Below are positions 1-32,000 of a stretch of 32,000 nt of DNA, one piece after another. Every line of letters starts with the position of its first letter. Position 1 is the stretch's first letter. The translations under genes were made by a program, and so were the position numbers. The stretch is from Bacteroidales bacterium. GTDB lineage: Bacteria; Bacteroidota; Bacteroidia; Bacteroidales; UBA12077. The stretch covers positions 82,924 through 114,923 of the forward strand of contig JANQHR010000046.1 of NCBI GenBank assembly GCA_028282585.1, given 5' to 3'. The notes beneath the pieces are model-generated. The model did not search any database, was not told where the DNA came from, and worked only from the letters and a program-made list of their open reading frames with translations.

Positions 1-3000
1 TTAGATTGTAATTTTCTTACCAGCTGACATTTCTTCCTCTACCAAACCTACATTCTTAATCATATCGATTAGTACCGCAATTTTTCGAATGGTAGTAGCA
101 ACGAATATATCAGAAATAAGTATTTTAATATCAAAGGTGTTATTTATTTGATTTATAAGAATATTTGCTTTTACGGAATGTCCGCCAAGTTCAAAGAAAT
201 CAGCATCAATACTAATCTTATTATCAGAAATACCTAATATATTGGACCATATTGTAACCAGTTGAGCTTCTAACTCTGTTGTAGGTGGTATATATTCAAT
301 TGTATCTTCAATATTTATCTCTGGCAATGCAGTTTTATCAACCTTTCCATTTTTGTTTAAAGAAATATTTTCAATTTCTTTGAAATACTGAGGAATCATG
401 TACTCAGGAATAACATCTTTTAATTCCTCCTTTATATCATTTGAATCTATTTCATAATCTGTAACATAGTAAGCACATAAATATTGCATGTTTAAATTAT
501 CCGTTTTTACAATTACAATAGCATCTGATATACGATCCAGTGATTTTAAAACAGACTCGATTTCTCCTAATTCAATACGATAACCTCTAATTTTAACCTG
601 AAAATCATTTCTACCGATAAATTCTAAACTGCCATTTGGTAACATTCGAGCTAAATCTCCTGTTTTATATAGTTTTTCATTATCAACAAAAGGATTTTTA
701 ATATAACATGTATTAGTTAATATCAGATTATTCAAATAACCTTCCGTTATACATTCTCCACCTATATATAATTCACCAACCATACCTTTTGGTAAAGGAT
801 TTAAATCCTCATTTAAAATGTAAACTTTAGTATTTGGAAATGGATTACCAATTGGAACATTGGTGTTCTTATCTGTTTCAGTATTATATTTATGGATAAT
901 ACACCCTACAGTAGCCTCAGTTGGGCCATACTCATTAAATATTTCTATCCTATTGGCAAATAAATCAATTATATTATGTGCCAATTGTGTTTCTAGTTGT
1001 TCTCCTCCTATTACTATTGTTTTTACTCTACTCTTATTGATTATATCACTCAAACCTTGATTGTCTCTAATAAGCTTTAAATGTGAAGGCGTTAATTTAA
1101 TTACATCCACTTTATTATCCGATAGTACTTTCTCAATATCCGCTTCTTCGTAAATTACTAATTTACTACCATTTATCAAAGGAGTAAAAATTGATGTGAT
1201 GGTTAAATCAAAAGTCAATGATGTATATAACGGGAAATTAGATTCCTTTTGTTTACAATAAAACTTATTAGCACTCCAAATGTAATTAACCAAGTTCTTA
1301 TGATTAACCAAAACTCCTTTGGGATTTCCTGTAGTTCCTGATGTATAAATGCAATAAGCGATATTATACGTAAATCCCTCGGGTAAGTTTTCTTTATAGC
1401 TTAAAAGCTTTTCGTTATTTAAATTTTCATAAAAATCATTTATCTCAAAAATCTTTATTTTACTATAACTATCCTTATTAAAAGCAATTCCAGGAATTTC
1501 AATTAACTGCTTTTCTGTAGGGAAACTTCCCTTATTTTCAAGGATTGTTGAAACTACCTGTGCAAAGGTCTTCTCACCTTCTCCAAAAACAACCAAATCA
1601 ACGTTTAAGTTTTTAAGTACTTCATCATAATTACTAGTTGGATAAGGACCTCCTGCGATTAATATCCCTTTATAATATTTCCTAATATTTTCAACTGTTT
1701 CGTTAAAATATAGTTTATAATAAACTAAGGACCTACAACCTACAATATCCGGTTTGAATTCTTCAATTATTTCTTGCAATTCAGAATGACTATCAAAATC
1801 AACCCGTGATTTTATAATTTTACAATTAACTTTATTATTAAATTCTTTATTAATGTATGTTGCCAGATACATTAAGCCCAATGGAGGCTCAATTACATCA
1901 TAAATATCCTGAGAATCTTTTGAAAAATATAATGATAAATCTATTAAAAGTATTTTAAGTCTATCATTGGATTTAACATCATGTGAAAAATGAGCTTTAA
2001 TTTTTGAGTTTAAGTCAATTGTTTTATTACTTTCAGAATTATTCTCATCTAATTCTATTTCATCTTTAAGTCCTATAAAATTCAATAATTCTTCAAATGT
2101 GCTAATATTAACAGGTAGATAACTGTTATATTTTTGAACTAATTCATCTTTCGTTAATACCTTTAATTGATATGGCAATACTTTTTTAAGTCTCTCTTTA
2201 GAAAGAAAGTATTCATTAAGAAATATTGATTGATACTTTTTTGTAAATGATTCATTAAACGGCAAAGTTAAAGGTAATGCATGATGAGGAAGATGTTCTG
2301 ACATTGAAATAGATTTCTCAGAAATACCATTTTCCAATGCCATTTTATGCATATCTGTATTTTTATAAATCTTTAAAATATTGATATAAGGAAAATGTAT
2401 CCATTTAATACTTTGAATAAAATTTAATGTCATTAGAGCTTCCTCTTCTGTTTCAGTTGGGAATCCATGCATTGTCATTAGTTCAATAATAACCTGAGGA
2501 TAGGTTTTACTAATATATTCAAGATTATCTTTTAATTTTTGTAAATCAATATTTTTATTTATAAGCTTTTGTAATCGTGGAGACGCGGTTTCAAGAGCTA
2601 AAGCAAAATTTACAACACCTGCTTTTACCATCAAATCAATGTACTCTTTAGTTAAGATATCTCCTCTTAATCCGTTAGGGAAAAAAAAGTTTACTTTTAA
2701 TCCATTTTCAATAATCAGTTCAAAAAATCGCTTACTGTTTTGAACATTTAAATTAAAAATATCATCAACAAATGAGAATCTTTTAATTCCCATTTTATAG
2801 TAAAGATTAACTTCTTCGAATATATTATCAGCAGATCTAAATACATGCTTTTTAGACCAAACTTTATGACAATATGCACATTTAAAAGGACAACCTCTGG
2901 TTGCTTGAATTGAAATGCTATTTTTCACCATAGCTTGTCCTATATATTGAGTATAATAGTTATAATCAACTAAAGAACGGTTAGGCATAGGTAAAGAATC

Positions 3001-4947
3001 AAATTCTTTAATTGGATCTCTATTTATTGTTTTTACAATATTATCGGTATCAAGAATATTCTGAATTTTTCTCTCTCGAATTATTTTCTTCGAAGCTATA
3101 ATCAATGATAATTGAGAATCAGTTACAATAGTACGAAGTCTTTTTTCAGGTATATCGGTATCCAAGGGTAAATAAACACAGTTTAGTTTAAGTATTCCCA
3201 GTATTGCAACTATTGTATCGATTGATCGTTCCATCATAACACCGACCATCTCACCTTCGTTGATATTTTTATATTTAAGAAATGCAGCAAATTTATCTGA
3301 CACTTCTCCAAGTTCTTTATATGTCAGAGTTTCTTTATGCATTTGCAATGCTATATCGGAAGGAGTTTCTTCTACCTGATTATTAAATAAATCAATAATG
3401 GTCTTATCGTAGGGAAAATACGATTTTGTTCGGTTAAGGTCAAAAACTATCCGTTCTTTTTCTTCAGAAGTAAGCAGATCAACCTGTCCTAAAGTCAACT
3501 CATCATCTCGAACAATCTGATTAGAAAGATTTTTAAAGAAACTCCCAAATCTATCAATAGTATCTGAATTAAATAAATCAGTTGAATATTCAAAGTTTAA
3601 TAAGATTTGGTTACCGTAATCATACACATTTAGTCTTAAATCAAACTTAGAGTGTCCCTTTATATGGTTGTTTATTGTATTATGATCAGATTTTTTAATT
3701 TCAGTTTCTTTGGTATTTTGTAAAGCAAATACAACATCAAATAAGGGATTTCTATTGGTATTTTTTGTTATGGTTAATTTATCTAACAACTCCTCCAGAG
3801 GATACTCTTGGTTTTCAAAGGCTTCCACTGTTAAAGTCTTGATTTCTTTAAGGTAATCTTTAATCTTCTTATTTCCATCCGGGAAACTTCTTAAAGCCAT
3901 TGTATTAACAAACATTCCAACAACTCCCGCAAAATCAACATGAGGTCTGGCTTCATTTGTAGTTCCAATAATAATATCATTTTGTCCGGATATCTTTGAC
4001 AATAGTATCTTAAATGTTGCTAACATTATCATGTATAATGTTAATCCATTTCTTGATATATATGCCTTTACATTTTGAGTTTCACCTATCGATAGTGCAT
4101 AGGAAACCGTAGCTCCTTCGAAATTTATATTCGCGCTGCGAGAATAATCAGTTGGCAGGTCTAATGAAGGTAATTCGCCAGCTAATTTTTGTAACCAATA
4201 TTTCTCACTTTGGAGCTTCTTATCATGTTGCTGTTTACTTTTTCGCCATTCAGAAAAGTCAGTATATTGCAAATTACGTGAAGCCAATTTTTTCCCTTCA
4301 TACAATTTTATAAAATCTTCAGTTAGTATTGAGTGTGATATACCATCGCAAATGATGTGGTGCATATCAATAAACAAAAGTGATCTGTTCGTATTTGTTT
4401 TTATCAAACTACTTCTAACTAATGGAGCTTTATCCATTTCAAAAGGTTTTAATAAAGTATGCTGAATATTATTAATTTCTTCTTCTTGAATATATAACTC
4501 GTTCAAAGTAAAATTGATATTTTCATTAATTATTTGAACTATGGAATCACCCACCATTCTGTAAGATGACCTTAAAATATCGTGATGATTAATCAGAATT
4601 GAAAATAATTCTTCGATTTTATCCTTGTCAAGGCCATCAGGTAATGGAATGAAAAAGGGCATATTATATGCAACATTATTAGATAACTGTTGCAATAAAT
4701 ACATTCTGGTTTGCGGAGAAGTTAATGAATAATATTCCTTTTTTTCACTTTTTTTTATATTAGCAAATGAATTTTGCCTATTATACTTAACTAGAAATTC
4801 AATTAATTCTTTCTTATTATCTCTAATTAATTCTATTAACTCCTTCGTTATTTTTTCCTTATCACCTTTCAGTTTTATTTGATTTTCACTTAATCCAATT
4901 TTAATTCCTTTCTGATTGAGGTGATCTACCAGTTCGAAGATATTCAT
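1..4947 (-). CDS. NRPS, one module: TubC_N-like docking domain - C - A (interrupted by radical-SAM + B12-binding-like didomain) - T
   Basis: 1648-aa ORF with ATG at 4945-4947 and TAA at 1-3. Motifs read in the translation: HHIICDG (C3), LTYKEL (A1), [11 protein letters not shown] (A2), CPFKCAYC (radical SAM), [11 protein letters not shown] (A3), NEYGPTE (A5), YKTGD (A7), [20 protein letters not shown] (A8), LPEYMIP-like IPEYMIP (A9), NGKVDK (A10), FFELGGHS (carrier). Confidence 0.92.
   Translation of the reverse strand: [1648 protein letters not shown]
73..291 (-). other. Peptidyl carrier (T) domain
   Basis: aa ~1553-1625. [15 protein letters not shown]...[15 protein letters not shown], with the phosphopantetheinyl Ser at aa 1591. 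Confidence 0.9.
313..1374 (-). other. Adenylation domain, C-terminal fragment (A3-A10); hand-extracted specificity code DLTKVGEVGK (Asn/Asp-like)
   Basis: aa ~1192-1545 with motifs A3-A10 as listed for the CDS. The code comes from aligning FDLTITS / IKLTPSH / IVIGGEQ / [11 protein letters not shown] / NGKVDK to the GrsA-PheA positions 235-517. It is intermediate between the recalled Asp (DLTKVGHIGK) and Asn (DATKVGEVGK) codes. Confidence 0.8.
1528..1962 (-). other. B12-binding-like (flavodoxin-fold) domain of class-B radical SAM type, located C-terminal to the radical SAM core
   Basis: aa ~996-1140. LKILLIDLS...[15 protein letters not shown]...[18 protein letters not shown]...[19 protein letters not shown]...[17 protein letters not shown]...IPGIAFNKD. 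This matches the consensus pattern I recall for the N-terminal cobalamin-binding domain of B12-dependent radical SAM enzymes. Confidence 0.7.
2068..3015 (-). other. Radical SAM core domain nested in the A domain
   Basis: aa ~645-960. [15 protein letters not shown] linker-like motif, [14 protein letters not shown] (CX3CX2C; Cys codons at nt 2869-2892, verified on DNA), [38 protein letters not shown]. Confidence 0.85.
2437..2472. repeat. 36-nt dispersed repeat, copy A (35/36 identical to 31532-31567)
   Basis: agcttcctcttctgtttcAgttgggaatccatgcat here versus agcttcctcttctgtttcGgttgggaatccatgcat in the other copy. It encodes [12 protein letters not shown] in both nested radical SAM domains. Confidence 0.9.
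3082..3420 (-). other. Adenylation domain, N-terminal fragment (core motifs A1-A2)
   Basis: aa ~510-622. [17 protein letters not shown] (A1) and [22 protein letters not shown] (A2). The A-domain sequence then stops and resumes about 570 aa later at A3. Confidence 0.85.
3448..4746 (-). other. Condensation (C) domain
   Basis: aa ~68-500. [12 protein letters not shown] (C1-like), HHDILRSSY (C2-like), HHIICDG at nt 4342-4362 (verified on DNA), [51 protein letters not shown]. Confidence 0.9.
4783..4947 (-). other. N-terminal docking domain, TubC_N-like
   Basis: aa 1-55, [52 protein letters not shown]. The pattern is a short helix, then G-I-x-I/L 'x-G-x-L-x-L-x-x' hairpin, then a K/E-rich helix ending EL-I-x-F-L, as in TubC-type N-terminal docking domains. 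It sits directly before the C domain. Confidence 0.6.
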
Positions 4948-5103
4948 TTTCTATTTATTAATTATTAATTCAGATTAAGCTTATCTTTTAATTATTCTTT
5001 GAACAGTAAGAAAATAAGCCTTCAATATTTATTAATTTGATTATCTTTTATTTACAAATTACACTATACTAAAATCTAAGAAAGTAAGGTGGTATCAGAT
5101 TAA

Positions 5104-8100
5104 TTAAATAATAATTTCAACTTCCTCATTAACTTCATCGTCTTCTTCAATATTTTGGAGTAATTGAATCAGTTTTGAAATTGTTTTTATGTTAGGGTTT
5201 TCAAAGAAATCTCCAAGTCGGATTTCTATATTGAATTCTTTATATATCATTGAAGTAATTTGAATTGCATTTAAGCTATGTCCTCCAATTTCAAAAAAGT
5301 CGTCGTATATGCCTATTTTATCAAGTGCAAGAACTTCTTCCCAAATTTTAGTTAATTTTTTTTCTACATTGGTTTGTGGTTCGACATAGCTATTACTTTC
5401 AAGCTTAAAGTCTTTTAAATTTGCCAACTGCCTCCTGTCAGCCTTTCCATTTGTATTTAATGGTATTTTATCCAGTTGAATAAAAAAAGTTGGAACCATG
5501 TAAGCTGGTAATTTTTTTGAGATTTCCGATATAATAACACTGGTGTCTATTTTATTTTTATTCGATACAGTATAAGCCACCAGTTTTTTATTTCCCGAGT
5601 TATCATCTATTGCTATTACAACACTTTCTTTAATATCATCCAATTGATTAAGTACCGATTCTATTTCTCCCAGTTCAACTCTAAATCCTCGTATTTTTAT
5701 TTGATCATCTATTCTACCCAAAAATTCTATATCGCCACTTGGAAGCCATCTTGCTATGTCGCCAGTTTTATAAATTCTAACTGCATCCTTAGGGTTATCT
5801 TTTTCAGAATAAATTTTACCACGTTCTTTATTCCATATTATAAATTTATCTTTTGTCAGAGAATTATTCTGATAATACCCTCGTGCTAAACCGACACCAC
5901 CTATATGTAATTCTCCGGGGATACCAACAGGTTGTAATTTGTGGTTATTATTTAAAATAAAAAGATTAATATTATCAATAGGTTTACCGATTGGAATTGT
6001 ATCTACTTTTTCATCCCTGGTGCAATTATAATATGAAACGTCAACTGTCGCCTCGGTAGGACCATAAAGGTTTACTAAATTAACTTTTAAGTTTTTAAAT
6101 AATTCATTAAAAAATAAAACACTATTTGCCGATAAGGCTTCACCACTAGCAAATACCTGTATTAAACTTTTTAGATTGTCTACGTCTACATTATGATCCT
6201 TAATATACTGTAAAAAAACATTTAACATAGAAGGCACAAAATGTATTTTTGTTACTTCTTTTTTAGTTATTGTCTCAATTATTCTATTTGGATCTTTTTC
6301 TTCATTTTTGTCTAATAAAACCAATGATGCCCCATAAAAACTCCACCAAAATAGTTCCCATACTGAAACATCAAAACCTATTGAAGTCTTTTGAATCAAA
6401 ATATCCGTTGGAGAAGCATTATATTTTTTTTGCATCCAGTTAATTCTGTTTATTACAGAATGATGTTCTATCATAACTCCTTTAGGTTTTCCTGTAGAAC
6501 CCGATGTATAAATAACATATGCTATATTGTTGGAGTTAGCCTGATTAAATTCTTTTAATCCAGGTTTTTCATAAGAAAAACTATCTATGAATATCAAATC
6601 TGTACCCGTTTCTTCGAACTTATCCTTTAAATGAATTTTTGTTATAACAAGGTTACATCCACTATCTGATAGCATTATTGATATTCTTTCATCAGGATAA
6701 TCTGGAATAATAGGTAAATAAGCAGCTCCTGACTTTAAGATTCCATAAATACAGATCATCATTTCTATTGATCTATCCATACTAACTCCTACTAGCTTTT
6801 CAGGCCCAATTCCACAATGTCGAAGATATTCTGCTAATTCATTTGCTTTAGCATTTAATTCTTTATATGTTATTCTTTCATCTTTATAGATTAAAGCAAT
6901 CTTATTAGGAGTTTTTAAAACCTGCTCTTCAAATAAATAATGGATACATTTCTCTTTAGGATAATTAACTTTTGTATTGTTGAAATTACCTAAAATCTGA
7001 CCCTTTTCTTCTTTTGTCAATATATCCAGTTCATTTATAATAATATCTTTATTCTCAACTACACTTGTAACTATCTTGTTAAAATGCTTTAATATTCTTT
7101 TAACCGTATCTCTATAAAATAAATCGGTATCGTAAATTATAGAAAGTTTTATTTCATTATTATTATGATGAAATATGAAATCCAAATCAAATGTACTTTT
7201 TATATTATTGCTGCTGTTTTTAAAAGGTTTCAAACTTAAATGATTGCTATTACTTGTTTCATTTTCATAAACAAAATCTCGATCACTATTATATAATACA
7301 ATTACATCAAAAAATGCAGATCCTACCGAATTTCTTTCTGTAGATAATTCCTCAACTAATTTACTAAATGGATATTCCTGGTGATTATATGCTTCTTGAG
7401 TATTATCTCTAACACTATTTAAAAATTGCTCAAAAGTTTTATTTCGATCAACTTTATTTCTTAAAGTCAACATATTTACATAATATCCAATTTGATCTCT
7501 TAAATTATAATTTTGTCTACCTGATACAGGAGTTCCAATTATTATATCATTTTGGTCTGTATATTTATAAAGTAATATTTTCACTAATGAAAGTAGTGTC
7601 ATAAATGGAGTAGAATAATTGCTTTTACTGATATCAAGTAAACTATCCACCTGGTATTTGGATAGAGTCAGGCTTACAAGATCTGCTCCATGTGATTTGC
7701 TTTTTGTCCTACTTTTATCGGTTGGAATATTTAAAGATGGCAGTTTACCTCCAAGTATTTTATGCCAATATTCTTTGTGTTTTCTATAAATATCCGAGTT
7801 TACTATATTATTTTGCCAGGCACTGTAATCTTTATACTGAATTGTTAATGGTTCAACTAGTACTTTTTCATTATTTATTCGAGAATTGTATAGATTTAAT
7901 GCATCTTTACCAAATACATACATTGACCATCCATCGCTTATAATGTGATGCATTGCGTAAACAAAGACATATTTCTTTTCTTCAATCTTAATCAGATAGC
8001 TTCTTAACAAAGGTCCTTTGTATAAATCAAATCTTTTTGTTTTAGCTTCTTTTATTAATTCATTTACTTTCTTTTCTGTAGAAGCTTCTTTACTAAAGTC

Positions 8101-11100
8101 ATATTCCTCTATCTCAAAATCAATAGAAGTTAATACCTTTTGTTTAAATTGTCCATCCTTTTTTGCGAATACCGTTCTAAATGATTCATGTCTGTTAATT
8201 AACATATTAAATACATTTCCAAAAACACCAGCGTCAACTTCTCCTTCCAAGATAAAAGAGTTAGATATTATGTACCCATAATTATTCTTAGATAATTCAT
8301 CAATTAAAAGTAGTTGCTTTTGCGAATATGATACTTCGTAATACTCCTGATGCTGTACTTTCGGAATAACATTTCTATTGTAATTTAACTGATTTGTTGA
8401 ATCAGTTGAATTATCTATTAATTCATTTAGTTTATCGATATCAATTCTATTAAAATCGATGCAATCAATAAGTTTTATTTTATATTCATTACCAGTATAA
8501 GAAGGATCATTATAAAGCATTTTTTGAAGATTCCTAATAAATGGTTCTACTGACAATAAAGAAACAAACTCTTCAGCTTTAATTTTTGCAATACTTGACT
8601 GCTTTTCATAAACTTCTTTGCTATAATATAAATCTTTTAATGCCTTTATCCAAGGTTCTATTTCTTGTTCAGGAACTATTGCTTGTGGTAAAGAATTTTC
8701 GTTAAACTCATTCTTATATTCTTTAATATGATTAATAGGTATCAGGTAATCCGTTTCTAATTTTGCTTCTATTAATCCTCCATGCTGACTAGCTAAAACA
8801 GGAATTCCCCTTAACATAGCATCAGTACAGGCCATACCAAATCCTTCAGCCCATAATGTTGGCATTAATAATATCTTTACATTAGCCAAGAGTTCATTTA
8901 AACTCTCTTTATTTTCCATTATTGTAATGTTAGGCACCTCATTCATCAACCTCATATCTGTTGGCGTAGTACCCCAACCCGGAACAATTGCGAATTTAAT
9001 TTCAGGTAATAATTTTGCTAAAGTCAATAGTATTTTAATTCCTTTTACATCACACGGATTAAACATAAAAACATATTCATTATCAAAGGAAGCTAACTTT
9101 GGAAAAATGTCATTTCCAAAATGAGGCGGATGGTTTACAAAAGTACTGAATCCAGTATGTGTTTTAACATAATTAGAAACATACTCACTAATTGTTACAA
9201 TCTGAGTTGATTTACCTATTAATTCGGTTCGCTTTTTTCCAGGGTAAAGACTTTCAGGCCCGAATGGAAGTAATTGGGGAGTATGAGCTAAATATATTAT
9301 ATTATCGGATCTAACCTCATGAATAGCTTTTAACAGTTGTTGAGATGGATCTTCTGCAGAAATAAATATCCAATCGGGTTGAAATTCTTTAATTATCTTT
9401 TGAAGTTCTACTTTTAAATCATCAGTTTCTAAAATTGCATGTACTTCAACATTCTTTATATTAAAAACATACTTTTTATCATAAACATCAACGGTTATTC
9501 CATCATCTTTTAAGCTTTCCAATAATTCCTGGCTCGTAATATCACTAGGAACAGCTAGTGCAGGTGTAACAACTTTTACATTATGACCAAGTTGTGCAAT
9601 TTCTTCTACCAAATATTTATTTGATTTATTAGCGCCTCCAAATACTCTTGTATAAGGTAGATTCATAGTTAAAATCAAATCAAGTTTAATATTAGGTGCT
9701 ACATCTATCTTCTGTAGAATTTCCTTAATATTTGCAATATCAGATTGCTCTATTTTTCTTCTTAATATCAGTTTCCCAAAATCTTGAATTGTTGTTTTTG
9801 AAAATAGAACTACAAAATCAATATCTGTTGAGAATTCATGATTTATCCTTGATAATAATTTTATTGCTAGTAAACTGTTTCCACCTAAATCAAAAAAGTT
9901 TGAGTTAATACTAATTTCATCAACTTCAATATTTAAAACTTCGGCCCAAATAGATGCTAATTGTTTTTCAGTCTTATTACGAGGAGCAATATAGTTATTG
10001 TTAATACCTGCACGTGGTTCCGGTAATTTTTCTTTATCAACTTTTCCGTTAATTGTCAAAGGTAAATTATCAATAATGACAAAAAATGATGGGATCATGT
10101 ATTCTGGAAGCTTTCTTTTTAAAAACTCCCTAAGAATATCATTCAGCTCTGATATTTTATTATCATGGAGTATAATATATGCGCACAGATATTTTTCACC
10201 AGAGTCACTTAATTTATCCACAACAATTGTATCTTTAATCAAATCATGTTTTAGAAGATTCTTTTCAATCTCACCTAATTCAATACGATACCCTCTTATT
10301 TTTATCTGGTTATCAATCCTTTCAACGAATTCTAAGTTTCCATCTGATTTAAAAAAGGCCTTATCTCCGGTTTTATATAAAATATGGTTATTGGAAGTAT
10401 TAATAAATTTTTCAGATGTAAGTTCAACTCTGTTCAAGTATCCTTCGGCAAGGCAGTTTCCTCCAATATAAATTTCACCTGGGATTTCTTTAGGAATAAC
10501 ATTAAATTTATTATCGAATAAATAAATATTAGAATTTGATATTGGTTTTCCAATAGGAACATTTTCGGCATAGTCATCTTCAATTTTGTATTCATAAATC
10601 ATACATCCAACCGTTGCTTCAGTTGGACCATATTCGTTATATATTTGTACAGATCTCTGAAATGCCTTTGATACAATTCTGCAGTCTTTACTTTTAAGCT
10701 GATCTCCACCAATAATCAGTTTCCTAACATTTGAGTTTTTAAGATTATATTCATCTAATATTTTTAAGTGAGCTGGTGTTAACTTTACGATATTTATATC
10801 CTTATTATCAAATATTCTGCTAAAAGTTTCAGGAATATCTGTCGAATCATAAATAATAATTTTACCACCGGTTAAAAGTGGAACATAAATAGAGGTTTTG
10901 GTTAAGTCAAAGGATATGGATGAATATAATGGAAAATTAAAATTACCATCTATGTTATATATGTCCGAAGCCCAATTTATATAATTAGCAATACTTTCAT
11001 GATTAACAATTACTCCTTTTGGATTTCCAGTTGAACCGGAAGTATAAATTATGTATGCGCTTTTATAATTCTTGTTTGATATATCAAAACTCTGACCATT

Positions 11101-12300
11101 TGAAAATATATTATCATTTTTTATACTAACTATATTATAATCATGATTCCATTCCTCTACATATTTAAGATCTGTTATTAAATTGTTAACATTTCCATCC
11201 TTCATCATAAATTCGATACGTAACTTAGATAAGTTGGTATCAATAGGCATATAGCAAGCACCTGTTTTTAAAACTCCCAGAATGCTTATAATAAGCTCAA
11301 TTGAATTATCTAGCATAATTCCTACTATCGAATTTTCTCCAACACCTTGCATTATTAAATAATTTGCTATAGCATTTGATTTAATATTTAATTCCTTATA
11401 AGATAGCTGTTCTTCATTATATTCAACAGCAGCATTATCTGGAGTTTCCAAACATTGTCTGACAAATAATTCACAAATAGAATTATTTAAGTAATCCTTC
11501 TTAGCAGTATCATTAAATTTATTTACTAACTCTTCTTTTTCTTCCGATGATATTAGTGAGAAAGAATTTATTGGATTTTCTAAGTTACTTATAACAGATT
11601 TGAAAAATCCTTTATAATATTTTACTAAATTTTTTATTAACTCTTCAGAGTAAAGACATGAGTTGTATTTTACTTTTCCTTTAAATATTTTACTTTCTTT
11701 TTCAAATGAAAATGAAAAGAGTATGTTGTAATTAATTTCGTTAAGATATCCTTCTTTTTGAATATTTTCATATAATATACCAATATCAAATAAAGGAAAG
11801 CTTTCATTCTTTTTTAAGTTTAATCCCATCTTTTGAACAAGTGCATCAACTGGGTAATTTTGATTTCTAATAACATTAACTAAATTGTCCTTTGTACTTA
11901 GAATAATATCCTTAAAACTTTTCTCCCCATTCACTTGATTTCTAACACATAAAACAGTGTTAAGAAATTCATCCTCAACCTTTTGTTCATGAATTGATGT
12001 ACCTATACTGATATCCTCAGATTGTACATATTTAGATAAAAACGCACTTATTCCGGCAATTAATAATACCTGAATTTTAAAATCCTGTTCTTTACTGATG
12101 TCAAGTATTTTCAATGTAAGGTCTTCATCAAATTTGAACTTATACTCCTGCTTTTCGATCTCTTTATTTATCAAAGAATCTTTACTATATGGAATTATTG
12201 TTTTCTCTTCAAAACCTTTTAAATAATCCAACCAGTACTTTTCTTCGTTATATCCTATATTGTTCAGATATAATATTTTATCAGTTTTACTATTACCCAT
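5104..12300 (-). CDS. NRPS, two modules with an embedded glycosyltransferase: truncated C - A - T - GT - C - A - T
   Basis: 2398-aa ORF with ATG at 12298-12300 (verified) and stop at 5104-5106. It contains two full A-domain motif sets, two carrier motifs ([16 protein letters not shown]), one HHIISDG, and a GT-B-like block with [22 protein letters not shown]. Confidence 0.92.
   Translation of the reverse strand: [2398 protein letters not shown]
5176..5388 (-). other. Peptidyl carrier (T) domain followed by an acidic C-terminal tail
   Basis: aa ~2305-2375. [13 protein letters not shown]...[14 protein letters not shown], with Ser at aa 2342. The tail, aa 2376-2398, reads ...[19 protein letters not shown]. 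Confidence 0.9.
5431..6969 (-). other. Adenylation domain; hand-extracted code DVWHFSLVDK (Ser)
   Basis: aa ~1778-2290. [101 protein letters not shown]. The code is identical to the Ser code I recall for EntF. Confidence 0.85.
7021..8367 (-). other. Condensation (C) domain
   Basis: aa ~1312-1760. [35 protein letters not shown] (nt 7930-7950, verified), [41 protein letters not shown]. Confidence 0.9.
8521..9693 (-). other. GT-B fold glycosyltransferase domain (GT4/Glycos_transf_1-like) embedded between T and C
   Basis: aa ~870-1260. N-lobe: [39 protein letters not shown]. C-lobe: [24 protein letters not shown]...[39 protein letters not shown]. The EX7E-type motif is present as E1152-x7-D1160 (nt 8821-8847, verified on DNA). 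Confidence 0.75.
9766..9987 (-). other. Peptidyl carrier (T) domain
   Basis: aa ~772-845. [14 protein letters not shown]...[14 protein letters not shown], with Ser at aa 809. Confidence 0.9.
10006..11499 (-). other. Adenylation domain; hand-extracted code DLTKIGEVGK (Asn/Asp-like)
   Basis: aa ~268-765. [85 protein letters not shown]. Confidence 0.88.
11551..12300 (-). other. Truncated condensation domain (C-terminal lobe only, no HHxxxDG)
   Basis: aa 1-250. [10 protein letters not shown] (YWxxxLxG-type motif), [56 protein letters not shown], then the C-A linker [15 protein letters not shown]. The protein starts about 20 aa before the YW motif, so the whole N-lobe including the catalytic His motif is absent. 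Confidence 0.75.
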
Positions 12301-12392
12301 TTTAATTTGATTAAAACTTCGACGAAATCTAAGAGTTACTTTGTTTATAGACGTTGATTAATATTCAGATATTTTCTTAACTGTTAAGTGTG

Positions 12393-13721
12393 TTAAAAAT
12401 TAAATGAAGAATCATTTATATCGGAAATATTTGTAATTACCTCTTTTTTAGTATTATTCTTGATAACCTCCATACCATCTTTATCAAAAGTATTGACACA
12501 AAAAGAAAAATCTTTAAATCTGGTAATCCTGAATGTATTATCATCATGCCTTTCTTCCTCTACTTCATCAGAATAACTTCTTGCTCCAAGAACCTCATTT
12601 AGTACATTCCATCTACGCGCAATTTCTCCATCCTCCACTTTATTACTGAATCCTGTTGAAGTAGCACCATTTACATCGCTGTACCCAAAGTGTTTAACTT
12701 TATTAAAACACTTATCTTTTTTAAAAAATTCGGTTAACTCATTAAAAATTTCAATAGTTTCTCCTGGGAAGCCTACCATAATATCTGCAACCATATGCAT
12801 TTTAGGATTATCAAATTTTATTTCCTGAATTGTATCGTATAACTTGGTTAAGTTAATAGGTCTTCCCATGCGGTCCAGGATGTGCTCATTAACGTGTTGC
12901 AGCCCTATATGCAATTCATTTATCCATCCTTTTTTACATAAATCCTTTATTTCAGTTGAGTACTTCTCTAACCATCTAATATGTAAATAACTAAAATAAA
13001 GATTTGCCAATGGAACAGCATTTTTTATTTCATGAACTAGTTCTATTATTGTTTTGTTGCTATCGATTCCATAGGCAAAAGCATCTTCTCCCATTAAATA
13101 TATTTTATCGTAACCTTTTTCAACTCCGGTTTTTACTTCTTTAATTATATCTTCAACAGGTCTACTGTTTATATATCCTTTTGCTTTATTTATAATGCAG
13201 AATGTACACTCTCTTAGACATCCTTCAGAGATTTTTATATAATATACAGGAATTTTTTCTGGAGGTGTTAGGTTATACTTGTTAAAAACATTGACATATT
13301 TAACATCCTTAAATTCTACTTTCGCTCCAATTATCCTGTCAAGAATTTCCTCTTCATGTATGCCAATAATTTCTCCCCCAAATTGTTCTTTTAGTTTTTC
13401 TGACTGTGTCTTTGGCAAACATGCCATAACAATTATATTCTTTTCAGGAAAATTAACTTCTCTTGCAGCTTCTAGTATTTTAATAAACTTCTCATACATC
13501 AAATCATGGAATCCACAACCGCAAATAATAATTTTATCTACATTTAAATCATCACATACCTTCCACCCGTTAGTTCTAAAATATTTTTCAACCGTAGCAT
13601 AATAAGAAGTGTGTCTTTCGCAATGGACATTATTAGTAACTATAGCTACTCTTTTATCTAATAATAAATTATTCATAATAAGAGTTATTAAATTATTTAA
13701 GGGATTACTGTAAATGTTCAC
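12393..13721 (-). CDS. Radical SAM methylthiotransferase-family protein (RimO/MiaB-like)
   Basis: 442-aa ORF. The GTG at 13719-13721 overlaps the upstream TAG by 1 nt. An alternative ATG at 13674-13676 (MNNLLLDKR...) is at least as plausible. Radical SAM motif: YIKISEGCLRECTFCII (compare E. coli RimO YLKISEGCNHRCTFCII, from memory). The N-terminal UPF0004-like domain has three spaced Cys (NNVHCERH, IICGCGFHD, IVMACLPK; spacing ~35 and ~33 aa). Also MVGFPGETIEIF and ARRWNVLNEV. Confidence 0.75.
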   Translation of the reverse strand: MNIYSNPLNNLITLIMNNLLLDKRVAIVTNNVHCERHTSYYATVEKYFRTNGWKVCDDLNVDKIIICGCGFHDLMYEKFIKILEAAREVNFPEKNIIVMACLPKTQSEKLKEQFGGEIIGIHEEEILDRIIGAKVEFKDVKYVNVFNKYNLTPPEKIPVYYIKISEGCLRECTFCIINKAKGYINSRPVEDIIKEVKTGVEKGYDKIYLMGEDAFAYGIDSNKTIIELVHEIKNAVPLANLYFSYLHIRWLEKYSTEIKDLCKKGWINELHIGLQHVNEHILDRMGRPINLTKLYDTIQEIKFDNPKMHMVADIMVGFPGETIEIFNELTEFFKKDKCFNKVKHFGYSDVNGATSTGFSNKVEDGEIARRWNVLNEVLGARSYSDEVEEERHDDNTFRITRFKDFSFCVNTFDKDGMEVIKNNTKKEVITNISDINDSSFNF

Positions 13722-16700
13722 TAGAAGTTAAATTCTTCTTCGTGGTTTTCAATTAATTCGCTATTTGCCAAAATGTAGTTATTTGTTAAGTTGATTTGGC
13801 TCAATATAATTGAATTATTGTTAATTACTAATTCTATTATTCTTTGAAAATGGTCGGCCATCTGAGAAATAAAATCTTGATTAAATGAATCTGAGGCATA
13901 CCTAAAAAGCATATTTGTTCTGGATGAACTCCCAAAAGCATCTAATGTTAAAAGGTATTTTAAATTTTTATTATGTAGATTTTTTTCTCTTTGGGCGTTA
14001 ATTGTATTATTTATCTGATTTGTCCCCTCATCAATATACTGCATAGTAAAAACAGTATTAATCAAATCAAATTCTGATAATTTACCGGATTTTCTTAAAT
14101 GAAAAATTAACTCGTCATATGGTAAGTCTTGATTTTCAAAGTCTACAATAGTTTCATTTTTTATTTTATTAAGATAGGTTTCATATTCAAGATCAGTATC
14201 TATATAACTTTTTACCGGTAACATATTTATAAAAAAACCTACTATATTATTTAAATTGTTGTCAATTCTACCTGCAACTGGTGTCCCAATAAAAAAGTTT
14301 TCTTGGTTAGTATATTTAAATAATAGAATATTATAGACCGAGAGAAGAAAAGCATATAAGGTTGTATTATTTCCTTTTGTGTATTCTCTAATCTTTTTAT
14401 GTAGATTCTTATCAATTGAGAATAGATAATTTTCAGACTCAGGTTCTTCTAACTTTATTCTGTTAACTGGAAGTTTAAGGATTTCAAAAGGATCCTTAAA
14501 TTTATTCAACCAATAGTTTAATTGTTTATCCAAATTCAAATTATGCTGTGAATTAGCCCATTCAGCGTAATCTTTATATTGTAATTTTAATGGAAATAAC
14601 TCCTTTTTATTATAAAGTGATAAAAAATCTTCAATTAATATATCATTTGAAATTGCATCGGAAATAATATGATGTAAATCAAATAAAAGATAACTTTTTG
14701 ATTCTGTTTGAGCAATACATGCCCTTAACAATGGAGGATCATTTAAGTCAAAAGGTTGTATAAAGTTCTTTATTACCTGATTTAGATTACTCGATTTTTT
14801 AAAGTCTTGATTATTAAGATTTCGCAAGTCAATATATTCAATATCAAAATTAACATCGTCAGTTATTTTTTGAATAAGCTTATCATTATAATAACTAAAA
14901 GAAGTTCGTAAACTCTCATGGCGATTGATTAATTTTAAAAATATATCTTTAATCAAATCCTTATCTAATTCATCTTCAAATGAATAAATTCCAGGCAAGT
15001 TATAACTAGTACTATTTTTATTTAATTGATACAGTAAGAATAATCTTCTCTGTGCAGCAGATAGTTCATAATAATCCTTTTTCTCTGAGGATTTTATAGT
15101 TTCATATTCTAATTTCTTACTTGAATTTACCACTGCAGATAGTTTACTAATATCTTGATTAATAAACACATCAGACAATGTTAATTTAACATTAAACTCT
15201 TCAAAAATTCTTGATATTAAAATTGTAGCTTTCAAAGAATGTCCTCCTAAATCAAAAAAGCTATCATTTATACTTATCTCTTTCTCTTCGATCTGTAATA
15301 TCTCTGACCATATTTTTACCAATTGTAACTCTGTTGTACTGCGTGGTGCAACATAGTCCTTACCAGAGCGAATTTCCGGTTTTGGCAATGACTTACGGTC
15401 TATTTTACCATTACTGGTTAATGGTAAACTCGTTAGTTCTTCAAAATAACCTGGAACCATATAGTCCGGTAATATACCTCCTAAGTAATTCCGTAATTCT
15501 GATTGATCTATTTTTGAACCCGGAACATAATATGCACATAAGTATTTATCACCTTCTTCTTCCCTGCATAATACAACACACTCCGAAATATTTTCATGAC
15601 CCAGAATGACTCGCTCTATTTCTCTCAACTCAATTCTAAAACCTCGAATTTTTACCTGGTAATCGGTTCTACCTAAAAACATCAAATTACCATCTGGTAA
15701 CCAGCGTGCTAAATCTCCTGTCTTGTATAGTTTACCTGTTGATTCAAATGGATGTTCAATAAATTTTTCTGAACTTAATGCTTCATCTTGAAAATAGCCT
15801 CGTGCCAAACCATCTCCTCCAATGCATAATTCGCCTATACAACCCTGGGGAACTAATCCATTACTTTCATCTAATACGTATAGCTGTGTATTTACAATCG
15901 GTTTCCCTATGCTTATTTCTTTTTCTCTTGTTACATTCTTTATGCTTGACCAGATCGTCGTTTCTGTCGGACCATACATATTGAATATCTCTGCATTGGT
16001 TAATTGACGAACATTTTCTAATAGTTGCAAGCTTAACTCTTCGCCACCTAATAATAACGATTTTAGATTACGAAGGGATCGGCCCACTCGATCTGATCCC
16101 AATAGTAGTTGTAAACGTGAGGGGGTTAATTGTAATATGGTTACTCCAAATTCTTCCAATCTTCTCAATATCAAGTCTCCATCCAACTGTTCTTGCTCGT
16201 TACCTAATACTAATCGTGAACCACGTAGCAAGGGAACAAATAGTTCTAAGCCAAATATGTCGAAGCTTATGGTGGTTAAAGAAAATAAGCAGTCTGTGGT
16301 ACTAAATGGAATTTCTTTATTGATTCCATATACAAAATTAACCAAGGATTTATGTTCTATCATTACTCCTTTGGGAGTACCTGTAGAACCTGTGGTATAA
16401 ATAATATAAGCTAAATCTGTTGGGGTTGTGGTATCCGGAAATGATAAAAGTCCTGGATAAGTGTGTATTAATGGATAATTTATGTCTAAAACAGTTAAGT
16501 TATCGGTTAAAACTTTATTCAAACTGTTGTCGCTTAATAAATAGTCTATTCCACTACTTTCAATGATGTTCTTAATTCTTAATTCCGGATAACTGGGATC
16601 TAACGGTAAATAAGAACATCCGGATTTAAGTATGCCAAATATTCCGATTATTAACTCCAGCGAACGGCCCGATAATAATCCGATGGTTTGACCAGGTAAA

Positions 16701-19700
16701 ACTCCCTGGTCACGTAAATAGTTTGCCATCTGATTAGAACGTATTGATAACTCTTTATAAGTTAATAAGCTTTTTCCATATGATATCGCTACATGATCTG
16801 GTGTATCATCTGACCGATCTTCAAATAGCTCATGTATACTCCTTGTTTGAGGATATTCGTATGTTGTCTCATTAAACCTTTCAATTAATTTACTTTTCTC
16901 ATCTGGTAAATTACACTCTATATCATACAATCGTACACTTGAATTATCTATTAAAGTTATCAGTAAATTTCTAAAATGGTTTGTAAACTGATTTATAAAA
17001 TCCTTTCTGAAAATATCTGAACAATATTCAACCGAGATTTCAATTGTATCACTTTCATTACAATATATCGTAATATCATTCTTTGCTGCCTCTTTATTAA
17101 AAATTTTAACTGGTTTAATATCTAGATTATCCGAAAGGTTTTTAAGTTCGCTACTTTCGTCAAAACCCAAATATGAAAATCCAGCTTCAAACACAGGATT
17201 ATGACTTGTGTCTCTTTCAATTTTTAAATCATTAACAAGATCATCAAACTGATAATCCTGGTTTGACATGGCCTCTATGGTTTTATCTTTTATTAAATTG
17301 AAAAAATCCAATAATGTTTGCTTTATATCTATTTGTATTCTGATAGGAAGTATATTAATAAAAATACCTATTAACTCTTCAAAGTCTTTTGATGATCTAC
17401 CGAATATGGTTGATCCAATAATTATATCTTTTTGATTCGTGTATTTATACAAAAGAATGTAATATACTGATAAGAAATATACATAAGAGGTAACACCTAT
17501 ATTCGTGCAAAATTCTTTAATTTTAGTCGTTAAAACCGAATCAAGCTCAACAACAATCAAATCGCTATTAGTACTCTGCAACACCGGTCTACTAAAATCT
17601 ACAGGTAAATTTAAAATCGGTAAATTTCCATTTAAAAGATTTAACCAATACTTTTTTTGAGATTCAAATTCTTCAAGTTTGTTTCTATTTTCCTGCCAAA
17701 TACCGAATTCTTTATATTGAATATTAATTGGCTTAAAACTGGTAGAATTGCTTTGATACGTATCGAATAATTGATTTATAAATAAACGACAAGAATAAGC
17801 ATCAGCAATAATATGATGAATATCGATAAAAAGTAAATGATCATCATCACTTATTTTAAATACTTTAATTCTAAACAAAGGTGCTTTACTTAAATCAAAT
17901 GGTAAAATTGAATTTTCAAAAATATCCTCCAATTCATTATTATCAATTTTAGTAACATTTAATTTATCGAATAATATTTCTTCTGGATCGTGGACAATTT
18001 GCACAGCATCTCCTTTAATAATCTTAAATGATGTTCGTAAAGATTCGTACCTTTTTATTAATAACTCAATTGAACATTGTAATCTTTCAGTATAAAATTC
18101 TCCTTTAATTCTATAGCAGTGAGGTAAATTAAAACTAATAGTACGGTTAGTTAAACTATCTAGTATAAATAGTCTTTTTTGAGCAGAAGAAATAGTATAG
18201 TATTCTTTCTTTTCCGACGGCAGTATATTAATTGAATTTGTTGAATCTGCAATAGAACTTCTGTTTAAGTAATCTGTAAGCTTTTTTACATTTTTATTTT
18301 TAAAGAAATCAGCGATTTTAATGTTGAAATTCAATTTTTCTCTAATGCTATTTATGATTAAAATTGCTTTTACAGAATTACCGCCAAGCTCAAAAAAATC
18401 ATCAAATACTCCTATACCTTCAAACGTTAGATGGTCTTCCCAGATTTTTACTAATTGCTCTTCAATATCGTTATTTGGAGCTACATAGTTTGTACTTAAT
18501 TCTGGTCTTGTTCGTAAATTAAGATTCTTAACACTGCTAGATGAATTAATTAATTTTGATTCAAGCTCTTTATTGTCATCTATTTTTCTCTGTTCTAAAT
18601 CTATTGTTGAAACTATAATTTGGTTGAGATTACATGCTAAGGCCCTACTAAAAATAATTTTACCTTCGCTTGGCTTAATTGCATCCTTTAAATAATAATT
18701 AACTTTCTCACTTTCTTCTTTTATTATTTTTTCAGGAGATACATAATTAATAAAATCACTACTTGTATAATTAGATAGTTCACCTGAATCTGTCGATTTT
18801 ATTTCTGAATTGCTAATATCAAGCAGGTTATAACCTTCCACCTTAAGTATAGTGCCCGAATCGTCTGATAATACAAAATCATAGTTTATAAAATCCTCAT
18901 TCTCACTTTTATTTAAGCGAACTAAACTACAAAAGTTCTTTGTAAGTGGTTTAATAATAGTAATCTTATGATAATAGGCAGGTAAAAAAGCTCCTTTACT
19001 TAGTATTGGAGATAAAGCTACATCTACTAAACCGGGATGCAAAGAATATTCTTTCAAATCTTCTAATGATTCCTCACCTATAATAATATCAGAAAGGCCA
19101 ATATTTTCTCCTACTTTAATTTTCACATTATTATTTCGCCATCTTTTACCAAATCTTAGATATTCGTTTTCATGTAAATTATTTTCAAGTGCTTTAGTTG
19201 GTTTCAATTCCTGATTTTTAAAATAATCTATGTTTTCCTGAATATTTAATTTGGCTTCTAAAATTGAAACCTGACCTTTACAATGTTCTATCCAACTATC
19301 TTCATCTTCGTAATAGCTAAGAATTTTAAAGTCAAGCAAATCTCCTTTTTGGGTAATAATTGTATGGATTTCTTTATTTTCATCCTTTTCAAACACCATA
19401 GCTCTTAAAATATGTAAAGCTCTTATCTCTACAGAATCATTTTTGGGATATAAAAATTGTACGGCAGCATATAACATTTGCAGATATCCGGTACCAGGCA
19501 TTGTTGCTTTATCTAGTATTCTGTGTTCGTTTACTATCCAATCATTTTCAGAATGTATATAGCTAATCAGTATACTTTCATTTTCATTTGAAATATATTT
19601 TCTGAAAAGAAAGTGATCAATTTTCCTTTTAATGAAGCTATTTTCATTAAAAGGATTAGAAAGTTGTTTTAATGTTTTTACCGCACCGCCTACCTCTTGC

Positions 19701-22700
19701 CATGCATCCCAATTAATACTTATATACTTTGTATTTTGAGTATTTTTGTAATATGCAAAAGCATCTAAAAAAGCATTTGCTGCAGTATAATCAATTGTTC
19801 CTACATTTGGGTAAATTGCATTTAATGAAGAAAACAGTAAAACAAAATCTAAATCTAATTTAAGTTCTTCAATTATTCTATTTATTACTAAAGTTCCATA
19901 CAGTTTTGTGGTAAAGACTTCTTCAACTTTTTGTGTTGTTTTAAGTTGAATTAATCCTCCTCCGGGTAAGCCAGCACAATGTATTATTCCATCAATTCTA
20001 CCAAACTTTTTGATTCCATTTCTCACAATATTATTAACACTATTATAATTAGAAATATCTGAATTACATATTATAGTGTCATGCCCAAAGGACTTTATAA
20101 ATTTCAGCTTGTTAATTTTCTCAACTATTTGATCGGAGTTTGGTTTATTTAACAATTTATCCCATTCACTTTCATCAGGAAACTTTGATCTGCTCACTAA
20201 TATTAAATTCGCACTAACATTTTTTGCCAAATATTCAGCAATTTCTAATCCCAATCCACCTAATGCACCTGTAATTAAGTAAGCACCATTCTTTTTCAAG
20301 TATAACTCTTTATCTTTACCTGTATTAATATTTACGCGTTCATAATTTAAAGCAAAACGATGGTTATTTTGATAACTTATAATACGATCCTTAGTGTTAA
20401 TTAAAATCTCATCTAAAATACTATTAATGAGTTGTAACTCTTCTTTTTCTCCTTCAATGTTTTGAGCAATATCAACACTTTTACATCTAAAGTTAGATAA
20501 TTCTAACGGTATTGTTCTAATTGCACCAAGTAATGTTGCCTTTTCCGGATATTGAATCTGGCTACCTGAAATACTTTGCATTTGATCAGTTACAACACAG
20601 AGCTCAACTTTATTAGTTATCGAGTTATTTGCATAAGCTTTAGCAAGAAATAATAAACTATAAAATCCTAGATTTTGAGATCTTTTAACCTTTTCTATTT
20701 CTTTTAAATTGTGTTTTTCATTGGATAAGTTCCATAAATGAACAACCATTTCAGGAATAGTATTCTTATTTTTTAGATATTCAATTAATTTATTTAAATC
20801 CTTTTCGTTTCCAGGTCGAATCTCAGCCTCATTATTTTTGTTTATATTAAACTTATTACCCTCTTTAACAATTATTGTTGACTCATATATCTTATTAAAT
20901 CTATCAATAAGTCTTGAGCAAATTTTTTCATTGTTAGCAAATACTAAACAAACCTTATCTGAATTAACTTCTCCACTATCTGTGTAATTAAGAATTGTGG
21001 GTTTCCATATGGGAAAGTATGTCCAGTTATCAATACCAAGTCTTTCTTTAATATTATCGTTCACTTGCACAAGTTCGGATATATCTCTCTTTTGTAATAT
21101 ATTTTCCGCAAGAGATTCATTTATTTCAAACTTCTTTTTTGAAAATGAATATCCAGGTAATGAAATTCTTCTTCTTTCTTCACCGTGATAATACTTTTGC
21201 CAATTAATCTTTATCCCATTTAACCATAGGTATCCAATACGCGAAACGAGATAAAATACATCGGAATATTCTTGATTTTCCAGTCTAATAGTATTGAATA
21301 TTTTCTTATTTGGCACATTCTTAATAAATTGGTAGGTAATAGTACTTAATGAATTTCCTGGTCCGATTTCACAAAAAACAGGATCCTCTAATTTAGACAA
21401 CTCTTCTAATCCCTTACTAAACTGAACAGTTTTTCTTAACTGCATTACCCAATAATCAACCGAACCGGCATCCTCTATAGTAATCCATTCGCCAGTTACA
21501 TTTGATATATAAGGTATTTGGGGTGTACTTAGAACTTTAGTTTGTAGCTTTTGTTTATATTCGTTCATTATCATTTCCATATCACGAGAATGACCTGCTA
21601 CATTTATCTTAAGTCTTTGACAAATTATTCGATTTTCTTTAAGTAATTTTTCAACAAAAGAAATACTATCCACCGAACCTGAAATAATACAAGATTCTCC
21701 ATGATCAGCCGCTAAAGAAATCTGATCATTTAAATATTCTGAAAGCTTTGAACTTTCTAAAGGAATATTTAACATAACACCTTCAGGAAGTTTAGTCATT
21801 AGGTAACCTCTATAGCTTACTAAATCAAGTGCATCTTCCAGGGTTAAAACACCAGATAAACAGGCAGCTGTGTACTCACCAATACTATGGCCAATCAGAG
21901 CAGAAGGTTTTATATCCCAATCCATTAATAACTTTGCTAACGAATATTCAATTACAAAAGTAATAACCGGTGAAACATCAATATTATCAATAACAGTTTC
22001 ATTCAAAAATTCTTCTGTTGATGGATAAATAATTTCTTTATAATTATAATCAGAAATGGTACTTAGTATCTTGAAACAGTTATCCATTACATTTCTAAAT
22101 TCAGGTTCTGTTTTATAAAGCCCCAGCCCCATATTAATATATTGAGAACCCTGGCCTGAAAACATAAAGACAATAGGAGAATTACTGTTTTGACATATTT
22201 TCTTTATAAATCCCTTTTCCTCTACTTTATTTAATTTGCCCAATGCATCGTCAATATCAGAACAAATAAGGTATGCTCTATGATCAAATTCTTTTCTTCC
22301 AACACTTAAAGTATATGAAATATCTGATAAATTAATGTCACAATTATTTTGTAGAAATTCCGTTAATTTTTTGATATTTTCTTTTAAAGATTCTTCGTTA
22401 TTAGCCGAAACCAGTAATAACTTATACTCCTTTTCTTGTTTGCTATATTTTAATTCAGGCGCTTCCTCTATAATTACATGGGCGTTTGTACCTCCTATTC
22501 CAAATGAGCTAACTCCTGCGCGTAAAGGATATTCATTATTAGTCCATTCCTTCAAATTTCGATTTATATAAAATGGAGAATCCTCTATACCTAAACTGGG
22601 ATTAGGTTCTTCGAAGTTTATACTTGGCGGTATCATTCTATGTTTTAACGAAAGAATTCCTTTAATAAAACTTCCTACTCCCGATGCGGTGCCCATATGG

Positions 22701-23767
22701 CCTACATTTGCTTTTAGCGACCCTATTCCGCAAAAGGACTTCTTTGAGCTATTAAACGCTTTTTTTAAAGCTTCAATCTCAACGGGATCTCCCAACTTAG
22801 TTCCTGTTCCATGAGCTTCAATATATCCAACACTTTCAGAAGGAACTTCTGCCATCTTTAATGCAGCTTCAATTACAGATTTCTGCCCCTTAACACTTGG
22901 AGCTGTATATCCAACCTTTTGATTTCCATCATTATTAACCGAGGAACCTTTAATAATAGCATAGATATTATCACGATCTTTTATTGCATGATTTAATTTC
23001 TTTAATACAACCAAACCTACACCCTCGCCTACTGCAATACCACTTGCATTTTTATCAAAAGCTCTACAATGTCCATCCTTAGATAACACCATTCCCTCTT
23101 TATAGACATAGCCCTTTGATTCTAAAATATTTAAATTAACACCACCAGCAACAGCCATATCACATTCTCCGGTCAACAAAGCCCTGCATGCCAAATGTAT
23201 TGCTACAAGTGAAGTAGAACATGTTGACTGTACTAAAACACTTGGTCCTTTTAAGTTTAAATTATATGAAACTCTTGTTGTTAAATAGTCCCTCTCGTTA
23301 AATAAAGAAGCAAAAAATGTATCTAAACCCAGTTCTCTTTCATTTAACATGGATATTACTTTCCATTCAAAGTCTGAGGAAGATCCGGCATATAATCCAA
23401 TAGAACCTTTATAATCCTCCGGATTATATCCTGCATCCTCTAATGCATGCCATGTAGATTCATGTAAAATCCTAGATTGAGGATTTAATGCTTGTGCCTC
23501 GTTTGGGGCGTATCCGAAAAAATCAGGATCAAAAAGATCCTTACCATCCATTATTCCTCCCTTACAATTTACATATTGACTGTCGTTTTTTACTTTTGGA
23601 TCAATATCTAGATTTTCAACCTCTCCTTTGGTTAAAAAAGTTATTGATTCAACTCCATTCTTTAAATTTTCCCAGAATTCAATCGTATTAACAGCTCCTG
23701 GAAATCTTGCTGAAATTCCGATAACAGCTATTTCAAGACCATTATATTTAGAGTTTTGTTTAGTCAT
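13721..23767 (-). CDS. Hybrid type I PKS-NRPS: KS-AT-KR-DH-CP-C-A(Gly)-T-C
   Basis: 3348-aa ORF with ATG at 23765-23767 (verified) and TAG at 13721-13723. Domain motifs are listed under the individual domain features. Confidence 0.93.
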   Translation of the reverse strand: MTKQNSKYNGLEIAVIGISARFPGAVNTIEFWENLKNGVESITFLTKGEVENLDIDPKVKNDSQYVNCKGGIMDGKDLFDPDFFGYAPNEAQALNPQSRILHESTWHALEDAGYNPEDYKGSIGLYAGSSSDFEWKVISMLNERELGLDTFFASLFNERDYLTTRVSYNLNLKGPSVLVQSTCSTSLVAIHLACRALLTGECDMAVAGGVNLNILESKGYVYKEGMVLSKDGHCRAFDKNASGIAVGEGVGLVVLKKLNHAIKDRDNIYAIIKGSSVNNDGNQKVGYTAPSVKGQKSVIEAALKMAEVPSESVGYIEAHGTGTKLGDPVEIEALKKAFNSSKKSFCGIGSLKANVGHMGTASGVGSFIKGILSLKHRMIPPSINFEEPNPSLGIEDSPFYINRNLKEWTNNEYPLRAGVSSFGIGGTNAHVIIEEAPELKYSKQEKEYKLLLVSANNEESLKENIKKLTEFLQNNCDINLSDISYTLSVGRKEFDHRAYLICSDIDDALGKLNKVEEKGFIKKICQNSNSPIVFMFSGQGSQYINMGLGLYKTEPEFRNVMDNCFKILSTISDYNYKEIIYPSTEEFLNETVIDNIDVSPVITFVIEYSLAKLLMDWDIKPSALIGHSIGEYTAACLSGVLTLEDALDLVSYRGYLMTKLPEGVMLNIPLESSKLSEYLNDQISLAADHGESCIISGSVDSISFVEKLLKENRIICQRLKINVAGHSRDMEMIMNEYKQKLQTKVLSTPQIPYISNVTGEWITIEDAGSVDYWVMQLRKTVQFSKGLEELSKLEDPVFCEIGPGNSLSTITYQFIKNVPNKKIFNTIRLENQEYSDVFYLVSRIGYLWLNGIKINWQKYYHGEERRRISLPGYSFSKKKFEINESLAENILQKRDISELVQVNDNIKERLGIDNWTYFPIWKPTILNYTDSGEVNSDKVCLVFANNEKICSRLIDRFNKIYESTIIVKEGNKFNINKNNEAEIRPGNEKDLNKLIEYLKNKNTIPEMVVHLWNLSNEKHNLKEIEKVKRSQNLGFYSLLFLAKAYANNSITNKVELCVVTDQMQSISGSQIQYPEKATLLGAIRTIPLELSNFRCKSVDIAQNIEGEKEELQLINSILDEILINTKDRIISYQNNHRFALNYERVNINTGKDKELYLKKNGAYLITGALGGLGLEIAEYLAKNVSANLILVSRSKFPDESEWDKLLNKPNSDQIVEKINKLKFIKSFGHDTIICNSDISNYNSVNNIVRNGIKKFGRIDGIIHCAGLPGGGLIQLKTTQKVEEVFTTKLYGTLVINRIIEELKLDLDFVLLFSSLNAIYPNVGTIDYTAANAFLDAFAYYKNTQNTKYISINWDAWQEVGGAVKTLKQLSNPFNENSFIKRKIDHFLFRKYISNENESILISYIHSENDWIVNEHRILDKATMPGTGYLQMLYAAVQFLYPKNDSVEIRALHILRAMVFEKDENKEIHTIITQKGDLLDFKILSYYEDEDSWIEHCKGQVSILEAKLNIQENIDYFKNQELKPTKALENNLHENEYLRFGKRWRNNNVKIKVGENIGLSDIIIGEESLEDLKEYSLHPGLVDVALSPILSKGAFLPAYYHKITIIKPLTKNFCSLVRLNKSENEDFINYDFVLSDDSGTILKVEGYNLLDISNSEIKSTDSGELSNYTSSDFINYVSPEKIIKEESEKVNYYLKDAIKPSEGKIIFSRALACNLNQIIVSTIDLEQRKIDDNKELESKLINSSSSVKNLNLRTRPELSTNYVAPNNDIEEQLVKIWEDHLTFEGIGVFDDFFELGGNSVKAILIINSIREKLNFNIKIADFFKNKNVKKLTDYLNRSSIADSTNSINILPSEKKEYYTISSAQKRLFILDSLTNRTISFNLPHCYRIKGEFYTERLQCSIELLIKRYESLRTSFKIIKGDAVQIVHDPEEILFDKLNVTKIDNNELEDIFENSILPFDLSKAPLFRIKVFKISDDDHLLFIDIHHIIADAYSCRLFINQLFDTYQSNSTSFKPINIQYKEFGIWQENRNKLEEFESQKKYWLNLLNGNLPILNLPVDFSRPVLQSTNSDLIVVELDSVLTTKIKEFCTNIGVTSYVYFLSVYYILLYKYTNQKDIIIGSTIFGRSSKDFEELIGIFINILPIRIQIDIKQTLLDFFNLIKDKTIEAMSNQDYQFDDLVNDLKIERDTSHNPVFEAGFSYLGFDESSELKNLSDNLDIKPVKIFNKEAAKNDITIYCNESDTIEISVEYCSDIFRKDFINQFTNHFRNLLITLIDNSSVRLYDIECNLPDEKSKLIERFNETTYEYPQTRSIHELFEDRSDDTPDHVAISYGKSLLTYKELSIRSNQMANYLRDQGVLPGQTIGLLSGRSLELIIGIFGILKSGCSYLPLDPSYPELRIKNIIESSGIDYLLSDNSLNKVLTDNLTVLDINYPLIHTYPGLLSFPDTTTPTDLAYIIYTTGSTGTPKGVMIEHKSLVNFVYGINKEIPFSTTDCLFSLTTISFDIFGLELFVPLLRGSRLVLGNEQEQLDGDLILRRLEEFGVTILQLTPSRLQLLLGSDRVGRSLRNLKSLLLGGEELSLQLLENVRQLTNAEIFNMYGPTETTIWSSIKNVTREKEISIGKPIVNTQLYVLDESNGLVPQGCIGELCIGGDGLARGYFQDEALSSEKFIEHPFESTGKLYKTGDLARWLPDGNLMFLGRTDYQVKIRGFRIELREIERVILGHENISECVVLCREEEGDKYLCAYYVPGSKIDQSELRNYLGGILPDYMVPGYFEELTSLPLTSNGKIDRKSLPKPEIRSGKDYVAPRSTTELQLVKIWSEILQIEEKEISINDSFFDLGGHSLKATILISRIFEEFNVKLTLSDVFINQDISKLSAVVNSSKKLEYETIKSSEKKDYYELSAAQRRLFLLYQLNKNSTSYNLPGIYSFEDELDKDLIKDIFLKLINRHESLRTSFSYYNDKLIQKITDDVNFDIEYIDLRNLNNQDFKKSSNLNQVIKNFIQPFDLNDPPLLRACIAQTESKSYLLFDLHHIISDAISNDILIEDFLSLYNKKELFPLKLQYKDYAEWANSQHNLNLDKQLNYWLNKFKDPFEILKLPVNRIKLEEPESENYLFSIDKNLHKKIREYTKGNNTTLYAFLLSVYNILLFKYTNQENFFIGTPVAGRIDNNLNNIVGFFINMLPVKSYIDTDLEYETYLNKIKNETIVDFENQDLPYDELIFHLRKSGKLSEFDLINTVFTMQYIDEGTNQINNTINAQREKNLHNKNLKYLLTLDAFGSSSRTNMLFRYASDSFNQDFISQMADHFQRIIELVINNNSIILSQINLTNNYILANSELIENHEEEFNF
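13763..15085 (-). other. C-terminal condensation (C) domain
   Basis: aa ~2895-3335. YYELSAAQRRLFLLYQL, NRHESLRTSF, HHIISDA, NYWLNKFKDP, FFIGTPVAGR, FFINMLPVK, NQDLPYDELI. The protein ends at ...ELIENHEEEFNF, the position of the C-A linker FNxT motif seen in the other modules. Confidence 0.88.
15128..15355 (-). other. Peptidyl carrier (T) domain
   Basis: aa ~2805-2880. TELQLVKIWSEILQ...FFDLGGHSLKATILI, with Ser2844. Confidence 0.9.
15383..16870 (-). other. Adenylation domain; hand-extracted code DILQLGMIWK (Gly)
   Basis: aa ~2300-2795. LTYKEL, LKSGCSYLPLD, YTTGSTGTPKG, SFDIFGLE, ILQLTPSRL, LLLGGEEL, NMYGPTETTIW, YKTGD, GRTDYQVKIRGFRIELREIE, LPDYMVP, NGKIDR. The code differs at one position from the recalled Gly code DILQLGLIWK. 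Confidence 0.85.
16913..18220 (-). other. Condensation (C) domain
   Basis: aa ~1850-2285. YYTISSAQKRLFILD, KRYESLRTSF, HHIIADA (nt 17798-17818, verified; Ala replaces the usual Gly), YWLNLLNGNLP, IIIGSTIFGRS, IFINILPIR, NQDYQFDDLV. Confidence 0.88.
18263..18505 (-). other. Carrier protein domain (PCP-like sequence, in the ACP position)
   Basis: aa ~1755-1835. IEEQLVKIWEDHL...FFELGGNSVKAILI, with Ser1798. Confidence 0.85.
18818..19615 (-). other. PKS-type dehydratase (DH) domain, located after the KR
   Basis: aa ~1385-1650. NEHRILDKATMPGTGYL is the HxxxGxxxxP motif with Asp in place of Gly (His1415). YSLHPGLVDVALS is an HPALLD-type motif (Asp1582). Confidence 0.75.
19718..21025 (-). other. 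Ketoreductase (KR) domain (structural + catalytic subdomains)
   Basis: aa ~915-1350. Rossmann motif GAYLITGALGGLGLEIAEYL and catalytic-Tyr motif IDYTAANAFLDAFA. HCAGLPGGG sits at the position of the LDD stereo-motif, so LDD is absent. Confidence 0.85.
21263..22180 (-). other. Acyltransferase (AT) domain with VAGH specificity motif
   Basis: aa ~530-835. FMFSGQGSQY, GHSIGEYTAAC (Ser628), and INVAGHSRDM at the HAFH/YASH position (V723-H726, nt 21590-21601, verified on DNA). Confidence 0.88.
22460..23746 (-). other. Ketosynthase (KS) domain
   Basis: aa ~8-436. IAVIGISARFPGA, QSTCSTSLVAIHLA (active Cys183 at nt 23219-23221, verified), EAHGTGTKLGDPVE (His319), KANVGHMGTASG (His357), SSFGIGGTNAHVIIEE. 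The Cys-His-His triad is intact. Confidence 0.93.
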
Positions 23768-23888
23768 CTTCCTCTACTTTGGATAGTAAATAAAAATACA
23801 TTTAGATCAGTATTTATATTCTAAAGTTTATGATATAAACTATTGATCGATTATAAAATCTATAACACTTAGGTTTAAGTATGTCTAA

Positions 23889-25034
23889 TTATTTAGTATT
23901 GTAATAATACTTTCTGAGTGCGTAACTGGATATTATGTTTTTTTGTATTTGTGATGTTCCTTCAATTATCTCCAATACCTTAGCTTCTCTAAATAACCTT
24001 TCAACAGGGTATTCTGAATAACATCCATTTCCTCCATGAACTTGTACAGCATCAATAGCAACATTCATTGCAATTTTTGAGGAAAAATATTTTGCAATTG
24101 TAGTTTTTATTACAGCTTCATGACCTTTATTCATTCTATTATTTGCAGCTTCAATACATAAGGCTCTTGCTGCATGGATATTTGTAGTAGCATCAGCAAT
24201 CATTCCCTGAATATGTTGAAAGGTATGTATACCTTTCCCAAATTGATTTCTATTTCTTGAATATTTCACCATTGCATCTAACGCTTCCTGTGCAATAGCA
24301 ACACCCGCCCAAGCAATACTATATCTTCCATTATCAAGCGCAGTATTAACAACAAATGAAAAGCCGCATCCTTCTTTGCTTAACAAATTCTCACGAGGTA
24401 TTTCTACATTTTTAAATTCAATTTCTGATATATGTGAAGCTTTATTAGCTAATAAACCTTTTATTGGCTTAACTTCTATCCCCTCATAATTGCGTTCAAC
24501 AATAAAAGTAGATATTCCTTTTTCTCCTCTTGCTACAACTATGAAGAAATCAGCAATTTCAGCAAAACTTATCCATTTTTTCTTTCCATTTAGAATATAT
24601 CCGGAATTAGAATCTGAATATGAACACTGAATATTTTTTGCATCCGTACCTACATTTGGTTCAGTTAAAGCAAAAGCCCCAATCTTCTCTCCTGTTGACA
24701 TCATTGGTAACCATCTCATCTTTTGTTCAATACTCCCCCATTTTAGCAAAGTTTCAGCAACTAAAGAGGTATTAACAGTTATTAATCCACGCGTATTACA
24801 ACATGCTTTACCAATTTCTTCCGTAAACAATCCATAATGAAGTGAATCTAGCTCAAGGCCACCAAAATCTCTTGGTATACTTGCAGTTAAGTATCCATTT
24901 TTAGCTAAATTAGTAATTAAATCATTTGGCAGTTTTTCCTCGTTTTCAAAAATAGTAGCAAAAGGCCTTATCTTTTTTTGAGCAAATTCTTTTACTTCTT
25001 CAATAACAGTATTTTGATCTATCAAATTATTCAT
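23889..25034 (-). CDS. Acyl-CoA/acyl-ACP dehydrogenase family flavoprotein (FkbI-like)
   Basis: The ORF track gives 389 aa from a TTG at 25056-25058. I prefer the ATG at 25032-25034 (MNNLIDQ...), preceded by AAAGAGG. ACAD-like motifs: GAFALTEPNVGTDA, WISFA, VQVHGGNGC, EAKVLEIIEGTSQIQKNII. Confidence 0.85.
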   Translation of the reverse strand: MNNLIDQNTVIEEVKEFAQKKIRPFATIFENEEKLPNDLITNLAKNGYLTASIPRDFGGLELDSLHYGLFTEEIGKACCNTRGLITVNTSLVAETLLKWGSIEQKMRWLPMMSTGEKIGAFALTEPNVGTDAKNIQCSYSDSNSGYILNGKKKWISFAEIADFFIVVARGEKGISTFIVERNYEGIEVKPIKGLLANKASHISEIEFKNVEIPRENLLSKEGCGFSFVVNTALDNGRYSIAWAGVAIAQEALDAMVKYSRNRNQFGKGIHTFQHIQGMIADATTNIHAARALCIEAANNRMNKGHEAVIKTTIAKYFSSKIAMNVAIDAVQVHGGNGCYSEYPVERLFREAKVLEIIEGTSQIQKNIISSYALRKYYYNTK

Positions 25035-25045
25035 TGCCTCTTTAG

Positions 25046-25747
25046 TTATAAACTGCAAATGGCAACGGTAAAATCGTAGACATACCCATTACTACTCAAG
25101 CTCTGCCTCACTTTTAAACCTCCATTCTCCAGTATATTAATCAGTTCCGACTCTTTCAATAGTTCTCTGTATCCTAAATTGAGTTCTGGATGCATTTCCA
25201 TAAAAACTCGTGTTAGAACAGTATCTGTAGGTACTGAGATAATTATAACACCATCTTCGGCTACATATTTTTTATGTTGCTCAATGATTGATGTTTTATC
25301 CATAAAGTGTTCAATAAGCCCAAAACTCCCTACAATATCATACTTTTGATCCAGTGATAAGTCAAAAATATCTTCACGTAAGTAAGATATATTTTTAACA
25401 ACAGTATCCTTTATCAGTGAAAAAGAATTAAACGCTTCTTCTGATTTGTCAACAAGCGTGGCCCTTCCTCCATACTGATTTAAAAGCCATCGGCTTAAAA
25501 ATCCAGTTGCGGCTCCTAACTCAAGTATTTTAGGATTTGATTTTATTTTTTCTGTTGATAAAAGTTCAAGCATTAGTCTAGTAAAAGAAAACGATAATCT
25601 GAATTTGTCTTCTTTTAATAATTCTCGTATTTGAAAAAATAGCTTTTCTTTATCACAACTATTGATTAGTTCCTTATTTCTATCCTTTGAAAAAAACATG
25701 TCCCATTCGAAACCTTCTTTTGATAAATAATCTGTTGTTATATACAT
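25046..25747 (-). CDS. Class I SAM-dependent methyltransferase (in the position of FkbG)
   Basis: 233 aa with ATG at 25745-25747 (verified). Motif I ILELGAATGFLSRWL, acidic post-I LVDKSE, YDIVGSFGLIEHF, DGVIIISVP. Confidence 0.8.
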   Translation of the reverse strand: MYITTDYLSKEGFEWDMFFSKDRNKELINSCDKEKLFFQIRELLKEDKFRLSFSFTRLMLELLSTEKIKSNPKILELGAATGFLSRWLLNQYGGRATLVDKSEEAFNSFSLIKDTVVKNISYLREDIFDLSLDQKYDIVGSFGLIEHFMDKTSIIEQHKKYVAEDGVIIISVPTDTVLTRVFMEMHPELNLGYRELLKESELINILENGGLKVRQSLSSNGYVYDFTVAICSL

Positions 25748-25788
25748 TTTAAAAACGATATTATTTAATCCGATAAAAGCAATTATGT

Positions 25789-26034
25789 TCAGTTCCTATT
25801 TTTATTGATAAGATTAATGATATTATCAATAGAACTAAAATTTGAGATATCAATATCTTCATTATTTACAGAAATACTAAACTCACTCTCCACATAACTA
25901 AGCAGTTTCATTGCAAAAAGAGAATTAACAAATCCTTTTTCAAAAATGTTATCACTATCAGAAAAAATGACTTCATCATTAAAAACTATTAAATTGCTTT
26001 CGATGAATTTTCTAATCTTATCTTTAGTTTCCAT
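25789..26034 (-). CDS. Stand-alone acyl carrier protein (FkbJ-like)
   Basis: 81 aa with ATG at 26032-26034. Carrier motif FEKGFVNSLFAMKLLSYVE (Ser within VNSL at the DSL position). It lies between the FkbH-like and methyltransferase genes. Confidence 0.75.
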   Translation of the reverse strand: METKDKIRKFIESNLIVFNDEVIFSDSDNIFEKGFVNSLFAMKLLSYVESEFSISVNNEDIDISNFSSIDNIINLINKNRN

Positions 26035-26046
26035 AATTTTAAAAAT

Positions 26047-27081
26047 TTAGTTTATTGATAATTTAATATATGGTGGAAATTCTTGAATTTTTTCAAGAGT
26101 ATTTTCGAATTTTATGTAGCCGTTATCTAAAACTAATACTTCCTTAAAATTGGAAAATTTATATGTTACGTACATCATTTTATTACGATCCGTCTTGATA
26201 AAATCTGCAGTTACCTTTTTATTTTCTGTTTTTGCTTGTTTCATAATATAAGAAAGTAGTACTGATCCTACACCACGTGATATAACTCGACAAGACATTA
26301 ATAATAGTTTTACTTCCCATGTAATTTCGGTAATATGTATTAAACCCAAACCTATTTTTCCATATGATCCATACTTGTCTTTTAATTCACAAACCAATAA
26401 TTTATGATTAGGAGATGATCTAAAATAGTTAAGTTCCTTATAACTATATGTTTTCCCTGTTGCATTTAATTGATTAGTACGCACAGTCAACTCCTCGGCT
26501 CGTTGAAGATCTTCTTCAGCTGCTTCTGAAATAATAAATTCCATATTTAATGAGGCTAAAAACTCATCTTTGGGTCCTTCATACTCTTCTTCAAGTCTTG
26601 TTCTTTTAATATTCTCAAGATACATTAATCTTCTTCGTTGAGAATCTTTTGTTATAAATTTCGGATTAAATCGTGATCTAGATAATAATTCTTTATAATC
26701 TACTGAATCAATACATTCAACTTGAGGACACTGGGATTTAACCTCCTCTCTTTCATATGGTTGATCATCAATAAAAACAATTGTATCAATTCCAATATTT
26801 AAATCTTTTTGTATTTGAGCGACCGATGCTGACTTAGCATTCCAATTAATTTGAGGATATAAAAAATAATGATCTATGCTGAATTCTTTCAATTTTCTCA
26901 TAGCATCATCATAGTTATTCTTACTTGATATTGAGTTTAAAATCCCTCTAGAATCTAATGTATTTAATATATCCTCTATACCGGTTTTTAATTTTATGGT
27001 TTTAGACTCAGTTAAAACATTATCCCAAATTGTGTTATCTAAATCCCAAATAACACATTTAACCTCTTTCTTATATTCCAC
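26047..27081 (-). CDS. FkbH-like protein (HAD-IIIC phosphatase + acyltransferase, glyceryl-ACP forming)
   Basis: 344 aa with an apparent GTG start at 27079-27081. HAD motif I VIWDLDNTIWD, SISSKN (motif II-like), IVFIDDQPYERE. The C-terminal half carries LLLMSCRVISRGVG, matching the FkbH-family SCRVxxRG Cys motif as I recall it. Confidence 0.8.
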   Translation of the reverse strand: MEYKKEVKCVIWDLDNTIWDNVLTESKTIKLKTGIEDILNTLDSRGILNSISSKNNYDDAMRKLKEFSIDHYFLYPQINWNAKSASVAQIQKDLNIGIDTIVFIDDQPYEREEVKSQCPQVECIDSVDYKELLSRSRFNPKFITKDSQRRRLMYLENIKRTRLEEEYEGPKDEFLASLNMEFIISEAAEEDLQRAEELTVRTNQLNATGKTYSYKELNYFRSSPNHKLLVCELKDKYGSYGKIGLGLIHITEITWEVKLLLMSCRVISRGVGSVLLSYIMKQAKTENKKVTADFIKTDRNKMMYVTYKFSNFKEVLVLDNGYIKFENTLEKIQEFPPYIKLSIN

Positions 27082-27099
27082 CTTATTAATAGATAAACA

Positions 27100-27954
27100 T
27101 TAGTATTTATAAAATCCTTTGCCCGTTTTTTTACCATAATCTCCAGCATGTACCATTTTTTTCAACAAAGGACAACATCTAAATTTAGGATCCTGATATT
27201 CCTCATAAAGAACATCTAACGAATTAACAACCGTATCTAAACCTATTAAGTCAGCTGTTTCTAACGGGCCCATTTTATGGCCATAACCACGCTTAAATAT
27301 TTCATCAATTTTATCAGGGCTAGCAACTTGGTCTTGAACCAAAAATGCAGCTTCATTCATAAATAAATGTGACAGTCGATTTGCAACAAAACCTGGAAAG
27401 TCTTCTACAACTATTGCCTTTTTATTTAATAGTTTAAGTATTTTCTCTGCTTTATCAATTGTGTCTTTACTAGTATGATATCCTTTAACAACTTCCACTA
27501 TATTTTTAAGTGGAACGGGATTCATAAAATGTAATCCAATCACGTTTTCGGATTTTTCAAATTCGCCTGCAATTTTAGTTATTGAAATACAACTAGTATT
27601 TACAGCAAAAATTTCCCATTCAATTTTTTCGTTTTTTAACTCTGTGTATAAACTCTTTTTAGTATTCCAATTTTCGGTTATATTTTCAACAATAATATCA
27701 AGTTCTTTAAAATCCTCCCATTCTTTTGTAAAAGTAATCTTAGCCAAAACGTGCTCTGTACTTACATGAGCAAATTCCTGTTTTATCATTTTCACTAACC
27801 TTAATTCACTACCTAGCTTTTGTTTGGCATTAAGTAGTGCATTTTCTGAAATATCCTTCAATATTACATTACAATTGTTCAGTGCAAAATCAAGAGCAAC
27901 GCCTACTCCCATAACCCCTGCTCCGATTACACCAACACTTATTTCTTTATTCAT
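27100..27954 (-). CDS. 3-hydroxyacyl-CoA/ACP dehydrogenase (FkbK-like)
   Basis: The ORF is open to 28014, but the ATG at 27952-27954 (MNKEISVGVIGAGVMGVGVA) places the Rossmann GxGxxG at the normal N-terminal position. Other motifs: HFMNPVP, GFVANRL, MGPLETADLIGLD. Confidence 0.85.
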   Translation of the reverse strand: MNKEISVGVIGAGVMGVGVALDFALNNCNVILKDISENALLNAKQKLGSELRLVKMIKQEFAHVSTEHVLAKITFTKEWEDFKELDIIVENITENWNTKKSLYTELKNEKIEWEIFAVNTSCISITKIAGEFEKSENVIGLHFMNPVPLKNIVEVVKGYHTSKDTIDKAEKILKLLNKKAIVVEDFPGFVANRLSHLFMNEAAFLVQDQVASPDKIDEIFKRGYGHKMGPLETADLIGLDTVVNSLDVLYEEYQDPKFRCCPLLKKMVHAGDYGKKTGKGFYKY

Positions 27955-28030
27955 TTTTCTATTTTTAATAAACAATCTATATATGTTAGAATGGATGTAT
28001 CCAGTATGTTGCAACTATAGTTGACTGAAT

Positions 28031-31000
28031 TTAATTATTCAAAAAGCTATTTTTCATAAAATCTTTTCCTTCTTCTAAAGTTTCGAAATTATTCACAGTA
28101 GTATTTTCTTCACTCTGTTCAGATTCCAAATGATCTGTTAATCCTTTTATAGTGGTATACGTAAATAAGGTTGTAATAGGAATTTCTTTGTCGAGTAACT
28201 CGTTTAGTTTAGTATTCACTAAAATTAAACTTAAAGAGCTTCCTCCGAGATCAAAGAAATTATCATTTACACCTATTCTATTTAGTTTTAAAACTTCTTT
28301 CCAAATTGCTTCAACCGACTTCTCCATTTTGCTTTCAGGTGCAACATATGTTGTCCCTGTCATGGCCCTATCTTTTTGCGGTGCAGGAAGTGATTTAAAG
28401 TCAATTTTACCACTAATTGTCAACGGAATAGAAGGAATCTCTGTGAAATATGAAGGTACCATATATTCAGGTAATGATTCTAATAGAAATTCTCTTAAGG
28501 TATTTGAATTAACATTTTCTGAAAAACCATTCACCGGAATGAAATAAGCTGCAATATATTTCTCATCATCTCTAATATTTACTTTTTCGCTCACCCCCAG
28601 CCTTCTTAAAAAGTTACCATATGCCTTTTCGGAGACCTTACAATTTAAATCTTCTTCAACGTTCTCAAGGGATAAGTGATCTAGTCTTTTTTCCCAACTT
28701 GTTGCTGAACCATAATAATGAAATCCATGATCTTTCATAAAACCATAATCTCCAATTTCTTTTATAGCACAGTTTGTTGAATAAACTGCAAAGTCTTTTT
28801 TCTTTTTCCAGTATGAGTCTTGTTTATTTAAATAGGTTATTAAATCCTCATTTTTAATATCACAAAACCTATAAAAATCCAGAAACCTCACTTTATCATG
28901 TATTCTACCGTCCGTTACTACATCTATATCAACTAAGTCAAATATTTTACTATCAATCTTTGGAGTATTCTTTTGCATATTTAATATTTCCTTTTCAATT
29001 AACTGATTATCCATATTTTCAGATTTCATGAAAATATTAAGTTTGTTTTCAATTATTTGACCCCTTGAAAGTGTAGCTCCAATAACAACTTTAATATCGT
29101 GTTTGTAAGCATACTCAGCAGCAAGCGAACTTGATACATGAAAACATCCCCTACATACAGTCGAAAAGGATTTCATACTTTCTTTAAGTATAATATCAGA
29201 TATATCGTGCTTTAAAATGATATTTTCAACACCCAACGATGATGTTACATATTTTATATTCTTAATATCTGATTTAGAAAAGTAACCATTGTCATATGTT
29301 AAAGTTAATACCTTCAAACCCATTTTAACCAGTTGATATAAAGCATAACCTGCTCCCCGTCCTCCTGCATAAAGTAAAATACAATCATATTTACTTTCTT
29401 TATCTTTATTTTGCTCTTTTACAAAAGTTTGAAGATCATCTAAAGATTTAAAATATTCATTAATGACTTTACTATTTTTTTCCAAGGAATTACACTGGTT
29501 ACAGATATTACTGTCATCTATCTTAATCTCTGGATAAGTAGAATTAATTCCGCATTTTTTACAATATTTTAATTCCGGTTTATCATCCTTTGGCGACCTA
29601 ACCATTAAAACACAGTCCTTAATATTCTGATGTTTTTGTAAAGCATTCTTTATTTCTCCAAGTTCAATTCTATATCCTCTAACCTTAACCTGTTCGTCTT
29701 TTCTTCCTTTAATTTCAATATTCCCATCTATTAACCTTCTACCAATATCTCCGGTTTTATAAAGTTTCCCTTCTCCAAATGGATTATCAATAAATACTTC
29801 ATTTGTTTTTTTCCAATTATTAATATATCCTCTTGCAATACTATCTCCTGCTATACAAATCTCACCATAATAACCAAGTGGTTTTTGTTGTAAATCGTCC
29901 GAAAGAATATATACTTGATTATTTGCAACATTATTGCCAATAGGAATTATTTCTCGAGTATCATCTTTCTTTAAAGGATAAAATGTATTATTAATAGTAC
30001 CTTCTGTTGGACCATAAGTATTAACAACCCTACCTTCCAAATAATTATGGAAATTTCTAACAACATTGGCAGCAACAGGTTCAGCTCCTATAAACAGGAG
30101 TGGTATTTTAATTTTAATATCATTTTCATAGGAATCTAAAATATGGGTAATAGCAGTAAACATAGATGCTGTGCAGTACATCTTTGTAATTTCAGTAGCT
30201 TTTGACAGAAGTTTTATTAAATGGTTAGCATCTTTACTTATTATGTCATTAATGACTTTTACTTTAGCACCTTTGTACAATGGCCAAAATACTTCGAAAA
30301 CTGACGGATCGAATGTAAGATTTGTACGTTGTGCCATTACATCAGTTTCTAACATCCCAAATTCCTTATCCATCCAGAATACACAATTATTTACTTGTTT
30401 GTGTTCCACCATTACACCTTTTGGCACTCCTGTTGATCCTGATGTGTACATAACAAAAGCCAAATCACTACCATTGGTGGGTATATCCAAATTCGAAGAT
30501 GGTTTATCTTTTAATTGATCAACCATTTGATCAATAATTATAATATTCCTGGTATCCAGCACATTTTTTTGTAATATTTTTTTATATACAATTCCATTTA
30601 TAGACTCTAGTTGCCTAGTATCAGGAATATTAAAGTCATTCTTAAAAAATTCCTTAAGTAATTCTTCAAAAGTATATTCTCCTTCACCAAGTACAGCTAA
30701 ATCAACATTTTCATCTTTTAGAATAGTATCGTAATCACTTGATGCATACGGCCCACCTACAATTAATGGAACCTTTATTCCCCAATTTCTAATAATAGAA
30801 ACTGTTTGGTGAAAAAAGTCTCTGTAAAAAGTCAAAGTTCTTATTCCAATTAGATCTGGATTAAACTCTTTTACCAAGGTTTGCAACTCCTGGTAATTAT
30901 CAAAATCAACACCTGCCTTATATATAAGCCCATCGATCTTATCCTTGAATTTCTTTTTAAGATATGTCAATAAGTATACTAAACCAATAGGTTGTTCAAC

Positions 31001-32000
31001 AACCTTATATAGCATACTGTGACTACTGAAGTGCTGAGATAAATCTAATAGCAGTATTCTTTTTTGATTTTGTTTTTTTTCGCTTGCTGTATTACCTGAA
31101 CTGTTAAAAACTATTGGCGCATCAATTTTTATTTTTTGATCGAATTTTAGCTGTGTATTATTTAATCCGGCAAGCTCCATAATATCTTCAACATTATTAA
31201 TTTCAACAGGCAAATAAGCATTATATTTTTGTATAAGGGCCGTTTCATTTAAGACCTTCATCTGTGCCGGAAGTACCTGTTTAAGCCGATCTTTATTAAG
31301 AAAATACTCATTCATAAAATCAGCCTGATACTTTCTTGTAAAAGATTTCGGAAATGGTAAAGTTTCCGGTAGTTCATGAAATGCCCTATCTTTTGAATTC
31401 ATTATATCACTTTTTCGCACTCCATTTTTCAAAGCAAATTCTTCCATTTCTGTATTTGGAAAGATTTTTAGAATATGTATATATGGAAAATGTAACCATT
31501 TAATATCCTTTATAAATTTTAGGGTCATCATAGCTTCCTCTTCTGTTTCGGTTGGGAATCCATGCATGGTTGCCATTTCCAGTATTACATGTGGATGAGT
31601 ATTTGCTATATAGTTTACAACATCACGAAATTTATCAAGGTTTAGGTTCTTTTTTAGTAATTTTTGTAACCTTGGGGAGGCTGTTTCCAATGATAAATTA
31701 ATTCCTCTGGTACCTGCTTCTACCATCAAATCAATATAATCCGGAGTCATGATATCTCCTCTTAAACCATTTGGAAAGAATAACTGAATATCAAGCTTAT
31801 TTTTTACAATATTTTGAAGAAGCGCGCCACTTTCTCGTAAATTCAAATTAAAACAATCATCAATAACAGCAAAGTTCCGAACACCTTTTTTATAAAAAGA
31901 TTTTATTTCCTCGAAAATATTATCACCACTTCTATGGACATGGTGTTTAGACCAAATTTTATGACAATAAAGACATTTATACGGGCACCCCCGTGTTGTT
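28031..32000 (-). CDS. NRPS, 5'-truncated by the window edge: ...A(A1-A2 outside window) - radical SAM - B12-binding-like - A(A3-A8) - Zn-ribbon/PP-loop-like domain - A(A9-A10) - T
   Basis: The ORF track starts at a TTG (31846), but the frame stays open to nt 32000. My hand translation of 31847-31999 gives TTRGCPYKCLYCHKIWSKHHVHRSGDNIFEEIKSFYKKGVRNFAVIDDCFN, colinear with aa 683-733 of the 1-4947 protein. The stop is at 28031-28033. Confidence 0.9.
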   Translation of the reverse strand, partial: TTRGCPYKCLYCHKIWSKHHVHRSGDNIFEEIKSFYKKGVRNFAVIDDCFNLNLRESGALLQNIVKNKLDIQLFFPNGLRGDIMTPDYIDLMVEAGTRGINLSLETASPRLQKLLKKNLNLDKFRDVVNYIANTHPHVILEMATMHGFPTETEEEAMMTLKFIKDIKWLHFPYIHILKIFPNTEMEEFALKNGVRKSDIMNSKDRAFHELPETLPFPKSFTRKYQADFMNEYFLNKDRLKQVLPAQMKVLNETALIQKYNAYLPVEINNVEDIMELAGLNNTQLKFDQKIKIDAPIVFNSSGNTASEKKQNQKRILLLDLSQHFSSHSMLYKVVEQPIGLVYLLTYLKKKFKDKIDGLIYKAGVDFDNYQELQTLVKEFNPDLIGIRTLTFYRDFFHQTVSIIRNWGIKVPLIVGGPYASSDYDTILKDENVDLAVLGEGEYTFEELLKEFFKNDFNIPDTRQLESINGIVYKKILQKNVLDTRNIIIIDQMVDQLKDKPSSNLDIPTNGSDLAFVMYTSGSTGVPKGVMVEHKQVNNCVFWMDKEFGMLETDVMAQRTNLTFDPSVFEVFWPLYKGAKVKVINDIISKDANHLIKLLSKATEITKMYCTASMFTAITHILDSYENDIKIKIPLLFIGAEPVAANVVRNFHNYLEGRVVNTYGPTEGTINNTFYPLKKDDTREIIPIGNNVANNQVYILSDDLQQKPLGYYGEICIAGDSIARGYINNWKKTNEVFIDNPFGEGKLYKTGDIGRRLIDGNIEIKGRKDEQVKVRGYRIELGEIKNALQKHQNIKDCVLMVRSPKDDKPELKYCKKCGINSTYPEIKIDDSNICNQCNSLEKNSKVINEYFKSLDDLQTFVKEQNKDKESKYDCILLYAGGRGAGYALYQLVKMGLKVLTLTYDNGYFSKSDIKNIKYVTSSLGVENIILKHDISDIILKESMKSFSTVCRGCFHVSSSLAAEYAYKHDIKVVIGATLSRGQIIENKLNIFMKSENMDNQLIEKEILNMQKNTPKIDSKIFDLVDIDVVTDGRIHDKVRFLDFYRFCDIKNEDLITYLNKQDSYWKKKKDFAVYSTNCAIKEIGDYGFMKDHGFHYYGSATSWEKRLDHLSLENVEEDLNCKVSEKAYGNFLRRLGVSEKVNIRDDEKYIAAYFIPVNGFSENVNSNTLREFLLESLPEYMVPSYFTEIPSIPLTISGKIDFKSLPAPQKDRAMTGTTYVAPESKMEKSVEAIWKEVLKLNRIGVNDNFFDLGGSSLSLILVNTKLNELLDKEIPITTLFTYTTIKGLTDHLESEQSEENTTVNNFETLEEGKDFMKNSFLNN
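28127..28354 (-). other. Peptidyl carrier (T) domain
   Basis: Track aa ~1165-1240. MEKSVEAIWKEVLK...FFDLGGSSLSLILV, with Ser at aa 1204. Confidence 0.88.
28367..28570 (-). other. Adenylation domain segment A9-A10
   Basis: Track aa ~1093-1160. EKYIAAYFIP, LPEYMVP (A9), PLTISGKIDFKSLP (A10, Lys517 equivalent present). Confidence 0.85.
28571..29584 (-). other. Zinc-ribbon + PP-loop-like adenine-nucleotide-alpha-hydrolase-type domain (WbpG/N-acetyl-sugar-amidotransferase-like) inserted between A8 and A9
   Basis: Track aa ~755-1092. YCKKC...(16 aa)...ICNQC (nt 29492-29563), then KYDCILLYAGGRGAGYALYQLVKMGLKVLTLTYDNGYFS. AGGRGAG (nt 29348-29368, verified) occupies the SGGxDS PP-loop position. Further downstream are STVCRGCFHV and LGVENII. 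The layout matches the CxxC..CxxC + YDCI-x-x-SGGKDS + 'vDnGw' pattern I recall for this family. Confidence 0.55.
29603..30484 (-). other. Adenylation domain segment A3-A8; hand-extracted code DPFYFGTINK (no match to any code I can recall)
   Basis: Track aa ~455-748. YTSGSTGVPKG (A3), TFDPSVFE (A4), NTYGPTEGTIN (A5), GEICIAGDSIARGY (A6), YKTGD (A7), GRKDEQVKVRGYRIELGEIK (A8). Confidence 0.85.
30647..31063 (-). other. B12-binding-like domain (paralogue of 1528-1962)
   Basis: Track aa ~262-400. KRILLLDLS...EQPIGLVYLLTYLKK...ELQTLVKEFNPDLIGIRT...VPLIVGGPYASSDYDTIL...VDLAVLGEGEYTFEELL...INGIVYKK. Confidence 0.7.
31172..32000 (-). other. Radical SAM core domain (paralogue of 2068-3015), partial at the window edge
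   Basis: CPYKCLYC, with Cys codons at 31985-31987, 31973-31975 and 31964-31966 (verified). AVIDDCFNL, LETASPRLQKLLKKNL, MHGFPTETEEEA. By eye, roughly 60% identical to the other copy across the aligned block I compared. Confidence 0.85.
31532..31567. repeat. 36-nt dispersed repeat, copy B (35/36 identical to 2437-2472)
   Basis: See copy A. The coordinates were counted directly on the sequence lines. Confidence 0.9.

What the first reader, a model, noticed from the sequence alone, without database searches (positions are those of the whole stretch)
1375..3081. Radical SAM + B12-binding-like didomain nested between A2 and A3 of an NRPS adenylation domain
The A domain of the 1-4947 NRPS shows A1 (LTYKEL) and A2 (LKLNCVYLPLD). 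It is then broken by about 570 aa before resuming precisely at A3 (YTSGTTGNPKG) with every later core motif intact. The insert carries a canonical CX3CX2C radical SAM cluster motif (CPFKCAYC), further radical-SAM-like blocks (FVDDIF, ETASPRLQKL) and a cobalamin-binding-type flavodoxin segment. The interrupted A domains I know of carry SAM methyltransferase, ketoreductase or oxidase inserts at A2/A3 or A8/A9. I am not aware of a described radical SAM interruption. This would couple amino-acid activation to radical (possibly B12-dependent C-methylation) chemistry within one polypeptide.
Basis: partly seen in the sequence, partly recalled or inferred. Interest (0 to 1): 0.9.

Follow-up and report, generated by a model that had tools for sequence, protein, structure and literature searches.

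The report
Radical SAM/B12 enzyme inside NRPS adenylation domain
A peptide-assembly-line enzyme carries a complete, conserved radical-SAM/vitamin-B12-type enzyme spliced into the domain that selects its amino acid; I found hundreds of similar synthetases in uncultured, mostly anaerobic bacteria but no description of this arrangement in the papers I could search.

Summary
The gene lies on the minus strand (window 1-4947, 1648 aa): dock-C-A(A1,A2)-[rSAM-B12]-A(A3-A10)-T. Pfam calls Radical_SAM (aa 681-844) and B12-binding (aa 1020-1131) above its thresholds. All A-domain motifs are intact. An AlphaFold model rebuilds a normal A-domain fold from the two halves, with the insert pushed out.

The 521-aa insert ("X", aa 636-1156) is a circularly permuted class B radical SAM enzyme: rSAM barrel first, B12 Rossmann domain last. 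Its nearest non-NRPS relatives have the usual B12-then-rSAM order.

- X is widespread. 147 of the best 150 hits among 1.84 billion representatives are 1000-7548-aa proteins, and 32 of the 35 loci fetched that hold a close relative carry X in-line in an NRPS.
- X also occurs between A and T, and as a stand-alone protein between NRPS genes.
- A second copy sits in the window's other NRPS (28031->32000), whose A domain is interrupted twice.
- X is under purifying selection (dN/dS 0.14).

The most likely function is on-line cobalamin-dependent radical C-H functionalisation, probably C-methylation, of the carrier-bound residue (Asn predicted here). The chemistry is inferred, not shown. Ten literature searches found no description of this architecture.

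The parts
1..4947 (-). NRPS gene, 1648 aa: TubC_N dock - C - A(N part) - X(rSAM-B12) - A(C part) - T
   Evidence: One uninterrupted ORF. Pfam domains. A 98%-identical orthologue occurs in independent assemblies.
4792..4941 (-). TubC_N-type N-terminal docking domain (aa 3-52)
   Evidence: Pfam PF18563, E 7.7e-8, 32.8 bits, cutoff 26.
3448..4740 (-). Condensation domain (aa 70-500)
   Evidence: Pfam PF00668, E 1.5e-107.
3043..3405 (-). N-terminal piece of the A domain (aa 515-635) with A1 LTYKEL (nt 3310-3327) and A2 LKLNCVYLPLD (nt 3160-3192)
   Evidence: Motifs checked. pLDDT is 85-97 in the AF2 model, where this piece packs with the C-terminal piece.
1480..3042 (-). Insert X (aa 636-1156): circularly permuted class B radical SAM unit, made of a rSAM barrel, a helical region and a B12-type Rossmann domain
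   Evidence: The boundaries are defined by the extent of homology to stand-alone 540-580-aa relatives. AF2 gives pLDDT 91.9 and pTM 0.91. The permutation is shown.
2416..2907 (-). Radical_SAM core (aa 681-844)
   Evidence: Pfam PF04055, E 5.2e-23. Foldseek hits to AprD4, RimO, MgmA, MiaB and TsrM.
2869..2892 (-). CX3CX2C [4Fe-4S] motif CPFKCAYC (C686, C690, C693)
   Evidence: Checked. Invariant in 97 aligned homologues, and no other conserved Cys is present.
1555..1890 (-). B12-binding (Rossmann) domain (aa 1020-1131) with invariant GGP (nt 1633-1653) and GEGE (nt 1573-1584)
   Evidence: Pfam PF02310, E 4e-12, above cutoff. Sequence match to the cobalamin domains of TokK and MgmA.
313..1479 (-). 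C-terminal piece of the A domain (aa 1157-1545): A3 YTSGTTGNPKG to A10 NGKVDK, specificity code DLTKVGEVGK
   Evidence: Motifs, code, Pfam AMP-binding and AMP-binding_C.
76..264 (-). Thiolation (carrier) domain (aa 1562-1624), GGHS at nt 175-186
   Evidence: Pfam PF00550, E 2.6e-13. Motif checked.
30575..32000 (-). Second, paralogous X copy (50% identical) in the A domain of another NRPS gene that runs off the window; CPYKCLYC near nt 31985

Best explanation
X is a functional tailoring domain built into the NRPS module. It is a cobalamin-type (class B) radical SAM enzyme, circularly permuted so that its two ends meet, and it is spliced into the surface loop between A-domain motifs A2 and A3.

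Proposed mechanism:
1. The split A domain still folds normally. It activates its amino acid (Asn predicted for this module) and loads it on the downstream T domain.
2. The phosphopantetheine arm presents the thioester-bound residue to X.
3. The [4Fe-4S] cluster reductively cleaves SAM, and the 5'-deoxyadenosyl radical abstracts an H atom from an unactivated side-chain carbon, most plausibly C-beta.
4. The substrate radical is quenched by methyl transfer from methylcobalamin. This gives a C-methylated residue before or after condensation.

Shown here: domain identity, fold, permutation, intact A domain, conservation, purifying selection, and strict association with NRPS modules. Inferred: cofactor loading, the substrate, the carbon attacked, and that the outcome is methylation. 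The confidence of 0.5 refers to the full statement including methylation; that X is a real, conserved, in-line class-B-type radical SAM domain I hold at about 0.95.
For: Architecture and fold:
- Pfam calls rSAM and B12 above cutoff, and AMP-binding is split in two.
- The AF2 model of aa 505-1550 has pLDDT 86.3. The stand-alone A domain 4d4i aligns over 1029 columns with TM 0.85 normalised to the target, so the two A pieces re-form one A domain with X extruded.
- The X-only model has pLDDT 91.9 and pTM 0.91, with a barrel followed by a five-stranded Rossmann domain.

Permutation:
- The B12 part of X matches the N-terminal B12 domain of KedN5-type models, and the rSAM part matches downstream regions.
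- All non-NRPS relatives at 27-43% identity have B12 first and rSAM second.

Activity is probably retained:
- 34 invariant columns in 97 sequences include CX3CX2C, GGP and GEGE.
- dN/dS for X is 0.14, against 0.12-0.13 for the C domain and the C-terminal A piece and 0.075 for the small N-terminal A piece.
- The B12 domain matches the cobalamin domains of the true methylases TokK (E 4.6e-8) and MgmA (GGP...VDLVV.GEGE).

X behaves as a module component:
- 32 of the 35 loci fetched that hold a 45-60%-identity relative carry it in-line as C-A_N-X-A_C-T.
- 147 of the best 150 of 1.84 billion representatives are longer than 1000 aa.
- X also occurs between A10 and T (L007, L016, L020).
- X also occurs as stand-alone proteins wedged between NRPS genes. 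These carry the same C-terminal tails as the NRPS subunits.
- X clades track the A-domain specificity code.

Methylation specifically:
- Tandem X-X units (L001, L015, L005) suggest repeated modification of one residue.
- The substrates are varied (Thr x9, Pro x7, Lys-, Tyr-, Asn-, Gln- and Leu-like). That points to a position all of them share.
- Precedents exist for cobalamin rSAM C-methylation in an NRPS context. DscE acts on discodermin (PMC12858407). CysS has been crystallised with a pantetheinylated substrate (PDB 9n1c).
Against: - No biochemical data exist.
- No curated equivalog model comes near its cutoff. The best NCBIfam hit is BchE, an oxidative cyclase, at 108 bits against a cutoff of 481.
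- The closest solved protein by sequence and by Foldseek is AprD4, a diol dehydratase rather than a methylase. From my own recollection, not checked here, AprD4 does not use cobalamin.
- Class B enzymes also form thioethers (ThnL) and ortho-tyrosines (titles listed).
- Cobalamin binding cannot be read from sequence.
- The tracking of X clades with A-domain specificity could simply reflect whole modules being inherited together.
- No model coordinates were available, so I could not check whether the X active site is within reach of the T domain.
Confidence: 0.5

Rival explanations
1. X is an active in-cis radical SAM domain but does not methylate. Instead it carries out another anaerobic C-H functionalisation of the tethered residue. 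Candidates are hydroxylation or oxidation (BchE-like), dehydration or elimination (AprD4-like), desaturation, rearrangement, or C-S/C-C bond formation.
For: The best NCBIfam hit is BchE, and the best PDB hit is AprD4. Most hosts belong to lineages I know as anaerobes (Aminicenantes, Clostridia, Desulfobacterota, Halanaerobiales), where O2-dependent hydroxylases are unavailable. Beta-hydroxy-Asn, -Gln, -Leu, -Tyr and 3-hydroxy-Pro are common NRP residues (own knowledge). Class B enzymes with non-methylating chemistry are known (ThnL, ortho-Tyr formation).
Against: Thr, the most frequent partner (9 of 33 modules with a readable code), already carries the beta-OH, so beta-hydroxylation fits it poorly. 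Tandem X-X units are easier to explain by repeated methylation. The B12 domain is strongly conserved and resembles those of TokK and MgmA. The match to AprD4 covers only the rSAM half.
Confidence: 0.3
2. X is active, but its substrate is not its own module's aminoacyl-S-T. It might act on the upstream peptidyl chain, on the free amino acid before activation, or on the released peptide, as the trans-acting DscE does.
For: DscE methylates released discodermin in vitro. Stand-alone X proteins exist. The window cluster and many others also encode separate canonical B12-rSAM proteins.
Against: X keeps strict module register at three different insertion points, always next to an A and T pair. X clades follow the A-domain code. 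Known inserted domains in interrupted A domains act on the module's own tethered residue (own knowledge; TioS A-M structure 5wmm appears).
Confidence: 0.12
3. X is a catalytically dead, structural or regulatory remnant, like the pseudo-methyltransferase insert described in some interrupted A domains.
For: No activity data exist. Orphan A_N-X proteins (L005, L023) show that the unit is shuffled by recombination.
Against: The cluster cysteines and 31 other columns are invariant over 97 sequences at about 50% identity. dN/dS is 0.14. The family spans many phyla and hundreds of 50%-identity clusters.
Confidence: 0.05
4. X substitutes for an epimerisation domain, acting as a radical L-to-D epimerase like PoyD or YydG.
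For: The partner amino acids are diverse, which would fit chemistry at C-alpha.
Against: X modules in L018, L025 and L027 carry their own canonical E domain with EGHGRE and TVGWFT motifs. No conserved Cys is present outside the cluster to act as H-atom donor. Radical epimerases do not need a B12 domain (own knowledge).
Confidence: 0.03
5. The architecture is an assembly or annotation artefact, such as a chimeric contig or a frameshift that fuses separate genes.
For: The source appears to be a metagenome-derived, low-GC (about 29%) contig.
Against: The same 1648-aa ORF is recovered from three independent assemblies. 32 further in-line loci were found, and 147 long proteins. Composition is even across the junctions.
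Confidence: 0.01

Closest known systems
Interrupted adenylation domains (A-M-A, A-KR-A, A-Ox-A; e.g. TioS A4-M, PDB 5wmm; reviewed by Labby et al. 2015)
   Same: An auxiliary tailoring enzyme is spliced into an A domain at a defined loop, here A2/A3, one of the two classic sites. The A domain stays intact and the insert is expected to act on the residue loaded on the adjacent T domain. 5wmm is among the Foldseek hits to the full model.
   Different: The insert is a 521-aa, two-cofactor radical enzyme ([4Fe-4S]/SAM plus a B12-type domain), not a Rossmann SAM methyltransferase, KR or flavin oxidase. It had to be circularly permuted to fit. It also occurs between A10 and T, and as a free-standing protein.
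Class B (cobalamin-dependent) radical SAM enzymes: TokK, TsrM, CysS, MgmA, Fom3, PoyC
   Same: X has CX3CX2C, a partial TIM barrel and a PF02310 Rossmann domain with GGP and GEGE motifs.
   Different: The domain order is reversed (rSAM then B12). X is embedded in a megasynthetase. No curated subfamily model reaches its cutoff. From my own knowledge, Mmp10 also has its cobalamin domain C-terminal, but that domain is of a different, non-PF02310 type.
DscE, the discodermin rSAM C-methyltransferase (PMC12858407, 2025), and CysS of cystobactamid biosynthesis
   Same: Both are cobalamin rSAM enzymes that tailor non-ribosomal peptides. CysS works on a pantetheine-tethered substrate (PDB 9n1c).
   Different: Both are free-standing enzymes. 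DscE acts on the released peptide. The 2025 paper still calls the pairing of an NRPS with an rSAM methyltransferase 'an unusual enzyme combination'. Here the enzyme is part of the NRPS polypeptide.
AprD4 (PDB 6fd2), radical SAM 1,2-diol dehydratase
   Same: It is the closest solved structure to the rSAM half of X (hmmsearch E 1.3e-20, Foldseek 5e-12).
   Different: The match covers the rSAM core only. AprD4 has the canonical order with an N-terminal B12-like domain, which from my own knowledge does not bind cobalamin. It acts on an aminoglycoside.

Membership tests
Interrupted NRPS adenylation domain (A2/A3 type) | Motifs A1-A2 upstream and A3-A10 downstream of a foreign domain within one ORF | tested here: met
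   A1 is at aa 541 and A2 at aa 586. A3 is at aa 1201, and A4-A10 are all present. Pfam AMP-binding is split in two stretches.
Interrupted NRPS adenylation domain (A2/A3 type) | The two A pieces reassemble into a canonical A-domain fold with the insert extruded | tested here: met
   Tested on a prediction only. In the AF2 model, 4d4i aligns over 1029 columns with TM(target) 0.85.
Interrupted NRPS adenylation domain (A2/A3 type) | Both adenylation and the inserted activity are functional on the T-bound substrate | not testable with these tools
   This needs ATP-PPi exchange and carrier-protein mass spectrometry.
Radical SAM superfamily | CX3CX2C cluster motif within a (beta/alpha)6 partial barrel; Pfam PF04055 above its gathering score | tested here: met
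   CPFKCAYC is invariant. PF04055 scores 82.5 bits against a cutoff of 29.5. Foldseek probability is 1.00 to many rSAM structures.
Class B (cobalamin-dependent) radical SAM | A PF02310-type B12-binding Rossmann domain fused to the rSAM core | tested here: met
   PF02310 scores 46.5 bits against a cutoff of 32.1. A five-stranded Rossmann domain appears in the model. The domain matches the cobalamin domains of TokK and MgmA.
Class B (cobalamin-dependent) radical SAM | B12 domain N-terminal to the rSAM core (canonical order) | tested here: not met
   The order is rSAM (aa 681-844) then B12 (aa 1020-1131). Canonical-order relatives align as a permutation.
Class B (cobalamin-dependent) radical SAM | Actual binding of cobalamin | not testable with these tools
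   This needs cofactor analysis of purified protein. AprD4 is, from my own recollection, a B12-like domain that binds none.
Class B radical SAM C-methyltransferases (specific curated families: PhpK, KedN5, MgmA/MJ0865, RiPP rSAM_ocin_1, HpnR, TsrM type) | Score at or above the NCBIfam curated cutoff of any methylase family | tested here: not met
   All fall far below their cutoffs: PhpK 92 of 600, KedN5 69 of 700, MJ0865 64 of 360, rSAM_ocin_1 51 of 282. X is therefore not a member of any curated methylase family. Methylation is inferred by analogy only.
Radical SAM peptide epimerases (PoyD/YydG type) | A conserved Cys H-atom donor, and replacement of the E-domain function | tested here: not met
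   No conserved Cys is present outside the cluster. E domains co-occur with X in L018, L025 and L027.

The most novel reading that the evidence does not exclude
X defines an undescribed, phylogenetically widespread class of NRPS tailoring domain. It would be the first radical (Fe-S/SAM/cobalamin) enzyme built into an assembly line. It arose by circular permutation of a class B radical SAM enzyme so that it could be spliced into an A-domain loop, and it lets mostly anaerobic bacteria alkylate or otherwise functionalise unactivated C-H bonds of carrier-bound residues (Thr, Pro, Asn, Gln, Lys, Leu, Tyr) during chain assembly. Tandem and stand-alone versions may give iterative modification.
Probability: 0.5. 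Interest if true: 0.88.

Novelty: new variant of a known kind. Interest (0 to 1): 0.82.

Why it matters
Interrupted A domains are the textbook way for NRPSs to build tailoring chemistry into a module. The inserts I know of from the literature (own knowledge; Labby et al. 2015) use polar or flavin/NAD chemistry. A radical SAM/B12 insert would bring C-H functionalisation at unactivated carbons onto the assembly line. So far that chemistry is known for peptides mainly from RiPP pathways (PoyC and others) and, since 2025, from one trans-acting post-NRPS enzyme (DscE).

The family is large, with hundreds of 50%-identity clusters across more than ten phyla, mostly uncultured anaerobes. Structure predictions for a whole body of cryptic NRPS products are therefore probably missing modifications.

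The circular permutation is a clean natural example of how a two-domain enzyme is re-wired so it can be inserted into a host loop, which is useful for NRPS engineering. Two cultured organisms, Desulfosediminicola flagellatus IMCC35005 (in-line X) and [Clostridium] polysaccharolyticum (stand-alone X), make the question directly testable.

Tried and rejected
Hypotheses rejected:
- Mis-assembly or frameshift. Three independent assemblies and 32 in-line loci share the architecture.
- Epimerase. E domains co-occur with X, and no Cys H-donor is conserved.
- Methylthiotransferase or SPASM-type enzyme. Only the three cluster cysteines are conserved, so there is no auxiliary cluster. The RimO and MiaB Foldseek hits cover the rSAM core only.

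Attempts that did not resolve the question:
- Assigning a subfamily by NCBIfam. This failed for X, for the co-clustered canonical B12-rSAM proteins, and for the nearest canonical-order relatives. All are unclassified class B enzymes.
- Reading a single substrate from the specificity codes. The codes are diverse. My first extraction had position 278 off by two residues, which I corrected.
- Finding the source organism. The best GTDB representative is only 60% identical. An exact look-up of the window protein found no contig record. The 98%-identical relative GCA_028282785.1 gave no taxon name.

Literature:
- Ten searches (and the reading in 19, 20, 65) found no paper on a radical-SAM-interrupted A domain. 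The library holds open-access papers and preprints only, so a subscription-journal report cannot be excluded.
Full report
**1. The observation**

The finding lies in one long ORF on the minus strand (window 1-4947, 1648 aa, stop codon at 1-3). Pfam gives the following domains:

| Domain | Residues | Score |
|---|---|---|
| TubC_N docking | aa 3-52 | 32.8 bits |
| Condensation | aa 70-500 | E 1.5e-107 |
| AMP-binding | two stretches, second at aa 1194-1405 | E 5.6e-71 |
| Radical_SAM | aa 681-844 | E 5e-23, 82.5 bits (cutoff 29.5) |
| B12-binding | aa 1020-1131 | E 4e-12, 46.5 bits (cutoff 32.1) |
| AMP-binding_C | aa 1462-1535 | E 2.3e-8 |
| PP-binding | aa 1562-1624 | E 2.6e-13 |

All later A motifs (A4-A10) and the carrier GGHS motif are also intact. 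A2 ends at aa 596 and A3 starts at aa 1201. In the window's own uninterrupted A domains only about 45 aa separate the strand after A2 from A3.

**2. It is not an artefact**

- A 98%-identical 1648-aa gene occurs in GCA_028282785.1 and in two independent Logan assemblies of other sequencing runs.
- Base composition is even across the gene.
- Comparison with the 98% orthologue gives the dN/dS values below. The insert evolves under the same constraint as the rest of the synthetase.

| Region | dN/dS |
|---|---|
| X (insert) | 0.14 |
| Docking + C domain | 0.12 |
| A, C-terminal piece | 0.13 |
| A, N-terminal piece | 0.075 |

**3. What the insert is**

Homology to free-standing relatives delimits a 521-aa unit, which I call X (aa 636-1156, window 1480-3042).

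- *Fold.* An AlphaFold2 model of X built on 97 homologues is confident (pLDDT 91.9, pTM 0.91). It shows a beta/alpha barrel, a helical region and a five-stranded Rossmann domain.
- *Structural neighbours.* Foldseek against the PDB returns radical SAM enzymes only: AprD4, RimO, MgmA, MiaB, TsrM, OxsB, Mmp10 and CysS.
- *Sequence neighbours.* A profile search of PDB sequences matches AprD4 over the rSAM half (E 1e-20). It matches the cobalamin domain of the methylase TokK over the Rossmann half (E 4.6e-8). MgmA shares the GGP...VDLVV.GEGE signature.
- *Domain order.* The order is unusual, with the rSAM core first and the B12 domain last. NCBIfam models of canonical class B enzymes match in two swapped pieces. 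For example, X residues 400-540 match KedN5 positions 17-157. All relatives at 27-43% identity that are not linked to NRPSs have the B12 part first and the rSAM part second.
- *Interpretation.* X is therefore a circular permutant. My inference is that cutting the enzyme at the B12/rSAM linker puts both new termini at the same point. That is what insertion into a host loop requires.
- *Cysteines.* Only three cysteines are conserved, those of the cluster. There is no auxiliary cluster and no Cys hydrogen donor.

**4. The host A domain survives**

An AlphaFold2 model of aa 505-1550 has pLDDT 86.3, with 85-97 for the N-terminal A piece and 80-95 for the core after the insert. The stand-alone A domain ApnA-A1 (4d4i, 4d56) aligns to it over about 1030 columns, with a TM-score of 0.85 normalised to the target. 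The two A pieces thus form one canonical A domain from which X protrudes. The specificity code is DLTKVGEVGK. From my knowledge of the Stachelhaus code this is an Asn code.

**5. How common it is**

- *Word-index search.* 2106 proteins scored E<=1e-5 among the 8000 candidates examined. The top hits are 48-58% identical. They fall into three groups: proteins with C and AMP-binding domains, 720-aa A_N-X proteins, and stand-alone 540-580-aa proteins.
- *Exhaustive search.* Against 1.84 billion 50%-identity representatives, 1067 proteins scored E<=1e-30. Of the best 150 (over 618 bits), 147 are 1000-7548 aa long, and several carry two copies of X.
- *Species-representative genomes.* 35 of the loci fetched hold a relative at 45-60% identity. 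They come from Aminicenantes, Clostridia/Bacillota, Bacteroidales, a Pedobacter MAG, Acidobacteriota, Deferrimicrobium, SAR324, Chloroflexota, Melioribacteraceae, Elusimicrobia, Sulfuricella and Halanaerobiales. The cultured Desulfosediminicola flagellatus IMCC35005 is among them.
- *Architecture.* In 32 of those 35 loci the architecture is C-A_N-X-A_C-T.

Variants are informative:

- X lies between A10 and T in L007, L016 and L020.
- Tandem stand-alone X-X proteins are wedged between NRPS genes. They carry the same C-terminal tails as the NRPS subunits, such as ...QFNDDLENE.
- Tandem A_N-X proteins precede a complete A domain in an Aminicenantes MAG.
- A stand-alone X sits in an NRPS-PKS cluster of [Clostridium] polysaccharolyticum.
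- No curated Pfam or NCBIfam family describes X. Public annotations read only 'AMP-binding protein', 'radical SAM protein' or 'YgiQ'.

**6. What it most likely does**

X always sits in register with an A and T pair, whichever of its three positions it occupies. X clades also follow the specificity code of the host A domain: there is a Pro clade, a DPWYxGTxN clade and others. This points to action on the module's own carrier-bound residue, although co-inheritance of whole modules could produce the same pattern.

The codes of the 33 in-line modules with a readable code are diverse:

| Code type | Modules |
|---|---|
| Thr | 9 |
| Pro | 7 |
| DPWYxGTxN | 6 |
| Lys-like | 3 |
| Tyr-like | 2 |
| Asn | 2 |
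| Gln | 1 |
| Leu | 1 |
| Other codes | 2 |

The same codes also occur in plain modules of the same clusters. X is therefore an optional tailoring step that targets something all these residues share.

- Epimerisation is unlikely, because three X modules have their own E domain.
- I commit to cobalamin-dependent radical C-methylation, probably at C-beta, at about 0.5. The reasons are the conserved B12 domain that resembles those of TokK and MgmA, the tandem X-X units that suggest iterative modification, and two precedents. One is the trans-acting DscE on discodermin (PMC12858407). The other is CysS crystallised on a pantetheinylated substrate (PDB 9n1c).
- The main rival, at about 0.3, is other class B chemistry, such as BchE-like oxidation or AprD4-like elimination. 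It is supported by the fact that BchE and AprD4 are the best family and structure hits.

**7. Comparison with what is known, and novelty**

The closest known concept is the interrupted A domain with M, KR or Ox inserts at A2/A3 or A8/A9. The TioS A-M structure 5wmm appears among the fold hits. X meets the architectural definition but brings a different enzyme class. X meets the radical SAM and B12-domain criteria of class B. It fails the canonical domain order, and it reaches the cutoff of no curated methylase family.

Ten full-text searches found no description of a radical-SAM-interrupted A domain. A November 2025 paper still calls an NRPS cluster merely associated with an rSAM methyltransferase 'an unusual enzyme combination'. 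The library covers open-access papers and preprints only, so a report elsewhere cannot be excluded. I rate this as a new variant of a known kind, with high interest (0.82).

**8. Context in the window**

All genes are on the minus strand and form one hybrid cluster:

| Window coordinates | Product |
|---|---|
| 28031->32000 | NRPS with a second X, 50% identical to the first, and a WbuX-like PP-loop insert between A8 and A9 |
| 23889-28014 | Methoxymalonyl-ACP-like cassette |
| 13721-23767 | PKS-NRPS |
| 12393-13721 | MiaB/RimO-like rSAM protein |
| 5104-12300 | NRPS with an embedded GT4 glycosyltransferase |
| 1-4947 | The gene of the finding |

In the 98% orthologous contig, a canonical-order B12-rSAM protein and an alpha/beta hydrolase follow downstream of this gene.

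Noticed in passing
window 28031-32000 (-), insert at about 28550-29614: The second NRPS gene has a doubly interrupted A domain. X lies at A2/A3, and a roughly 350-400-aa insert lies between A8 (KVRGYRIELGEI) and A9 (LPEYMVP). The second insert begins with CxxC...CxxC and matches NCBIfam TIGR03573 WbuX 'N-acetyl sugar amidotransferase' (E 8.7e-28, below its cutoff), with a weak QueC/PP-loop match. This module type has the code DP[WF]Y.GT.N and recurs in five other loci: L028, L029, L031, L032 and L036.
   Followed up: partly
window 8707-9642 (-) within gene 5104-12300: A GT4-family glycosyltransferase domain (Pfam Glyco_transf_4, Glycos_transf_1 and Glyco_trans_1_4) is embedded between a T domain and the next C domain of an NRPS, giving A-T-GT-C-A-T.
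   Followed up: no
window 12393-13721 (-): A stand-alone MiaB/RimO-family radical SAM protein (UPF0004 plus Radical_SAM; TIGR00089 E 1.7e-54, below its cutoff) sits between the PKS-NRPS and NRPS genes. It may be a methylthiotransferase-like tailoring enzyme.
   Followed up: no
window 23889-28014 (-): Four genes look like a methoxymalonyl-ACP (FkbG-K-type) extender-unit cassette upstream of the KS-AT-KR-DH PKS-NRPS: an acyl-CoA dehydrogenase, a SAM methyltransferase, a HAD/FkbH-like protein and a 3-hydroxyacyl-CoA dehydrogenase. The assignment is from my own knowledge.
   Followed up: no
L005 7802-12175; L001 10001-13495 and 19898-21703; L015; L023: X also exists outside intact A domains. Tandem 724-aa proteins consist of an orphan A1-A2 fragment plus X and are followed by a complete A domain. 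Tandem stand-alone X proteins end in the same acidic tails as the neighbouring NRPS subunits (..QFNDDLENE..YDF), which are probably docking tails. The reason an orphan A_N fragment travels with X is unexplained.
   Followed up: partly
L007 module 3; L016; L020: X is inserted after A10 and before the T domain. All three host A domains have Cys instead of the usual Asp at code position 235 (CVQYIAHVVK), which suggests a Pro-like substrate without a free alpha-amino group.
   Followed up: no
window 5104-12300 N-terminus; L001, L012, L024, L039 and others: Twenty-seven NRPS subunits in these clusters, including the window's 5104-12300 gene, begin with only the C-terminal half of a condensation domain (reference residues about 175-431). 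Upstream subunits often end in a full C domain plus tail. This is an odd subunit interface.
   Followed up: no
L044, L046, L048, L056, L066: The nearest canonical-order (B12 then rSAM) relatives of X, at 27-43% identity, occur as tandem arrays of 5-8 paralogues in LCP-89, Elusimicrobia and other MAGs. They are not linked to NRPS genes and match no curated family.
   Followed up: partly
L087 14976-17949 (just beyond window position 1): In the 98%-identical contig, the gene of the finding is followed by a canonical-order B12-rSAM protein (552 aa, unclassified) and a 424-aa alpha/beta hydrolase. Similar extra B12-rSAM genes accompany X modules in at least ten other loci.
   Followed up: partly

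What the first reader, a model, noticed from the sequence alone, without database searches (positions are those of the whole stretch)
1528..3030. The nested radical SAM unit looks circularly permuted relative to class-B radical SAM enzymes
In B12-dependent radical SAM enzymes as I know them, the order is B12 domain, then a linker (...ipG-x-x-x-r...LD-x-LP-x-P-d-r), then the radical SAM core. Here the insert enters at the linker motif (PIKEFDSLPMPNRSLVDY) and runs through the radical SAM core. It then crosses a low-complexity connector (DEIELDENNSESNKTIDLNSK...), runs through the B12-like domain, and exits at the motif that normally ends that domain (IPGIAFNKD). The break point is therefore exactly the natural inter-domain linker. 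That placement would put the N and C termini of the insert close together, which is convenient for a domain inserted in a loop. The other copy (30647-32000) has the same order.
Basis: inference. Interest (0 to 1): 0.75.

Follow-up and report, generated by a model that had tools for sequence, protein, structure and literature searches.

The report
Circularly permuted B12 radical SAM unit
A cobalamin-type radical SAM enzyme unit sits inside a peptide-synthetase adenylation domain with its two domains in reversed order; this is a true circular permutation, shared by a large, apparently undescribed enzyme family that also has many free-standing members.

Summary
In the NRPS gene at 4947..1 (minus strand), the unit between adenylation motifs A2 and A3 runs linker motif, radical SAM core, helical region, low-complexity connector, then a PF02310 B12-binding Rossmann domain. 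This is the reverse of canonical class-B enzymes. The truncated second copy at the window end has the same order.

Three tests show a true circular permutation. A BLAST alignment runs across the junction of a doubled canonical protein. Profile alignment becomes one collinear hit (E 4.8e-50) only after the B12 block is moved to the front. All 90 canonical proteins tested match the family HMM in swapped order with a contiguous junction.

The break lies in the beta-hairpin that closes the Rossmann domain, just before the linker. The AlphaFold2 models (pLDDT 91, pTM 0.90) predict a strand at each end of the unit.

The permutation is not special to the nested copy. Of 271 full units, 143 are nested and 96 are free-standing. 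One clade of 22 is entirely free-standing; the loci checked lack NRPS condensation domains.

The finding's coordinates also clip the C-terminal hairpin motif; the unit spans about 1468-3048.

Recent reviews describe only an N-terminal Rossmann type and a C-terminal DUF512 type (Mmp10). I found no report of this arrangement or of radical SAM units interrupting A domains. The likely function, in-line cobalamin-dependent C-methylation, is inferred.

The parts
3049..3435 (-). N-terminal part of the interrupted adenylation domain (aa ~505-633), with A1 LTYKEL (3310-3327) and A2 LKLNCVYLPLD (3160-3192).
   Evidence: Pfam AMP-binding matched in 2 stretches; motif positions.
3016..3042 (-). N-terminal edge of the unit, NIVKTINRD (aa 636-644). 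It is the predicted second strand of the split Rossmann-closing beta-hairpin.
   Evidence: hhalign aligns the family N-terminus 'i..T..R' to the canonical 'ng.i..n'. AlphaFold2/DSSP predicts strand E12-14 = IVK with block pLDDT 92.
2962..3003 (-). Retained class-B inter-domain linker motif FDSLPMPNRSLVDY (aa 649-662).
   Evidence: Aligns to AprD4 173-185 AEPLPARDLVDH and to the canonical consensus lP.PAYDL.
2416..2907 (-). Radical SAM core (aa 681-844). It includes the CX3CX2C cluster motif CPFKCAYC at 2869-2892 (C686, C690, C693).
   Evidence: PF04055 E 5.2e-23. The three cysteines are invariant in 65-69 aligned family members.
2065..2415 (-). Post-core region (aa 845-961), mostly helical in its second half. 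It is homologous to the C-terminal region of canonical class-B enzymes.
   Evidence: Cross-junction blastp aligns insert 270-496 to doubled-sequence positions 363-580. AlphaFold2 predicts helices with pLDDT mostly above 85.
1960..2064 (-). Low-complexity connector DEIELDENNSESNK...SNDR (aa 962-996). This is the new junction that joins the former C-terminus to the former N-terminus.
   Evidence: No column reaches a 50% consensus here in the family alignment. It is also the lowest-confidence internal block in the model (pLDDT 69-78).
1471..1959 (-). Cobalamin-binding-type Rossmann domain (aa 997-1159), five strands, with class-B blocks EPPLG (1855-1890), GGPY (1633-1659) and GEGE (1567-1587). 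It ends in the first hairpin strand IEIPGIAFNKD (1471-1503).
   Evidence: PF02310 E 4e-12. hhalign to the canonical N-terminal domain E 6.2e-37. KedN5 profile positions 17-138. TokK residues 65-138. DSSP strands and E529-532 = IAFN.
313..1467 (-). Remainder of the adenylation domain (A3 YTSGTTGNPKG at 1315-1347, through A10). The thiolation domain follows.
   Evidence: Pfam AMP-binding 1194-1405, AMP-binding_C and PP-binding. There are 604 aa between A2 and A3 here, against 64 aa in an uninterrupted A domain of the same window.
30578..31999 (-). Second copy of the permuted unit, cut by the window end just before its CX3CX2C motif. Order: rSAM core, connector, Rossmann domain, ending at INGIVYKK. 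A3 follows at 30416-30448.
   Evidence: Pfam Radical_SAM 1-163 and B12-binding 335-448. It is 51% identical to copy 1. Motif coordinates.

Best explanation
The nested unit belongs to a large family of class-I-type cobalamin radical SAM enzymes in which the canonical order (Rossmann Cbl domain, hairpin, linker, rSAM core, C-terminal region) has been circularly permuted. The old C- and N-termini are joined by a variable connector. New termini were opened in the turn of the beta-hairpin that closes the Rossmann domain. The two ends of the unit are therefore predicted to be adjacent antiparallel strands.

The family occurs in three forms: free-standing enzymes; separate subunits encoded between NRPS genes; and units spliced cleanly into the A2-A3 loop of otherwise intact NRPS adenylation domains, as in both window copies.

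Inferred function: the unit binds a [4Fe-4S] cluster, SAM and cobalamin. It acts in line on the aminoacyl or peptidyl thioester held on the neighbouring carrier domain, most likely as a radical C-methyltransferase. The A domains that host it have many different predicted specificities, so the target is probably a position common to all residues (C-beta or C-alpha).

Shown here: the permutation, homology of both domains, conservation of the cofactor motifs, the insertion site and the family distribution.

Inferred only: cobalamin binding, methyl transfer, the carrier-tethered substrate and pairing of the termini.
For: Permutation:
- Cross-junction blastp on a doubled canonical protein, E 2.6e-7.
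- One collinear profile alignment only after re-permutation: E 4.8e-50 and score 384, against two separate hits in native order.
- 90 of 90 canonical proteins match the family HMM in swapped order. The junction is contiguous, for example protein residue ~152 to HMM position ~532 followed by residue ~151 to HMM position 3.

Domain identity:
- PF04055 and PF02310 both score above their thresholds in both copies.
- CX3CX2C and the PPLG, GGP and GEGE blocks are invariant or nearly so.
- PDB profile hits to the TokK Cbl domain, 4q37 and the MetH Cbl domain.

Structure:
- AlphaFold2 pLDDT 90.9 and 91.1, pTM 0.90 for both constructs.
- A five-stranded Rossmann domain.
- Terminal strands IVK (aa 637-639) and IAFN (aa 1154-1157).

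Family and insertion site:
- 271 collinear units: 143 nested, 96 free-standing, 32 partial.
- The A3 motif lies 19-51 aa after the unit in 115 of 143 nested cases. The A2 motif lies 38-48 aa before it in 80 of 143.
- 992 50%-identity clusters at E<1e-30 and at least 390 loci in species-representative genomes across many phyla.

Function:
- The rSAM part matches class-B methylase families (PhpK, KedN5, MCR glutamine methylase and others) at about 1e-16 to 1e-26.
- Free-standing members lie in NRPS/PKS clusters.
- Predicted specificity codes of host A domains are diverse.
Against: - No coordinates were available. Pairing of the terminal strands and canonical packing of the Rossmann domain against the rSAM barrel could not be measured. 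Foldseek aligned only the rSAM part (TMq 0.35-0.45).
- The best solved relative of the rSAM part is AprD4. It is a class-B-like enzyme that does not use cobalamin and is not a methylase (PMC12931638).
- The canonical GG.HPT block reads GGPYAT/PS here, so the His is replaced.
- No family member has been characterised, so methylation is inferred by analogy only.
- The neighbour-joining tree is poorly resolved. It cannot show whether the permutation preceded nesting or whether the free forms are escapees.
Confidence: 0.85

Rival explanations
1. Independent domain shuffling rather than circular permutation. An rSAM core lost its N-terminal B12 domain and later acquired an unrelated Rossmann or B12 domain at its C-terminus.
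For: Domain fusion and loss are common. MCM-type enzymes already have a barrel-then-Rossmann order, and Foldseek lists 1req and MetH among weak hits.
Against: Homology is continuous through both junctions. The family C-terminus and N-terminus map to adjacent residues of canonical proteins in 90 of 90 cases. The region before the connector aligns to the canonical C-terminal region in the same alignment that continues into the canonical N-terminus. The hairpin halves and the LP.P linker are retained at the new termini.
Confidence: 0.05
2. The permutation arose specifically as an adaptation for insertion into the A-domain loop. Free-standing members would then be secondary excisions from NRPSs.
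For: All 143 nested A2-A3 units retrieved with this query are permuted. In the NRPS-associated clade, nested and free states intermix, with at least 17 changes. Many free forms sit between NRPS genes and carry the same acidic C-terminal tail as NRPS subunits. The basal sequence P0105 looks like it retains an A2-like remnant.
Against: A clade of 22 exclusively free-standing members is sister to the NRPS-associated clade. In the 12 of its loci that I scanned, none has an NRPS condensation domain, and one sits in a phosphonate-like cluster. Canonical-order units can also be embedded in NRPS chains. Rooting is uncertain.
Confidence: 0.25
3. The unit is a cobalamin-independent or non-methylating radical SAM enzyme, for example AprD4-like dehydratase chemistry, an epimerase, or a cyclase. 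In that case the Rossmann domain would be structural only.
For: AprD4 is the top PDB hit by both sequence and fold. Reviews note that class-B-like proteins such as AprD4 and ArsL do not bind cobalamin (PMC12931638). The His of GG.HPT is replaced here. The diversity of host A-domain codes would also fit C-alpha chemistry such as epimerisation.
Against: The Rossmann blocks PPLG, GGP and GEGE are invariant or nearly so across the family, which argues for a conserved ligand site. The domain scores above the PF02310 threshold. Most characterised class-B members are methylases.
Confidence: 0.3

Closest known systems
Class I (class B) cobalamin-dependent radical SAM enzymes: TokK, CysS, TsrM, OxsB, QCMT/MgmA, Fom3, GenK
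   Same: Same two homologous domains: a PF02310 five-stranded Rossmann domain with hairpin, and a PF04055 core with CX3CX2C. The same LP.P linker motif and C-terminal region are present. CysS also acts in an NRPS pathway.
   Different: The domain order is circularly permuted: the Rossmann domain comes last and the hairpin is split between the two termini. GG.HPT is replaced by GGPYAT/PS. No NCBIfam model reaches its cut-off (best 92 bits against a cut-off of 600).
Class II cobalamin radical SAM enzymes (Mmp10, DUF512 proteins)
   Same: The cobalamin domain is C-terminal to the rSAM domain.
   Different: Mmp10 uses a four-stranded DUF512-type domain that is not related by permutation (PMC13331322, PMC12931638). 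Here the domain is the class-I PF02310 type. The Foldseek match to Mmp10 is poor (TMq 0.34, rmsd ~15 A).
AprD4 (PDB 6fd2), radical SAM diol dehydratase
   Same: Best solved relative of the linker plus rSAM part (profile E 1.2e-21; Foldseek E 3e-11).
   Different: AprD4 has the canonical order with an N-terminal Rossmann-like domain, does not use cobalamin, and is free-standing.
Interrupted adenylation domains of the A2-M-A3 type (families 3 and 4 of Lundy et al. 2020; the 2024 A-domain review gives TioN and MarQ as examples)
   Same: An auxiliary tailoring domain is spliced into the a2-a3 loop of an intact A domain and presumably acts on the carrier-tethered substrate.
   Different: All catalogued inserts are class I SAM methyltransferases of about 270-390 aa (PMC8341866 has no occurrence of 'radical', 'B12' or 'cobalamin'). 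Here the insert is a ~527-aa two-domain metalloenzyme unit.
Methylmalonyl-CoA mutase and MetH
   Same: A barrel followed by a C-terminal B12 Rossmann domain, the same linear order as here.
   Different: They are not radical SAM enzymes, the matches are only weak (TMq ~0.22), and the order is not derived by permutation of class B.

Membership tests
Class I / class B cobalamin-dependent radical SAM enzymes | Radical SAM core with a CX3CX2C [4Fe-4S]/SAM motif | tested here: met
   PF04055 E 5e-23 and 4e-18. C686, C690 and C693 are invariant in the family alignments.
Class I / class B cobalamin-dependent radical SAM enzymes | PF02310-type five-stranded Rossmann cobalamin-binding domain with a closing beta-hairpin | tested here: met
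   PF02310 at 46.5 and 47.6 bits against a cut-off of 32.1. hhalign E 6.2e-37 to canonical N-terminal domains. Five strands plus terminal strands in the AlphaFold2 model.
Class I / class B cobalamin-dependent radical SAM enzymes | Cobalamin domain N-terminal to the rSAM domain | tested here: not met
   The order is rSAM (681-844) then B12 (1020-1131) in both copies and in all 271 family units.
Class I / class B cobalamin-dependent radical SAM enzymes | Actual cobalamin binding and cobalamin-dependent catalysis | not testable with these tools
   Only motif conservation is available. AprD4-like relatives lack cobalamin.
Class II cobalamin radical SAM enzymes (Mmp10 / DUF512) | Four-stranded DUF512-type C-terminal cobalamin domain | tested here: not met
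   No DUF512 hit. The domain is PF02310 with five predicted strands. Fold match to Mmp10 is poor.
Circular permutant of class B | Collinear full-length alignment to canonical members only after duplication or re-permutation, with a contiguous junction | tested here: met
   cross-junction blastp; hhalign, one hit of 356 columns, E 4.8e-50; 90 of 90 in swapped order.
Interrupted adenylation domains, a2-a3 type | Auxiliary domain between motifs a2 and a3 of an A domain that keeps A1-A10 | tested here: met
   A2 at aa 586-596 and A3 at aa 1201-1211; A4-A10 are readable in the translation. The site is conserved in 115 of 143 (A3) and 80 of 143 (A2) nested units.
Interrupted adenylation domains, a2-a3 type | The insert is a class I SAM-dependent methyltransferase | tested here: not met
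   The insert is Radical_SAM plus B12-binding, with no Methyltransf Pfam hit.

The most novel reading that the evidence does not exclude
This is a third, undescribed architectural class of cobalamin-dependent radical SAM enzymes: a circularly permuted class I, whose termini are formed by the two strands of the split Rossmann hairpin. That geometry would let the whole two-cofactor enzyme be spliced as a cassette into the a2-a3 loop of NRPS adenylation domains. There it would perform in-line, side-chain-independent radical C-methylation (C-beta or C-alpha) of carrier-bound residues in hundreds of uncharacterised assembly lines from anaerobes such as Aminicenantes, Bacteroidales and Clostridia.
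Probability: 0.4. Interest if true: 0.85.

Novelty: new variant of a known kind. Interest (0 to 1): 0.66.

Why it matters
Reviews from 2025-2026 divide cobalamin radical SAM enzymes into two architectures: an N-terminal Rossmann type, and a C-terminal DUF512 type known from Mmp10. This family would add a third. It has the class-I Rossmann domain moved to the C-terminus by circular permutation, and it is large: about a thousand 50%-identity clusters across many phyla.

It also extends the catalogue of interrupted adenylation domains, so far limited to class I methyltransferases, KR, Ox and similar inserts, to a radical, two-metallocofactor enzyme. That implies NRPS chemistry on unactivated carbons performed in line.

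The permutation offers a natural design principle for inserting multi-domain enzymes into loops.

Two cultured carriers make the idea experimentally testable: Desulfosediminicola flagellatus IMCC35005 (nested) and [Clostridium] polysaccharolyticum (free-standing).

Tried and rejected
- Foldseek against the PDB aligns only the rSAM half, because it is sequence-order dependent. It says nothing about inter-domain geometry.
- Literature searches found nothing on rSAM-interrupted A domains or on permuted class-B enzymes. Absence from this library is not proof of absence.
- The hypothesis that the 996-1140 segment is a generic Rossmann linker was rejected.
- The hypothesis that the short ~550-aa homologues are merely gene-call fragments of NRPSs was rejected. 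Many independent sequences share the same start and stop. One lies at an operon end in a cultured Clostridium. Others lie in loci without NRPS condensation domains.
- The neighbour-joining tree has very short internal branches and ambiguous root states, so I draw no conclusion on the direction of evolution.
- The Stachelhaus-type codes were read by motif anchoring to my recollection of GrsA-PheA numbering. They are indicative only.
Full report
**Setting.** All genes in the window are on the minus strand, and GC content is about 29%. The window is a hybrid NRPS/PKS cluster. The best genome match, at 98% identity, is a Bacteroidales MAG (PL23b_bin.85, JANQHE010000031.1). The gene at 4947..1 encodes a 1648-aa module: TubC-type docking domain, condensation domain, interrupted adenylation domain, thiolation domain. 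A second NRPS gene (31999..28031) is cut by the window end.

**Observation.**
- In protein 1, Pfam places Radical_SAM at aa 681-844 (E 5e-23) and B12-binding PF02310 at aa 1020-1131 (E 4e-12, above the gathering score). Both lie between the two halves of AMP-binding.
- In protein 2 the same order is seen: rSAM 1-163, B12 335-448, then AMP-binding 487-725.
- A2 (LKLNCVYLPLD) ends at aa 596 and A3 (YTSGTTGNPKG) starts at aa 1201, leaving 604 aa between them. An uninterrupted A domain in the same window has 64 aa there.
- The stated coordinates 1528-3030 correspond to aa 640-1140. They clip both the N-terminal strand NIVKT (aa 636-640) and the C-terminal motif IEIPGIAFNKD (aa 1149-1159). The unit is about window 1468-3048.

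**Is it a circular permutation of class B?** Four lines of evidence say yes.
1. NCBIfam matches the first ~250 residues of the insert to profile positions ~160-400 of many B12-rSAM families. It matches insert 383-500 to positions 17-138 of the KedN5 family, which is that family's N-terminal B12 domain. PDB searches give AprD4 residues 173-400 for insert 12-240, with SLPMPNRSLVDY aligned to AEPLPARDLVDH. They give TokK residues 65-138 for the Rossmann part.
2. I ran blastp of the insert against a doubled copy of a canonical 441-aa B12-rSAM, the gene next to a free-standing family member in [Clostridium] polysaccharolyticum. Insert 38-206 aligns to the canonical rSAM core. In a single alignment, insert 270-496 aligns to doubled-sequence positions 363-580. 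That alignment runs through the canonical C-terminus into the canonical N-terminal B12 domain (E 2.6e-7).
3. I compared a 65-sequence family profile with a 54-sequence canonical profile using hhalign. Native order gives two separate hits (E 4.5e-42 and 6.2e-37). Moving the Rossmann block to the front gives one collinear 356-column alignment (E 4.8e-50, score 384).
4. A family HMM was searched against 120 canonical proteins. Ninety had two or more hits, and all 90 were in swapped order with a contiguous junction. For example, residues ~20-152 map to HMM positions ~377-532, and residues ~151-390 map to HMM positions 3-245.

**Where is the break?** The re-permuted alignment puts the family C-terminus ...LK.I.GIAF on the canonical I.G..YR. 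It puts the family N-terminus I..T..R.QI.DLD.LP.PDRSLVDY on the canonical G.I..N...LP.PAYDL. The canonical I.G..YR..G.I..N is the beta-hairpin that reviews describe as closing the five-stranded Rossmann fold of class I enzymes (PMC13331322). So the break is in the hairpin turn, immediately upstream of the linker, rather than in the linker itself.

**The permutation is a family trait.**
- A search of 5.8 billion proteins returned more than 100 hits at 46-58% identity (120 listed). Nearly all cover 97-100% of the query in one collinear alignment. Most are 535-600 aa proteins containing only rSAM and B12 domains.
- An exhaustive HMMER search of 50%-identity representatives found 992 clusters at E<1e-30. 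Of the top 150, 146 are longer than 1000 aa (up to 7548 aa) and each matches the query in one collinear stretch. These are evidently multimodular synthetases, though I confirmed NRPS domains only in those examined individually.
- Of 271 full-length units in the retrieved proteins, 143 are nested, 96 are free-standing and 32 are partial. In nested units the A3 motif lies 19-51 aa downstream in 115 of 143, and A2 lies 38-48 aa upstream in 80 of 143.
- A scan of one genome per species found at least 390 loci. They come from Aminicenantes, Acidobacteriota, Clostridia, Halanaerobiales, Bacteroidales, Omnitrophota, Desulfobacterota, Pelagibacteraceae and others.
- Free-standing members occur at the end of an NRPS/PKS operon in a cultured Clostridium and between NRPS genes.
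- They also occur in loci without NRPS condensation domains. One example is a Pelagibacteraceae locus where the gene follows a phosphonopyruvate-decarboxylase-like TPP enzyme and an Fe-alcohol dehydrogenase (rSAM 52-215, B12 425-506).
- In a rough neighbour-joining tree rooted with re-permuted canonical sequences, the family is separated from the outgroup by a long branch. An all-free clade of 22 is sister to the NRPS-associated clade. Within that clade, nested and free states intermix.
What it refutes is the idea that the permutation is peculiar to the nested copy, not the permutation itself.
- Four NRPSs (for example P0129) also carry a canonical-order B12-rSAM unit embedded before motif A1 of the same A domain (TIGR04190-like, E 7e-31). 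Embedding does not strictly require permutation. At the a2-a3 site, all 143 nested units retrieved with this query are permuted. Because the proteins were found by homology to the permuted unit, this does not exclude canonical-order inserts there.

**Mechanism (inferred).**
- The CX3CX2C cysteines and the Rossmann blocks PPLG, GGP and GEGE are invariant or nearly so. There is no DxHxxG motif, as is usual for class B.
- The A domain keeps motifs A1-A10.
- By analogy with M-interrupted A domains, which act on the carrier-tethered substrate (PMC11355689), and with class-B methylases, I propose the following. The unit is an in-line cobalamin-dependent radical C-methyltransferase acting on the aminoacyl or peptidyl thioester.
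- Host A domains have diverse predicted specificity codes: Thr-, Leu-, Ile-, Glu/Gln-, Asp/Asn-, Val-, Pro- and Ser-like. Window copy 1 reads DLTKVGEVGK, which is Asn-like. This suggests a side-chain-independent target, C-beta or C-alpha.
- Caveats: the closest solved relative of the rSAM part is AprD4, which is cobalamin-independent and not a methylase. The canonical GG.HPT block reads GGPYAT/PS here.

**Comparison with what is known.**
- Reviews from 2025 and 2026 recognise two architectures: class I (N-terminal five-stranded Rossmann domain) and class II (C-terminal four-stranded DUF512 domain, as in Mmp10). They state that Mmp10 is the only characterised enzyme with a C-terminal cobalamin domain (PMC13331322, PMC12931638).
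- The 2020 catalogue of bacterial interrupted A domains contains only class I methyltransferase inserts and never mentions radical SAM or B12 (PMC8341866). A 2024 review of A domains does not mention them either.
- No NCBIfam model reaches its cut-off for this unit.
- I therefore rate it a new variant of a known kind. The permutation is real, widespread and, as far as the held literature shows, undescribed. The function remains inferred.

Noticed in passing
window 28550-29570 (-), aa ~810-1150 of the protein encoded at 31999..28031: The same A domain that carries the second rSAM-B12 unit at a2-a3 is interrupted a second time, between A8 (aa 765-783) and A9 (aa 1176). The second insert is a WbuX-like N-acetyl-sugar-amidotransferase / PP-loop domain (TIGR03573, E 1.1e-27). 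It has a CxxC...CxxC start and a degenerate PP-loop (LLYAGGRGAGY). This makes it a doubly interrupted A domain with two unusual inserts.
   Followed up: partly
window 8707-9642 (-), aa 887-1198 of the 2398-aa NRPS encoded at 12300..5104: A GT4-family glycosyltransferase (Glyco_transf_4 plus Glycos_transf_1) is embedded in line in an NRPS, between a T domain and the next C domain.
   Followed up: no
window 12393-13721 (-): A stand-alone 442-aa MiaB/RimO-like radical SAM protein (UPF0004 plus Radical_SAM) sits between the two megasynthase genes.
   Followed up: no
window 23889-28014 (-): Four small genes: an acyl-CoA dehydrogenase, a SAM methyltransferase, an FkbH-like HAD protein and a 3-hydroxyacyl-CoA dehydrogenase. 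They resemble a methoxymalonyl-ACP extender-unit cassette, but no separate ACP was checked.
   Followed up: no
L003 9960-10000 and the C-termini of P0004, P0005, P0008 and others: 41 of 96 free-standing permuted units end in a conserved acidic tail, F(N)DDLE(D/N)E. An NRPS subunit immediately upstream in L003 ends in the same tail (...DQFNVDLEDE). This suggests a docking element that recruits separately encoded rSAM-B12 subunits to the assembly line.
   Followed up: partly
L067 3706-7644 (Pelagibacteraceae AG-461-A07): A free-standing permuted B12-rSAM directly follows a phosphonopyruvate-decarboxylase-like TPP enzyme and an Fe-alcohol dehydrogenase. A carbamoyltransferase, a polysaccharide deacetylase and a formyltransferase lie nearby. 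This looks like a phosphonate-type cluster with no NRPS.
   Followed up: partly
P0129 aa ~295-950 (also P0154, P0193, P0263): A canonical-order B12-then-rSAM unit (TIGR04190-like, E 7e-31) is embedded before motif A1 of an A domain that also carries the permuted unit at a2-a3. P0129 additionally has a nested ThiF domain at aa 1991-2217.
   Followed up: partly
143 nested units in proteins P0121-P0268; window copy 1: The predicted specificity codes of A domains hosting the unit are very diverse: Thr-like 22, Ile-like 12, Leu-like 10, Glu/Gln-like ~19, Asp/Asn-like 10, plus Val-, Pro- and Ser-like. Window copy 1 reads DLTKVGEVGK (Asn-like); copy 2, read by hand, gives DPFYFGTINK (unassigned).
   Followed up: partly
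L001 10001-12981 ([Clostridium] polysaccharolyticum), and contigs shared by P0083/P0273, P0090/P0274, P0091/P0277 and P0034/P0292: A free-standing permuted unit and a canonical 441-aa B12-rSAM are adjacent in L001. Their homologues fall on contigs of the same reported length in four further cases, suggesting a conserved pair.
   Followed up: no

What the first reader, a model, noticed from the sequence alone, without database searches (positions are those of the whole stretch)
1..32000. Assembly-line reading: a heavily tailored glyco-lipopeptide-like hybrid, with loading and release steps outside the window
All ten genes are co-directional with short gaps (largest 156, 121 and 92 nt), consistent with one or a few transcripts. 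The colinear reading runs as follows. An unknown amino acid (rSAM/B12 and PP-loop-like tailoring) is loaded first. KS extension with a probable methoxymalonyl unit follows, with KR and DH processing, then Gly, Asx-like, an on-line GT, Ser, and finally Asx-like (rSAM/B12). A trans MTTase is also encoded. The last protein ends in a T domain with its stop at nt 1-3. No TE, reductase or terminal cyclising C domain, PPTase, MbtH-like protein, transporter or regulator is visible. Three radical SAM units occur in one 32-kb NRPS/PKS segment, which is striking.
Basis: inference. Interest (0 to 1): 0.65.

Follow-up and report, generated by a model that had tools for sequence, protein, structure and literature searches.

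The report
Radical-SAM-studded NRPS–PKS assembly line segment
The window is the middle of one large peptide–polyketide factory from an uncultured Bacteroidales bacterium, and it matters because oxygen-sensitive radical-SAM enzymes are built directly into the amino-acid-loading domains, an arrangement absent from the papers we could search.

Summary

**Confirmed**
- Substrate codes are unknown, Gly, Asn-type, Ser and Asn-type.
- A complete FkbH/ACP/dehydrogenase/methyltransferase cassette is present, and the AT's best solved relative is the hydroxymalonyl-ACP AT ZmaA.

**Corrections**
- The first gene runs off the window. It is not a loading module, because a Pro module lies upstream.
- "Lipo" has no support.
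- In a 98%-identical MAG contig the last T domain is followed by a fourth B12/radical-SAM gene and an α/β-hydrolase, not a TE.

**What is unusual**
- Two A domains are interrupted between motifs a2 and a3 by a radical-SAM→B12 unit with reversed domain order.
- One of them is also interrupted at a8–a9 by a WbuX-like domain. Its PP-loop is replaced by GGRGA, which recurs in a 51%-identical relative.
- The same radical-SAM unit occurs in other phyla, embedded or free-standing beside NRPS genes.
- The MTTase belongs to a TRAM-less clade ending in DFxF-COOH. NRPS subunits that end in a C domain carry the same tail, and the next subunit starts with a truncated C-like domain.

All chemistry (C-methylation, methylthiolation, glycosylation) is inferred. 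Verdict: a new variant of a known kind.

The parts
28031..32000 (-). P1 (3' 1322 codons; full protein 1766 aa). It is an NRPS module: half-C', then an A domain interrupted twice, then T. The gene runs off the window's right edge.
   Evidence: The frame is open to nt 32000. The full length is seen in L001/L002 (1 mismatch in 6982 bases).
30656..31999 (-). First interruption of the P1 A domain, between motifs a2 and a3. It holds a radical SAM core (CPYKCLYC at 31964-31987) followed by a B12-binding domain (30656-30997).
   Evidence: Pfam PF04055 and PF02310 (47.7 bits against a 32.1 cut-off). Motifs.
28562..29563 (-). Second interruption of the P1 A domain, between motifs a8 and a9. It is a WbuX / N-acetyl-sugar-amidotransferase-like domain with a Zn-ribbon Cys pattern. 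The PP-loop position reads AGGRGA.
   Evidence: TIGR03573 E 9e-28, 97.7 bits, below the 203 cut-off. PDB 8wex alignment. Comparison with L037, which has SGGKDS, and with L086, which has NGGRGA.
28127..28315 (-). T (PCP) domain of P1.
   Evidence: PF00550, 50.9 bits. GGSS seen in the sequence.
27100..28014 (-). 3-hydroxyacyl-CoA-dehydrogenase-like gene (FkbK/ZmaG-like).
   Evidence: PF02737 and PF00725.
26047..27081 (-). FkbH-like HAD phosphatase / glyceryl transferase.
   Evidence: TIGR01686, 267.6 bits against a 146.65 cut-off.
25789..26034 (-). Discrete 81-aa acyl carrier protein.
   Evidence: NCBIfam ACP models E 6e-8 to 1e-5. PF00550 20.3 bits, just under the 20.8 cut-off.
25046..25747 (-). 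Class I SAM methyltransferase inside the extender-unit cassette.
   Evidence: PF13489, PF13847 and related families. UbiG-like and BioC-like, weak.
23889..25058 (-). Acyl-CoA-dehydrogenase-like gene (FkbI/ZmaE-like).
   Evidence: PF00441, PF02771 and PF02770.
13721..23767 (-). P6, 3348 aa. Domains in window coordinates: KS (22610-23734), AT (21302-22171), ψKR+KR (19694-20950), DH (18824-19615), ACP (18266-18457), C (16886-18205), A for Gly (15404-16825), T (15131-15325), terminal C (13724-15079). The protein ends ...HEEEFNF.
   Evidence: KS has its Cys and two His (C-H-H), AT has GHSIGE and VAGH, and KR has its Tyr and NADPH motif. AT against ZmaA. KR and DH relatives.
12393..13721 (-). P7, a stand-alone TRAM-less MiaB/RimO-like radical SAM enzyme. 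It ends ...DSSFNF.
   Evidence: PF04055 and PF00919. TIGR00089 185 bits, below the 251 cut-off. Clade and tail analysis.
5104..12300 (-). P8, 2398 aa. Domains in window coordinates: half-C' (11515-12300), A for Asn-type (10042-11463), T (9769-9963), GT4 (8707-9642), C (6991-8349), A for Ser (5443-6933), T (5167-5358). It has an acidic C-terminal tail, ...EEVEIII.
1..4947 (-). P9, 1648 aa. Domains in window coordinates: TubC-type docking domain (4792-4941), C (3448-4740), A N-part (3004-3387), rSAM→B12 insertion (1378-3000, with CPFKCAYC), A C-part (343-1368), T (76-264). Stop at nt 1-3.

Best explanation
Shown by sequence. The window is the central 32 kb of one co-directional NRPS–PKS gene cluster from an uncultured Bacteroidales bacterium. 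Its nearest public relative is MAG PL23b_bin.85, at 98.4% DNA identity.

Read co-linearly, the line is:
1. Upstream, outside the window: ...C-A(Pro)-T-C.
2. P1: C'-A(unknown amino acid)-T. This A domain carries an rSAM→B12 unit between a2 and a3 and a WbuX-like unit between a8 and a9.
3. Five genes that build a hydroxymalonyl- or methoxymalonyl-ACP extender.
4. P6: KS-AT(ZmaA-like)-KR-DH-ACP-C-A(Gly)-T-C.
5. P7: a free-standing MTTase.
6. P8: C'-A(Asn-type)-T-GT4-C-A(Ser)-T.
7. P9: dock-C-A(Asn-type, with rSAM→B12)-T.
8. Downstream, in the related contig: a canonical-order B12-rSAM enzyme and an α/β-hydrolase.

Inferred mechanism:
- Each embedded rSAM→B12 unit acts as interrupted-A-domain methyltransferases do, on the aminoacyl-S-T intermediate of its own module. 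It uses radical/cobalamin chemistry to methylate an unactivated side-chain carbon, most likely Cβ.
- The MTTase is delivered in trans to the Asn-type module that follows it and installs a methylthio group, as RimO does on Asp.
- The GT4 domain glycosylates the chain on-line.
- Subunits that end in a C domain, and the MTTase, dock through a shared acidic ...DFxF-COOH tail onto the truncated C-like domain (C') that opens the next subunit.
- P8 and P9 pair through a classical acidic-tail / TubC-type docking domain.
- Release needs a factor outside the window, possibly the downstream hydrolase.
For: Architecture: Pfam and NCBIfam scans.

Catalytic motifs: the A-domain core motifs (a3 seen by eye in the P6 A domain), HHxxxD in five C domains, T-domain serines, KS Cys and two His (C-H-H), AT GHSxG, and the KR and DH motifs.

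Specificity codes.

Extender unit: FkbH scores above its curated cut-off. ZmaA AT (4qbu) is the best PDB hit at 5e-84.

Flanks: L001/L002 and L003.

Embedded rSAM unit:
- It sits between a2 and a3.
- It matches class B rSAM models in two pieces, in reversed order.
- CxxxCxxC and 48 other columns are invariant across 40 homologues.
- The AF2 model has pLDDT 85.9. Its rSAM barrel resembles AprD4, MiaB, MgmA and TsrM, and its cobalamin domain resembles that of MetH.
- The same unit is embedded in A domains of Aminicenantes, Acidobacteriota and other Bacteroidales loci, with Thr-, Ile- and Glu-type codes.
- It is also free-standing beside NRPS genes, including in the cultured [Clostridium] polysaccharolyticum.

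MTTase:
- It belongs to a separate TRAM-less clade.
- In all four contexts examined, the window's own included, it lies between an NRPS ending in a C domain and a C'-A subunit. In three of them the next A code is DLTKIGEVGK.

Docking:
- 56 of 110 clade members end in [FWY]x[FWY]-COOH.
- The tail is found on 10 of 41 subunits that end in a C domain and on 0 of 33 that end in a T domain.
- C' domains form their own conserved family without HHxxxD.

a2-a3 is the known site for side-chain methyltransferases in TioN and MarQ (PMC11355689).
Against: - No product is known and no chemistry has been measured.
- Class B rSAM enzymes also catalyse reactions other than methylation. The best NCBIfam hits are ApyD, BchE and PhpK, and the top fold match is the diol dehydratase AprD4. 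All NCBIfam scores are far below the equivalog cut-offs.
- The B12 domain follows the rSAM core instead of preceding it.
- The WbuX-like domain lacks the canonical PP-loop.
- The methyltransferase in the extender cassette is not an FkbG-type O-methyltransferase, so hydroxymalonyl remains as likely as methoxymalonyl.
- The KR has no LDD motif, and KR precedes DH.
- Docking of the tail on C' rests only on co-occurrence.
- Window positions 15323-25018 are not covered by any independent assembly.
- The specificity codes were extracted against a GrsA fragment recalled from memory. Its numbering is self-consistent, and pairwise and multiple alignments differed at one or two positions.
Confidence: 0.62

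Rival explanations
1. The embedded rSAM→B12 units are not methyltransferases. They carry out another radical reaction on the tethered residue, for example epimerisation, dehydration or rearrangement, C–C or C–S bond formation, or hydroxylation-type chemistry.
For: The top NCBIfam hits include ApyD and BchE, and the top Foldseek hit is the diol dehydratase AprD4. No E domains are present in the window's modules. The host A domains have very different substrate codes, which would also fit an action at Cα.
Against: A B12-binding domain scoring above the Pfam cut-off is retained and is strongly conserved. Known rSAM peptide epimerases lack it (own knowledge). PhpK, KedN5, the MCR glutamine methyltransferase and TsrM are also among the matches.
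Confidence: 0.22
2. Parts of the line are evolutionary debris. On this view the WbuX-like insert and the half-C' domains are inactive remnants of rearrangements, and the cluster may be silent or make a much simpler product than the domain list suggests.
For: The PP-loop SGGxDS is replaced by AGGRGA, whereas homologues in L037 and L067 keep SGGKDS and SGGVDS. The C' domains lack HHxxxD and the whole N-terminal subdomain.
Against: The variant loop GGRGA and the Cys motifs are conserved in a 50.8%-identical protein from another metagenome. C' domains share conserved motifs across several phyla and always follow a subunit ending in a C domain. All ORFs are intact, with no frameshifts.
Confidence: 0.12
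3. The genes do not work co-linearly as one line. The subunits could assemble in another order, or belong to two pathways that merely lie side by side, with the MTTase and cassette genes serving something else.
For: Both ends of the line are missing. The C|C' junctions are non-canonical. The MTTase and cassette genes interrupt the NRPS genes.
Against: The genes are tightly spaced and co-directional. Complementary junction features follow gene order: P6 tail to P8 C', and P8 acidic tail to the P9 TubC dock. The same gene order (NRPS, MTTase, C'-A) is seen in three unrelated contigs. No terminator-like sites lie in the gaps within nt 1-20000, the only part scanned (this scan is weak evidence).
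Confidence: 0.08

Closest known systems
Interrupted adenylation domains (TioN and MarQ at a2-a3; TioS and KtzH at a8-a9; families 1-7 of Lundy, Mori and Garneau-Tsodikova 2020)
   Same: A foreign catalytic domain is inserted between conserved A-domain motifs while both A halves stay intact. The a2-a3 and a8-a9 sites are the same. Natural di-interrupted A domains are already known (family 7).
   Different: Known inserts are class I SAM methyltransferases, and elsewhere KR or Ox domains. Here the inserts are a radical SAM + B12-binding unit of about 540 aa and a WbuX-like PP-loop-type domain. The 2020 survey does not contain the words radical, B12, cobalamin or amidotransferase. The a2-a3 plus a8-a9 combination differs from family 7, which is a2-a3 plus a6-a7.
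Class B (cobalamin-dependent) radical SAM methyltransferases acting on peptides: PoyB/PoyC in polytheonamides and DscE in discodermin
   Same: They combine a CxxxCxxC rSAM core with a B12-binding domain. They are associated with peptide natural products and methylate unactivated side-chain carbons. DscE shows that such chemistry occurs on nonribosomal peptides (PMC12858407).
   Different: Those enzymes are free-standing, act on a finished or ribosomal peptide, and have B12 before rSAM. Here the order is rSAM then B12, and the unit is fused inside the A domain or free-standing with a conserved FNDDLENE tail. Only Mmp10 is recalled to have rSAM before its cobalamin domain; it aligns over about 500 columns but with 13-15 Å rmsd.
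Hydroxymalonyl/methoxymalonyl-ACP extender pathways (zwittermicin ZmaN/D/G/E with ZmaA-AT; FK520 FkbG-K)
   Same: FkbH, a discrete ACP, a 3-hydroxyacyl-CoA-DH-like gene and an acyl-CoA-DH-like gene lie in one block. The AT is most similar to ZmaA AT.
   Different: The methyltransferase is a UbiG/BioC-like class I enzyme, not an FkbG-type O-methyltransferase. The host is an anaerobic Bacteroidales MAG. The PKS module has KR before DH.
MiaB/RimO methylthiotransferases
   Same: There is an N-terminal UPF0004-type domain with three Cys plus a radical SAM core. RimO methylthiolates the β-carbon of an Asp residue, and the window's MTTase sits before an Asn/Asp-type module.
   Different: There is no TRAM domain. 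The protein scores below the TIGR00089 cut-off. It belongs to a separate clade (36-61% identity), with a sharp gap to true RimO/MiaB (25-31%). It has a conserved DFxF-COOH tail and is always found between NRPS genes.
Degenerate C-like recruitment domains (glycopeptide X domain; siderophore 'interface' domain) and SLiM–βHD (TubC-type) docking
   Same: A catalytically dead C-like fold is used as a platform, and short C-terminal peptides act as docking codes. A bona fide TubC_N domain is present on P9.
   Different: C' is only the C-terminal subdomain, lies at the N-terminus of a subunit directly before A, and follows a complete C domain on the previous subunit. The DFxF tail is shared by NRPS subunits and a tailoring enzyme. 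Binding was not tested. The resemblance to X and interface domains is from memory.

Membership tests
Modular NRPS (C-A-T modules) | A-domain core motifs a3, a5, a7, a8 and a10 with Asp235 and Lys517 | tested here: met
   Motifs located in the A domains (a3 of the P6 A domain and a8 of P8 A1 seen only by eye). Codes start with D and end with K.
Modular NRPS (C-A-T modules) | C domains with the HHxxxD(G) active site | tested here: met
   Present in the five full C domains, including the upstream one. Absent from the two N-terminal half-C' domains, which cover only Pfam profile positions ~190-455.
Interrupted A domains | A foreign domain inserted between conserved A motifs (a2-a3 or a8-a9), with both A parts retained | tested here: met
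   PF00501 is split into profile positions 1-134 and 162-384 around rSAM/B12 in P9. In P1 it is split at a2-a3 and again at a8-a9.
Interrupted A domains | The insert is a class I SAM-dependent methyltransferase (M domain) | tested here: not met
   The inserts match PF04055 + PF02310 and TIGR03573 instead.
Interrupted A domains | Both activities (adenylation and modification of aminoacyl-S-T) are shown | not testable with these tools
   This needs enzyme assays.
Class B cobalamin-dependent radical SAM enzymes | CxxxCxxC cluster motif plus a B12-binding domain | tested here: met
   CPFKCAYC and CPYKCLYC. PF02310 scores 46.5 and 47.7 bits against a 32.1 cut-off. The Cys residues are invariant in 40 homologues.
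Class B cobalamin-dependent radical SAM enzymes | B12-binding domain N-terminal to the radical SAM core | tested here: not met
   The order is rSAM then B12. The two halves hit NCBIfam profiles in swapped order.
Class B cobalamin-dependent radical SAM enzymes | Membership of a characterised equivalog (PhpK, BchE, KedN5, TsrM and so on) | tested here: not met
   The best score is 98.5 bits against cut-offs of 251-775.
MiaB/RimO methylthiotransferases | UPF0004 N-terminal domain with three Cys for the auxiliary cluster, plus a radical SAM core | tested here: inconclusive
   PF00919 scores 26.3 bits, just under the 27 cut-off. Three Cys are seen by eye (HCERH, ICGCG, ACLP). CLRECTFC is present.
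MiaB/RimO methylthiotransferases | C-terminal TRAM domain and a score above the TIGR00089 cut-off | tested here: not met
   There is no PF01938 or PF18693 match. The score is 185 bits against a 251 cut-off. True RimO/MiaB hits with TRAM appear only at E ~1e-30.
Hydroxy/methoxymalonyl-ACP pathway | FkbH + discrete ACP + 3-hydroxyacyl-CoA-DH-like + acyl-CoA-DH-like genes | tested here: met
   TIGR01686 scores 267.6 against 146.65. PF02737/PF00725 and PF00441/PF02770/PF02771 are present. The ACP is weak but consistent.
Hydroxy/methoxymalonyl-ACP pathway | FkbG-type O-methyltransferase (distinguishes methoxy from hydroxy) | tested here: inconclusive
   A class I methyltransferase lies inside the cassette, but its matches are to UbiG, BioC and TehB-like families.
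Hydroxy/methoxymalonyl-ACP pathway | An AT that takes an ACP-linked glycolate-derived extender | tested here: met
   The best PDB relative is ZmaA AT (4qbu), E 5e-84, 285 bits, against 181 bits for the next hit. This rests on similarity only.
WbuX / N-acetyl sugar amidotransferase (PP-loop ATPases) | SGGxDS PP-loop and a score above the TIGR03573 cut-off | tested here: not met
   AGGRGA sits at the loop position in the alignment to 8wex, which has SGGKDS. The score is 97.7 bits against 203.2.
GT4 glycosyltransferases | GT-B fold families scoring above Pfam cut-offs, and an EX7E motif | tested here: inconclusive
   PF13692 scores 39.5 against 27, PF00534 36.8 against 26.4, and PF13439 30.1 against 28.5. 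The motif reads E-x7-D.
TubC-type βHD docking pair | An N-terminal TubC_N domain on the acceptor subunit and an acidic C-terminal peptide on the donor | tested here: met
   PF18563 scores 32.8 against 26 on P9. P8 ends ...EEDDEVNEEVEIII. Binding was not tested.

The most novel reading that the evidence does not exclude
The window may be one example of an undescribed NRPS 'dialect' that is widespread in uncultured anaerobes, including Bacteroidales, Aminicenantes/Acidobacteriota, Omnitrophota, Deferrimicrobium and some Clostridia. In it, radical-SAM chemistry would run on the assembly line itself.

The features would be:
- Order-swapped B12-rSAM units inserted into A domains at a2-a3, or supplied in trans with an FNDDLENE-COOH tail.
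- TRAM-less methylthiotransferases and subunits ending in a C domain that share a DFxF-COOH docking code.
- A truncated C-like N-terminal domain that reads this code.

The predicted products are C-methylated, methylthiolated and glycosylated peptide–polyketides.
Probability: 0.4. Interest if true: 0.85.

Novelty: new variant of a known kind. Interest (0 to 1): 0.68.

Why it matters
If the embedded units are active, three things follow.
- Inert side-chain carbons could be alkylated, and a C–S bond installed, while the residue is still on its carrier. Such chemistry is so far known mainly from RiPPs and from one free-standing NRPS-associated enzyme, DscE.
- The list of interrupted A domains would grow beyond class I methyltransferases.
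- NRPS engineers would gain two natural insertion sites that tolerate very large cofactor-bearing domains.

The shared DFxF tail and the C' domain, if they do bind each other, would be a new and portable way to order subunits and recruit tailoring enzymes.

A cultured organism, [Clostridium] polysaccharolyticum, carries the free-standing form beside NRPS/PKS genes. That makes the chemistry testable by experiment.

Tried and rejected
- **Extending the contig.** P9 is not on record as an exact product. Only one 12-kb Logan contig carries the cassette genes. A metagenome scan with the upstream protein found no relative. No other fetched locus overlaps the window. As a result only about 5 kb upstream and 3.3 kb downstream could be added.
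Counts equal the shuffled expectation, and the scan's consensus may not apply to Bacteroidota promoters, so it is uninformative.
- **Rfam and tRNA scans.** Nothing found.
- **Literature.** Eight full-text searches found no paper describing a radical SAM or B12 domain inside an A domain, an NRPS-dedicated MTTase, or the C|C' junction. The library covers open-access papers only, so absence is not proof.
- **Housekeeping RimO.** Rejected because of the clade gap, the missing TRAM domain and the conserved NRPS context.
- **Terminal C domains as E domains.** Rejected because they carry the C1 motif SxAQxR(L)(F/Y) (the motif assignment is from memory).
- **Half-C' as a recent duplicate of the preceding C.** Rejected because identity is only 20-27%, and the two C' domains are closest to each other.
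- **Foldseek.** It could not give a full-length match because of the swapped domain order, so only per-domain matches are meaningful.
Full report
**1. Observation**

The window has about 29% G+C, and every long ORF lies on the minus strand. With the 81-aa ORF at 25789-26034 there are ten genes. The largest gaps are 156, 121 and 92 nt; the rest are 12-41 nt or the genes overlap. The last protein ends in a PP-binding domain with its stop at nt 1-3. The scan of nt 1-20000 found no terminator-like site in an intergenic gap, and promoter-like counts equal the shuffled expectation, so that scan is uninformative. No Rfam family or tRNA is present.

**2. Domain map**

Pfam and NCBIfam scans give the following.
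- **P1** (28031 to beyond 32000): rSAM, B12-binding, A core, an insert of about 335 aa, A_C and T.
- **Five small genes:** a 3-hydroxyacyl-CoA-DH-like gene; FkbH (TIGR01686, 267.6 bits against a 146.65 cut-off); an 81-aa ACP; a class I methyltransferase; and an acyl-CoA-DH-like gene.
- **P6** (3348 aa): KS-AT-ψKR/KR-DH-ACP-C-A-T-C.
- **P7** (442 aa): a MiaB/RimO-like radical SAM protein.
- **P8** (2398 aa): half-C'-A-T-GT4-C-A-T.
- **P9** (1648 aa): TubC_N dock-C-A(N)-rSAM-B12-A(C)-T.

Catalytic motifs are intact.
- KS has its Cys and two His.
- AT has GHSIGE and VAGH.
- KR has its NADPH motif and Tyr.
- DH has HxxxDxxxxP and a DxxxS variant.
- Five C domains have HHxxxD.
- All T domains have their Ser, and the A-domain core motifs are present.

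**3. Specificities**

I aligned the A domains to a GrsA fragment recalled from memory. Its numbering reproduces DAWTIAAICK. The alignment gives these codes:

| A domain | Code | Reading |
|---|---|---|
| Upstream A | DVQFIAHVVK | Pro |
| P1 | DPFYFGTINK | no match I know |
| P6 | DILQLGMIWK | Gly |
| P8-A1 | DLTKIGEVGK | Asn-type |
| P8-A2 | DVWHFSLVDK | Ser |
| P9 | DLTKVGEVGK | Asn-type |

The Asn reading rests on Glu322; the code table is from memory.

**4. Extender unit**

The FkbH cassette is complete. The P6 AT's best solved relative is ZmaA AT, the hydroxymalonyl-ACP AT of zwittermicin synthesis, at E 5e-84 and 285 bits. The next hit, CurL, scores 181 bits. A glycolate-derived, ACP-linked extender is therefore well supported. 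Whether it is hydroxy or methoxy depends on the UbiG/BioC-like methyltransferase, which is not FkbG-type.

**5. Flanks**

The frame of P1 is open to nt 32000. A Logan contig (SRR20820736_79782, loci L001/L002) matches window 25019-32000 with one mismatch. It shows P1 as a 1766-aa protein that starts with a truncated C-like domain and the a1-a2 part of the A domain. Before P1 lies another NRPS gene...C-A(Pro)-T-C, which is itself cut by the contig end. So this module is not a loading module.

A GTDB scan found JANQHE010000031.1, from Bacteroidales MAG PL23b_bin.85, collinear with window 1-15322 at 98.4% identity. Past the last T domain it carries two genes:
- A 552-aa enzyme in the canonical order, B12 then rSAM.
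- A 424-aa α/β-hydrolase (GFSQGA; S9/S15/S33-like, not PF00975).

The contig then ends. A fourth radical SAM gene and a possible release or processing hydrolase therefore belong to the neighbourhood. Further extension failed.

**6. The interrupted A domains**

In P9 and P1 the AMP-binding profile is split between motif a2 and motif a3 by about 540 aa. NCBIfam class B models match this insert in two pieces in swapped order: the rSAM part hits profile positions ~170-400, and the B12 part hits the profile N-termini. All scores are far below the equivalog cut-offs.

An AF2 model built on 40 homologues (pLDDT 85.9, pTM 0.85) contains a partial TIM barrel plus a Rossmann-type domain. Foldseek matches the barrel to AprD4, MiaB, RimO, MgmA and TsrM, and the second domain to the MetH cobalamin domain.

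The same unit, at 47-58% identity, occurs in several settings.
- It sits inside A domains in a second contig of the same MAG, another Bacteroidales MAG, and Aminicenantes and Acidobacteriota MAGs. The host codes include Thr-, Ile- and Glu-types.
- More than 1,500 database proteins match it. Many are free-standing, 540-580 aa, and keep the rSAM→B12 order.
- The free-standing form lies beside NRPS/PKS genes in the cultured [Clostridium] polysaccharolyticum.
- Three tandem copies lie next to a megasynthase with an embedded copy.

P1 is interrupted a second time, at a8-a9, by a WbuX / N-acetyl-sugar-amidotransferase-like domain (TIGR03573 E 9e-28, below cut-off; PDB 8wex).
- Its PP-loop position reads AGGRGA.
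- A homologous insert in a Deferrimicrobium NRPS (L037) keeps SGGKDS, and a free-standing copy in L067 keeps SGGVDS.
- A 50.8%-identical whole-module relative (L086, code DPWYIGTINK) also has GGRGA.

The variant is therefore conserved rather than random decay, and its role is open.

**7. How this compares with known interrupted A domains**

Reviews place inserts at a8-a9 and sometimes at a2-a3. At a2-a3 they are side-chain methyltransferases, as in TioN and MarQ (PMC11355689). The 2020 census defines seven families, all with M domains, including a di-interrupted family with inserts at a2-a3 and a6-a7. That census never mentions radical SAM, B12 or amidotransferases (PMC8341866). A 2025 study still calls a free-standing rSAM methyltransferase with an NRPS 'an unusual enzyme combination' (PMC12858407).

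Eight full-text searches found no description of the embedded form. The library is open-access only.

**8. MTTase**

P7 belongs to a clade of about 110 clusters (36-61% identity, E below 1e-68) that lack TRAM. True RimO/MiaB proteins, which have TRAM, appear only at E ~1e-30. In three other contigs the homologue again lies between an NRPS ending in a C domain and a C'-A subunit. The next A code is DLTKIGEVGK in two of them, as in the window, and a P1-type module in the third. Because RimO methylthiolates Asp Cβ (own knowledge), on-line methylthiolation of the Asx residue is the best guess. It remains an inference.

**9. Junction grammar (noticed in passing)**

- Subunits that end in a full C domain carry an acidic tail ending in aromatic-x-aromatic-COOH. 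Examples are ...EEEDFTF and ...HEEEFNF.
- The next subunit opens with a C-like domain that has only the C-terminal subdomain and no HHxxxD.
- P7 ends ...DSSFNF.
- Across the fetched loci the tail occurs on 10 of 41 subunits ending in a C domain, 0 of 33 ending in a T domain, and 8 of 277 others. Half-C' openings follow such subunits in loci assigned to at least three other groups.
- 56 of 110 MTTase-clade members end exactly in this motif, with consensus GDF(G/E/N)F.
- Free-standing rSAM→B12 enzymes have a different conserved tail, FNDDLE(N/D)E.

I read these as docking codes with C' as the receiver. Only co-occurrence supports that reading.

**10. GT4**

The P8 GT domain scores above the Pfam cut-offs, and its motif reads E-x7-D. 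Homologues at about 50% identity are mostly 449-aa free-standing GT4s lying next to small NRPS genes. About one in ten is fused to a C, T, TE or A domain. The clade therefore looks dedicated to NRPS systems. Sugar and acceptor are unknown.

**11. Verdict**

'Loaded first' and 'lipo' are not supported. The PP-loop label needs qualification. Release remains unresolved, but candidates have been located.

The cluster is an orphan. Its parts are known kinds, but the combination and the way the radical SAM enzymes are built in are new variants. All chemistry is inference.

Noticed in passing
window 13724-13741 (P6 tail), 12396-12410 (P7 tail), 11515-12300 (P8 half-C'); L002 3590-3607 and 3695-4480; also L005, L007, L008, L023, L037, L053, L062, L067, L070, L084-L086: Subunits that end in a full C domain carry an acidic ...DFxF-COOH tail, and the next subunit starts with a truncated C-like domain with no HHxxxD. 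The trans MTTase has the same tail. The tail occurs on 10 of 41 subunits ending in a C domain and on 0 of 33 ending in a T domain. 56 of 110 MTTase-clade members end in it.
   Followed up: partly
proteins P0001-P0120: Free-standing rSAM→B12 homologues share a different conserved C-terminal tail...FNDDLE(N/D)E-COOH. This may be a second docking code.
   Followed up: partly
L079 (FOHN01000005.1, [Clostridium] polysaccharolyticum) 10001-12981: A cultured organism carries the free-standing rSAM→B12 enzyme (48% identity to the P9 insert) and a canonical B12→rSAM enzyme directly after NRPS/PKS genes. This gives an experimentally accessible system.
   Followed up: no
L081 8230-13334: Three tandem free-standing rSAM→B12 genes follow a megasynthase that already contains an embedded copy.
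   Followed up: no
window 18824-20950: The PKS module order is KS-AT-ψKR-KR-DH-ACP, with KR before DH. The KR is closest to the trans-AT KRs MlnE and PksJ and lacks an LDD motif. The DH is closest to CurF and CurK.
   Followed up: partly
window 28562-29563; L086 8470-13971: The WbuX-like insert has GGRGA instead of the SGGxDS PP-loop. The same variant occurs in a 50.8%-identical module from another metagenome, so it is conserved. L037 and L067 keep the canonical loop.
   Followed up: partly
L082 8001-9350; L083 10001-11887: The closest relatives of the on-line GT4 domain are free-standing or C-fused GT4s next to small two-module or one-module NRPS genes. Each of these is preceded by an unannotated ~386-aa protein.
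   Followed up: partly
L003 15351-18324: Immediately downstream of the last T domain, in the 98.4%-identical MAG contig, lie a 552-aa canonical-order B12-rSAM enzyme and a 424-aa α/β-hydrolase (S9/S15/S33-like, not a type II TE family).
   Followed up: partly
window 15001-17000 and 21001-25000: G+C rises to 0.32-0.34 over parts of P6 and the end of the extender cassette, against 0.27-0.29 elsewhere. This could reflect a different origin for the PKS part.
   Followed up: no
window 9998-10471 (+): A 157-aa antisense ORF lies inside P8. It is the only plus-strand ORF of at least 150 aa and is probably spurious.
   Followed up: no

What the first reader, a model, noticed from the sequence alone, without database searches (positions are those of the whole stretch)
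8521..9693. In-line GT-B glycosyltransferase domain between a T domain and the next C domain
About 390 aa with a two-lobe GT4-like signature (GGANKSNKYLVEEIAQLGHNV...; LLMPTLWAEGFGMACTDAMLRGIPVLASQHGGLIEA) sit in frame inside the 2398-aa NRPS. They lie directly after the Asx-like module's carrier domain and before the Ser module's C domain. Glycosylation of non-ribosomal peptides is normally carried out by stand-alone tailoring GTs acting after release, so an embedded GT implies on-line glycosylation of a carrier-bound intermediate. The second acidic residue of the EX7E motif is Asp rather than Glu.
Basis: partly seen in the sequence, partly recalled or inferred. Interest (0 to 1): 0.75.

Follow-up and report, generated by a model that had tools for sequence, protein, structure and literature searches.

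The report
Sugar-adding domain built into peptide synthetase
A glycosyltransferase domain with all its family-conserved residues sits inside a non-ribosomal peptide synthetase, and it belongs to a large, apparently undescribed family that almost always follows carrier domains loaded with serine, threonine or glycerate, so the sugar is probably added while the molecule is still on the assembly line.

Summary
ORF 5104..12300(-) encodes a 2398-aa NRPS with the order ΔC-A(Asn)-T-GT-C-A(Ser)-T. The GT part (nt 8524-9696) passes Pfam gathering scores for Glyco_transf_4, Glycos_transf_1 and Glyco_trans_1_4. Its AF2 model is a confident GT-B fold (pLDDT 94) that is closest to retaining GT4/GT5 enzymes.

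It is not a one-off. A profile of the domain finds 861 cluster representatives at E<=1e-30. Most of the best 150 start NRPS proteins as GT-C-A-T. Others are GT-TE fusions or stand-alone GTs, and only 3 are in-line T-GT-C fusions.

In about 160 loci the carrier just upstream of the GT is loaded by a Ser or Thr A domain or by an FkbH (glyceryl) domain in about 95% of resolved cases. All three units carry a 3-hydroxyl. A self-contained cassette, FkbH-T | GT | GT-TE, recurs in Acidobacteriota.

All family-invariant residues are present, and the Asp in EX7E is a common family variant (92 D, 125 E). The best reading is on-line O-glycosylation of a carrier-tethered hydroxyl.

This window is atypical because the upstream unit is Asn. 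The acceptor here is unresolved: Ser on T2 (favoured) or β-hydroxy-Asn on T1. Ten literature searches found no description of such a domain.

The parts
5104..12300 (-). NRPS gene, 2398 aa, with domain order ΔC-A(Asn)-T-GT-C-A(Ser)-T
   Evidence: ORF list, translation, Pfam domains, own domain map
11515..12300 (-). Truncated N-terminal C-like region (aa 1-262), the C-terminal half of a C domain with no HHxxxDG motif
   Evidence: Motif search finds no HHxxxD in aa 1-262. The preceding 3348-aa protein ends in a full C domain with HHIISDA at aa 3032. The equivalent half-C in L085 matches Pfam profile positions 188-451.
10036..11490 (-). A domain of module 1; specificity code DLTKIGEVG, predicted Asn
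   Evidence: Pfam AMP-binding. Code read from an alignment of 101 A regions. The code-to-substrate assignment comes from the published Stachelhaus table, recalled from memory.
9751..9975 (-). T (carrier) domain 1; phosphopantetheine-attachment Ser809 lies in the GGNSL motif (nt 9874-9876)
   Evidence: Pfam PP-binding aa 780-844; motif position
8524..9696 (-). GT-B (GT4-like) glycosyltransferase domain, aa 869-1259. Conserved motifs: GG loop aa 888-889 (nt 9619-9642); SAEDPSQ aa 981-987; AHTPQLLPFGP aa 1005-1015; NPCDVKG with invariant N1081 and K1086 (nt 9040-9060); E1152-x7-D1160 (nt 8821-8847); GGLIEAK aa 1174-1180; PEQEIEPW aa 1210-1217
   Evidence: Pfam; AF2 model pLDDT 94; Foldseek PDB; family conservation; coordinates
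8356..8523 (-). GT-to-C linker (aa 1260-1315). It corresponds in position to the 'LSPEQQALLxLRLKK' helix that ends the stand-alone GTs and precedes the C domain in GT-C fusions
   Evidence: Alignment A1, columns 400-500. The equivalence for the window sequence is inferred from position only.
6985..8355 (-). C domain 2, with an intact HHIISDG motif at aa 1451-1457. It belongs to the group of C domains that follow GTs
   Evidence: Pfam Condensation aa 1318-1770; motif. Its nearest neighbours are the post-GT C domains of L007 (41%) and L017 (37%).
5611..6936 (-). A domain of module 2; specificity code DVWHFSLVD, predicted Ser
   Evidence: Pfam AMP-binding aa 1790-2143; code
5206..5430 (-). T domain 2; Ser2342 lies in the GGHSL motif (nt 5275-5277). 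It is a candidate carrier of the acceptor serine
   Evidence: Own domain map by phmmer and motif position; Pfam reports two PP-binding stretches in this protein

Best explanation
The 391-aa insert is a catalytically competent, retaining-type GT-B (GT4-like) glycosyltransferase domain that works as an in-line tailoring domain of the NRPS. It takes a common nucleotide-sugar and transfers the sugar to a hydroxyl of an acyl or aminoacyl unit that is still held as a thioester on a neighbouring carrier (T) domain. The glycosylated intermediate is then passed on by the C domain to which the GT is tied.

Across the family the acceptor is the 3-hydroxyl of seryl-, threonyl- or glyceryl-S-T. In this protein the upstream unit is Asn, so the acceptor is not settled. 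The favoured candidate is the Ser loaded on T2 of the GT's own module. The alternative is β-hydroxy-Asn on T1, made by a hydroxylase encoded outside the DNA seen.

Shown here: the fold, the motifs, the architecture and the association with hydroxyl-bearing units. Inferred: sugar transfer, the carrier-bound state of the acceptor, the acceptor's identity, the donor and the α-linkage.
For: 1. It is a genuine GT. Pfam GT4-type models score above their cut-offs. The AF2 model has pLDDT 94.1. The best PDB folds are glycogen synthase, BshA, MshA, PimA, TarM, SdgB, WaaG and PglA.

2. The active-site-type residues are kept. Over 217 family domains, E1152 is present in 217/217, the second acid is always E (125) or D (92), K1086 is 217/217, N1081 217/217 and W1217 217/217. 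The window sequence matches 89% of 71 highly conserved columns, against a family median of 93%, and most of its mismatches are conservative.

3. The domain recurs in thiotemplate systems. A profile search finds 861 cluster representatives at E<=1e-30. Of the best 150, most are GT-C-A-T..., about 12 are GT-TE or GT-GT-TE, and 3 are C-A-T-GT-C-A-T.

4. The unit loaded on the carrier directly upstream of the GT is usually hydroxyl-bearing. In the genome loci it is Thr in 10, Ser in 7 and FkbH (glyceryl) in about 36, with 4 exceptions. In the metagenome loci it is Ser in 8, Thr in 2 and FkbH in about 36, with 1 unclear. Ser or Thr is upstream in 17 of 21 cases, against 9 of 65 at other positions (Fisher p = 2.7e-8).

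5. In FkbH-T | GT | GT-TE cassettes the release enzyme is fused behind the GTs. Glycosylation must therefore precede thioester cleavage.

6. The four exceptions with a readable downstream module (window, L014, L017, L086/P0127) all have Ser or Thr there.

7. C domains that follow GTs are each other's nearest neighbours in 24 of 31 cases, so GT-C behaves as a unit.

8. Genes next to the GT in relatives fit sugar chemistry: a second GT-like gene (L001, L002, L013) and three methyltransferases (L017).

9. There is a precedent for glycosylation of a carrier-bound intermediate by a discrete GT: PtmJ in pactamycin biosynthesis (Eida et al. 2019, cited in PMC7435583).
Against: - There is no biochemical evidence and no product is known.
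- No sugar-nucleotide biosynthesis genes appear in the window or in any neighbourhood examined. A primary-metabolism donor has to be assumed.
- The window breaks the family rule because its upstream unit is Asn. No β-hydroxylase was seen in about 42 kb of the cluster (window plus L085 and L087).
- The Arg that pairs with the conserved Lys in many GT4 and GT5 enzymes is replaced by an invariant Asn, so donor binding may be unusual.
- The association statistics are not corrected for phylogeny. Some loci are duplicated between collections.
- Domain calls used phmmer with the window's own domains as queries, and the specificity codes are predictions.
Confidence: 0.62

Rival explanations
1. The GT is active on line, but its acceptor here is the side-chain amide of the upstream Asn on T1. 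That would be N-glycosylation, a change of acceptor chemistry relative to the rest of the family.
For: The GT sits directly after the Asn module's T domain, which is the position used by Ser, Thr or glyceryl units in about 95% of relatives. GT-B enzymes that N-glycosylate Asn or natural-product amines exist (NGT and PtmJ, as cited in PMC7435583).
Against: The N-lobe motifs presumed to face the acceptor (SxED, HTPQ..PFGP, GG loop) are unchanged from the Ser-, Thr- and glyceryl-associated members. The closest relative, L007 at 54% identity, follows a Ser module. The other exceptions have unrelated upstream residues (Val-like, Gln-like, Asp) but always Ser or Thr downstream.
Confidence: 0.08
2. 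The GT is active but acts after release or on a free substrate. The fusion only ensures co-expression and stoichiometry.
For: Characterised NRP glycosylations are post-assembly steps by discrete GTs (general knowledge; the review PMC8949500 treats glycosylation as tailoring). Stand-alone members of the clade exist.
Against: The position is strictly conserved between a T domain and the next C domain. In GT-TE fusions the releasing enzyme lies downstream of the GTs. There is a strong link to the identity of the unit on the preceding carrier. The stand-alone GTs keep the C-terminal helix that precedes C domains in the fusions.
Confidence: 0.1
3. The domain is a catalytically dead spacer or docking scaffold derived from a GT.
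For: The canonical Arg near the conserved Lys is missing. The second EX7E residue is Asp. The Pfam scores are modest (30-44 bits).
Against: Motif residues are invariant across 217 domains from many phyla. D and E alternate freely at the second acid. The window domain is no more divergent than the rest of the protein: 11 changed codons in 391 against 99 in 2007, compared with L087.
Confidence: 0.05
4. The GT activates the β-hydroxyl of Ser or Thr only transiently. The glycosyl group is then eliminated to give a dehydroamino acid (Dha or Dhb), by analogy with phosphorylation or glutamylation before elimination in lanthipeptides.
For: The association with Ser and Thr modules directly before a C domain is the place where NRPS dehydration occurs.
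Against: - Tandem GTs followed by a TE on glyceryl-T point to stepwise build-up of a glycoside.
- A second GT-like gene and methyltransferases next to the GT in relatives fit a retained, decorated sugar.
- There is no precedent for this mechanism.
- NRPS dehydration by C domains needs no such activation (general knowledge).
Confidence: 0.05

Closest known systems
Retaining GT4/GT5 GT-B enzymes that act on small hydroxy-acids, polyols or Ser-rich proteins (BshA, MshA, PimA, glycogen synthase, SdgB, TarM, PglA)
   Same: They share the two-lobe GT-B fold, the EX7E-type motif, the conserved Lys-Gly and the GGxxE motif. They are the best structural matches (Foldseek E 1e-13 to 1e-10, TM 0.6-0.7), and the profile matches their C-lobe.
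   Different: Sequence identity is only 10-17%. The BshA model scores 26 bits against a cut-off of 274. The N-lobe has no sequence match to any solved structure. The paired Arg is replaced by an invariant Asn. The domain is covalently built into, or genetically tied to, NRPS C domains and TE domains.
PtmJ, the glycosyltransferase of pactamycin biosynthesis (Eida et al., Nat Chem Biol 2019, as cited in PMC7435583)
   Same: It glycosylates an intermediate while that intermediate is still bound to a carrier protein, which is the only precedent I know for the proposed timing.
   Different: PtmJ is a discrete enzyme, an N-glycosyltransferase, and acts on an ACP-bound polyketide. I could not test its sequence relationship here because the paper is not held.
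In-line NRPS tailoring domains (E, N-MT, Ox, KR, TauD-type Asp β-hydroxylase, FkbH), as reviewed in PMC8949500
   Same: A non-core catalytic domain is inserted between core domains and acts on the T-bound unit. As with E domains, the position is between a T domain and the next C domain.
   Different: No glycosyltransferase appears among them in that 2022 review. In split systems the GT travels with the downstream C domain (T | GT-C). E domains, from general knowledge, stay with the upstream T domain.
Stand-alone post-assembly GTs of non-ribosomal peptides (for example the GT1-family Gtf enzymes of glycopeptides)
   Same: They share the GT-B superfold and also decorate a non-ribosomal peptide with sugar.
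   Different: They belong to a different family. Only GT4-type Pfam models were hit, and no GT1/UDPGT-type models were listed. They act after chain release and are never part of the synthetase polypeptide (general knowledge).

Membership tests
GT-B fold glycosyltransferases, GT4-like (Pfam Glyco_transf_4 + Glycos_transf_1) | Significant match to the family HMMs for both lobes | tested here: met
   Glyco_transf_4 36.3 bits (cut-off 28.5), Glycos_transf_1 39.9 bits (cut-off 26.4), Glyco_trans_1_4 43.5 bits (cut-off 27)
GT-B fold glycosyltransferases, GT4-like (Pfam Glyco_transf_4 + Glycos_transf_1) | Two Rossmann-like lobes with an inter-lobe cleft | tested here: met
   AF2 pLDDT 94.1 with alternating β/α elements in two halves; Foldseek probability 1.00 to more than 200 GT-B chains
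GT-B fold glycosyltransferases, GT4-like (Pfam Glyco_transf_4 + Glycos_transf_1) | EX7E motif in the C-lobe | tested here: met
   E1152-x7-D1160. The first Glu is present in 217/217 family domains and the second acid is E in 125 and D in 92. It aligns with the EX7E of PglA.
GT-B fold glycosyltransferases, GT4-like (Pfam Glyco_transf_4 + Glycos_transf_1) | Basic pair (Arg/Lys...Lys-Gly) that binds the donor diphosphate | tested here: inconclusive
   Lys1086-Gly1087 is invariant (217/217). The upstream basic residue is replaced by an invariant Asn1081.
GT-B fold glycosyltransferases, GT4-like (Pfam Glyco_transf_4 + Glycos_transf_1) | Transfers a sugar from a nucleotide-sugar with retention of configuration | not testable with these tools
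   This needs an enzyme assay. No donor-synthesis genes were found nearby.
BshA / MshA thiol-biosynthesis GT4 enzymes | Score above the NCBIfam equivalog cut-off | tested here: not met
   TIGR03999 BshA scores 26.2 bits against a cut-off of 273.7
In-line (cis) NRPS tailoring domain | Encoded in the same polypeptide between core NRPS domains | tested here: met
   One 2398-aa ORF with T1(776-850)-GT(869-1259)-C2(1316-1772). The same ORF occurs in independent assemblies. Independent fusions occur in L007, L014 and L086.
In-line (cis) NRPS tailoring domain | Acts on the carrier-tethered intermediate | not testable with these tools
   Only comparative support is available: a Ser-, Thr- or glyceryl-loaded carrier lies upstream in about 95% of loci, and GT-TE fusions exist.
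NRPS-associated GT clade defined here (GT-C / GT-TE clade) | Clade-specific invariant residues (G20, N212, K217-G218, E283, G305-G306, Q343, W348 in domain numbering) | tested here: met
   All are present in the window sequence. It matches 63 of 71 highly conserved columns.
NRPS-associated GT clade defined here (GT-C / GT-TE clade) | The carrier directly upstream is loaded with a 3-hydroxy unit (Ser, Thr or glycerate) | tested here: not met
   The upstream A code is DLTKIGEVG (Asn), while Ser is in the downstream module. The same inversion is seen in L014, L017 and L086.
GT1-type stand-alone natural-product GTs | Match to GT1-type Pfam models | tested here: not met
   At E<=10, only GT4-type models, plus a chance-level HEM4 match, were listed for the domain.

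The most novel reading that the evidence does not exclude
This is one member of an unrecognised class of thiotemplate 'glycosylation domain'. It is a GT4-derived module, found in hundreds of sequence clusters across at least ten phyla, that glycosylates seryl-, threonyl- or glyceryl-thioesters on carrier proteins. In NRPSs it acts in cis or as the N-terminal partner of C domains. In a minimal FkbH-T | GT | GT-TE pathway it may build (di)glycosyl-glycerate on a carrier. If so, glycosylation would be a programmable, co-linear step of non-ribosomal assembly rather than only a post-release decoration.
Probability: 0.5. Interest if true: 0.85.

Novelty: new variant of a known kind. Interest (0 to 1): 0.78.

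Why it matters
Sugars strongly change the solubility, target binding and resistance profile of peptide antibiotics. At present they are thought to be added by separate enzymes after the peptide is finished. A GT domain that is part of the assembly line, with a readable rule (it follows a carrier loaded with Ser, Thr or glycerate), would do three things. It would add a new domain type to NRPS logic. It would improve structure prediction for hundreds of orphan clusters, many from uncultured Acidobacteriota, Chloroflexota and Bacteroidota. It would give engineers a portable GT-C unit for making glycopeptides co-linearly. The three-gene FkbH-T | GT | GT-TE cassette offers a small and tractable system for testing the chemistry.

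Tried and rejected
- **Plus-strand reading.** The given coordinates give only stops on the + strand. The feature is on the minus strand.
- **Desmamide lead.** Hit P0056 comes from Desmonostoc muscorum LEGE 12446, a strain I recalled as a lipoglycopeptide producer. Its gene has no NRPS within ±10 kb, so I dropped the lead.
- **Exact-sequence look-up.** The 2398-aa protein is not on record. The near-identical representative P0099 and the FkbH gene were used instead to extend the cluster. No sugar or hydroxylase genes were found.
- **Literature.** Ten full-text searches covered embedded or in-line GT domains in NRPS, carrier-bound glycosylation, FkbH plus GT, Chitinophaga glycolipopeptides and Pfam domain names. 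None described such a domain. The passages that mention a 'glycosyltransferase domain' refer to ordinary GT proteins. The library holds open-access papers only, so this absence is weak evidence.
- **afdb50 fold search.** The library was unavailable.
- **Degenerate-spacer idea.** Rejected on conservation.
- **dN/dS against the 98%-identical homologue.** There are too few differences in the GT (5 synonymous, 6 non-synonymous codons) to be informative.
- **T-domain signature.** All T domains upstream of GTs are ordinary GGHSL or GGNSL types. Ser and Thr modules share a recurrent 'HSLLLTQLASR' string, but I did not test it further.
- **Second structure job.** I did not model T-GT-C, because the tool returns no coordinates or PAE from which domain contacts could be read.
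Full report
**1. Observation**

All large ORFs of the window lie on the minus strand. The plus-strand translation of 8521-9693 is full of stops. ORF 5104..12300(-) is one continuous 2398-aa protein.

Pfam places the following domains on it: Condensation, AMP-binding, PP-binding (aa 780-844), then Glyco_transf_4 (aa 887-1051) and Glycos_transf_1/Glyco_trans_1_4 (aa 1084-1198), then Condensation (aa 1318-1770), AMP-binding and PP-binding. The excised 391 aa score above the curated cut-offs for three GT4-type models, with E values from 5e-11 to 8e-9.

An AF2 model built on a 22-sequence alignment has pLDDT 94.1 and pTM 0.91 and shows two Rossmann-like lobes. Foldseek against the PDB returns only GT-B enzymes at the top: P. 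abyssi glycogen synthase (1.4e-13), BshA, MshA, PimA, TarM, SdgB, WaaG and PglA. Sequence identity to these is 10-17%. A profile search of PDB sequences matches only the nucleotide-binding C-lobe. No NCBIfam equivalog comes close; BshA scores 26 bits against a cut-off of 274.

The specificity codes I read from an alignment of A regions are DLTKIGEVG for the upstream module (Asn) and DVWHFSLVD for the downstream module (Ser). The EX7E motif is E1152-x7-D1160.

The same in-frame fusion occurs at 98% identity in a Bacteroidales MAG (GCA_028282785.1, contig JANQHE010000031.1) and in a Logan assembly. The fusion is therefore not an assembly artefact.

**2. The domain belongs to a large family dedicated to thiotemplate systems**

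The word-indexed protein search gave 85 relatives. The best is 52% identical. Most are stand-alone proteins of about 449 aa, several also carry a Condensation domain, and one carries a thioesterase.

An exhaustive profile search of 1.84 billion cluster representatives gave 861 proteins at E<=1e-30. I annotated the best 150 with phmmer, using the window's own domains as queries. The result was:
- Most begin an NRPS protein as GT-C-A-T....
- About a dozen are GT-TE or GT-GT-TE.
- About 40 are stand-alone GTs.
- Only three are in-line C-A-T-GT-C-A-T. These are P0099 (the window's protein type), P0103 and P0127.

The genome scan found at least 479 relatives. Most are from Acidobacteriota. Others are from Chloroflexota, Bacteroidota (including the cultured Chitinophaga varians KACC 19415), Cyanobacteria, Verrucomicrobiota, Omnitrophota, Nitrospirota, Myxococcota and Proteobacteria. 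The metagenome scan found at least 501 more.

The stand-alone GTs end in a helix of the type 'LSPEQQALLxLRLKK'. This is the same segment that links GT to C in the fusions. C domains that follow a GT are each other's nearest neighbours in 24 of 31 cases. GT-C therefore behaves as an evolutionary unit, and the embedded architecture of the window is a rare fusion of that unit to the preceding T domain.

**3. What sits in front of the GT**

In the loci from the genome collection I tabulated the domain that loads the carrier immediately upstream of the GT:
- Thr-type A domains (DFWNIGMVH): 10
- Ser-type A domains (DVWHxSLxD): 7
- FkbH domains: about 36
- Exceptions: 4

NCBIfam confirms the FkbH domains. 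TIGR01686 scores 229-305 bits against a cut-off of 147. By established knowledge, FkbH domains load a glyceryl unit from 1,3-bisphosphoglycerate onto a carrier (reviewed in PMC8949500).

The metagenome loci repeat the pattern: Ser 8, Thr 2, FkbH about 36, and one unclear. Ser or Thr is upstream of the GT in 17 of 21 cases, against 9 of 65 at other positions (Fisher p = 2.7e-8). That test is not corrected for phylogeny.

Seryl, threonyl and glyceryl thioesters share one feature, a hydroxyl on carbon 3.

The FkbH-type loci are mostly a three-gene cassette, FkbH-T | GT | GT-TE. Pfam shows a thioesterase fused behind the second GT. In L044 the cassette sits among housekeeping genes. When the releasing enzyme is fused downstream of the GTs, the sugars must be added while the acyl group is still on the carrier. 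This is the strongest comparative argument for on-line action.

**4. Is the domain intact?**

Over 217 family GT domains:
- The first Glu of EX7E is invariant (217/217).
- The second acid is always E (125) or D (92).
- The Lys-Gly of 'NPxxVKG' is invariant (217/217).
- The Asn that starts that motif is invariant (217/217).
- W1217 is invariant (217/217), and Q1212 is present in 215 of 217.

The window sequence matches 63 of 71 columns that are at least 85% conserved. The family median is 93% and the 5th percentile is 84.5%. Its mismatches are mostly conservative. Against the 98%-identical homologue, the GT has 11 changed codons in 391, and the rest of the protein has 99 in 2007.

One departure from canonical GT4/GT5 enzymes remains. 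The Arg that usually accompanies the conserved Lys is replaced by the invariant Asn, so donor binding may differ in detail.

**5. Mechanism proposed**

The domain binds a nucleotide-sugar in its C-lobe. Because no sugar-biosynthesis genes accompany any locus examined, the donor is probably one from primary metabolism. The domain transfers the sugar to the 3-hydroxyl of a carrier-tethered unit, and the attached C domain then condenses the glycosylated intermediate. If the enzyme behaves like its retaining structural neighbours, the linkage would be α; this is inference.

Accessory genes next to the GT in relatives fit this picture. L001, L002 and L013 have a second divergent GT-like gene. L017 has three methyltransferases. 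L034, whose upstream module is Gly-like, has a JmjC hydroxylase.

**6. The window is an exception, and its acceptor is unresolved**

Here the upstream unit is Asn. The other exceptions are L014 (Val-like upstream), L017 (Asp upstream) and L086/P0127 (Gln-like upstream). In all four cases the module downstream of the GT-C is Ser or Thr.

The N-lobe motifs of the window domain are the same as in the Ser-, Thr- and glyceryl-associated members. Its closest relative, L007 at 54% identity, follows a Ser module. I therefore favour Ser on T2 as the acceptor. The alternative is β-hydroxy-Asn on T1. No hydroxylase was seen in the roughly 42 kb of cluster available (window plus L085 and L087). Direct N-glycosylation of the Asn amide is possible but is the less economical reading.

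**7. Rivals**

- Post-release action with a fusion of convenience is hard to square with the GT-TE fusions and with the dependence on the upstream unit.
- An inert scaffold is contradicted by the conservation of the motif residues.
- Transient glycosylation followed by β-elimination to a dehydroamino acid is chemically conceivable. It does not fit tandem GTs on glyceryl-T or the neighbouring methyltransferases.

**8. Comparison with what is known, and novelty**

Structurally the domain is a distant GT4-like enzyme and is not a member of any characterised subfamily. Functionally, the nearest precedent for the timing is PtmJ, which glycosylates ACP-bound intermediates in pactamycin biosynthesis (Eida et al. 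2019, cited in PMC7435583). PtmJ is a discrete enzyme.

A 2022 review of unusual NRPS domains lists TauD, FkbH, X and other domains but no GT, and it treats glycosylation as tailoring (PMC8949500). Ten full-text searches found no report of a GT domain within, or N-terminal to, NRPS modules. The library holds open-access papers only, so a description elsewhere cannot be excluded.

I rate the finding as a new variant of known kinds: a GT4 enzyme recruited as an NRPS tailoring domain. It is of high interest because the family is large, obeys a readable rule and is directly testable.

**9. Caveats**

- Domain calls in the loci rest on phmmer with the window's own domains as queries.
- Specificity codes were read from a MAFFT alignment at positions I placed by motif, and they were interpreted with the Stachelhaus table from memory.
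- Loci overlap between collections.
- Nothing here is biochemical.

Noticed in passing
window 1..4947(-) (rSAM nt 2416-2907, B12-binding nt 1555-1890) and window 28031..32000(-), continued in L085 3695-8995: Two NRPS A domains are interrupted by a radical-SAM domain plus a B12-binding domain. One has the Asn code DLTKVGEVG and the other has the code DPFYFGTIN. The radical-SAM part precedes the B12 part in the sequence. A further stand-alone B12/radical-SAM protein (552 aa) and an S15/S9-type hydrolase follow the last NRPS gene in L087. This suggests on-line radical C-methylation inside A domains; one literature search on the point turned up nothing that looked specific, and I did not open the two papers it returned.
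   Followed up: partly
window 12393..13721(-): A stand-alone radical-SAM protein of the MiaB/RimO methylthiotransferase family lies between the PKS-NRPS gene and the GT-NRPS gene. TIGR00089 scores 185 bits and the RimO model 169 bits, both below their cut-offs. RimO methylthiolates the β-carbon of an Asp residue (general knowledge), and the adjacent modules load Asn. β-modification of Asn in the product is therefore conceivable.
   Followed up: partly
window 23889..28014(-) and L085 10992-11237: A complete methoxymalonyl-ACP-type cassette is present: acyl-CoA dehydrogenase, O-methyltransferase, a small 81-aa carrier protein, FkbH (TIGR01686, 268 bits) and 3-hydroxyacyl-CoA dehydrogenase. It lies next to a KS-AT-KR-DH...C-A(Gly)-T-C hybrid gene at 13721..23767(-).
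   Followed up: partly
window 11515..12300(-); window 13721..15124(-); L085 3695-4460: NRPS proteins in this cluster begin with only the C-terminal half of a C domain, with no HHxxxDG motif (Pfam profile positions 188-451). The preceding protein ends in a full C domain, with HHIISDA at aa 3032 of the 3348-aa protein. This is an unusual '...T-C | half-C-A-T' junction, and it occurs at least twice.
   Followed up: partly
L044 7688-13402 and about 70 similar loci (for example L039, L045, L048, L060-L084, L111-L168): A self-contained three-gene cassette, FkbH-T | GT | GT-TE (sometimes with three GTs), is common in Bryobacteraceae, Solibacteraceae and other Acidobacteriota. In L044 it lies among housekeeping genes (panB, panC, plsX, dsbD, an aquaporin-type MIP). 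It may be a carrier-protein-based route to mono- or di-glycosyl-glycerate.
   Followed up: partly
L001 8717-9877, L002 8668-9831, L013 8599-9837: A protein of about 387-413 aa with only faint GT4 similarity sits between the Thr-module NRPS gene and the GT gene in several small clusters (for example C-A(Thr)-T | this protein | GT). It may be a second, very divergent GT-B protein.
   Followed up: partly
L005 10001-11728 (Desmonostoc muscorum LEGE 12446): A 575-aa member of the GT clade carries a C-terminal region that my phmmer screen scored as carrier-like. There is no NRPS gene within 10 kb on either side.
   Followed up: no
L001-L032, T domains directly upstream of GT: The T domains of Ser and Thr modules that precede the GT share a nearly identical string, 'DNFFELGGHSLLLTQLASR', across distant phyla. 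This may be a recognition signature for the GT-C unit. The window's T1 differs (GGNSLLAIKLLSR).
   Followed up: no

What the first reader, a model, noticed from the sequence alone, without database searches (positions are those of the whole stretch)
12393..13721. RimO/MiaB-like methylthiotransferase gene wedged between NRPS genes that carry Asx-like modules
The 442-aa protein has the radical SAM motif in a context nearly identical to RimO as I recall it (KISEGC-x-x-x-CTFCII). It also has all three N-terminal Cys residues of the auxiliary-cluster (UPF0004) domain at MTTase-like spacing, which argues for a genuine methylthiotransferase. RimO methylthiolates the beta-carbon of an Asp residue in ribosomal protein S12. 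Both downstream NRPS genes carry A domains with Asp/Asn-like codes (DLTKIGEVGK, DLTKVGEVGK). One testable hypothesis is beta-methylthiolation of a carrier-bound or peptide Asx residue. The C-terminal ~60 aa do not look like a clear TRAM domain to me.
Basis: partly seen in the sequence, partly recalled or inferred. Interest (0 to 1): 0.7.

Follow-up and report, generated by a model that had tools for sequence, protein, structure and literature searches.

The report
NRPS-docked methylthiotransferase-like radical SAM enzyme
A gene between two peptide-assembly-line genes encodes a relative of the enzymes that add a methylthio group to tRNA and ribosomal protein S12; it has swapped their substrate-binding domain for a docking tail shared with the assembly line, so it probably modifies an asparagine building block in an undescribed way.

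Summary
It has the CxxxCxxC radical SAM motif and three N-terminal Cys that are invariant across 50 homologues. The predicted structure (pLDDT 89.6) matches MtaB, MiaB and RimO and has no TRAM domain.

It is not a housekeeping RimO or MiaB. It falls below every NCBIfam cutoff and belongs to a separate clade (99/100 bootstrap) of at least 110 metagenomic protein clusters. Every one of the 17 contexts I examined was an NRPS, PKS or carrier-protein context.

In all seven loci of its subclade, the next gene starts with a half condensation domain, then an Asn-type A domain (DLTKIGEVGK), then a T domain, while upstream modules vary. One of the seven was a blind prediction test.

New here: TRAM is replaced by a 30-aa disordered tail ending FxF-COOH. 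The upstream synthetase, and stand-alone B12 radical SAM enzymes in related loci, carry the same kind of tail, which looks like a portable docking element.

The most likely function is trans-acting Cβ-methylthiolation of T-bound Asn. The chemistry is inferred, not shown. I found no published precedent.

The parts
12393..13676 (-). MTTase-like radical SAM gene (427 aa from ATG 13676, stop at 12393-12395). The alternative GTG start at 13721 would give 442 aa.
   Evidence: The 427-aa form equals database protein P0001. Homologue N-termini align to the ATG start.
13332..13652 (-). N-terminal UPF0004-like domain. The three auxiliary-cluster Cys are C19 (13620-13622), C54 (13515-13517) and C86 (13419-13421).
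   Evidence: Pfam UPF0004 26.3 bits. The Cys are invariant in 50 homologues. The fold matches the MtaB/MiaB/RimO N-domain.
12579..13247 (-). Radical SAM core. It includes CLRECTFC (13197-13220), LQHVN (12888-12902) and GFPGE (12759-12773).
   Evidence: Pfam Radical_SAM 75 bits. Aligns to T. maritima RimO 4jc0. Coordinates.
12486..12509 (-). Family-specific FSFCVNTF motif (consensus F-C-K-D-T-F) that closes the folded part, at the point where canonical MTTases begin their TRAM domain.
   Evidence: Near-invariant C393. Motif positions across 110 homologues.
12396..12485 (-). 30-aa disordered C-terminal tail ending ...INDSSFNF-COOH. Proposed docking element that replaces TRAM.
   Evidence: pLDDT below 50 for residues 401-418, and block means 41-49 for 401-427. 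A 30-aa tail ending FxF occurs in about 65 of 110 homologues. The tail is shared with upstream synthetases.
13724..15094 (-). Complete terminal condensation domain of the upstream PKS-NRPS. Its last 22 aa (13724-13789) end ...ENHEEEFNF-COOH.
   Evidence: Pfam Condensation 2-448 of 456. Normal C-domain motifs (SAAQRRLF, RHESLRTSF, HHIISDA), so it is not an epimerization domain. Tail.
11521..12300 (-). Half condensation domain (C-terminal lobe only, no HHxxxDG) at the N-terminus of the downstream NRPS. Proposed receptor or adaptor.
   Evidence: Pfam Condensation positions 193-456 only. The same holds in L004, L006, L095 and L098. N-termini are conserved across 14 such subunits.
10021..11469 (-). 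First A domain of the downstream NRPS, specificity code DLTKIGEVGK (Asn-type). Proposed to load the substrate.
   Evidence: The same code lies directly downstream of the homologue in L004, L006, L093, L095, L098 and L105.
9751..9978 (-). First T (carrier) domain of the downstream NRPS (GGNSL, Ser 809). Proposed to present the Asn thioester.
   Evidence: Pfam PP-binding 780-844. Motif.

Best explanation
The gene encodes a two-cluster radical SAM enzyme of the methylthiotransferase (MiaB/RimO/MtaB) superfamily that has become a dedicated, trans-acting tailoring subunit of a nonribosomal peptide assembly line.

It has lost the TRAM domain that canonical members use to hold tRNA or protein S12. 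In its place is a 30-aa flexible tail ending FxF-COOH, of the same type as the tail on the upstream synthetase.

Proposed mechanism:
1. The tail docks the enzyme onto the next synthetase. That synthetase begins with a catalytically dead half condensation domain, followed by an Asn-specific A domain and a T domain.
2. The enzyme acts on the Asn thioester held on that T domain.
3. Reductive cleavage of SAM gives a 5'-deoxyadenosyl radical, which abstracts a C-beta hydrogen.
4. A methylthio group assembled on the auxiliary [4Fe-4S] cluster is transferred, as RimO does at C-beta of Asp in S12. The product is beta-methylthio-Asn.
5. The complete C domain at the end of the upstream synthetase then joins this residue to the Gly-terminated chain.

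Shown: homology, Cys conservation, fold, absence of TRAM, clade separation, synteny, co-variation with A-domain code, shared tails.
Inferred: docking partner, substrate, timing, and the methylthio chemistry.

My confidence by step: about 0.75-0.8 that it is an assembly-line tailoring enzyme tied to the downstream module, and about 0.4 that the reaction is C-beta methylthiolation of Asn.
For: - **MTTase relative.** NCBIfam best hits are TIGR00089 (185 bits) and RimO (169 bits). The best PDB sequence hit is RimO 4jc0 at E = 2e-30. The AlphaFold model has pLDDT 89.6, and the top Foldseek hits are MtaB 9a6d, MiaB 7mjw and RimO 4jc0 with TM about 0.68-0.70.
- **Both clusters retained.** The three auxiliary Cys and the CxxxCxxC motif are invariant in 50 homologues. 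QH and GFPGE are also conserved.
- **Not housekeeping.** There is a sharp score gap between the family (E <= 1e-68) and canonical RimO (E about 1e-33). The family is monophyletic in 99 of 100 NJ bootstraps. All 17 contexts examined involve NRPS, PKS or carrier proteins.
- **Substrate link.** The Asn-adjacent members form one subclade. Seven of seven have half-C, then A(DLTKIGEVGK), then T directly downstream. These are the window, L004, L006, L093, L095, L098 and L105, the last being a blind prediction test. Their upstream A codes differ: Gly, Thr, and the unassigned DAESIGTVCK, DVRCMALLAK, DIFHLGMTFK.
- **Docking.** The tail is always 30 aa after FCKDTF and ends [DE]xGDFxF in about 65 of 110 members. 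The upstream synthetase ends with a homologous 22-aa tail. Ungapped BLOSUM62 scores are 28-58 in six loci, against a control mean of -17 and a control maximum of 21. Stand-alone B12 radical SAM enzymes placed before half-C subunits carry the same tails (L006, L093, L106). A stand-alone radical SAM enzyme in L095 shares its neighbour's tail and is 56% identical over 521 aa to the unit embedded inside the window's NRPS-C A domain. This indicates that tailed stand-alone enzymes and in-module enzymes are interchangeable. In L106 there is no upstream NRPS at all, yet both radical SAM enzymes carry the DFNF tail.
- **Chemical analogy** (established knowledge): RimO methylthiolates C-beta of Asp. Asn C-beta is the closest analogue.
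Against: - No experiment and no known metabolite support it. Literature searches found no beta-methylthio-Asn natural product.
- Scores fall below the curated cutoffs of every MTTase model, so the catalytic outcome may have diverged.
- In the window itself the tail similarity to the upstream synthetase is weak. It is limited to the terminal xFNF, with a score of 14, inside the control range.
- Other subclades precede Thr, Gln-like, Ser or unassigned modules (L091, L011, L010, L099, L100). Tail-less members sit in small A/PCP/ACAD loci (L007, L101, L102). Neither substrate nor chemistry is uniform across the family.
- Half-C subunits also follow ordinary synthetases with no radical SAM gene between them (L093, third subunit; L011, third subunit). 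The half-C domain is therefore a general subunit junction, not a dedicated recruiter.
- The seven Asn loci may share ancestry as a mobile cassette, so they are not fully independent.
- The near-invariant extra Cys (C247, C393) are unexplained. They could alter how the auxiliary cluster behaves.
Confidence: 0.45

Rival explanations
1. Same recruitment and same substrate, but different chemistry. The MTTase fold would be used for something other than methylthio transfer. Examples: sulfur insertion giving a free beta-thiol for later cyclisation or glycosylation, C-methylation, desaturation, epimerisation or cross-linking of the T-bound residue.
For: - Scores are below all curated MTTase cutoffs, and the branch separating the family is long.
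- There are family-specific invariant residues (N15, W235, H232) and extra near-invariant Cys C247 and C393.
- Partner modules differ between subclades: Asn, Thr, Gln-like.
- A GT4 glycosyltransferase domain lies right after the T domain in the window and could use a new nucleophile.
Against: - All three auxiliary Cys and the SAM-binding motifs shared with RimO and MiaB are conserved.
- To my knowledge, every characterised enzyme with the UPF0004 plus radical SAM architecture is a methylthiotransferase.
- The same clusters already contain separate B12 radical SAM enzymes that would cover C-methylation.
Confidence: 0.3
2. The enzyme acts elsewhere in the pathway. The target could be the upstream T-bound polyketide-Gly chain, the peptidyl chain after condensation further along the line, or the released product. 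Gene position would then reflect only co-expression.
For: - The gene sits between two synthetases, so the upstream chain is equally near.
- The B12 radical SAM enzyme DscE of discodermin biosynthesis was assayed on isolated, free discodermins (PMC12858407).
Against: - Upstream module specificity varies within the subclade while the downstream Asn module is constant.
- In L106 there is no upstream synthetase.
- A docking-type tail argues for on-line action.
Confidence: 0.12
3. It modifies a protein or RNA rather than a metabolite. It could be a self-resistance enzyme that modifies the ribosome (S12 or rRNA/tRNA), or an enzyme that post-translationally modifies an Asp/Asn residue of the synthetase itself.
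For: - RimO is a protein-modifying enzyme and is the closest characterised relative.
- Gene clusters often carry target-modifying resistance genes (established knowledge).
Against: - The TRAM domain used for macromolecule binding is lost.
- The tail is shared with synthetase subunits.
- The enzyme subclade co-varies with the adjacent A-domain code.
- Tail-less relatives sit next to stand-alone A and PCP genes.
Confidence: 0.06
4. It is the organism's ordinary housekeeping RimO or MiaB, and lies next to NRPS genes by chance.
For: JGI's automatic annotation calls many homologues 'ribosomal protein S12 methylthiotransferase'.
Against: - RimO scores 169 bits against a cutoff of 357, and MiaB 115 against 355.
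- No TRAM domain.
- A separate clade with 99/100 bootstrap support.
- Consistent NRPS/PKS synteny across phyla.
- One Aminicenantes genome carries two copies.
Confidence: 0.02

Closest known systems
RimO (ribosomal protein S12 Asp88 beta-methylthiotransferase; TIGR01125; PDB 4jc0)
   Same: It shares the N-terminal three-Cys auxiliary-cluster domain and the radical SAM core. The CxxxCxxC context is nearly identical, and the QH and GFPGET motifs are present. RimO is the best sequence match among characterised proteins. Its target chemistry, C-beta of an Asx residue, is analogous to what is proposed here.
   Different: Only about 24-26% identical. It scores 169 bits against an equivalog cutoff of 357. 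There is no TRAM domain. It lies outside the RimO clade. It is encoded inside NRPS clusters, and its presumed substrate is a carrier-bound amino acid rather than a ribosomal protein.
MiaB / MtaB tRNA methylthiotransferases (PDB 7mjv-7mjz, 9a6d)
   Same: Same overall fold. These are the top Foldseek hits, with TM about 0.68-0.70 over about 380-410 columns.
   Different: Only 21-23% identity in the structural alignments. The RNA-binding TRAM domain is absent. The genomic context has nothing to do with tRNA.
Trans-acting tailoring of T-bound Asn/Asp in aerobic NRPS pathways, for example the beta-hydroxylation and O-methylation that give the beta-methoxy-Asn linker of cystobactamids (PMC7966384, abstract seen)
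   Same: The logic is the same: an Asn on an assembly-line carrier is functionalised at C-beta by a separate enzyme before incorporation. Beta-SMe would be the sulfur counterpart of beta-OMe.
   Different: Those systems use O2-dependent hydroxylases plus a methyltransferase. Here a single oxygen-independent radical SAM enzyme is proposed. The family's named sources are MAGs of Aminicenantes, Omnitrophota, Bacillota/Clostridia and one Odinarchaeota.
NRPS docking systems: COM, PAX and beta-hairpin docking domains with C-terminal short linear motifs (review PMC9113145). Also X and interface domains, which are C-domain derivatives that recruit P450s or hydroxylases (my own knowledge).
   Same: A short disordered C-terminal peptide appears to mediate subunit pairing, and a degenerate C-type domain sits at the place where a trans enzyme must act.
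   Different: The junction here is a complete C domain plus FxF-COOH tail, followed by a half C domain and an A domain. The 2021 review lists junctions at E/C or PCP/C only. The same tail is carried by tailoring enzymes of two different radical SAM families.
B12-dependent radical SAM C-methyltransferases associated with NRPS (DscE of discodermin biosynthesis; PMC12858407)
   Same: It is a radical SAM tailoring enzyme paired with an NRPS, which that paper calls 'an unusual enzyme combination'. Such enzymes co-occur with the MTTase-like gene in these clusters.
   Different: It belongs to a different radical SAM family (cobalamin-dependent, no auxiliary sulfur-donor cluster). DscE was assayed on isolated free peptide. 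The enzymes here carry docking tails or are embedded in A domains.

Membership tests
Radical SAM superfamily | CxxxCxxC motif within a partial TIM-barrel core (PF04055) | tested here: met
   CLRECTFC is present. Pfam PF04055 scores 75.4 bits against a cutoff of 29.5. The motif is invariant in 50 homologues.
MiaB/RimO methylthiotransferase family (TIGR00089) | N-terminal UPF0004 domain with three conserved Cys for the auxiliary [4Fe-4S] cluster | tested here: met
   C19, C54 and C86 are invariant. PF00919 scores 26.3 bits, just under its gathering score of 27. The predicted fold superposes on MtaB, MiaB and RimO, N-domain included. Cluster binding itself was not tested.
MiaB/RimO methylthiotransferase family (TIGR00089) | C-terminal TRAM domain (PF01938/PF18693) | tested here: not met
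   No TRAM hit in Pfam or NCBIfam, and the alignments stop at about residue 378 of 442. The model shows only one helix and then a disordered tail. Canonical RimO hits in the same search do carry PF01938/PF18693.
MiaB/RimO methylthiotransferase family (TIGR00089) | Score above NCBIfam's curated cutoff | tested here: not met
   185.2 bits against a cutoff of 251.
RimO equivalog (TIGR01125) | Score above the cutoff and placement in the RimO clade | tested here: not met
   169.2 bits against a cutoff of 356.95. In the NJ tree the family is separate from E. coli RimO and RimO-like hits, and is monophyletic in 99 of 100 bootstraps.
MiaB, MtaB and archaeal/eukaryotic-type MtaB equivalogs | Score above the cutoffs | tested here: not met
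   MtaB 146 vs 357, MiaB 115 vs 355, MiaB-like-B 111 vs 315.
Methylthiotransferases (functional definition) | Transfers SCH3 to an unactivated carbon using two SAM molecules | not testable with these tools
   This needs anaerobic in vitro reconstitution or metabolite analysis.
Assembly-line trans-acting tailoring enzymes | Conserved co-location with, and co-variation with, a specific carrier-protein module | tested here: met
   All seven subclade members precede half-C, A(DLTKIGEVGK), T, while upstream modules vary. Tail-less relatives lie next to stand-alone A and PCP genes.
Assembly-line trans-acting tailoring enzymes | Physical docking to the synthetase | tested here: inconclusive
   The FxF-COOH tail is shared with upstream synthetases and with B12 radical SAM enzymes, but the receptor is only inferred. 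In the window itself the similarity is limited to the terminal FNF.

The most novel reading that the evidence does not exclude
This would be the first methylthiotransferase-type enzyme working on a carrier-protein-bound amino acid in natural-product biosynthesis, producing beta-methylthio-Asn, a residue unknown in peptides. It would also be one member of a previously unrecognised plug-in system. In that system, radical SAM enzymes of unrelated families (MTTase-like and B12-dependent) are recruited to NRPS subunit junctions by a portable FxF-COOH tail that copies the upstream synthetase's own docking tail and targets a half condensation domain.
Probability: 0.35. Interest if true: 0.85.

Novelty: new variant of a known kind. 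Interest (0 to 1): 0.72.

Why it matters
To my knowledge, methylthiotransferases are known only from tRNA and ribosomal protein S12 modification. A clade dedicated to NRPS and PKS pathways would extend this chemistry to small-molecule biosynthesis and predict a new sulfur-bearing amino acid in peptides from uncultivated bacteria.

It would be an oxygen-independent counterpart to the hydroxylase-based beta-functionalisation of Asn and Asp in aerobic pathways.

The shared docking tail gives a directly testable rule for how trans enzymes find their module. It could be used to graft radical SAM tailoring onto engineered assembly lines, and to improve genome-mining rules, since these genes are currently auto-annotated as RimO.

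Tried and rejected
- **Genome scan.** A family-alignment scan of species-representative genomes was swamped by canonical MiaB, MtaB and RimO.
- **Metagenome scan.** A scan with a family-specific N-terminal alignment returned only 7 loci.
- **First tree script.** It timed out. I redid it with numpy distances. My secondary 'family plus RimO grouped' bootstrap count is poorly defined on an unrooted tree, and I do not rely on it.
- **Automated Stachelhaus extraction.** It mis-read position 331 as C instead of G. I corrected this by hand.
- **Fusion search.** I looked for fusions of the MTTase-like domain to NRPS domains. The only longer proteins are tandem multi-radical-SAM fusions (P0142, P0143, P0189) with no NRPS domains.
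- **Epimerization domain idea.** I tested whether the upstream terminal 'C' is really an epimerization domain, which would make the junction an ordinary E/C COM junction. It is not; it has normal C1-C3 motifs.
- **Dedicated recruiter idea.** The half-C domain also follows ordinary synthetases, so it is not a recruiter specific to this enzyme.
- **Promoter and terminator scan.** Uninformative: 14 promoter-like sites against 11.6 expected, and no terminators. This is consistent with one operon.
- **Literature.** I found no description of an MTTase-type enzyme in NRPS or PKS pathways, and no beta-methylthio-Asn or -Asp outside S12. The library holds only open-access papers and preprints, so absence is not proof.
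Full report
**Observation**

The window is about 29% G+C, and every long ORF is on the minus strand. The reported interval 12393-13721 holds a 442-codon ORF on the minus strand; the plus-strand reading is full of stops.

Its product contains KISEGCLRECTFCIINKAKG. It also has Cys at positions 34, 69 and 101 counted from the GTG, which are 19, 54 and 86 counted from the internal ATG at 13676.

The ATG is the more likely start. It gives the 427-aa protein found in the public collection (P0001, 99% identical), it matches the N-termini of all homologues, and it leaves a 45-nt gap after the upstream stop, as in related loci. The GTG overlaps the upstream stop by one base and cannot be excluded.

**What the protein is**

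- Pfam finds Radical_SAM (75 bits) and UPF0004 (26.3 bits, just under its cutoff of 27), and no TRAM domain.
- NCBIfam ranks the MiaB/RimO family model first (185 bits against a cutoff of 251). RimO follows (169 vs 357), then MtaB (146 vs 357) and MiaB (115 vs 355). All are well below their cutoffs, and the alignments end near residue 378.
- The best solved relative by sequence is T. maritima RimO (4jc0, E = 2e-30).
- An AlphaFold model built on 50 homologues is confident (pLDDT 89.6, pTM 0.87). It superposes on MtaB, MiaB and RimO with TM about 0.68-0.70.
- After the radical SAM core the model has one helix, a conserved F-C-K-D-T-F motif (FSFCVNTF in the window) and a roughly 30-residue tail of low confidence (block means 41-49). 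There is no beta-barrel.

**A distinct family**

A search of 5.8 billion proteins returned about 110 clusters at 36-61% identity, 390-445 aa long, with E from 1e-68 to 1e-159. Scores then drop abruptly to canonical TRAM-bearing RimO at E about 1e-33.

In 50 aligned members, the three N-terminal Cys and the CxxxCxxC motif are invariant. Two further Cys (C247, and C393 in the FCKDTF motif) are present in at least 90%.

I built an NJ tree with E. coli RimO and MiaB, RimO-like hits, and MiaB/MtaB-like proteins from genomes. The family is monophyletic in 99 of 100 bootstraps and sits on a long branch.

An exhaustive profile search of 1.84 billion representatives found only about 24 representatives at the 50% identity level scoring above 380 bits, so the family is small.

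Named sources are MAGs of Aminicenantes, Omnitrophota, Bacillota/Clostridia and one Odinarchaeota. One 9.1-Mb Aminicenantes genome has two copies.

**Genomic context in the window**

Reading 5' to 3' on the minus strand:

| Coordinates | Gene or domain order |
|---|---|
| 28031 to beyond 32000 | NRPS module whose A domain is interrupted by a radical SAM plus B12-binding unit |
| 23889-28014 | Methoxymalonyl-ACP-type cassette: 3-hydroxyacyl-CoA dehydrogenase, FkbH-like HAD, 81-aa ACP-like ORF, methyltransferase, acyl-CoA dehydrogenase |
| 13721-23767 | PKS-NRPS: KS-AT-KR-DH-ACP-C-A(Gly)-T-C |
| 12393-13676 | The MTTase-like gene |
| 5104-12300 | NRPS-B: half-C, A(DLTKIGEVGK), T, GT4 glycosyltransferase domain, C, A(Ser), T |
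| 1-4947 | NRPS-C: TubC-type docking domain, C, A(DLTKVGEVGK, interrupted by radical SAM plus B12), T |

No terminator-like site flanks the gene.

**Context of homologues**

Seventeen distinct contexts were examined, counting the window and not counting duplicate copies of the same region.

- Members of about 430 aa lie between NRPS genes (L004, L006, L091, L093, L095, L098, L099, L100, L105, L106), as does the 407-aa L011 member. L010 is a trans-AT PKS-NRPS.
- Short members of about 400 aa lie beside a stand-alone adenylating enzyme, a carrier protein, an acyl-CoA dehydrogenase and glyoxalase or MBOAT genes (L007, L101, L102).
- The common denominator is a carrier-protein pathway. None is a ribosomal or tRNA context.

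**The junction**

In the NRPS-embedded loci the upstream synthetase ends with a complete condensation domain. In the window this covers Pfam positions 2-448, with normal C motifs SAAQRRLF, RHESLRTSF and HHIISDA, so it is not an epimerization domain.

The protein after the MTTase-like gene starts with only the C-terminal lobe of a condensation domain (Pfam positions about 190-456, no HHxxxDG). An A domain and a T domain follow.

**Link to asparagine**

Within the family tree, the enzymes that precede an Asn-type A domain form one subclade. Seven of seven have half-C, then A(DLTKIGEVGK), then T directly downstream: the window, L004, L006, L093, L095, L098 and L105.

I fetched L105 afterwards as a test of this prediction, and read its code by hand.

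The module upstream differs among these loci: Gly, Thr, and the unassigned codes DAESIGTVCK, DVRCMALLAK and DIFHLGMTFK. What follows the first downstream module also differs. The conserved unit is therefore [enzyme][half-C-A(Asn)-T].

Other subclades precede Thr (L091, which has two tandem copies), Gln-like (L011), or A domains that are themselves interrupted by radical SAM plus B12 units (L099, L100, L106).

Enzyme subclade tracking the downstream A-domain code, and not the upstream one, is the main evidence that the downstream carrier-bound amino acid is the substrate. The caveat is that the seven loci may share descent as a mobile cassette.

**The tail (new here)**

In about 65 of 110 family members the FCKDTF motif is followed by a tail of exactly 30 residues ending [DE]xGDFxF-COOH. 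The short members end right after the motif.

In each NRPS-embedded locus the upstream synthetase ends with a homologous tail:

| Locus | Upstream synthetase C-terminus | MTTase-like C-terminus |
|---|---|---|
| L004 | ...ISHQLVTAETNPLQTEQGDFGF | ...ISQDFIMAETGIIERDEGDFGF |
| Window | ...ENHEEEFNF | ...INDSSFNF |

- Ungapped scores over the last 22 residues are 28-58 in six loci. Unrelated C-termini from the same loci give a mean of -17 and a maximum of 21.
- The window's own pair scores only 14, with the similarity confined to the terminal FNF. L100 scores -5.
- Stand-alone B12-type radical SAM enzymes that precede half-C subunits carry the same tails (L006, L093, L106).
- In L095, a stand-alone radical SAM enzyme shares a different tail (...DLEDE) with the synthetase before it. 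It is also 56% identical over 521 residues to the unit embedded inside the window's NRPS-C A domain. The same catalytic unit therefore exists either built into a module or free with a subunit-type tail.
- In L106 there is no upstream synthetase at all. Even so, both the MTTase-like enzyme and a B12 radical SAM enzyme end in DFNF before one half-C subunit.

I read the tail as a portable docking element that replaced the TRAM substrate-binding domain. The half-C domain is the obvious candidate receptor, but this is inference. It also occurs after ordinary synthetases (L093, L011), so it is a general junction type.

The 2021 review of docking domains lists COM, PAX and beta-hairpin classes at E/C or PCP/C junctions (PMC9113145). 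A complete-C to half-C junction is not among them.

**Mechanism proposed**

The enzyme docks by its tail to NRPS-B. It abstracts a C-beta hydrogen from Asn-S-T through the 5'-deoxyadenosyl radical and transfers a methylthio group built on the auxiliary cluster, as RimO does on Asp C-beta. The upstream complete C domain then condenses the modified residue.

- Shown: homology, cluster ligands, fold, TRAM loss, clade separation, synteny, co-variation, shared tails.
- Inferred: docking partner, substrate, timing, chemistry.
- I put about 0.75-0.8 on 'assembly-line tailoring enzyme tied to the downstream module' and about 0.4 on 'C-beta methylthiolation of Asn'.

**Rivals**

- The strongest rival keeps the recruitment and substrate but changes the chemistry: thiol insertion only, or another radical reaction. 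Divergence below all curated cutoffs, the extra conserved Cys and the non-Asn partners in other subclades leave room for this.
- Action on the upstream chain or the free product is less likely, because upstream modules vary and L106 has none.
- A resistance or protein-modifying role is unlikely given TRAM loss and the synthetase-type tail.
- A housekeeping role is effectively excluded.

**Comparison with what is known**

The protein works like a RimO-type enzyme but fails membership of RimO, MiaB and MtaB. It also fails the curated cutoff of the umbrella family, and it lacks the TRAM domain.

Nine literature searches found no MTTase-type enzyme in NRPS or PKS biosynthesis, and no beta-methylthio-Asn or -Asp outside protein S12. 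A 2025 paper still calls NRPS plus radical SAM methyltransferase 'an unusual enzyme combination' (PMC12858407). The searchable library is limited to open-access papers and preprints.

**Verdict**

The finding is real and not ordinary. It is a new functional variant of a known enzyme superfamily, with a specific and testable substrate, and a docking hypothesis that extends to a second radical SAM family in the same clusters.

Noticed in passing
window 1-4947 (-), residues 640-1156 = nt 1480-3030: The Asn-type A domain (DLTKVGEVGK) of NRPS-C is interrupted by a radical SAM plus B12-binding unit of about 520 aa, with weak class-B-like hits (BchE, PhpK, KedN5). The unit is 56% identical to a stand-alone 575-aa enzyme in L095 (7509-9233). 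It may be a module-embedded C-methyltransferase. I found no description of A domains interrupted by radical SAM units.
   Followed up: partly
window 28031-32000 (-), runs off the window end: This is a second module with the same radical SAM plus B12 interruption; the reading frame enters the window at TTRGCPYKCLYC. It also has an extra Cys-rich insert of about 400 aa before motif A10, with only a faint QueC/PP-loop hit (E = 0.03). The A code DPFTFGTIN- is unassigned. A homologous module in L100 lies directly after an MTTase-like gene.
   Followed up: partly
window ~8701-9663 (-), NRPS-B residues ~880-1200: A GT4-family glycosyltransferase domain is embedded in the synthetase between the first T domain and the next C domain. 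It lies immediately after the module proposed to carry the modified Asn.
   Followed up: no
window 23889-28014 (-): This is a five-gene cassette typical of methoxymalonyl- or hydroxymalonyl-ACP extender-unit supply. It comprises a 3-hydroxyacyl-CoA dehydrogenase (27100-28014), an FkbH-like HAD protein (26047-27081), an 81-aa ACP-like ORF (25789-26034), a SAM methyltransferase (25046-25747) and an acyl-CoA dehydrogenase (23889-25058).
   Followed up: partly
window 11521-12300 (-); also L004, L006, L091, L093, L095, L098, L099, L100, L105, L106, L011: NRPS subunits begin with only the C-terminal lobe of a condensation domain. Each is preceded by a protein ending in a complete C domain and/or an FxF-COOH tail. 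This subunit junction is not among the docking classes listed in the 2021 review I consulted.
   Followed up: partly
window 5104-5140 and 4792-4941 (-): The next junction in the same cluster uses a different docking type. NRPS-B ends in an acidic tail (...EEDDEVNEEVEIII), and NRPS-C starts with a TubC-type N-terminal docking domain (PF18563).
   Followed up: no
L091 2946-5581; L106 6001-9093: Some loci stack two tailed radical SAM genes before one half-C subunit. L091 has two tandem MTTase-like paralogues. L106 has an MTTase-like gene plus a B12 radical SAM gene, both ending DFNF.
   Followed up: partly
L007, L101, L102: Tail-less family members of about 400 aa sit in small loci. These contain a stand-alone adenylating enzyme, a carrier protein and an acyl-CoA dehydrogenase, plus glyoxalase or MBOAT genes and unannotated proteins of about 460 and 596 aa. 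This is a separate, unexplained carrier-protein pathway.
   Followed up: no
proteins P0142, P0143, P0189: These proteins of 1000-1900 aa are made of two to four tandem radical SAM units, including MTTase-like and B12-binding ones. They score just below the family. Their function is unknown, and they contain no NRPS domains.
   Followed up: partly
window 12927-12944 and 12486-12509 (-): Two extra Cys are conserved in at least 90% of the family but absent from a few members: C247 in DLCKKG and C393 in the FCKDTF-type motif. Their role is unexplained. They could be a fourth cluster ligand, a sulfur relay or an H-atom donor.
   Followed up: no

Follow-up and report, generated by a model that had tools for sequence, protein, structure and literature searches.

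At the right edge of the window (the whole 32,000-nucleotide stretch of DNA analysed) lies an NRPS gene whose A domain appears to house two further enzymes. A domains with class-I methyltransferases, KR, Ox or AMDH domains as inserts are the textbook example of an NRPS domain that hosts another. We investigated whether this A domain is interrupted twice within one intact gene, what each insert is, and what the two might do to the amino acid that the module loads.

Two domains are nested in a single A domain

Translation of the window at 28031-31999 on the minus strand yielded a single open frame of 1322 aa, and the gene is cut by the right window edge (32000). The preliminary description had given the gene as 28367-32000, whereas the gene end is at 28031 and a T domain occupies 28127-28315 (Table 1). 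The protein visible in the window begins within the radical SAM (rSAM) domain, with CPYKCLYC at aa 5-12 of the translation. A3 (LAFVMYTSGSTGVPKG) was located at aa 513-528 and A8 (GRKDEQVKVRGYRIELGEIK) at aa 765-784, the two strands of the A8-A9 hairpin at aa 797-806 (VLMVRSPKDD) and 1146-1153 (EKYIAAYF), and A9 (LPEYMVP), A10 (SGKID) and the T-domain motif FFDLGGSSL were all present. Profile searches returned a Radical_SAM match at aa 1-163 (Pfam PF04055, E 4e-18, 66.5 bits against a cutoff of 29.5), a B12-binding match at aa 335-448 (Pfam PF02310, E 2e-12, 47.6 bits against 32.1), a Pfam AMP-binding match at aa 487-725 that begins only at profile position 126, and a TIGR03573 (WbuX/NASAT) match at aa 811-1119 (E 2.7e-26), followed by Pfam AMP-binding_C at aa 1145-1198 and PP-binding at aa 1229-1291 (E 2e-13); the A-domain core matched positions 81-408 of TIGR01733. 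The gene encodes one NRPS module, composed of the C-terminal half of a C domain, an A domain with two nested extra enzymes and a T domain.

The full-length ortholog P0001 (1766 aa, 98% identical) contains A1 (LTYTDLNIRANKLA) and A2 (LKTGAAYLPID) ahead of the rSAM part, and its Pfam AMP-binding match falls into two stretches. This places the rSAM-B12 unit inside the A domain, between A2 and A3, and not as an N-terminal fusion. A1-A2 also precede rSAM in more than 100 full-length homologs. Over 100 homolog clusters contain both inserts, with ~100% of the query covered. The order is that of an interrupted A domain (A1-A2, insert, A3-A8, insert, A9-A10), in which the core motifs A1-A10 (A1-A2 from P0001), D235 and K517 are intact. 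Alignment to an uninterrupted paralog placed the second insert, of 336 aa, exactly at the hairpin turn. Both inserts are folded domains rather than linkers, as judged by their HMM matches and by AF2 models of the a8-a9 insert (pLDDT 91.7, pTM 0.90) and of the rSAM-B12 insert (pLDDT 86.6, pTM 0.83).

Table 1. Positions of the doubly interrupted module and of its paralog in the window.
Feature	Position	Strand	Basis and motifs
Paralogous module TubC_N-C-A(rSAM-B12)-T, complete in the window, without a8-a9 insert	1-4947	-	Pfam
C-terminal tail and stop codon (28031-28033)	28031-28126	-	Translation
Thiolation (carrier) domain	28127-28315	-	Pfam PP-binding; FFDLGGSSL 28232-28258
Remainder of A_sub, with EKYIAAYF strand	28370-28576	-	Pfam AMP-binding_C; alignment to uninterrupted paralog; A9 LPEYMVP 28454-28474, A10 SGKID 28400-28414
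AMDH-like (NASAT-fold) insert in the A8-A9 hairpin	28577-29584	-	TIGR03573, AF2, Foldseek, CysH AMDH homology
Features of the AMDH-like insert	Zn ribbon CKKC 29552-29563 and CNQC 29492-29503; degenerate PP-loop AGGRGA 29351-29368; CRGC 29144-29155; STNC 28769-28780	-	
A-domain core A3-A8	29585-30475	-	A3 30416-30463, A4 30299-30313, A5 30002-30022, A6 29825-29866, A7 29747-29761, A8 29648-29707
Cobalamin (B12)-binding Rossmann domain, after the rSAM domain	30656-30997	-	Pfam PF02310; N-terminal ~10-170 of class-B profiles
rSAM C-terminal helical extension and linker to the B12 domain	30998-31510	-	Class-B rSAM profile positions ~235-480; highly conserved; AF2 pLDDT 86.6
rSAM core (a2-a3 insert), truncated at the window edge	31511-31999	-	Pfam PF04055; CPYKCLYC (CxxxCxxC) 31964-31987

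In the paralog encoded at the other end of the window, A2 and A3 are likewise separated by an rSAM-B12 insert, which is 51% identical to that of the target over 479 aa; the specificity code of the paralog is DLTKVGEVGK (Asn). The doubly interrupted family was found in Bacillota, Halanaerobiales, Bacteroidales, Aminicenantes, Acidobacteriota, Omnitrophota and Spirochaetia, and the double-insert layout is present in the isolate genomes of R. cellulolyticum, A. cellulolyticus, C. botulinum and P. cellulosolvens ATCC 35603. Purifying selection acts on each of the two inserts (pN/pS 0.06-0.12). At the level of sequence, these data support a doubly interrupted enzyme that is conserved and not decayed. 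Metagenome misassembly, a pseudogene or a plain N-terminal fusion of rSAM to a truncated A domain might be suspected, with A3-A10 alone visible in the window and a MAG contig as the nearest relative, but such an artefact has next to no chance of being the explanation given the A1 and A2 of the 98%-identical ortholog, the isolate genomes, the recurrence in more than 100 clusters, the 1322 codons without a frame break and the selection measured.

Much of this had been anticipated. The preliminary description had proposed interruptions at a2-a3 and a8-a9, an rSAM-then-B12 insert upstream of A3, a second insert of ~340 aa splitting the VLMVRSPKDD/EKYIAAYF hairpin, and canonical A3-A10 motifs in an undecayed enzyme; it had also suggested looking for A1-A2 upstream, for a folded second insert and for the same architecture elsewhere. 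The motifs, the profile matches, P0001, the paralog alignment, the AF2 and Foldseek results (best match 8WEX for the second insert) and the homolog clusters agree with it on each of these points.

The a2-a3 insert is a class-B radical SAM enzyme

Sequence and predicted fold identify the a2-a3 insert as a cobalamin-dependent (class B) rSAM enzyme with the rare domain order rSAM then B12. The cysteines of its CxxxCxxC motif are invariant in 105 of 105 homologs. The usual class-B order has the B12 domain N-terminal to rSAM, whereas here the order is reversed and the two halves of the class-B profiles match swapped. In Foldseek searches the nearest folds were the class-B rSAM enzymes AprD4, MgmA, TsrM, CysS and TokK, together with Mmp10, which matched over the full length (513 alignment columns) and which has the same rSAM-then-B12 order (PMC8828468). 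The best HMM matches were the P- and C-methyltransferases Sden_1168 and PhpK, with scores far below the curated cutoff of every family. Free-standing homologs of 540-600 aa, 50-57% identical to the insert, occur within NRPS/PKS clusters of anaerobes. At one locus (L028), free-standing rSAM-B12 genes were considered as lying between the halves of a split A domain, which was rejected as the downstream NRPS opens with a complete A domain.

Most class-B rSAM/B12 enzymes are methyltransferases, with a fold unlike that of class-I M domains, and some members of the class catalyse non-methylation reactions. MgmA is reportedly a glutamine C-methylase. The preliminary description had called both inserts non-methyltransferase, which is doubtful for the first one. 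The insert might still carry out a different radical reaction, for instance a dehydration, rearrangement, epimerisation or C-C cyclisation of the tethered residue: AprD4, its top structural match, is a diol dehydratase, BchE, HpnJ and BzaD score about as high as the methylases without being methylases themselves, and no family-specific cutoff is reached. We consider this unlikely, if deserving of serious attention, given that most characterised class-B enzymes are methylases, that P- and C-methyltransferases lead the HMM matches, that the closest folds include the peptide- and carrier-substrate methylases MgmA, Mmp10, CysS and TokK, and that the B12 domain is strongly conserved. Class-B rSAM enzymes are able to act on carrier-type substrates, as CysS structures containing pantetheinylated substrates demonstrate.

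The a8-a9 insert is related to AMDH domains and has a degenerate loop

Comparison of the a8-a9 insert with the CysH AMDH by BLASTP revealed 34% identity over 316 aa (E 5e-68), and the turn at which it is inserted is identical to that of canonical AMDH members such as P0139. Sequence comparison thus established that the insert is homologous to the aminomutase/amide dehydratase (AMDH) domain of CysH/AlbIV (PMC7966384) and shares its insertion point, and is not the unrelated fold that had been proposed. Foldseek matched the AF2 model best to 8WEX (NASAT; TM 0.61/0.55), and the modelled fold can be assigned with confidence as NASAT-like, within the PP-loop superfamily. The earlier label of a PP-loop-like domain therefore applies to the predicted fold and not to the motif, since AGGRGA stands in the place of the AMDH motif SGGKDS and of the NASAT PP-loop SGGxDS. 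The insert scored 92.8 bits with the NASAT profile TIGR03573, against a cutoff of 203.2.

This loop is degenerate throughout the subfamily to which the insert belongs. The consensus is [ASNG]GGRG[AS] or, in one subclade, ACERVA in place of the glycine loop; every member has substitutions at the Asp and at both Ser of SGGxDS. Still present in the subfamily are the Zn ribbon, the CxGC...C triad, which is invariant, and the majority of the remaining core motifs. The tetracysteine motif CxxCxn[GN]xCxxC defined for NASAT (PMC10607449) was found as CKKC...NICNQC, with each Cys present in 105-106 of 106 aligned sequences. CxGC and the distant C, both invariant, line up with the CxxC region of the [4Fe-4S] enzyme mmLarE, with the PP-loop absent. 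From this invariance, the mmLarE alignment and the brown colour of the CysH protein (PMC7966384), we infer a putative metal site (Fe-S or Zn) at CxGC...C. A role as a [4Fe-4S] thiolase (thioamide-forming) was not adopted: the adenylation PP-loop is missing, no sulfur-carrier genes lie nearby, and the AMDH homology is far stronger.

The insert could be a dead relic that is kept only for its structural role within A_sub or for the docking of partner enzymes, all extra chemistry coming from rSAM/B12. SGGKD is gone in all ~132 subfamily members, the ACERVA subclade lacks the glycine loop, the host A domain no longer has an Asn or Gln code, and deletion of the CysH AMDH also ended CysQ O-methylation, for which the authors invoked a protein-protein interaction (PMC7966384). 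Conservation nevertheless argues against a relic. Across sequences that share 42-62% identity with the target, column identity averages 61%, and the 28 invariant columns include polar residues of LSRGQ, YSTNC, W..R and CxGC; pN/pS is 0.10, and the degenerate-loop inserts have conserved motifs of their own that canonical AMDH lacks; in addition, the A domain of the paralog folds without such an insert. Taken together, we regard a relic as rather improbable.

The two AMDH subfamilies reside in different host A domains

We compared the host A domains of the two kinds of insert. The A domains that host the ~140 inserts with SGGKDS are all of the Asn, Gln or DPRH type, and only 2 of these inserts are accompanied by rSAM; canonical AMDH and rSAM-B12 occur together in the Gln-code A domains of P0181 and P0182. 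The ~132 degenerate-loop inserts all reside in DPWY-code A domains, and rSAM-B12 was present in 117 of the 117 that were long enough to show it. The target code is DPFYFGTINK (position 278 being Y or M depending on the alignment) and that of the family DPWY[ILVF]GTINK. To our knowledge, the family code fits no known specificity code; it has a loose likeness to the dihydroxyphenylglycine code (DPYHGGTLCK), to which we gave no weight. The AMDH homologs in the CysH paper were all in Asn-specific A domains (PMC7966384), and canonical members have DLTK[IV]GEVGK. D235 and G301 are the only positions at which the target agrees with the codes for Asn (DLTKxGEVGK) and Gln (DAQDxGxVDK), and its A domain is predicted to be specific for neither residue. 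The A-core is 31-39% identical to Asn-, Gln- and other A domains alike; being equally far from all A domains compared, it gives no hint of the substrate through kinship.

These codes also bear on whether the insert still works as a canonical AMDH, converting a carboxamide to a nitrile in an ATP-driven reaction, or Asn to isoAsn, by means of an altered phosphate loop. Its identity to the CysH AMDH and the shared insertion point would fit such an activity, as would the Gly-Gly and basic residue (K to R) retained in most members and the pairing of rSAM-B12 with canonical AMDH in P0181 and P0182. With the Asp and both Ser of the motif replaced, the glycine-rich loop missing in the ACERVA subclade and only two code positions matching Asn or Gln, this is a poor prospect.

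A working model for the module

Our preferred reading, to which we assign a probability of roughly 0.55, is a two-enzyme A-domain module that combines rSAM/B12 C-methylation in cis with an ATP-independent AMDH-type step; its catalytic steps are inferred. The intact A domain would adenylate one dedicated alpha-amino acid (neither Asn nor Gln) and load it onto the T domain, and the phosphopantetheine arm would offer the thioester to the rSAM/B12 site. The most likely reaction there is methylation of an unactivated sp3 carbon, with one SAM giving rise to the 5'-dA radical and methylcobalamin supplying the methyl group. The arm would also offer the thioester to the AMDH-like domain, which is probably incapable now of ATP-dependent amide dehydration to a nitrile. 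Its most likely role is to carry out or assist a metal-dependent step that needs no ATP, for example isomerisation or side-chain binding. On the other hand, having lost the Asp and Ser of the PP-loop, this domain may be purely structural. The two inserts need not cooperate, because the paralog works without an a8-a9 insert; a role of the AMDH-like domain as an electron relay for rSAM is weakened, as the paralog works with rSAM-B12 alone.

We tentatively extend this model, with the odds somewhat against the full extension. The module would contain the first rSAM/cobalamin enzyme within an NRPS A domain, functionalising C-H bonds of a carrier-bound amino acid by radical chemistry in cis, together with a domain descended from AMDH in which a metal (Fe-S) site has taken the place of the ATP site and which catalyses a new ATP-independent step, and would yield a dedicated non-proteinogenic residue that recurs in a widespread family of cryptic peptide-polyketides of anaerobes.

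If the model is correct, an embedded two-domain rSAM/B12 metalloenzyme would bring oxygen-sensitive radical chemistry to the known A-domain inserts, and a2-a3 and a8-a9 would be jointly occupied in nature, an arrangement previously reached by engineering only. The degenerate-loop subfamily also offers a natural experiment on the AMDH mechanism, which is unsettled in published work: with the ATP motif gone and the cysteine triad and most motifs kept, it separates the ATP-dependent function from the role of the putative conserved metal site. The family is large and includes cultivable cellulolytic clostridia, making experiments feasible, and the fixed specificity code is a genome-mining handle for the building block.

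Comparison with known systems

A literature search, which left subscription journals mostly uncovered so that absence is no proof, found no report of an rSAM or B12 domain embedded in an A domain, none of a natural a2-a3 plus a8-a9 di-interruption, and no products of the R. cellulolyticum, A. cellulolyticus and P. cellulosolvens clusters. Both the rSAM/B12 enzyme in an A domain and the natural di-interruption thus appear to be new, whereas an AMDH-type a8-a9 insert is an already known kind of interruption.

The insert at a2-a3 has the CxxxCxxC motif, the GFPxET-type rSAM core, the Rossmann B12 domain and the fold in common with Mmp10, MgmA, CysS, TokK, TsrM and AprD4. It shares its domain order with Mmp10 but lacks the Mmp10 iron-loop cysteines, and CysS offers a precedent for a pantetheine-linked substrate from an NRPS pathway. 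These class-B enzymes are free-standing, whereas the insert is embedded in a domain of another enzyme.

Among named families, the a8-a9 insert finds its best HMM in TIGR03573 and its best structural match in NASAT (WbuX/WbpG/LpNASAT, PDB 8WEX), with which it shares the tetracysteine motif (CxxC...[GN]xCxxC) but not the PP-loop; NASAT is a free enzyme of O-antigen synthesis, whereas the insert lies within an NRPS. The next-best structural matches were the [4Fe-4S] PP-loop enzymes TtuA, NcsA and archaeal LarE, and YcfA. The pattern of CxxC with a distant Cys in TtuA, NcsA and LarE recurs in the insert, which differs from them in having no PP-loop.

A close known counterpart is the AMDH of CysH (cystobactamid; Gross et al. 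2021, PMC7966384), a ~335-aa domain in the A8-A9 hairpin that has a homolog in AlbIV (albicidin) and acts on T-bound Asn after loading, by dehydration to beta-cyano-Ala or isomerisation to isoAsn (PMC7966384). The Zn-ribbon Cys, YDC, DNG, CxGC, LS(R/K)GQ, DFYRY, STNC and W..R of the CysH AMDH are also present in the target insert. In contrast to CysH, the target lacks SGGKD, its host is predicted not to be Asn-specific, it is found in anaerobes, and its variant is always paired with an rSAM-B12 insert; the dehydratase/aminomutase activity of the CysH AMDH is unlikely to be ATP-driven in this variant.

The sites a2-a3 and a8-a9 had been taken as the known insertion sites, but a6-a7 interruptions and natural di-interrupted A domains (a2-a3 plus a6-a7; family 7) have been described as well (Lundy et al. 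2020, PMC8341866). The a2-a3 plus a8-a9 combination was made there in engineered constructs, with a natural case stated as not found (PMC8341866). A domains interrupted by M domains resemble the present one in that a2-a3 and a8-a9 harbour catalytic domains and every A motif is retained, and the expected logic, an in-cis change of the T-bound aminoacyl thioester, is common to both; their inserts, however, are class-I SAM methyltransferases, whereas here they are a two-domain rSAM/B12 enzyme (~550 aa) and an AMDH-like domain.

A doubly interrupted A domain at the edge of the window

The target NRPS frame is open for 1322 codons and exits the window at its right edge, with the first residues of the fragment already within the radical SAM (rSAM) domain (TTRGCPYKCLYC). 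Domains were placed in the fragment with Pfam and NCBIfam (see table). The stop codon puts the end of the gene at 28031, some 340 nt past the left boundary of 28367 given in the preliminary description, which had correctly read the A domain as doubly interrupted: all the motif strings it quoted are present, and A3-A10 as well as the serine motif of the T domain have canonical sequences. Compared by alignment with the A_sub of the paralog in the window, which is not interrupted, the target has a 336-aa insert exactly in the hairpin turn between A8 and A9 (VLMVRSPKDD / EKYIAAYF).

A protein search with the target returned P0001, a full-length ortholog (98% identical, 1766 aa) on a Bacteroidales MAG contig whose gene order matches the window, and >100 further clusters at 47-67% identity and 96-100% query coverage. 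In P0001, A1 (LTYTDLNIRANKLA) and A2 (LKTGAAYLPID) precede the rSAM domain, and the AMP-binding match by Pfam falls in two stretches flanking Radical_SAM and B12-binding. The complete paralog contains rSAM-B12 at the same place, 51% identical to that of the target over 479 aa, and lacks an a8-a9 insert; its A-domain code is DLTKVGEVGK (Asn). The upstream A1 and A2, the split Pfam match and the paralog layout show that the rSAM-B12 unit is nested between A2 and A3, as had been proposed, and is not an N-terminal fusion.

The architecture recurs in isolate genomes (Ruminiclostridium cellulolyticum, Acetivibrio cellulolyticus, Clostridium botulinum and Pseudobacteroides cellulosolvens) and in MAGs of Halanaerobiales, Aminicenantes, Acidobacteriota, Omnitrophota, Spirochaetia and Deltaproteobacteria, which ruled out an assembly artefact. 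One Halanaerobiales MAG carries the doubly interrupted module in L005, L007, L009, L012 and L017 (up to five copies per genome), and in the loci L013 and L021 such modules lie 15 kb apart on one contig, suggesting that the residue made by the module is probably used repeatedly in one product.

The condensation domain at the start of P0001 is a C-terminal half only (Pfam positions 188-451) and lacks HHxxxDG, and the gene upstream ends with a complete C domain. The same split, with C ending one protein and A opening the next, occurs between two of the window's NRPS genes. The cassette immediately downstream of the target is typical of methoxymalonyl-ACP supply.

Features of the target, the window and related loci (nt, unless aa is given)
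Feature	Coordinates	Strand	Remarks
Target NRPS gene	31999 to stop 28031-28033	-	twice-interrupted A domain
Target Radical_SAM	aa 1-163		E 4e-18
Target B12-binding	aa 335-448		47.6 bits, cutoff 32.1
Target AMP-binding	aa 487-725		match begins only at profile position 126
Target TIGR03573 WbuX, N-acetyl sugar amidotransferase (NASAT)	aa 811-1119		E 2.7e-26, below curated cutoff
Target AMP-binding_C	aa 1145-1198
Target PP-binding	aa 1229-1291
Family alignment columns of the ACERVA and STDCxIC variants	29351-29368, 28760-28780
Five-gene cassette	23889-28014	-	3-hydroxyacyl-CoA dehydrogenase, FkbH-like HAD protein, ACP, O-methyltransferase, acyl-CoA dehydrogenase
Split C/A gene pair	13721-23767, 5104-12300
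MiaB/RimO-like radical SAM protein	12393-13721	-	UPF0004 + Radical_SAM; between PKS-NRPS gene and next NRPS gene
NRPS gene	5104-12300	-	A-T-GT-C-A-T; GT4-type glycosyltransferase domain (aa 887-1198) embedded between T and C
Paralog, complete	1-4947	-	TubC_N-C-A(N part)-rSAM-B12-A(rest)-T
P0001 N terminus and upstream gene (contig L001)	2-3568, 3653-8953
Natural di-interrupted A domain (metagenomic relative L028)	3191-10000		rSAM-B12 at a2-a3; PRMT-like class-I methyltransferase at a8-a9, after the A8-A9 hairpin
Free-standing rSAM-then-B12 proteins (L028)	10001-11740, 11801-13495, 19898-21703		one NRPS cluster

The a2-a3 insert is a class-B rSAM unit with swapped domain order

The rSAM part of the target resembles the C-terminal two thirds of class-B (B12-dependent) profiles (positions ~235-480) and the domain after it resembles their N-terminal B12 part (positions ~10-170), so the usual class-B domain order is swapped in the insert. 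All 105 of 105 homologs keep the three cysteines of the cluster motif, and an AlphaFold model built with 51 sequences was confident (pLDDT 86.6, pTM 0.83). The nearest solved folds are the class-B enzymes AprD4, MgmA (MCR glutamine C-methylase), TsrM, CysS, TokK and OxsB, which align over ~300 columns only, whereas Mmp10 aligns with the model over 513 columns; the C-terminal B12 domain of Mmp10 is described as unique among known B12-rSAM enzymes (PMC8828468). Every HMM score was far under its family cutoff, and therefore no specific reaction can be assigned to the insert.

Free-standing rSAM-then-B12 proteins of 540-600 aa are 50-57% identical to the insert. Their genes lie within NRPS/PKS clusters, so the insert has the appearance of a tailoring enzyme that acted in trans before it was captured. 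In L028, the C-terminal tails of three such proteins (…QFNDDLENE) are similar to those of adjacent NRPS subunits, which suggests that they dock onto the assembly line.

The a8-a9 insert belongs to an AMDH subfamily without the ATP motif

The AlphaFold model of the a8-a9 insert (36 diverse family members) was very confident (pLDDT 91.7, pTM 0.90) and, with the HMM match, bears out the earlier view of a folded domain. The best Foldseek match was Legionella NASAT 8WEX (TM 0.61/0.55), followed by the [4Fe-4S] tRNA thiolases NcsA and TtuA, YcfA, [4Fe-4S]-LarE, QueC and NAD synthetase, all of the PP-loop ATP-pyrophosphatase superfamily. Two hallmarks define NASATs, the PP-loop SGGxDS and a tetracysteine motif that binds Zn (PMC10607449). 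Of these, the insert family has kept the four cysteines essentially unchanged but has lost the PP-loop, which reads AGGRGA in the target and [A/S]GGRG[A/S] in the consensus. Also invariant are three more cysteines, C949-x-G-C952 and C1077, which lie in the region with which the CxxC of [4Fe-4S]-LarE aligns. In 17/105 family members ACERVA replaces the loop; these also carry Cys for K1080 (STDCxIC) and thus extra cysteines in the loop and beside C1077. Since the ACERVA members form one clade, common descent and not structure may account for this covariation.

An exhaustive search with the insert yielded 476 clusters (50% identity level) at E ≤ 1e-30, with a second tier (30-38% identity), ranking below the rSAM-containing proteins, of ~1400-aa C-A(insert)-T proteins with canonical SGGKDS and without rSAM/B12. 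The SGGKD-bearing inserts in Asn-specific A domains are the published AMDH (aminomutase/amide dehydratase) of CysH, from the cystobactamid pathway, and AlbIV of the albicidin pathway contains a homolog (PMC7966384). AMDH converts T-bound Asn to beta-cyano-alanine (dehydration) or isoasparagine (isomerisation), CysH is dark brown, suggesting a metal, and all AMDH BLAST homologs were in Asn-specific A domains (PMC7966384). Against the CysH AMDH sequence from the source data of that paper, the target insert is 34% identical over 316 aa (E 5e-68). The preliminary description, which had termed this insert PP-loop-like and unrelated to the first, thus held for the fold but missed the AMDH identity.

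Specificity codes from 252 host A domains and a 272-sequence insert alignment gave a clean split of the host codes by loop type. Canonical SGGKDS inserts (~140 of 272) reside in DLTK[IV]GEVG hosts (Asn, most), DAQD[IL]G[IV]VD hosts (Gln, about 20) and a few DPRH/DARH hosts; degenerate-loop inserts (~132) reside in hosts with the fixed, non-Asn code DPWY[ILVF]GTIN (DPFYFGTINK in the target). Both subfamilies share the Zn ribbon, YDC, DNG, CxGC, LS(R/K)GQ, DFYRY, STNC and W..R, but differ in the PP-loop and several subfamily-specific motifs. P0184, a 347-aa Clostridium botulinum protein annotated as hypothetical, is AMDH-like but free-standing, and its loop is the canonical SGGKDS.

An rSAM motif lies upstream of 117 degenerate-loop inserts, the remaining 15 being N-terminally truncated fragments, whereas 130 canonical inserts lack rSAM and two have it. 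Both exceptions are metagenomic proteins (P0181 and P0182) whose A domains have a Gln code (DAQDIG[VI]VD) and contain rSAM-B12 together with canonical SGGKDS AMDH; they are possible intermediates between the subfamilies. The paralog, P0181/P0182, the L028 di-interrupted domain and the degenerate-loop proteins differ at a8-a9, and the a2-a3 rSAM-B12 unit therefore pairs with several a8-a9 states, the degenerate-AMDH pairing of the target being the largest such combination here. Between hosts, the rSAM-B12 cassettes vary less (51-56% identical) than the A cores do (31-39%).

Function of the inserts and proposed mechanism

When the target is compared with its 98%-identical ortholog, synonymous changes predominate in each part of the gene, with pN/pS values, from small counts, of 0.06 (rSAM), 0.12 (B12), 0.10 (AMDH-like) and 0.03 (A_sub+T). 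These low ratios and the deep conservation argue that both inserts are functional; a less likely alternative is that the AMDH-like insert is a purely structural relic.

The A domain, which retains D235 and K517, would load one dedicated alpha-amino acid, and the T domain would bring the loaded residue to the rSAM/B12 site. There an unactivated carbon would most likely be methylated, judging from what most class-B enzymes do, among them the peptide- or carrier-substrate methylases MgmA, Mmp10, CysS and TokK; the label "non-methyltransferase" in the preliminary description was hence too strong, although non-methylating radical chemistry is an alternative. The AMDH-like domain has probably lost ATP-driven amide dehydration, since its PP-loop lacks the Asp and Ser; a less likely alternative is that ATP chemistry is retained through the altered loop. 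Under the former reading, loss of ATP-driven dehydration, the domain would most likely keep a metal-dependent, ATP-independent role, either AMDH-type isomerisation or substrate binding.

Comparison with known interrupted A domains

Interrupted A domains are well known. A third insertion site, a6-a7, and natural di-interrupted A domains, described only with methyltransferases at a2-a3 and a6-a7, are on record (PMC8341866); both had been overlooked when the target was said to occupy both known sites. The a2-a3 plus a8-a9 combination has been engineered, and a natural example was stated not to have been found (PMC8341866). A 2024 review lists M, Ox and KR inserts only, and our literature search, of incomplete coverage, found no description of an A domain that contains an rSAM or B12 domain. 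The AMDH half of the target is an already known type of insert; the ATP-motif-less, non-Asn AMDH subfamily is new to the literature searchable here. The family of the target is large, conserved and experimentally accessible, and it extends a known category rather than founding one.

Follow-up and report, generated by a model that had tools for sequence, protein, structure and literature searches.

What can a PP-loop-fold domain do inside the A domain of an NRPS when its PP loop reads AGGRGAG in place of SGGxDS? The question is raised by a gene on the minus strand of the window, by which we mean the whole stretch of 32,000 nucleotides analyzed here. A preliminary description had placed an insert of this kind between A8 and A9, had assigned it to the WbpG type and had proposed that it either exploits the adenylate of its host or is purely structural.

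Organization of the NRPS gene

The frame of the NRPS gene was open from window position 31999 to the stop codon at 28031-28033 and exited the window at 32000. Translation of the reverse strand confirmed the A8-A9 insert of 338 aa at 28571-29584; a plus-strand reading of the same interval was rejected, as it contained stops throughout. A 99% identical locus (L001:3653-8953) carried the whole protein of 1766 aa and additionally showed a partial C domain and A1-A2. The host A domain retained A3, A4, A5, A7, A8, A9 and A10, including the Lys of A10, around the inserts. The features of this gene and the second NRPS of the window are given below.

28031-32000, minus strand: visible part of the NRPS gene, with the stop codon at 28031-28033; domain order A (A1-A2, beyond the window), radical SAM, B12-binding-like, A (A3-A8), AMDH-like insert, A (A9-A10), PCP
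30644-32000, minus strand: first insert of the host A domain, at the A2-A3 site, a radical-SAM core followed by a B12-binding-like Rossmann domain
31964-31987, minus strand: radical-SAM CxxxCxxC motif, CPYKCLYC
30644-31063, minus strand: B12-binding-like Rossmann domain (Pfam B12-binding)
29651-30457, minus strand: A-domain core from A3 to A8, core motifs all intact
30413-30457, minus strand: A3, FVMYTSGSTGVPKGV
29651-29707, minus strand: A8, GRKDEQVKVRGYRIELGEI
28571-29584, minus strand: AMDH-like, NASAT-fold insert of 338 aa between A8 and A9
28232-28474, minus strand: A9-A10-PCP block
28454-28474, minus strand: A9, LPEYMVP
28385-28414, minus strand: A10, SGKIDFKSLP
28232-28249, minus strand: LGGSSL, with the phosphopantetheine Ser of the PCP
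1-4947, minus strand: second NRPS, TubC dock, C, A and PCP

Labby et al. are said to have described, in 2015, interrupted A domains with methyltransferase, ketoreductase or oxidase inserts at a8-a9 or a2-a3. The module in the window resembled these in that an auxiliary tailoring domain was spliced in between A8 and A9 and the remaining A domain was intact. The window A domain was, moreover, doubly interrupted, because a second insert occupied the A2-A3 site. The known inserts differ from those of the window, one of which is a B12-radical-SAM unit and the other a domain of PP-loop fold.

The radical-SAM insert matched Pfam Radical_SAM and B12-binding, as well as NCBIfam families of B12-binding radical-SAM methyltransferases (the PhpK family and the KedN5 N-terminus) with E-values of about 1e-26 to 1e-17, and the embedded domain is probably a C-methylase. 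No auxiliary-cluster motif was found in the sequence of this insert. The preliminary description had missed the B12-radical-SAM insert, which provides the most informative context in the host A domain. The second NRPS (1-4947) also carried a radical-SAM and B12 insert at A2-A3 but lacked an AMDH-like insert; its A-domain code, derived by hand as DLTKVGEVGK, was read as Asn.

Fold and family of the A8-A9 insert

The motifs reported earlier, namely the two CxxC pairs, AGGRGAG at the place of SGGxDS, LTLTYDNGY and VCRGC, were all found in the translated insert at the spacings given below.

29492-29563, minus strand: tetracysteine Zn ribbon, consisting of CKKC at 29552-29563 (C8, C11) and CNQC at 29492-29503 (C28, C31); the pairs read YCKKC and ICNQC, the latter in the wider context SNICNQC
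29348-29368, minus strand: PP-loop remnant AGGRGAG (residues 73-79) within KYDCILLYAGGRGAG, 34 aa past the second CxxC, in place of SGGKDS[T/S]
29282-29308, minus strand: LTLTYDNGY, the beta-strand and loop following the PP-loop helix (strand E92-98 in the AF2 model)
29141-29158, minus strand: VCRGCF (C144, C147), 70 aa past the loop, aligned with the CxxC of TtuA and [4Fe-4S]-LarE
29042-29080, minus strand: GATLSRGQIIENK, an invariant clade-specific motif whose canonical form is TGLSRGQ-FETRL
28769-28783, minus strand: YSTNC (C272), candidate third cluster ligand
28634-28651, minus strand: DLNCKV (C315), a Cys specific to the clade core

NCBIfam TIGR03573 (WbuX) was the best HMM match of the insert, with an E-value of 7.5e-28 and a score of 97.9 bits over profile positions 2-314 of 344; the curated cut-off of this model is 203.2 bits, and both the window insert and the AMDH of CysH (151.8 bits) scored under it. 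The Pfam search of the insert returned QueC only, at a sub-threshold E-value of 0.021, and the family was found through NCBIfam and the PDB. The HMM matches of the CysH AMDH included LarE, QueC, NadE, TtcA, TilS and GuaA models; the window insert matched WbuX and two marginal models only. PDB entry 8wex was the top match of the insert by sequence and by fold. The AF2 model had a pLDDT of 93.2, and Foldseek aligned it to 8wex with an E-value of 6.8e-11 and a TM-score of 0.62, followed in the ranking by NcsA, TtuA, LarE and QueC. The Foldseek matches at E < 1e-4 comprised NASAT, NcsA, TtuA, LarE, QueC, NadE and AsnB, and the model showed their Rossmann-like alpha/beta/alpha fold. As evident from these comparisons, in which an unrelated fold was not the best match, the earlier WbpG-type, PP-loop-fold assignment holds, and the predicted structure supports a domain of the WbpG/WbuX type in which a Zn ribbon is joined to the PP-loop (AANH) fold. 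Its family match was far beyond chance, with E-values of 7.5e-28 for TIGR03573 and 7e-68 for the CysH AMDH and with 476 library proteins matching at E <= 1e-30.

Judged by its sequence, the closest known relative of the insert is the AMDH domain of CysH/AlbIV; BLASTP against the CysH AMDH gave 34% identity over 316 aa. The preliminary description had not recognized this domain as the nearest relative. Gross et al. (2021, PMC7966384) reported 69% identity between the CysH (cystobactamid) AMDH and its AlbIV (albicidin) counterpart and named the conserved ATP-binding motif SGGKD as core region 1 of the AMDH. In the same study, the AMDH of CysH/AlbIV was described as dehydrating or isomerizing carrier-bound Asn, the CysH AMDH as acting on the PCP-loaded residue and the AMDH host A domains as Asn-specific, and purified CysH was dark brown (PMC7966384). 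Apart from methyltransferases, very few domains are known that interrupt A domains, and the AMDH is one of them.

The AMDH of CysH/AlbIV and the window insert were similar in position (about 27-30 aa past A8 and ahead of A9, with A9-A10 and the PCP downstream) and in length (about 340 aa, with end-to-end homology). They also shared the CxxC...CxxC Zn ribbon, the VCxGCF and STNC cysteines and the DNGY, SRGQ and DFYRY motifs; within LTLTYDNGY, D-N-G was common to the window insert and canonical AMDH. The AMDH acts, and the window insert would be expected to act, on the residue carried by the PCP of its own module. In contrast, the AMDH keeps SGGKDS where the window insert has AGGRGAG.

The NASATs (WbuX/WbpG/PseA, TIGR03573; 8WEX) shared with the insert the Zn tetracysteine, the Rossmann-like AANH core and the loop context YDC-x4-(S)GG. 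They differ in that they keep SGGxDS, that most of them lack the CxxC...C triad found in the insert, and that they are free-standing enzymes for which conversion of sugar N-acetyl groups to acetimidoyl groups is described, whereas the window insert lies within the A domain of an NRPS. The next fold matches were the [4Fe-4S] sulfurtransferases TtuA, NcsA/Ncs6, TtcA and M. maripaludis LarE, of which TtuA has Zn fingers like the window insert. These enzymes require an intact SGGxDS and ATP for substrate adenylation, whereas the insert has no intact loop; they act on tRNA or on a nicotinic-acid cofactor, and their identity to the insert was 10-18%.

Cysteines and loop in the clade of the window insert

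The AMDH-family clade that holds the window insert, named G1 here, was monophyletic in an NJ tree and set apart by a clear E-value gap. The radical-SAM motif was present in the same A domain as G1 in every case with enough upstream sequence (17/17 loci and 15/15 representatives, together 32/32), whereas 96 of 100 canonical AMDH representatives had no such insert in their A domain; in a few cases, such as P0200 and P0205, a canonical SGGKDS AMDH shares its A domain with a radical-SAM insert. Co-occurrence of the two inserts is not proof of cooperation, and their functional coupling is inferred. Specificity codes were obtained by motif anchoring, not by a predictor. The host code derived by hand was D-P-F-Y-F-G-T-I-N-K, and the clade consensus, DPWY[LIF]GTINK, was conserved. 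Compared with the Asn-type code DLTK-GEVGK, the window host code DPFYFGTINK did not show the Asn specificity of AMDH hosts. No substrate match was identified for DPWY-GTINK; it may resemble the Dpg code DPYHGGTLCK or the acidic 'xxNK' codes, but no assignment was based on this resemblance.

In LpNASAT (8WEX), the tetracysteine motif CXXCXn[GN]XCXXC binds Zn (PMC10607449), and the motif as defined there was found in the window insert as CKKC...SNICNQC. The four Zn-ribbon Cys were present in 100% of G1, 100% of canonical AMDH and 89-100% of stand-alone NASATs. C144, C147 and C272 were likewise 100% conserved in G1 and invariant in canonical AMDH; in the stand-alone NASATs, the VCRGCF CxxC pair was missing from 8 of 9 and the position of C272 was Leu. 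The TtuA-type likeness that the preliminary description had seen in VCRGC was borne out by the profile alignment, in which this segment fell, column for column, on the CxxC of P. horikoshii TtuA ('PPCSYCG') and of the [4Fe-4S]-LarE of M. maripaludis ('NRCYNCK'). We take the CxxC cysteines of TtuA and [4Fe-4S]-LarE to be cluster ligands. The third invariant Cys of the insert lies farther downstream; the HMM alignment of the insert to TtuA ends at profile position 170, and C272, which is invariant in the clade, is a candidate for the third cluster ligand. The CxxC...C triad of G1 most likely holds an Fe-S cluster. C315 was found in 20 of 21 core members of the clade and is replaced by Asp or Glu in canonical AMDH; as a fourth cluster ligand it was weakened by the divergent members, only two of five of which have this Cys.

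AGGRGAG aligned onto the SGGKDS of 8wex, PH1257 and the CysH AMDH and does fill the PP-loop position, as had been supposed. The window insert lacks the functional SGGxDS loop of PP-loop ATP pyrophosphatases. Among canonical AMDH, the loop was SGGKDS in 100 of 101 resolved representatives. In G1, the Asp position was Gly in all 22 locus and window sequences and was never Asp among the 21 library representatives, two of which had also lost the GG pair. Position 73 was S, A, N or G and position 78 was A or S; the first and/or last Ser was retained in about half of the members, and the window copy had the most eroded loop, with all three polar residues replaced. In core G1, G74, G75 and G77 were invariant and position 76 was basic (Arg/Lys). 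Outside the loop, Y207, R306, P263 and A106, which are conserved in AMDH and NASAT, were replaced in G1; the G1-conserved changes relative to canonical AMDH included R268Y, N275K, I279D, D298E and V299K, and about 40 positions were conserved in both groups yet with different residues. The D-N-G and SRGQ segments were retained.

This conservation pattern indicates that the core G1 loop is reshaped, not decayed. It may bind some anion or adenine nucleotide, because G74, G75 and G77, the basic residue at 76, D-N-G and SRGQ are kept. G1 nevertheless appears to have lost ATP-pyrophosphatase (amide O-adenylation) chemistry, because the Mg/PPi-ligating Asp is gone, the flanking Ser are unfixed and Y207, R306 and P263 are replaced. 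An insert that is still ATP-dependent would instead activate an amide or carbonyl by means of a non-canonical phosphate loop. The product would be a nitrile, amidine or thioamide, as in the reactions of AMDH, NASAT or TtuA-type enzymes. The fold and overall pocket retained in the model, the Gly-rich loop with its conserved Arg/Lys, the segments in common with canonical AMDH, the Ser residues kept by about half of the members and the TtuA-like Cys, which are suited to sulfur transfer, would be in line with such an activity. However, the Asp of SGGxDS is, to our knowledge, invariant in characterized PP-loop ATP pyrophosphatases and was found in no G1 member, some members lack the GG pair itself, and replacements also affect residues beyond the loop that AMDH and NASAT have in common. 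A side-chain amide may also be lacking, because the host code is neither Asn nor Gln. We regard continued ATP-dependent activation as quite unlikely.

The missing catalytic signature, the erosion of the window loop and the variation at positions 73 and 78 inside the clade would also suit a relic without catalytic activity, which would persist only as a structural spacer or as a platform for docking and whose metal sites would be purely structural. Mean pairwise identity in G1, which covers at least seven phylum-level lineages, was 58% for the insert, 51% for A9-A10 and 45% for the PCP, and the insert differed from that of the near-identical L001 by 11 synonymous and 5 non-synonymous codons; the insert is under purifying selection. 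The purely structural role suggested earlier fits poorly with a domain more conserved across phyla than the PCP, with synonymous changes outnumbering non-synonymous ones, with three invariant non-ribbon Cys and with many clade-specific invariant polar residues where canonical AMDH conserves different ones. A relic is unlikely.

The other earlier proposal was that the insert, having lost its own PP loop, uses the aminoacyl adenylate of the host A domain, and its location within an adenylating enzyme and its partly kept nucleotide-binding scaffold (D-N-G, SRGQ) are consistent with this. About 100 canonical AMDH representatives, with A8 directly upstream, argue against it, as they sit in A domains and retain their own PP loop. 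The loop does not become dispensable merely by lying within an A domain, because canonical AMDH at the identical A8-A9 site nearly all have SGGKDS. Furthermore, in the host adenylate it is the alpha-carboxylate that is activated, and this adenylate is spent in thioester formation, and the CysH AMDH works on the PCP-loaded residue (PMC7966384). Use of the host adenylate is thus very improbable.

Proposed role and distribution of the module

We consider it somewhat probable that the insert is a repurposed AMDH-like domain, which carries metal, needs no ATP and acts with the radical-SAM insert on a carrier-bound residue. G1 has kept the structural Zn ribbon and the TtuA-like triad and has acquired invariant polar residues of its own. 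The host A domain would load a non-Asn alpha-amino acid (code DPWY-GTINK), the target of G1 would be the aminoacyl thioester on the PCP of its own module, and the radical-SAM/B12 insert would then alter the loaded residue through radical chemistry. Without ATP, the AMDH-like insert would either hold the tethered substrate and provide this radical reaction with a second Fe-S centre or perform an ATP-independent Lewis-acid step, such as isomerization or dehydration.

It is also possible, if rather unlikely, that both inserts form one composite radical enzyme, in which the PP-loop-less domain gives a TtuA-type three-Cys [4Fe-4S] auxiliary cluster and an unactivated carbon of the PCP-bound amino acid is modified. 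The cluster could pass on electrons or, by analogy with MiaB, RimO, BioB and TtuA, bear sulfur or a substrate ligand at its open iron. If true, such an enzyme would perform a modification performed by no known NRPS domain.

The module was found at 50-70% identity in Bacteroidales, Halanaerobiales, Bacillota, Omnitrophota, Acidobacteriota, Aminicenantes and Spirochaetia, and the cultured Pseudobacteroides cellulosolvens ATCC 35603 had the same module at L021:5657-12082, with the homologue of the insert at L021:10001-10978. No accessory genes recurred across the 21 loci, whose flanks held mostly megasynthase genes and spurious antisense ORFs; a MiaB-like neighbour gene recurred in L016 only. In full-text literature, neither a radical-SAM insert within an A domain nor its combination with an AMDH-like insert was found described, and literature on the P. 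cellulosolvens NRPS and on later AMDH work yielded nothing relevant.

A single A domain into which both a PP-loop-fold domain and a B12-radical-SAM unit are inserted represents an undescribed module type, for which P. cellulosolvens ATCC 35603 offers an experimental entry point. G1 is a natural separation-of-function variant, in which the ATP loop was discarded and every metal-binding Cys was kept, and it can reveal the role of Fe-S and Zn apart from adenylation. The amino-acid chemistry of this module likely gives a new building block, probably unseen before, in the NRPS-PKS products of anaerobes.

Sequence and fold of the AMDH-like insert

The window was AT-rich (GC content 29.4%), and the AMDH-like insert was encoded on the minus strand, where translation of 28571-29584 gave 338 aa; the plus-strand reading was rejected, as its translation contained many stops. 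The ORF was annotated at 28031-31846, the frame was actually open up to the window edge, and the radical-SAM motif GCPYKCLYCH was found in the same open frame upstream of the annotated start. In the near-identical MAG Bacteroidales bacterium PL23b_bin.85 (locus L001), which showed 99% identity to the insert, the full protein had 1766 aa. The insertion site was flanked by the adenylation core motifs A8 (GRKDEQVKVRGYRIELGEI) and A9 (LPEYMVP), and the motifs quoted in the preliminary description were all present in the minus-strand translation with the spacing it gave.

Features of the host A domain (residues in insert numbering)
28571-29584 (-), AMDH-like insert
C8, C11, C28, C31 (-), Zn-ribbon pairs CKKC and CNQC, from translation
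34 aa beyond the second CxxC pair (-), KYDCILLYAGGRGAG, from translation
Downstream of KYDCILLYAGGRGAG (-), LTLTYDNGY, from translation
70 aa beyond the loop (-), VCRGCF, from translation
30644-32000 (-), radical-SAM and B12-binding-like insert, between A2 and A3

The Pfam search of the insert revealed nothing above threshold and only a sub-threshold match to QueC. The NCBIfam search matched profile positions 2-314 of 344 in TIGR03573 (WbuX, N-acetyl sugar amidotransferase) with an E of 7.5e-28; the score of 97.9 bits is under the curated cut-off of 203. The sole significant sequence match among solved structures was 8WEX, the N-acetyl sugar amidotransferase of L. pneumophila (LpNASAT), and AGGRGAG lay directly opposite its SGGKDS, as it did in the PP-loop protein PH1257. 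The AF2 model, built from a 96-sequence alignment, was confident (pLDDT 93.2, pTM 0.92); Foldseek again placed 8WEX first (E 6.8e-11, TM 0.62), followed by NcsA, TtuA, LarE, QueC, NAD synthetase and asparagine synthetase. The Zn-ribbon/PP-loop-family assignment of the preliminary description was thus borne out by profile, sequence and fold, and its degenerate PP motif does occupy the PP-loop position; neither an unrelated fold nor a misplaced loop was seen. The NASAT family is defined by two hallmarks, the Zn-binding motif CXXCXn[GN]XCXXC and the PP loop SGGKDS (PMC10607449); the insert has the Zn motif but lacks SGGKDS.

Relationship to AMDH domains and extent of clade G1

By sequence, the closest known relative of the insert is the AMDH domain of CysH from cystobactamid biosynthesis. 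This is a 38-kDa domain within an Asn-activating A domain, which carries an SGGKD motif and converts PCP-bound Asn to beta-cyanoalanine (dehydration) or isoasparagine (isomerisation); purified CysH is dark brown, the colour coming from AMDH (PMC7966384). According to the authors, it is 69% identical to the corresponding AlbIV domain of albicidin biosynthesis, and all homologues lie in Asn-specific A domains (PMC7966384). BLASTP of the CysH AMDH, taken from the supplement of that paper, aligned 316 aa to the insert at 34% identity (E 7e-68) and paired AGGRGAG with SGGKDST. In fragments of canonical, SGGKDS-bearing AMDH, about 30 aa separated A8 from the Zn ribbon downstream of it; the same spacing was found in the window, and the insertion site is therefore common to both. 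Two library proteins, P0200 (aa 94-1290) and P0205 (aa 441-1600), contained doubly interrupted A domains with a radical-SAM/B12 insert and a canonical SGGKDS AMDH. Their hand-derived code, DAQDIGVVDK, was read as Gln-type, a reading that contradicts the published Asn-only statement for AMDH hosts.

The word-indexed search revealed just 12 close relatives of the insert (48-61% identity), all with [AS]GGRG[AST]-type loops, and next came stand-alone amidotransferases at an E of about 1e-8. A locus scan with one genome per species gave 21 loci spanning Bacteroidales, Halanaerobiales (five in one MAG), Halothermothrix, Bacillota, Omnitrophota, Acidobacteriota, Aminicenantes and Spirochaetia, with cultured Pseudobacteroides cellulosolvens ATCC 35603 among the hosts. 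When 1.84 billion representatives were searched exhaustively with phmmer, 476 proteins were returned at E <= 1e-30. About 25 of these belonged to the clade of the window copy, here termed G1 (E 1e-123 to 5e-85), and below a sharp gap came the canonical AMDH family (E 5e-65 or weaker, identity <=37%). The NJ tree recovered G1 as a monophyletic group, with all AMDH domains that carry SGGKDS as its sister.

The G1 module is repeatedly reused inside assembly lines. The Halanaerobiales MAG CSMAG_1614 held at least five separate modules on five contigs (L003, L005, L007, L011 and L015), and two each were found in Halothermothrix B5_bin.9, Omnitrophota MAG222, the uncultured-bacterium MAG SRR26215683_binner23_Refined_38 and Bacillota MAG131. 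Outside the window, at L001:3653-4420, the full-length protein began partway through a condensation domain, with only the C-terminal half present (Pfam profile positions 188-451 of 456), and the gene upstream already ended with a complete C domain. Such a short N-terminus was present in about half of the G1 loci, and a full C domain in the rest.

Mean identity between pairs of complete G1 modules (15 modules)
Radical SAM: 70%
B12-like: 71%
A core: 66%
AMDH-like insert: 58%
A9-A10: 51%
PCP: 45%

The insert is under purifying selection; between the window and L001, its codons differed at 11 synonymous and 5 non-synonymous sites. Many G1-invariant positions were invariant but different in canonical AMDH (R268Y, N275K, I279D, D298E, V299K and the GATLSRGQIIENK motif). 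This conservation pattern speaks for re-specification and against decay, and it disfavours the earlier suggestion of a purely structural domain.

PP loop and cysteine sites

Across 22 sequences (those of the loci and the window copy), the G1 hexapeptide was [SANG]-G-G-[RKQL]-G-[SA]: the loop Asp was replaced by Gly in every one, the first Ser was retained in 59% and the last in about half. None of 21 G1 library representatives had the loop Asp (position 5 was G, A or S); in two, the GG pair was also gone ('ACERVAT'), and another had 'SGSLGS'. Among the resolved representatives of canonical AMDH, 100 of 101 had SGGKDS, as did all the fragments examined. Beyond the loop, several residues that canonical AMDH and stand-alone amidotransferases (NASAT) have in common were replaced in G1.

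Residues of AMDH/NASAT and of G1
Position 207: AMDH/NASAT Y, G1 variable
Position 306: AMDH/NASAT R, G1 L
Position 263: AMDH/NASAT P, G1 K
Position 106: AMDH/NASAT A, G1 D

HMM searches matched the CysH AMDH to LarE, QueC, NadE, ArgG, TtcA, Dph6, TilS, MnmA and GuaA, and the window insert to WbuX and two marginal models only. From these sequence features, we infer that ATP-dependent O-adenylation with PPi release, the chemistry of the family, was abandoned in G1. Some anion or nucleoside binding by the core G1 domain is possible, because its loop remains rich in Gly, a basic residue is conserved there, and both the DNG and the SRGQ segment are retained. The preliminary description had also proposed use of the host adenylate; this is disfavoured, since a PP loop is retained in the roughly 100 canonical AMDH representatives that occupy this very site.

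At the four Zn-ribbon cysteines, no variation was seen in G1 or canonical AMDH and very little in stand-alone amidotransferases, and the same positions bind Zn in LpNASAT (PMC10607449). The triad of C144 and C147 (VCxGCF) and C272 (STNC) was invariant in G1 as well as in canonical AMDH, and 8 of 9 stand-alone amidotransferases lacked it. When the PDB was searched with a trimmed family profile, the CxxC fell column-for-column on 'PCSYC' of P. horikoshii TtuA, in agreement with the TtuA-type likeness noted earlier for VCRGC, and on 'RCYNC' of the [4Fe-4S] LarE of M. maripaludis. In TtuA and LarE, the aligned cysteines are ligands of the Fe-S cluster. Because of this alignment and the brown colour of CysH, a three-Cys Fe-S site in the insert is likely. 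A further cysteine, C315, was specific to core G1 (20 of 21 members) and was set aside as non-universal, with 2 of 5 divergent members having it. P0021, a stand-alone relative of 348 aa with a Pfam NAD_synthase annotation, had Cys at all three triad positions (C144, C147, C272), unlike other stand-alone amidotransferases, and may represent a non-NRPS lineage sharing the same metal site.

Radical-SAM partner, host module and proposed role

The second insert of the host A domain combined a radical-SAM core with a B12-binding-like domain C-terminal to it, and its best matches were families of B12-dependent radical-SAM methyltransferases. Its B12-binding-like part matched the N-terminus of KedN5, and the domain order is therefore permuted relative to class B enzymes. 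No auxiliary-cluster motif was found in the radical-SAM insert of the G1 host. The radical-SAM motif was present in 17 of 17 G1 loci and 15 of 15 G1 representatives with enough upstream sequence, and also in L022. The converse pairing fails: the NRPS at 1-4947 (-), whose A domain was read as Asn-coded, has the radical-SAM/B12 insert without an AMDH-like insert, and in P0200 and P0205 the radical-SAM insert is paired with a canonical AMDH. The copy at 1-4947 occupies the A2-A3 position (about aa 640-1140 of the ORF), and the two copies in the cluster were about 53% identical. All core motifs were intact in the G1 host A domain, and its code was conserved as D-P-W(F)-Y-[LIF]-G-T-I-N-K, which reads as neither Asn nor Gln.

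Directly downstream of the G1 module, a complete methoxymalonyl-ACP-type cassette was located at 23889-28014 (-), encoding a 3-hydroxyacyl-CoA dehydrogenase, an FkbH-like HAD protein, an ACP (81 aa, GFVNSL, small ORF 25789-26034 (-)), a methyltransferase and an acyl-CoA dehydrogenase; a PKS-NRPS containing KS-AT-KR followed. Given this order, a PKS module apparently elongates the chain after the G1 residue, likewise in P. cellulosolvens (L021). Elsewhere, the NRPS at 5104-12300 (-) was ordered A-PCP-GT-C-A-PCP, with a GT4-family glycosyltransferase domain (Glyco_transf_4 and Glycos_transf_1; ORF aa about 887-1198) between PCP and the next C domain; tblastn against the 21 related loci revealed no counterpart. 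At 12393-13721 (-), the PKS-NRPS and NRPS genes flank a stand-alone gene for a radical-SAM protein like the MiaB/RimO-type methylthiotransferases (UPF0004 and Radical_SAM), and a 51%-identical copy lay beside a G1 module in L016 only (11512-12690).

We propose that the G1 domain would no longer adenylate anything, would bind one Zn ion as well as, probably, an Fe-S cluster, and would act on or present the aminoacyl-S-PCP jointly with the radical-SAM insert. It could serve as substrate holder and second-cluster donor for that insert, or it could catalyse an ATP-independent Lewis-acid step. For the latter, the 'aminomutase' half of AMDH would be a plausible precedent, and thioester transposition requires no ATP in principle.

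The AMDH domain family and its superfamily are already known; in the searchable literature, we found no description of a radical-SAM insert inside an A domain, nor of this PP-loop-less clade, its non-Asn host or its strict pairing with an embedded B12-radical-SAM unit. The G1 domain is of interest to NRPS and Fe-S enzymologists, and P. cellulosolvens is a cultured organism in which the module can be tested.
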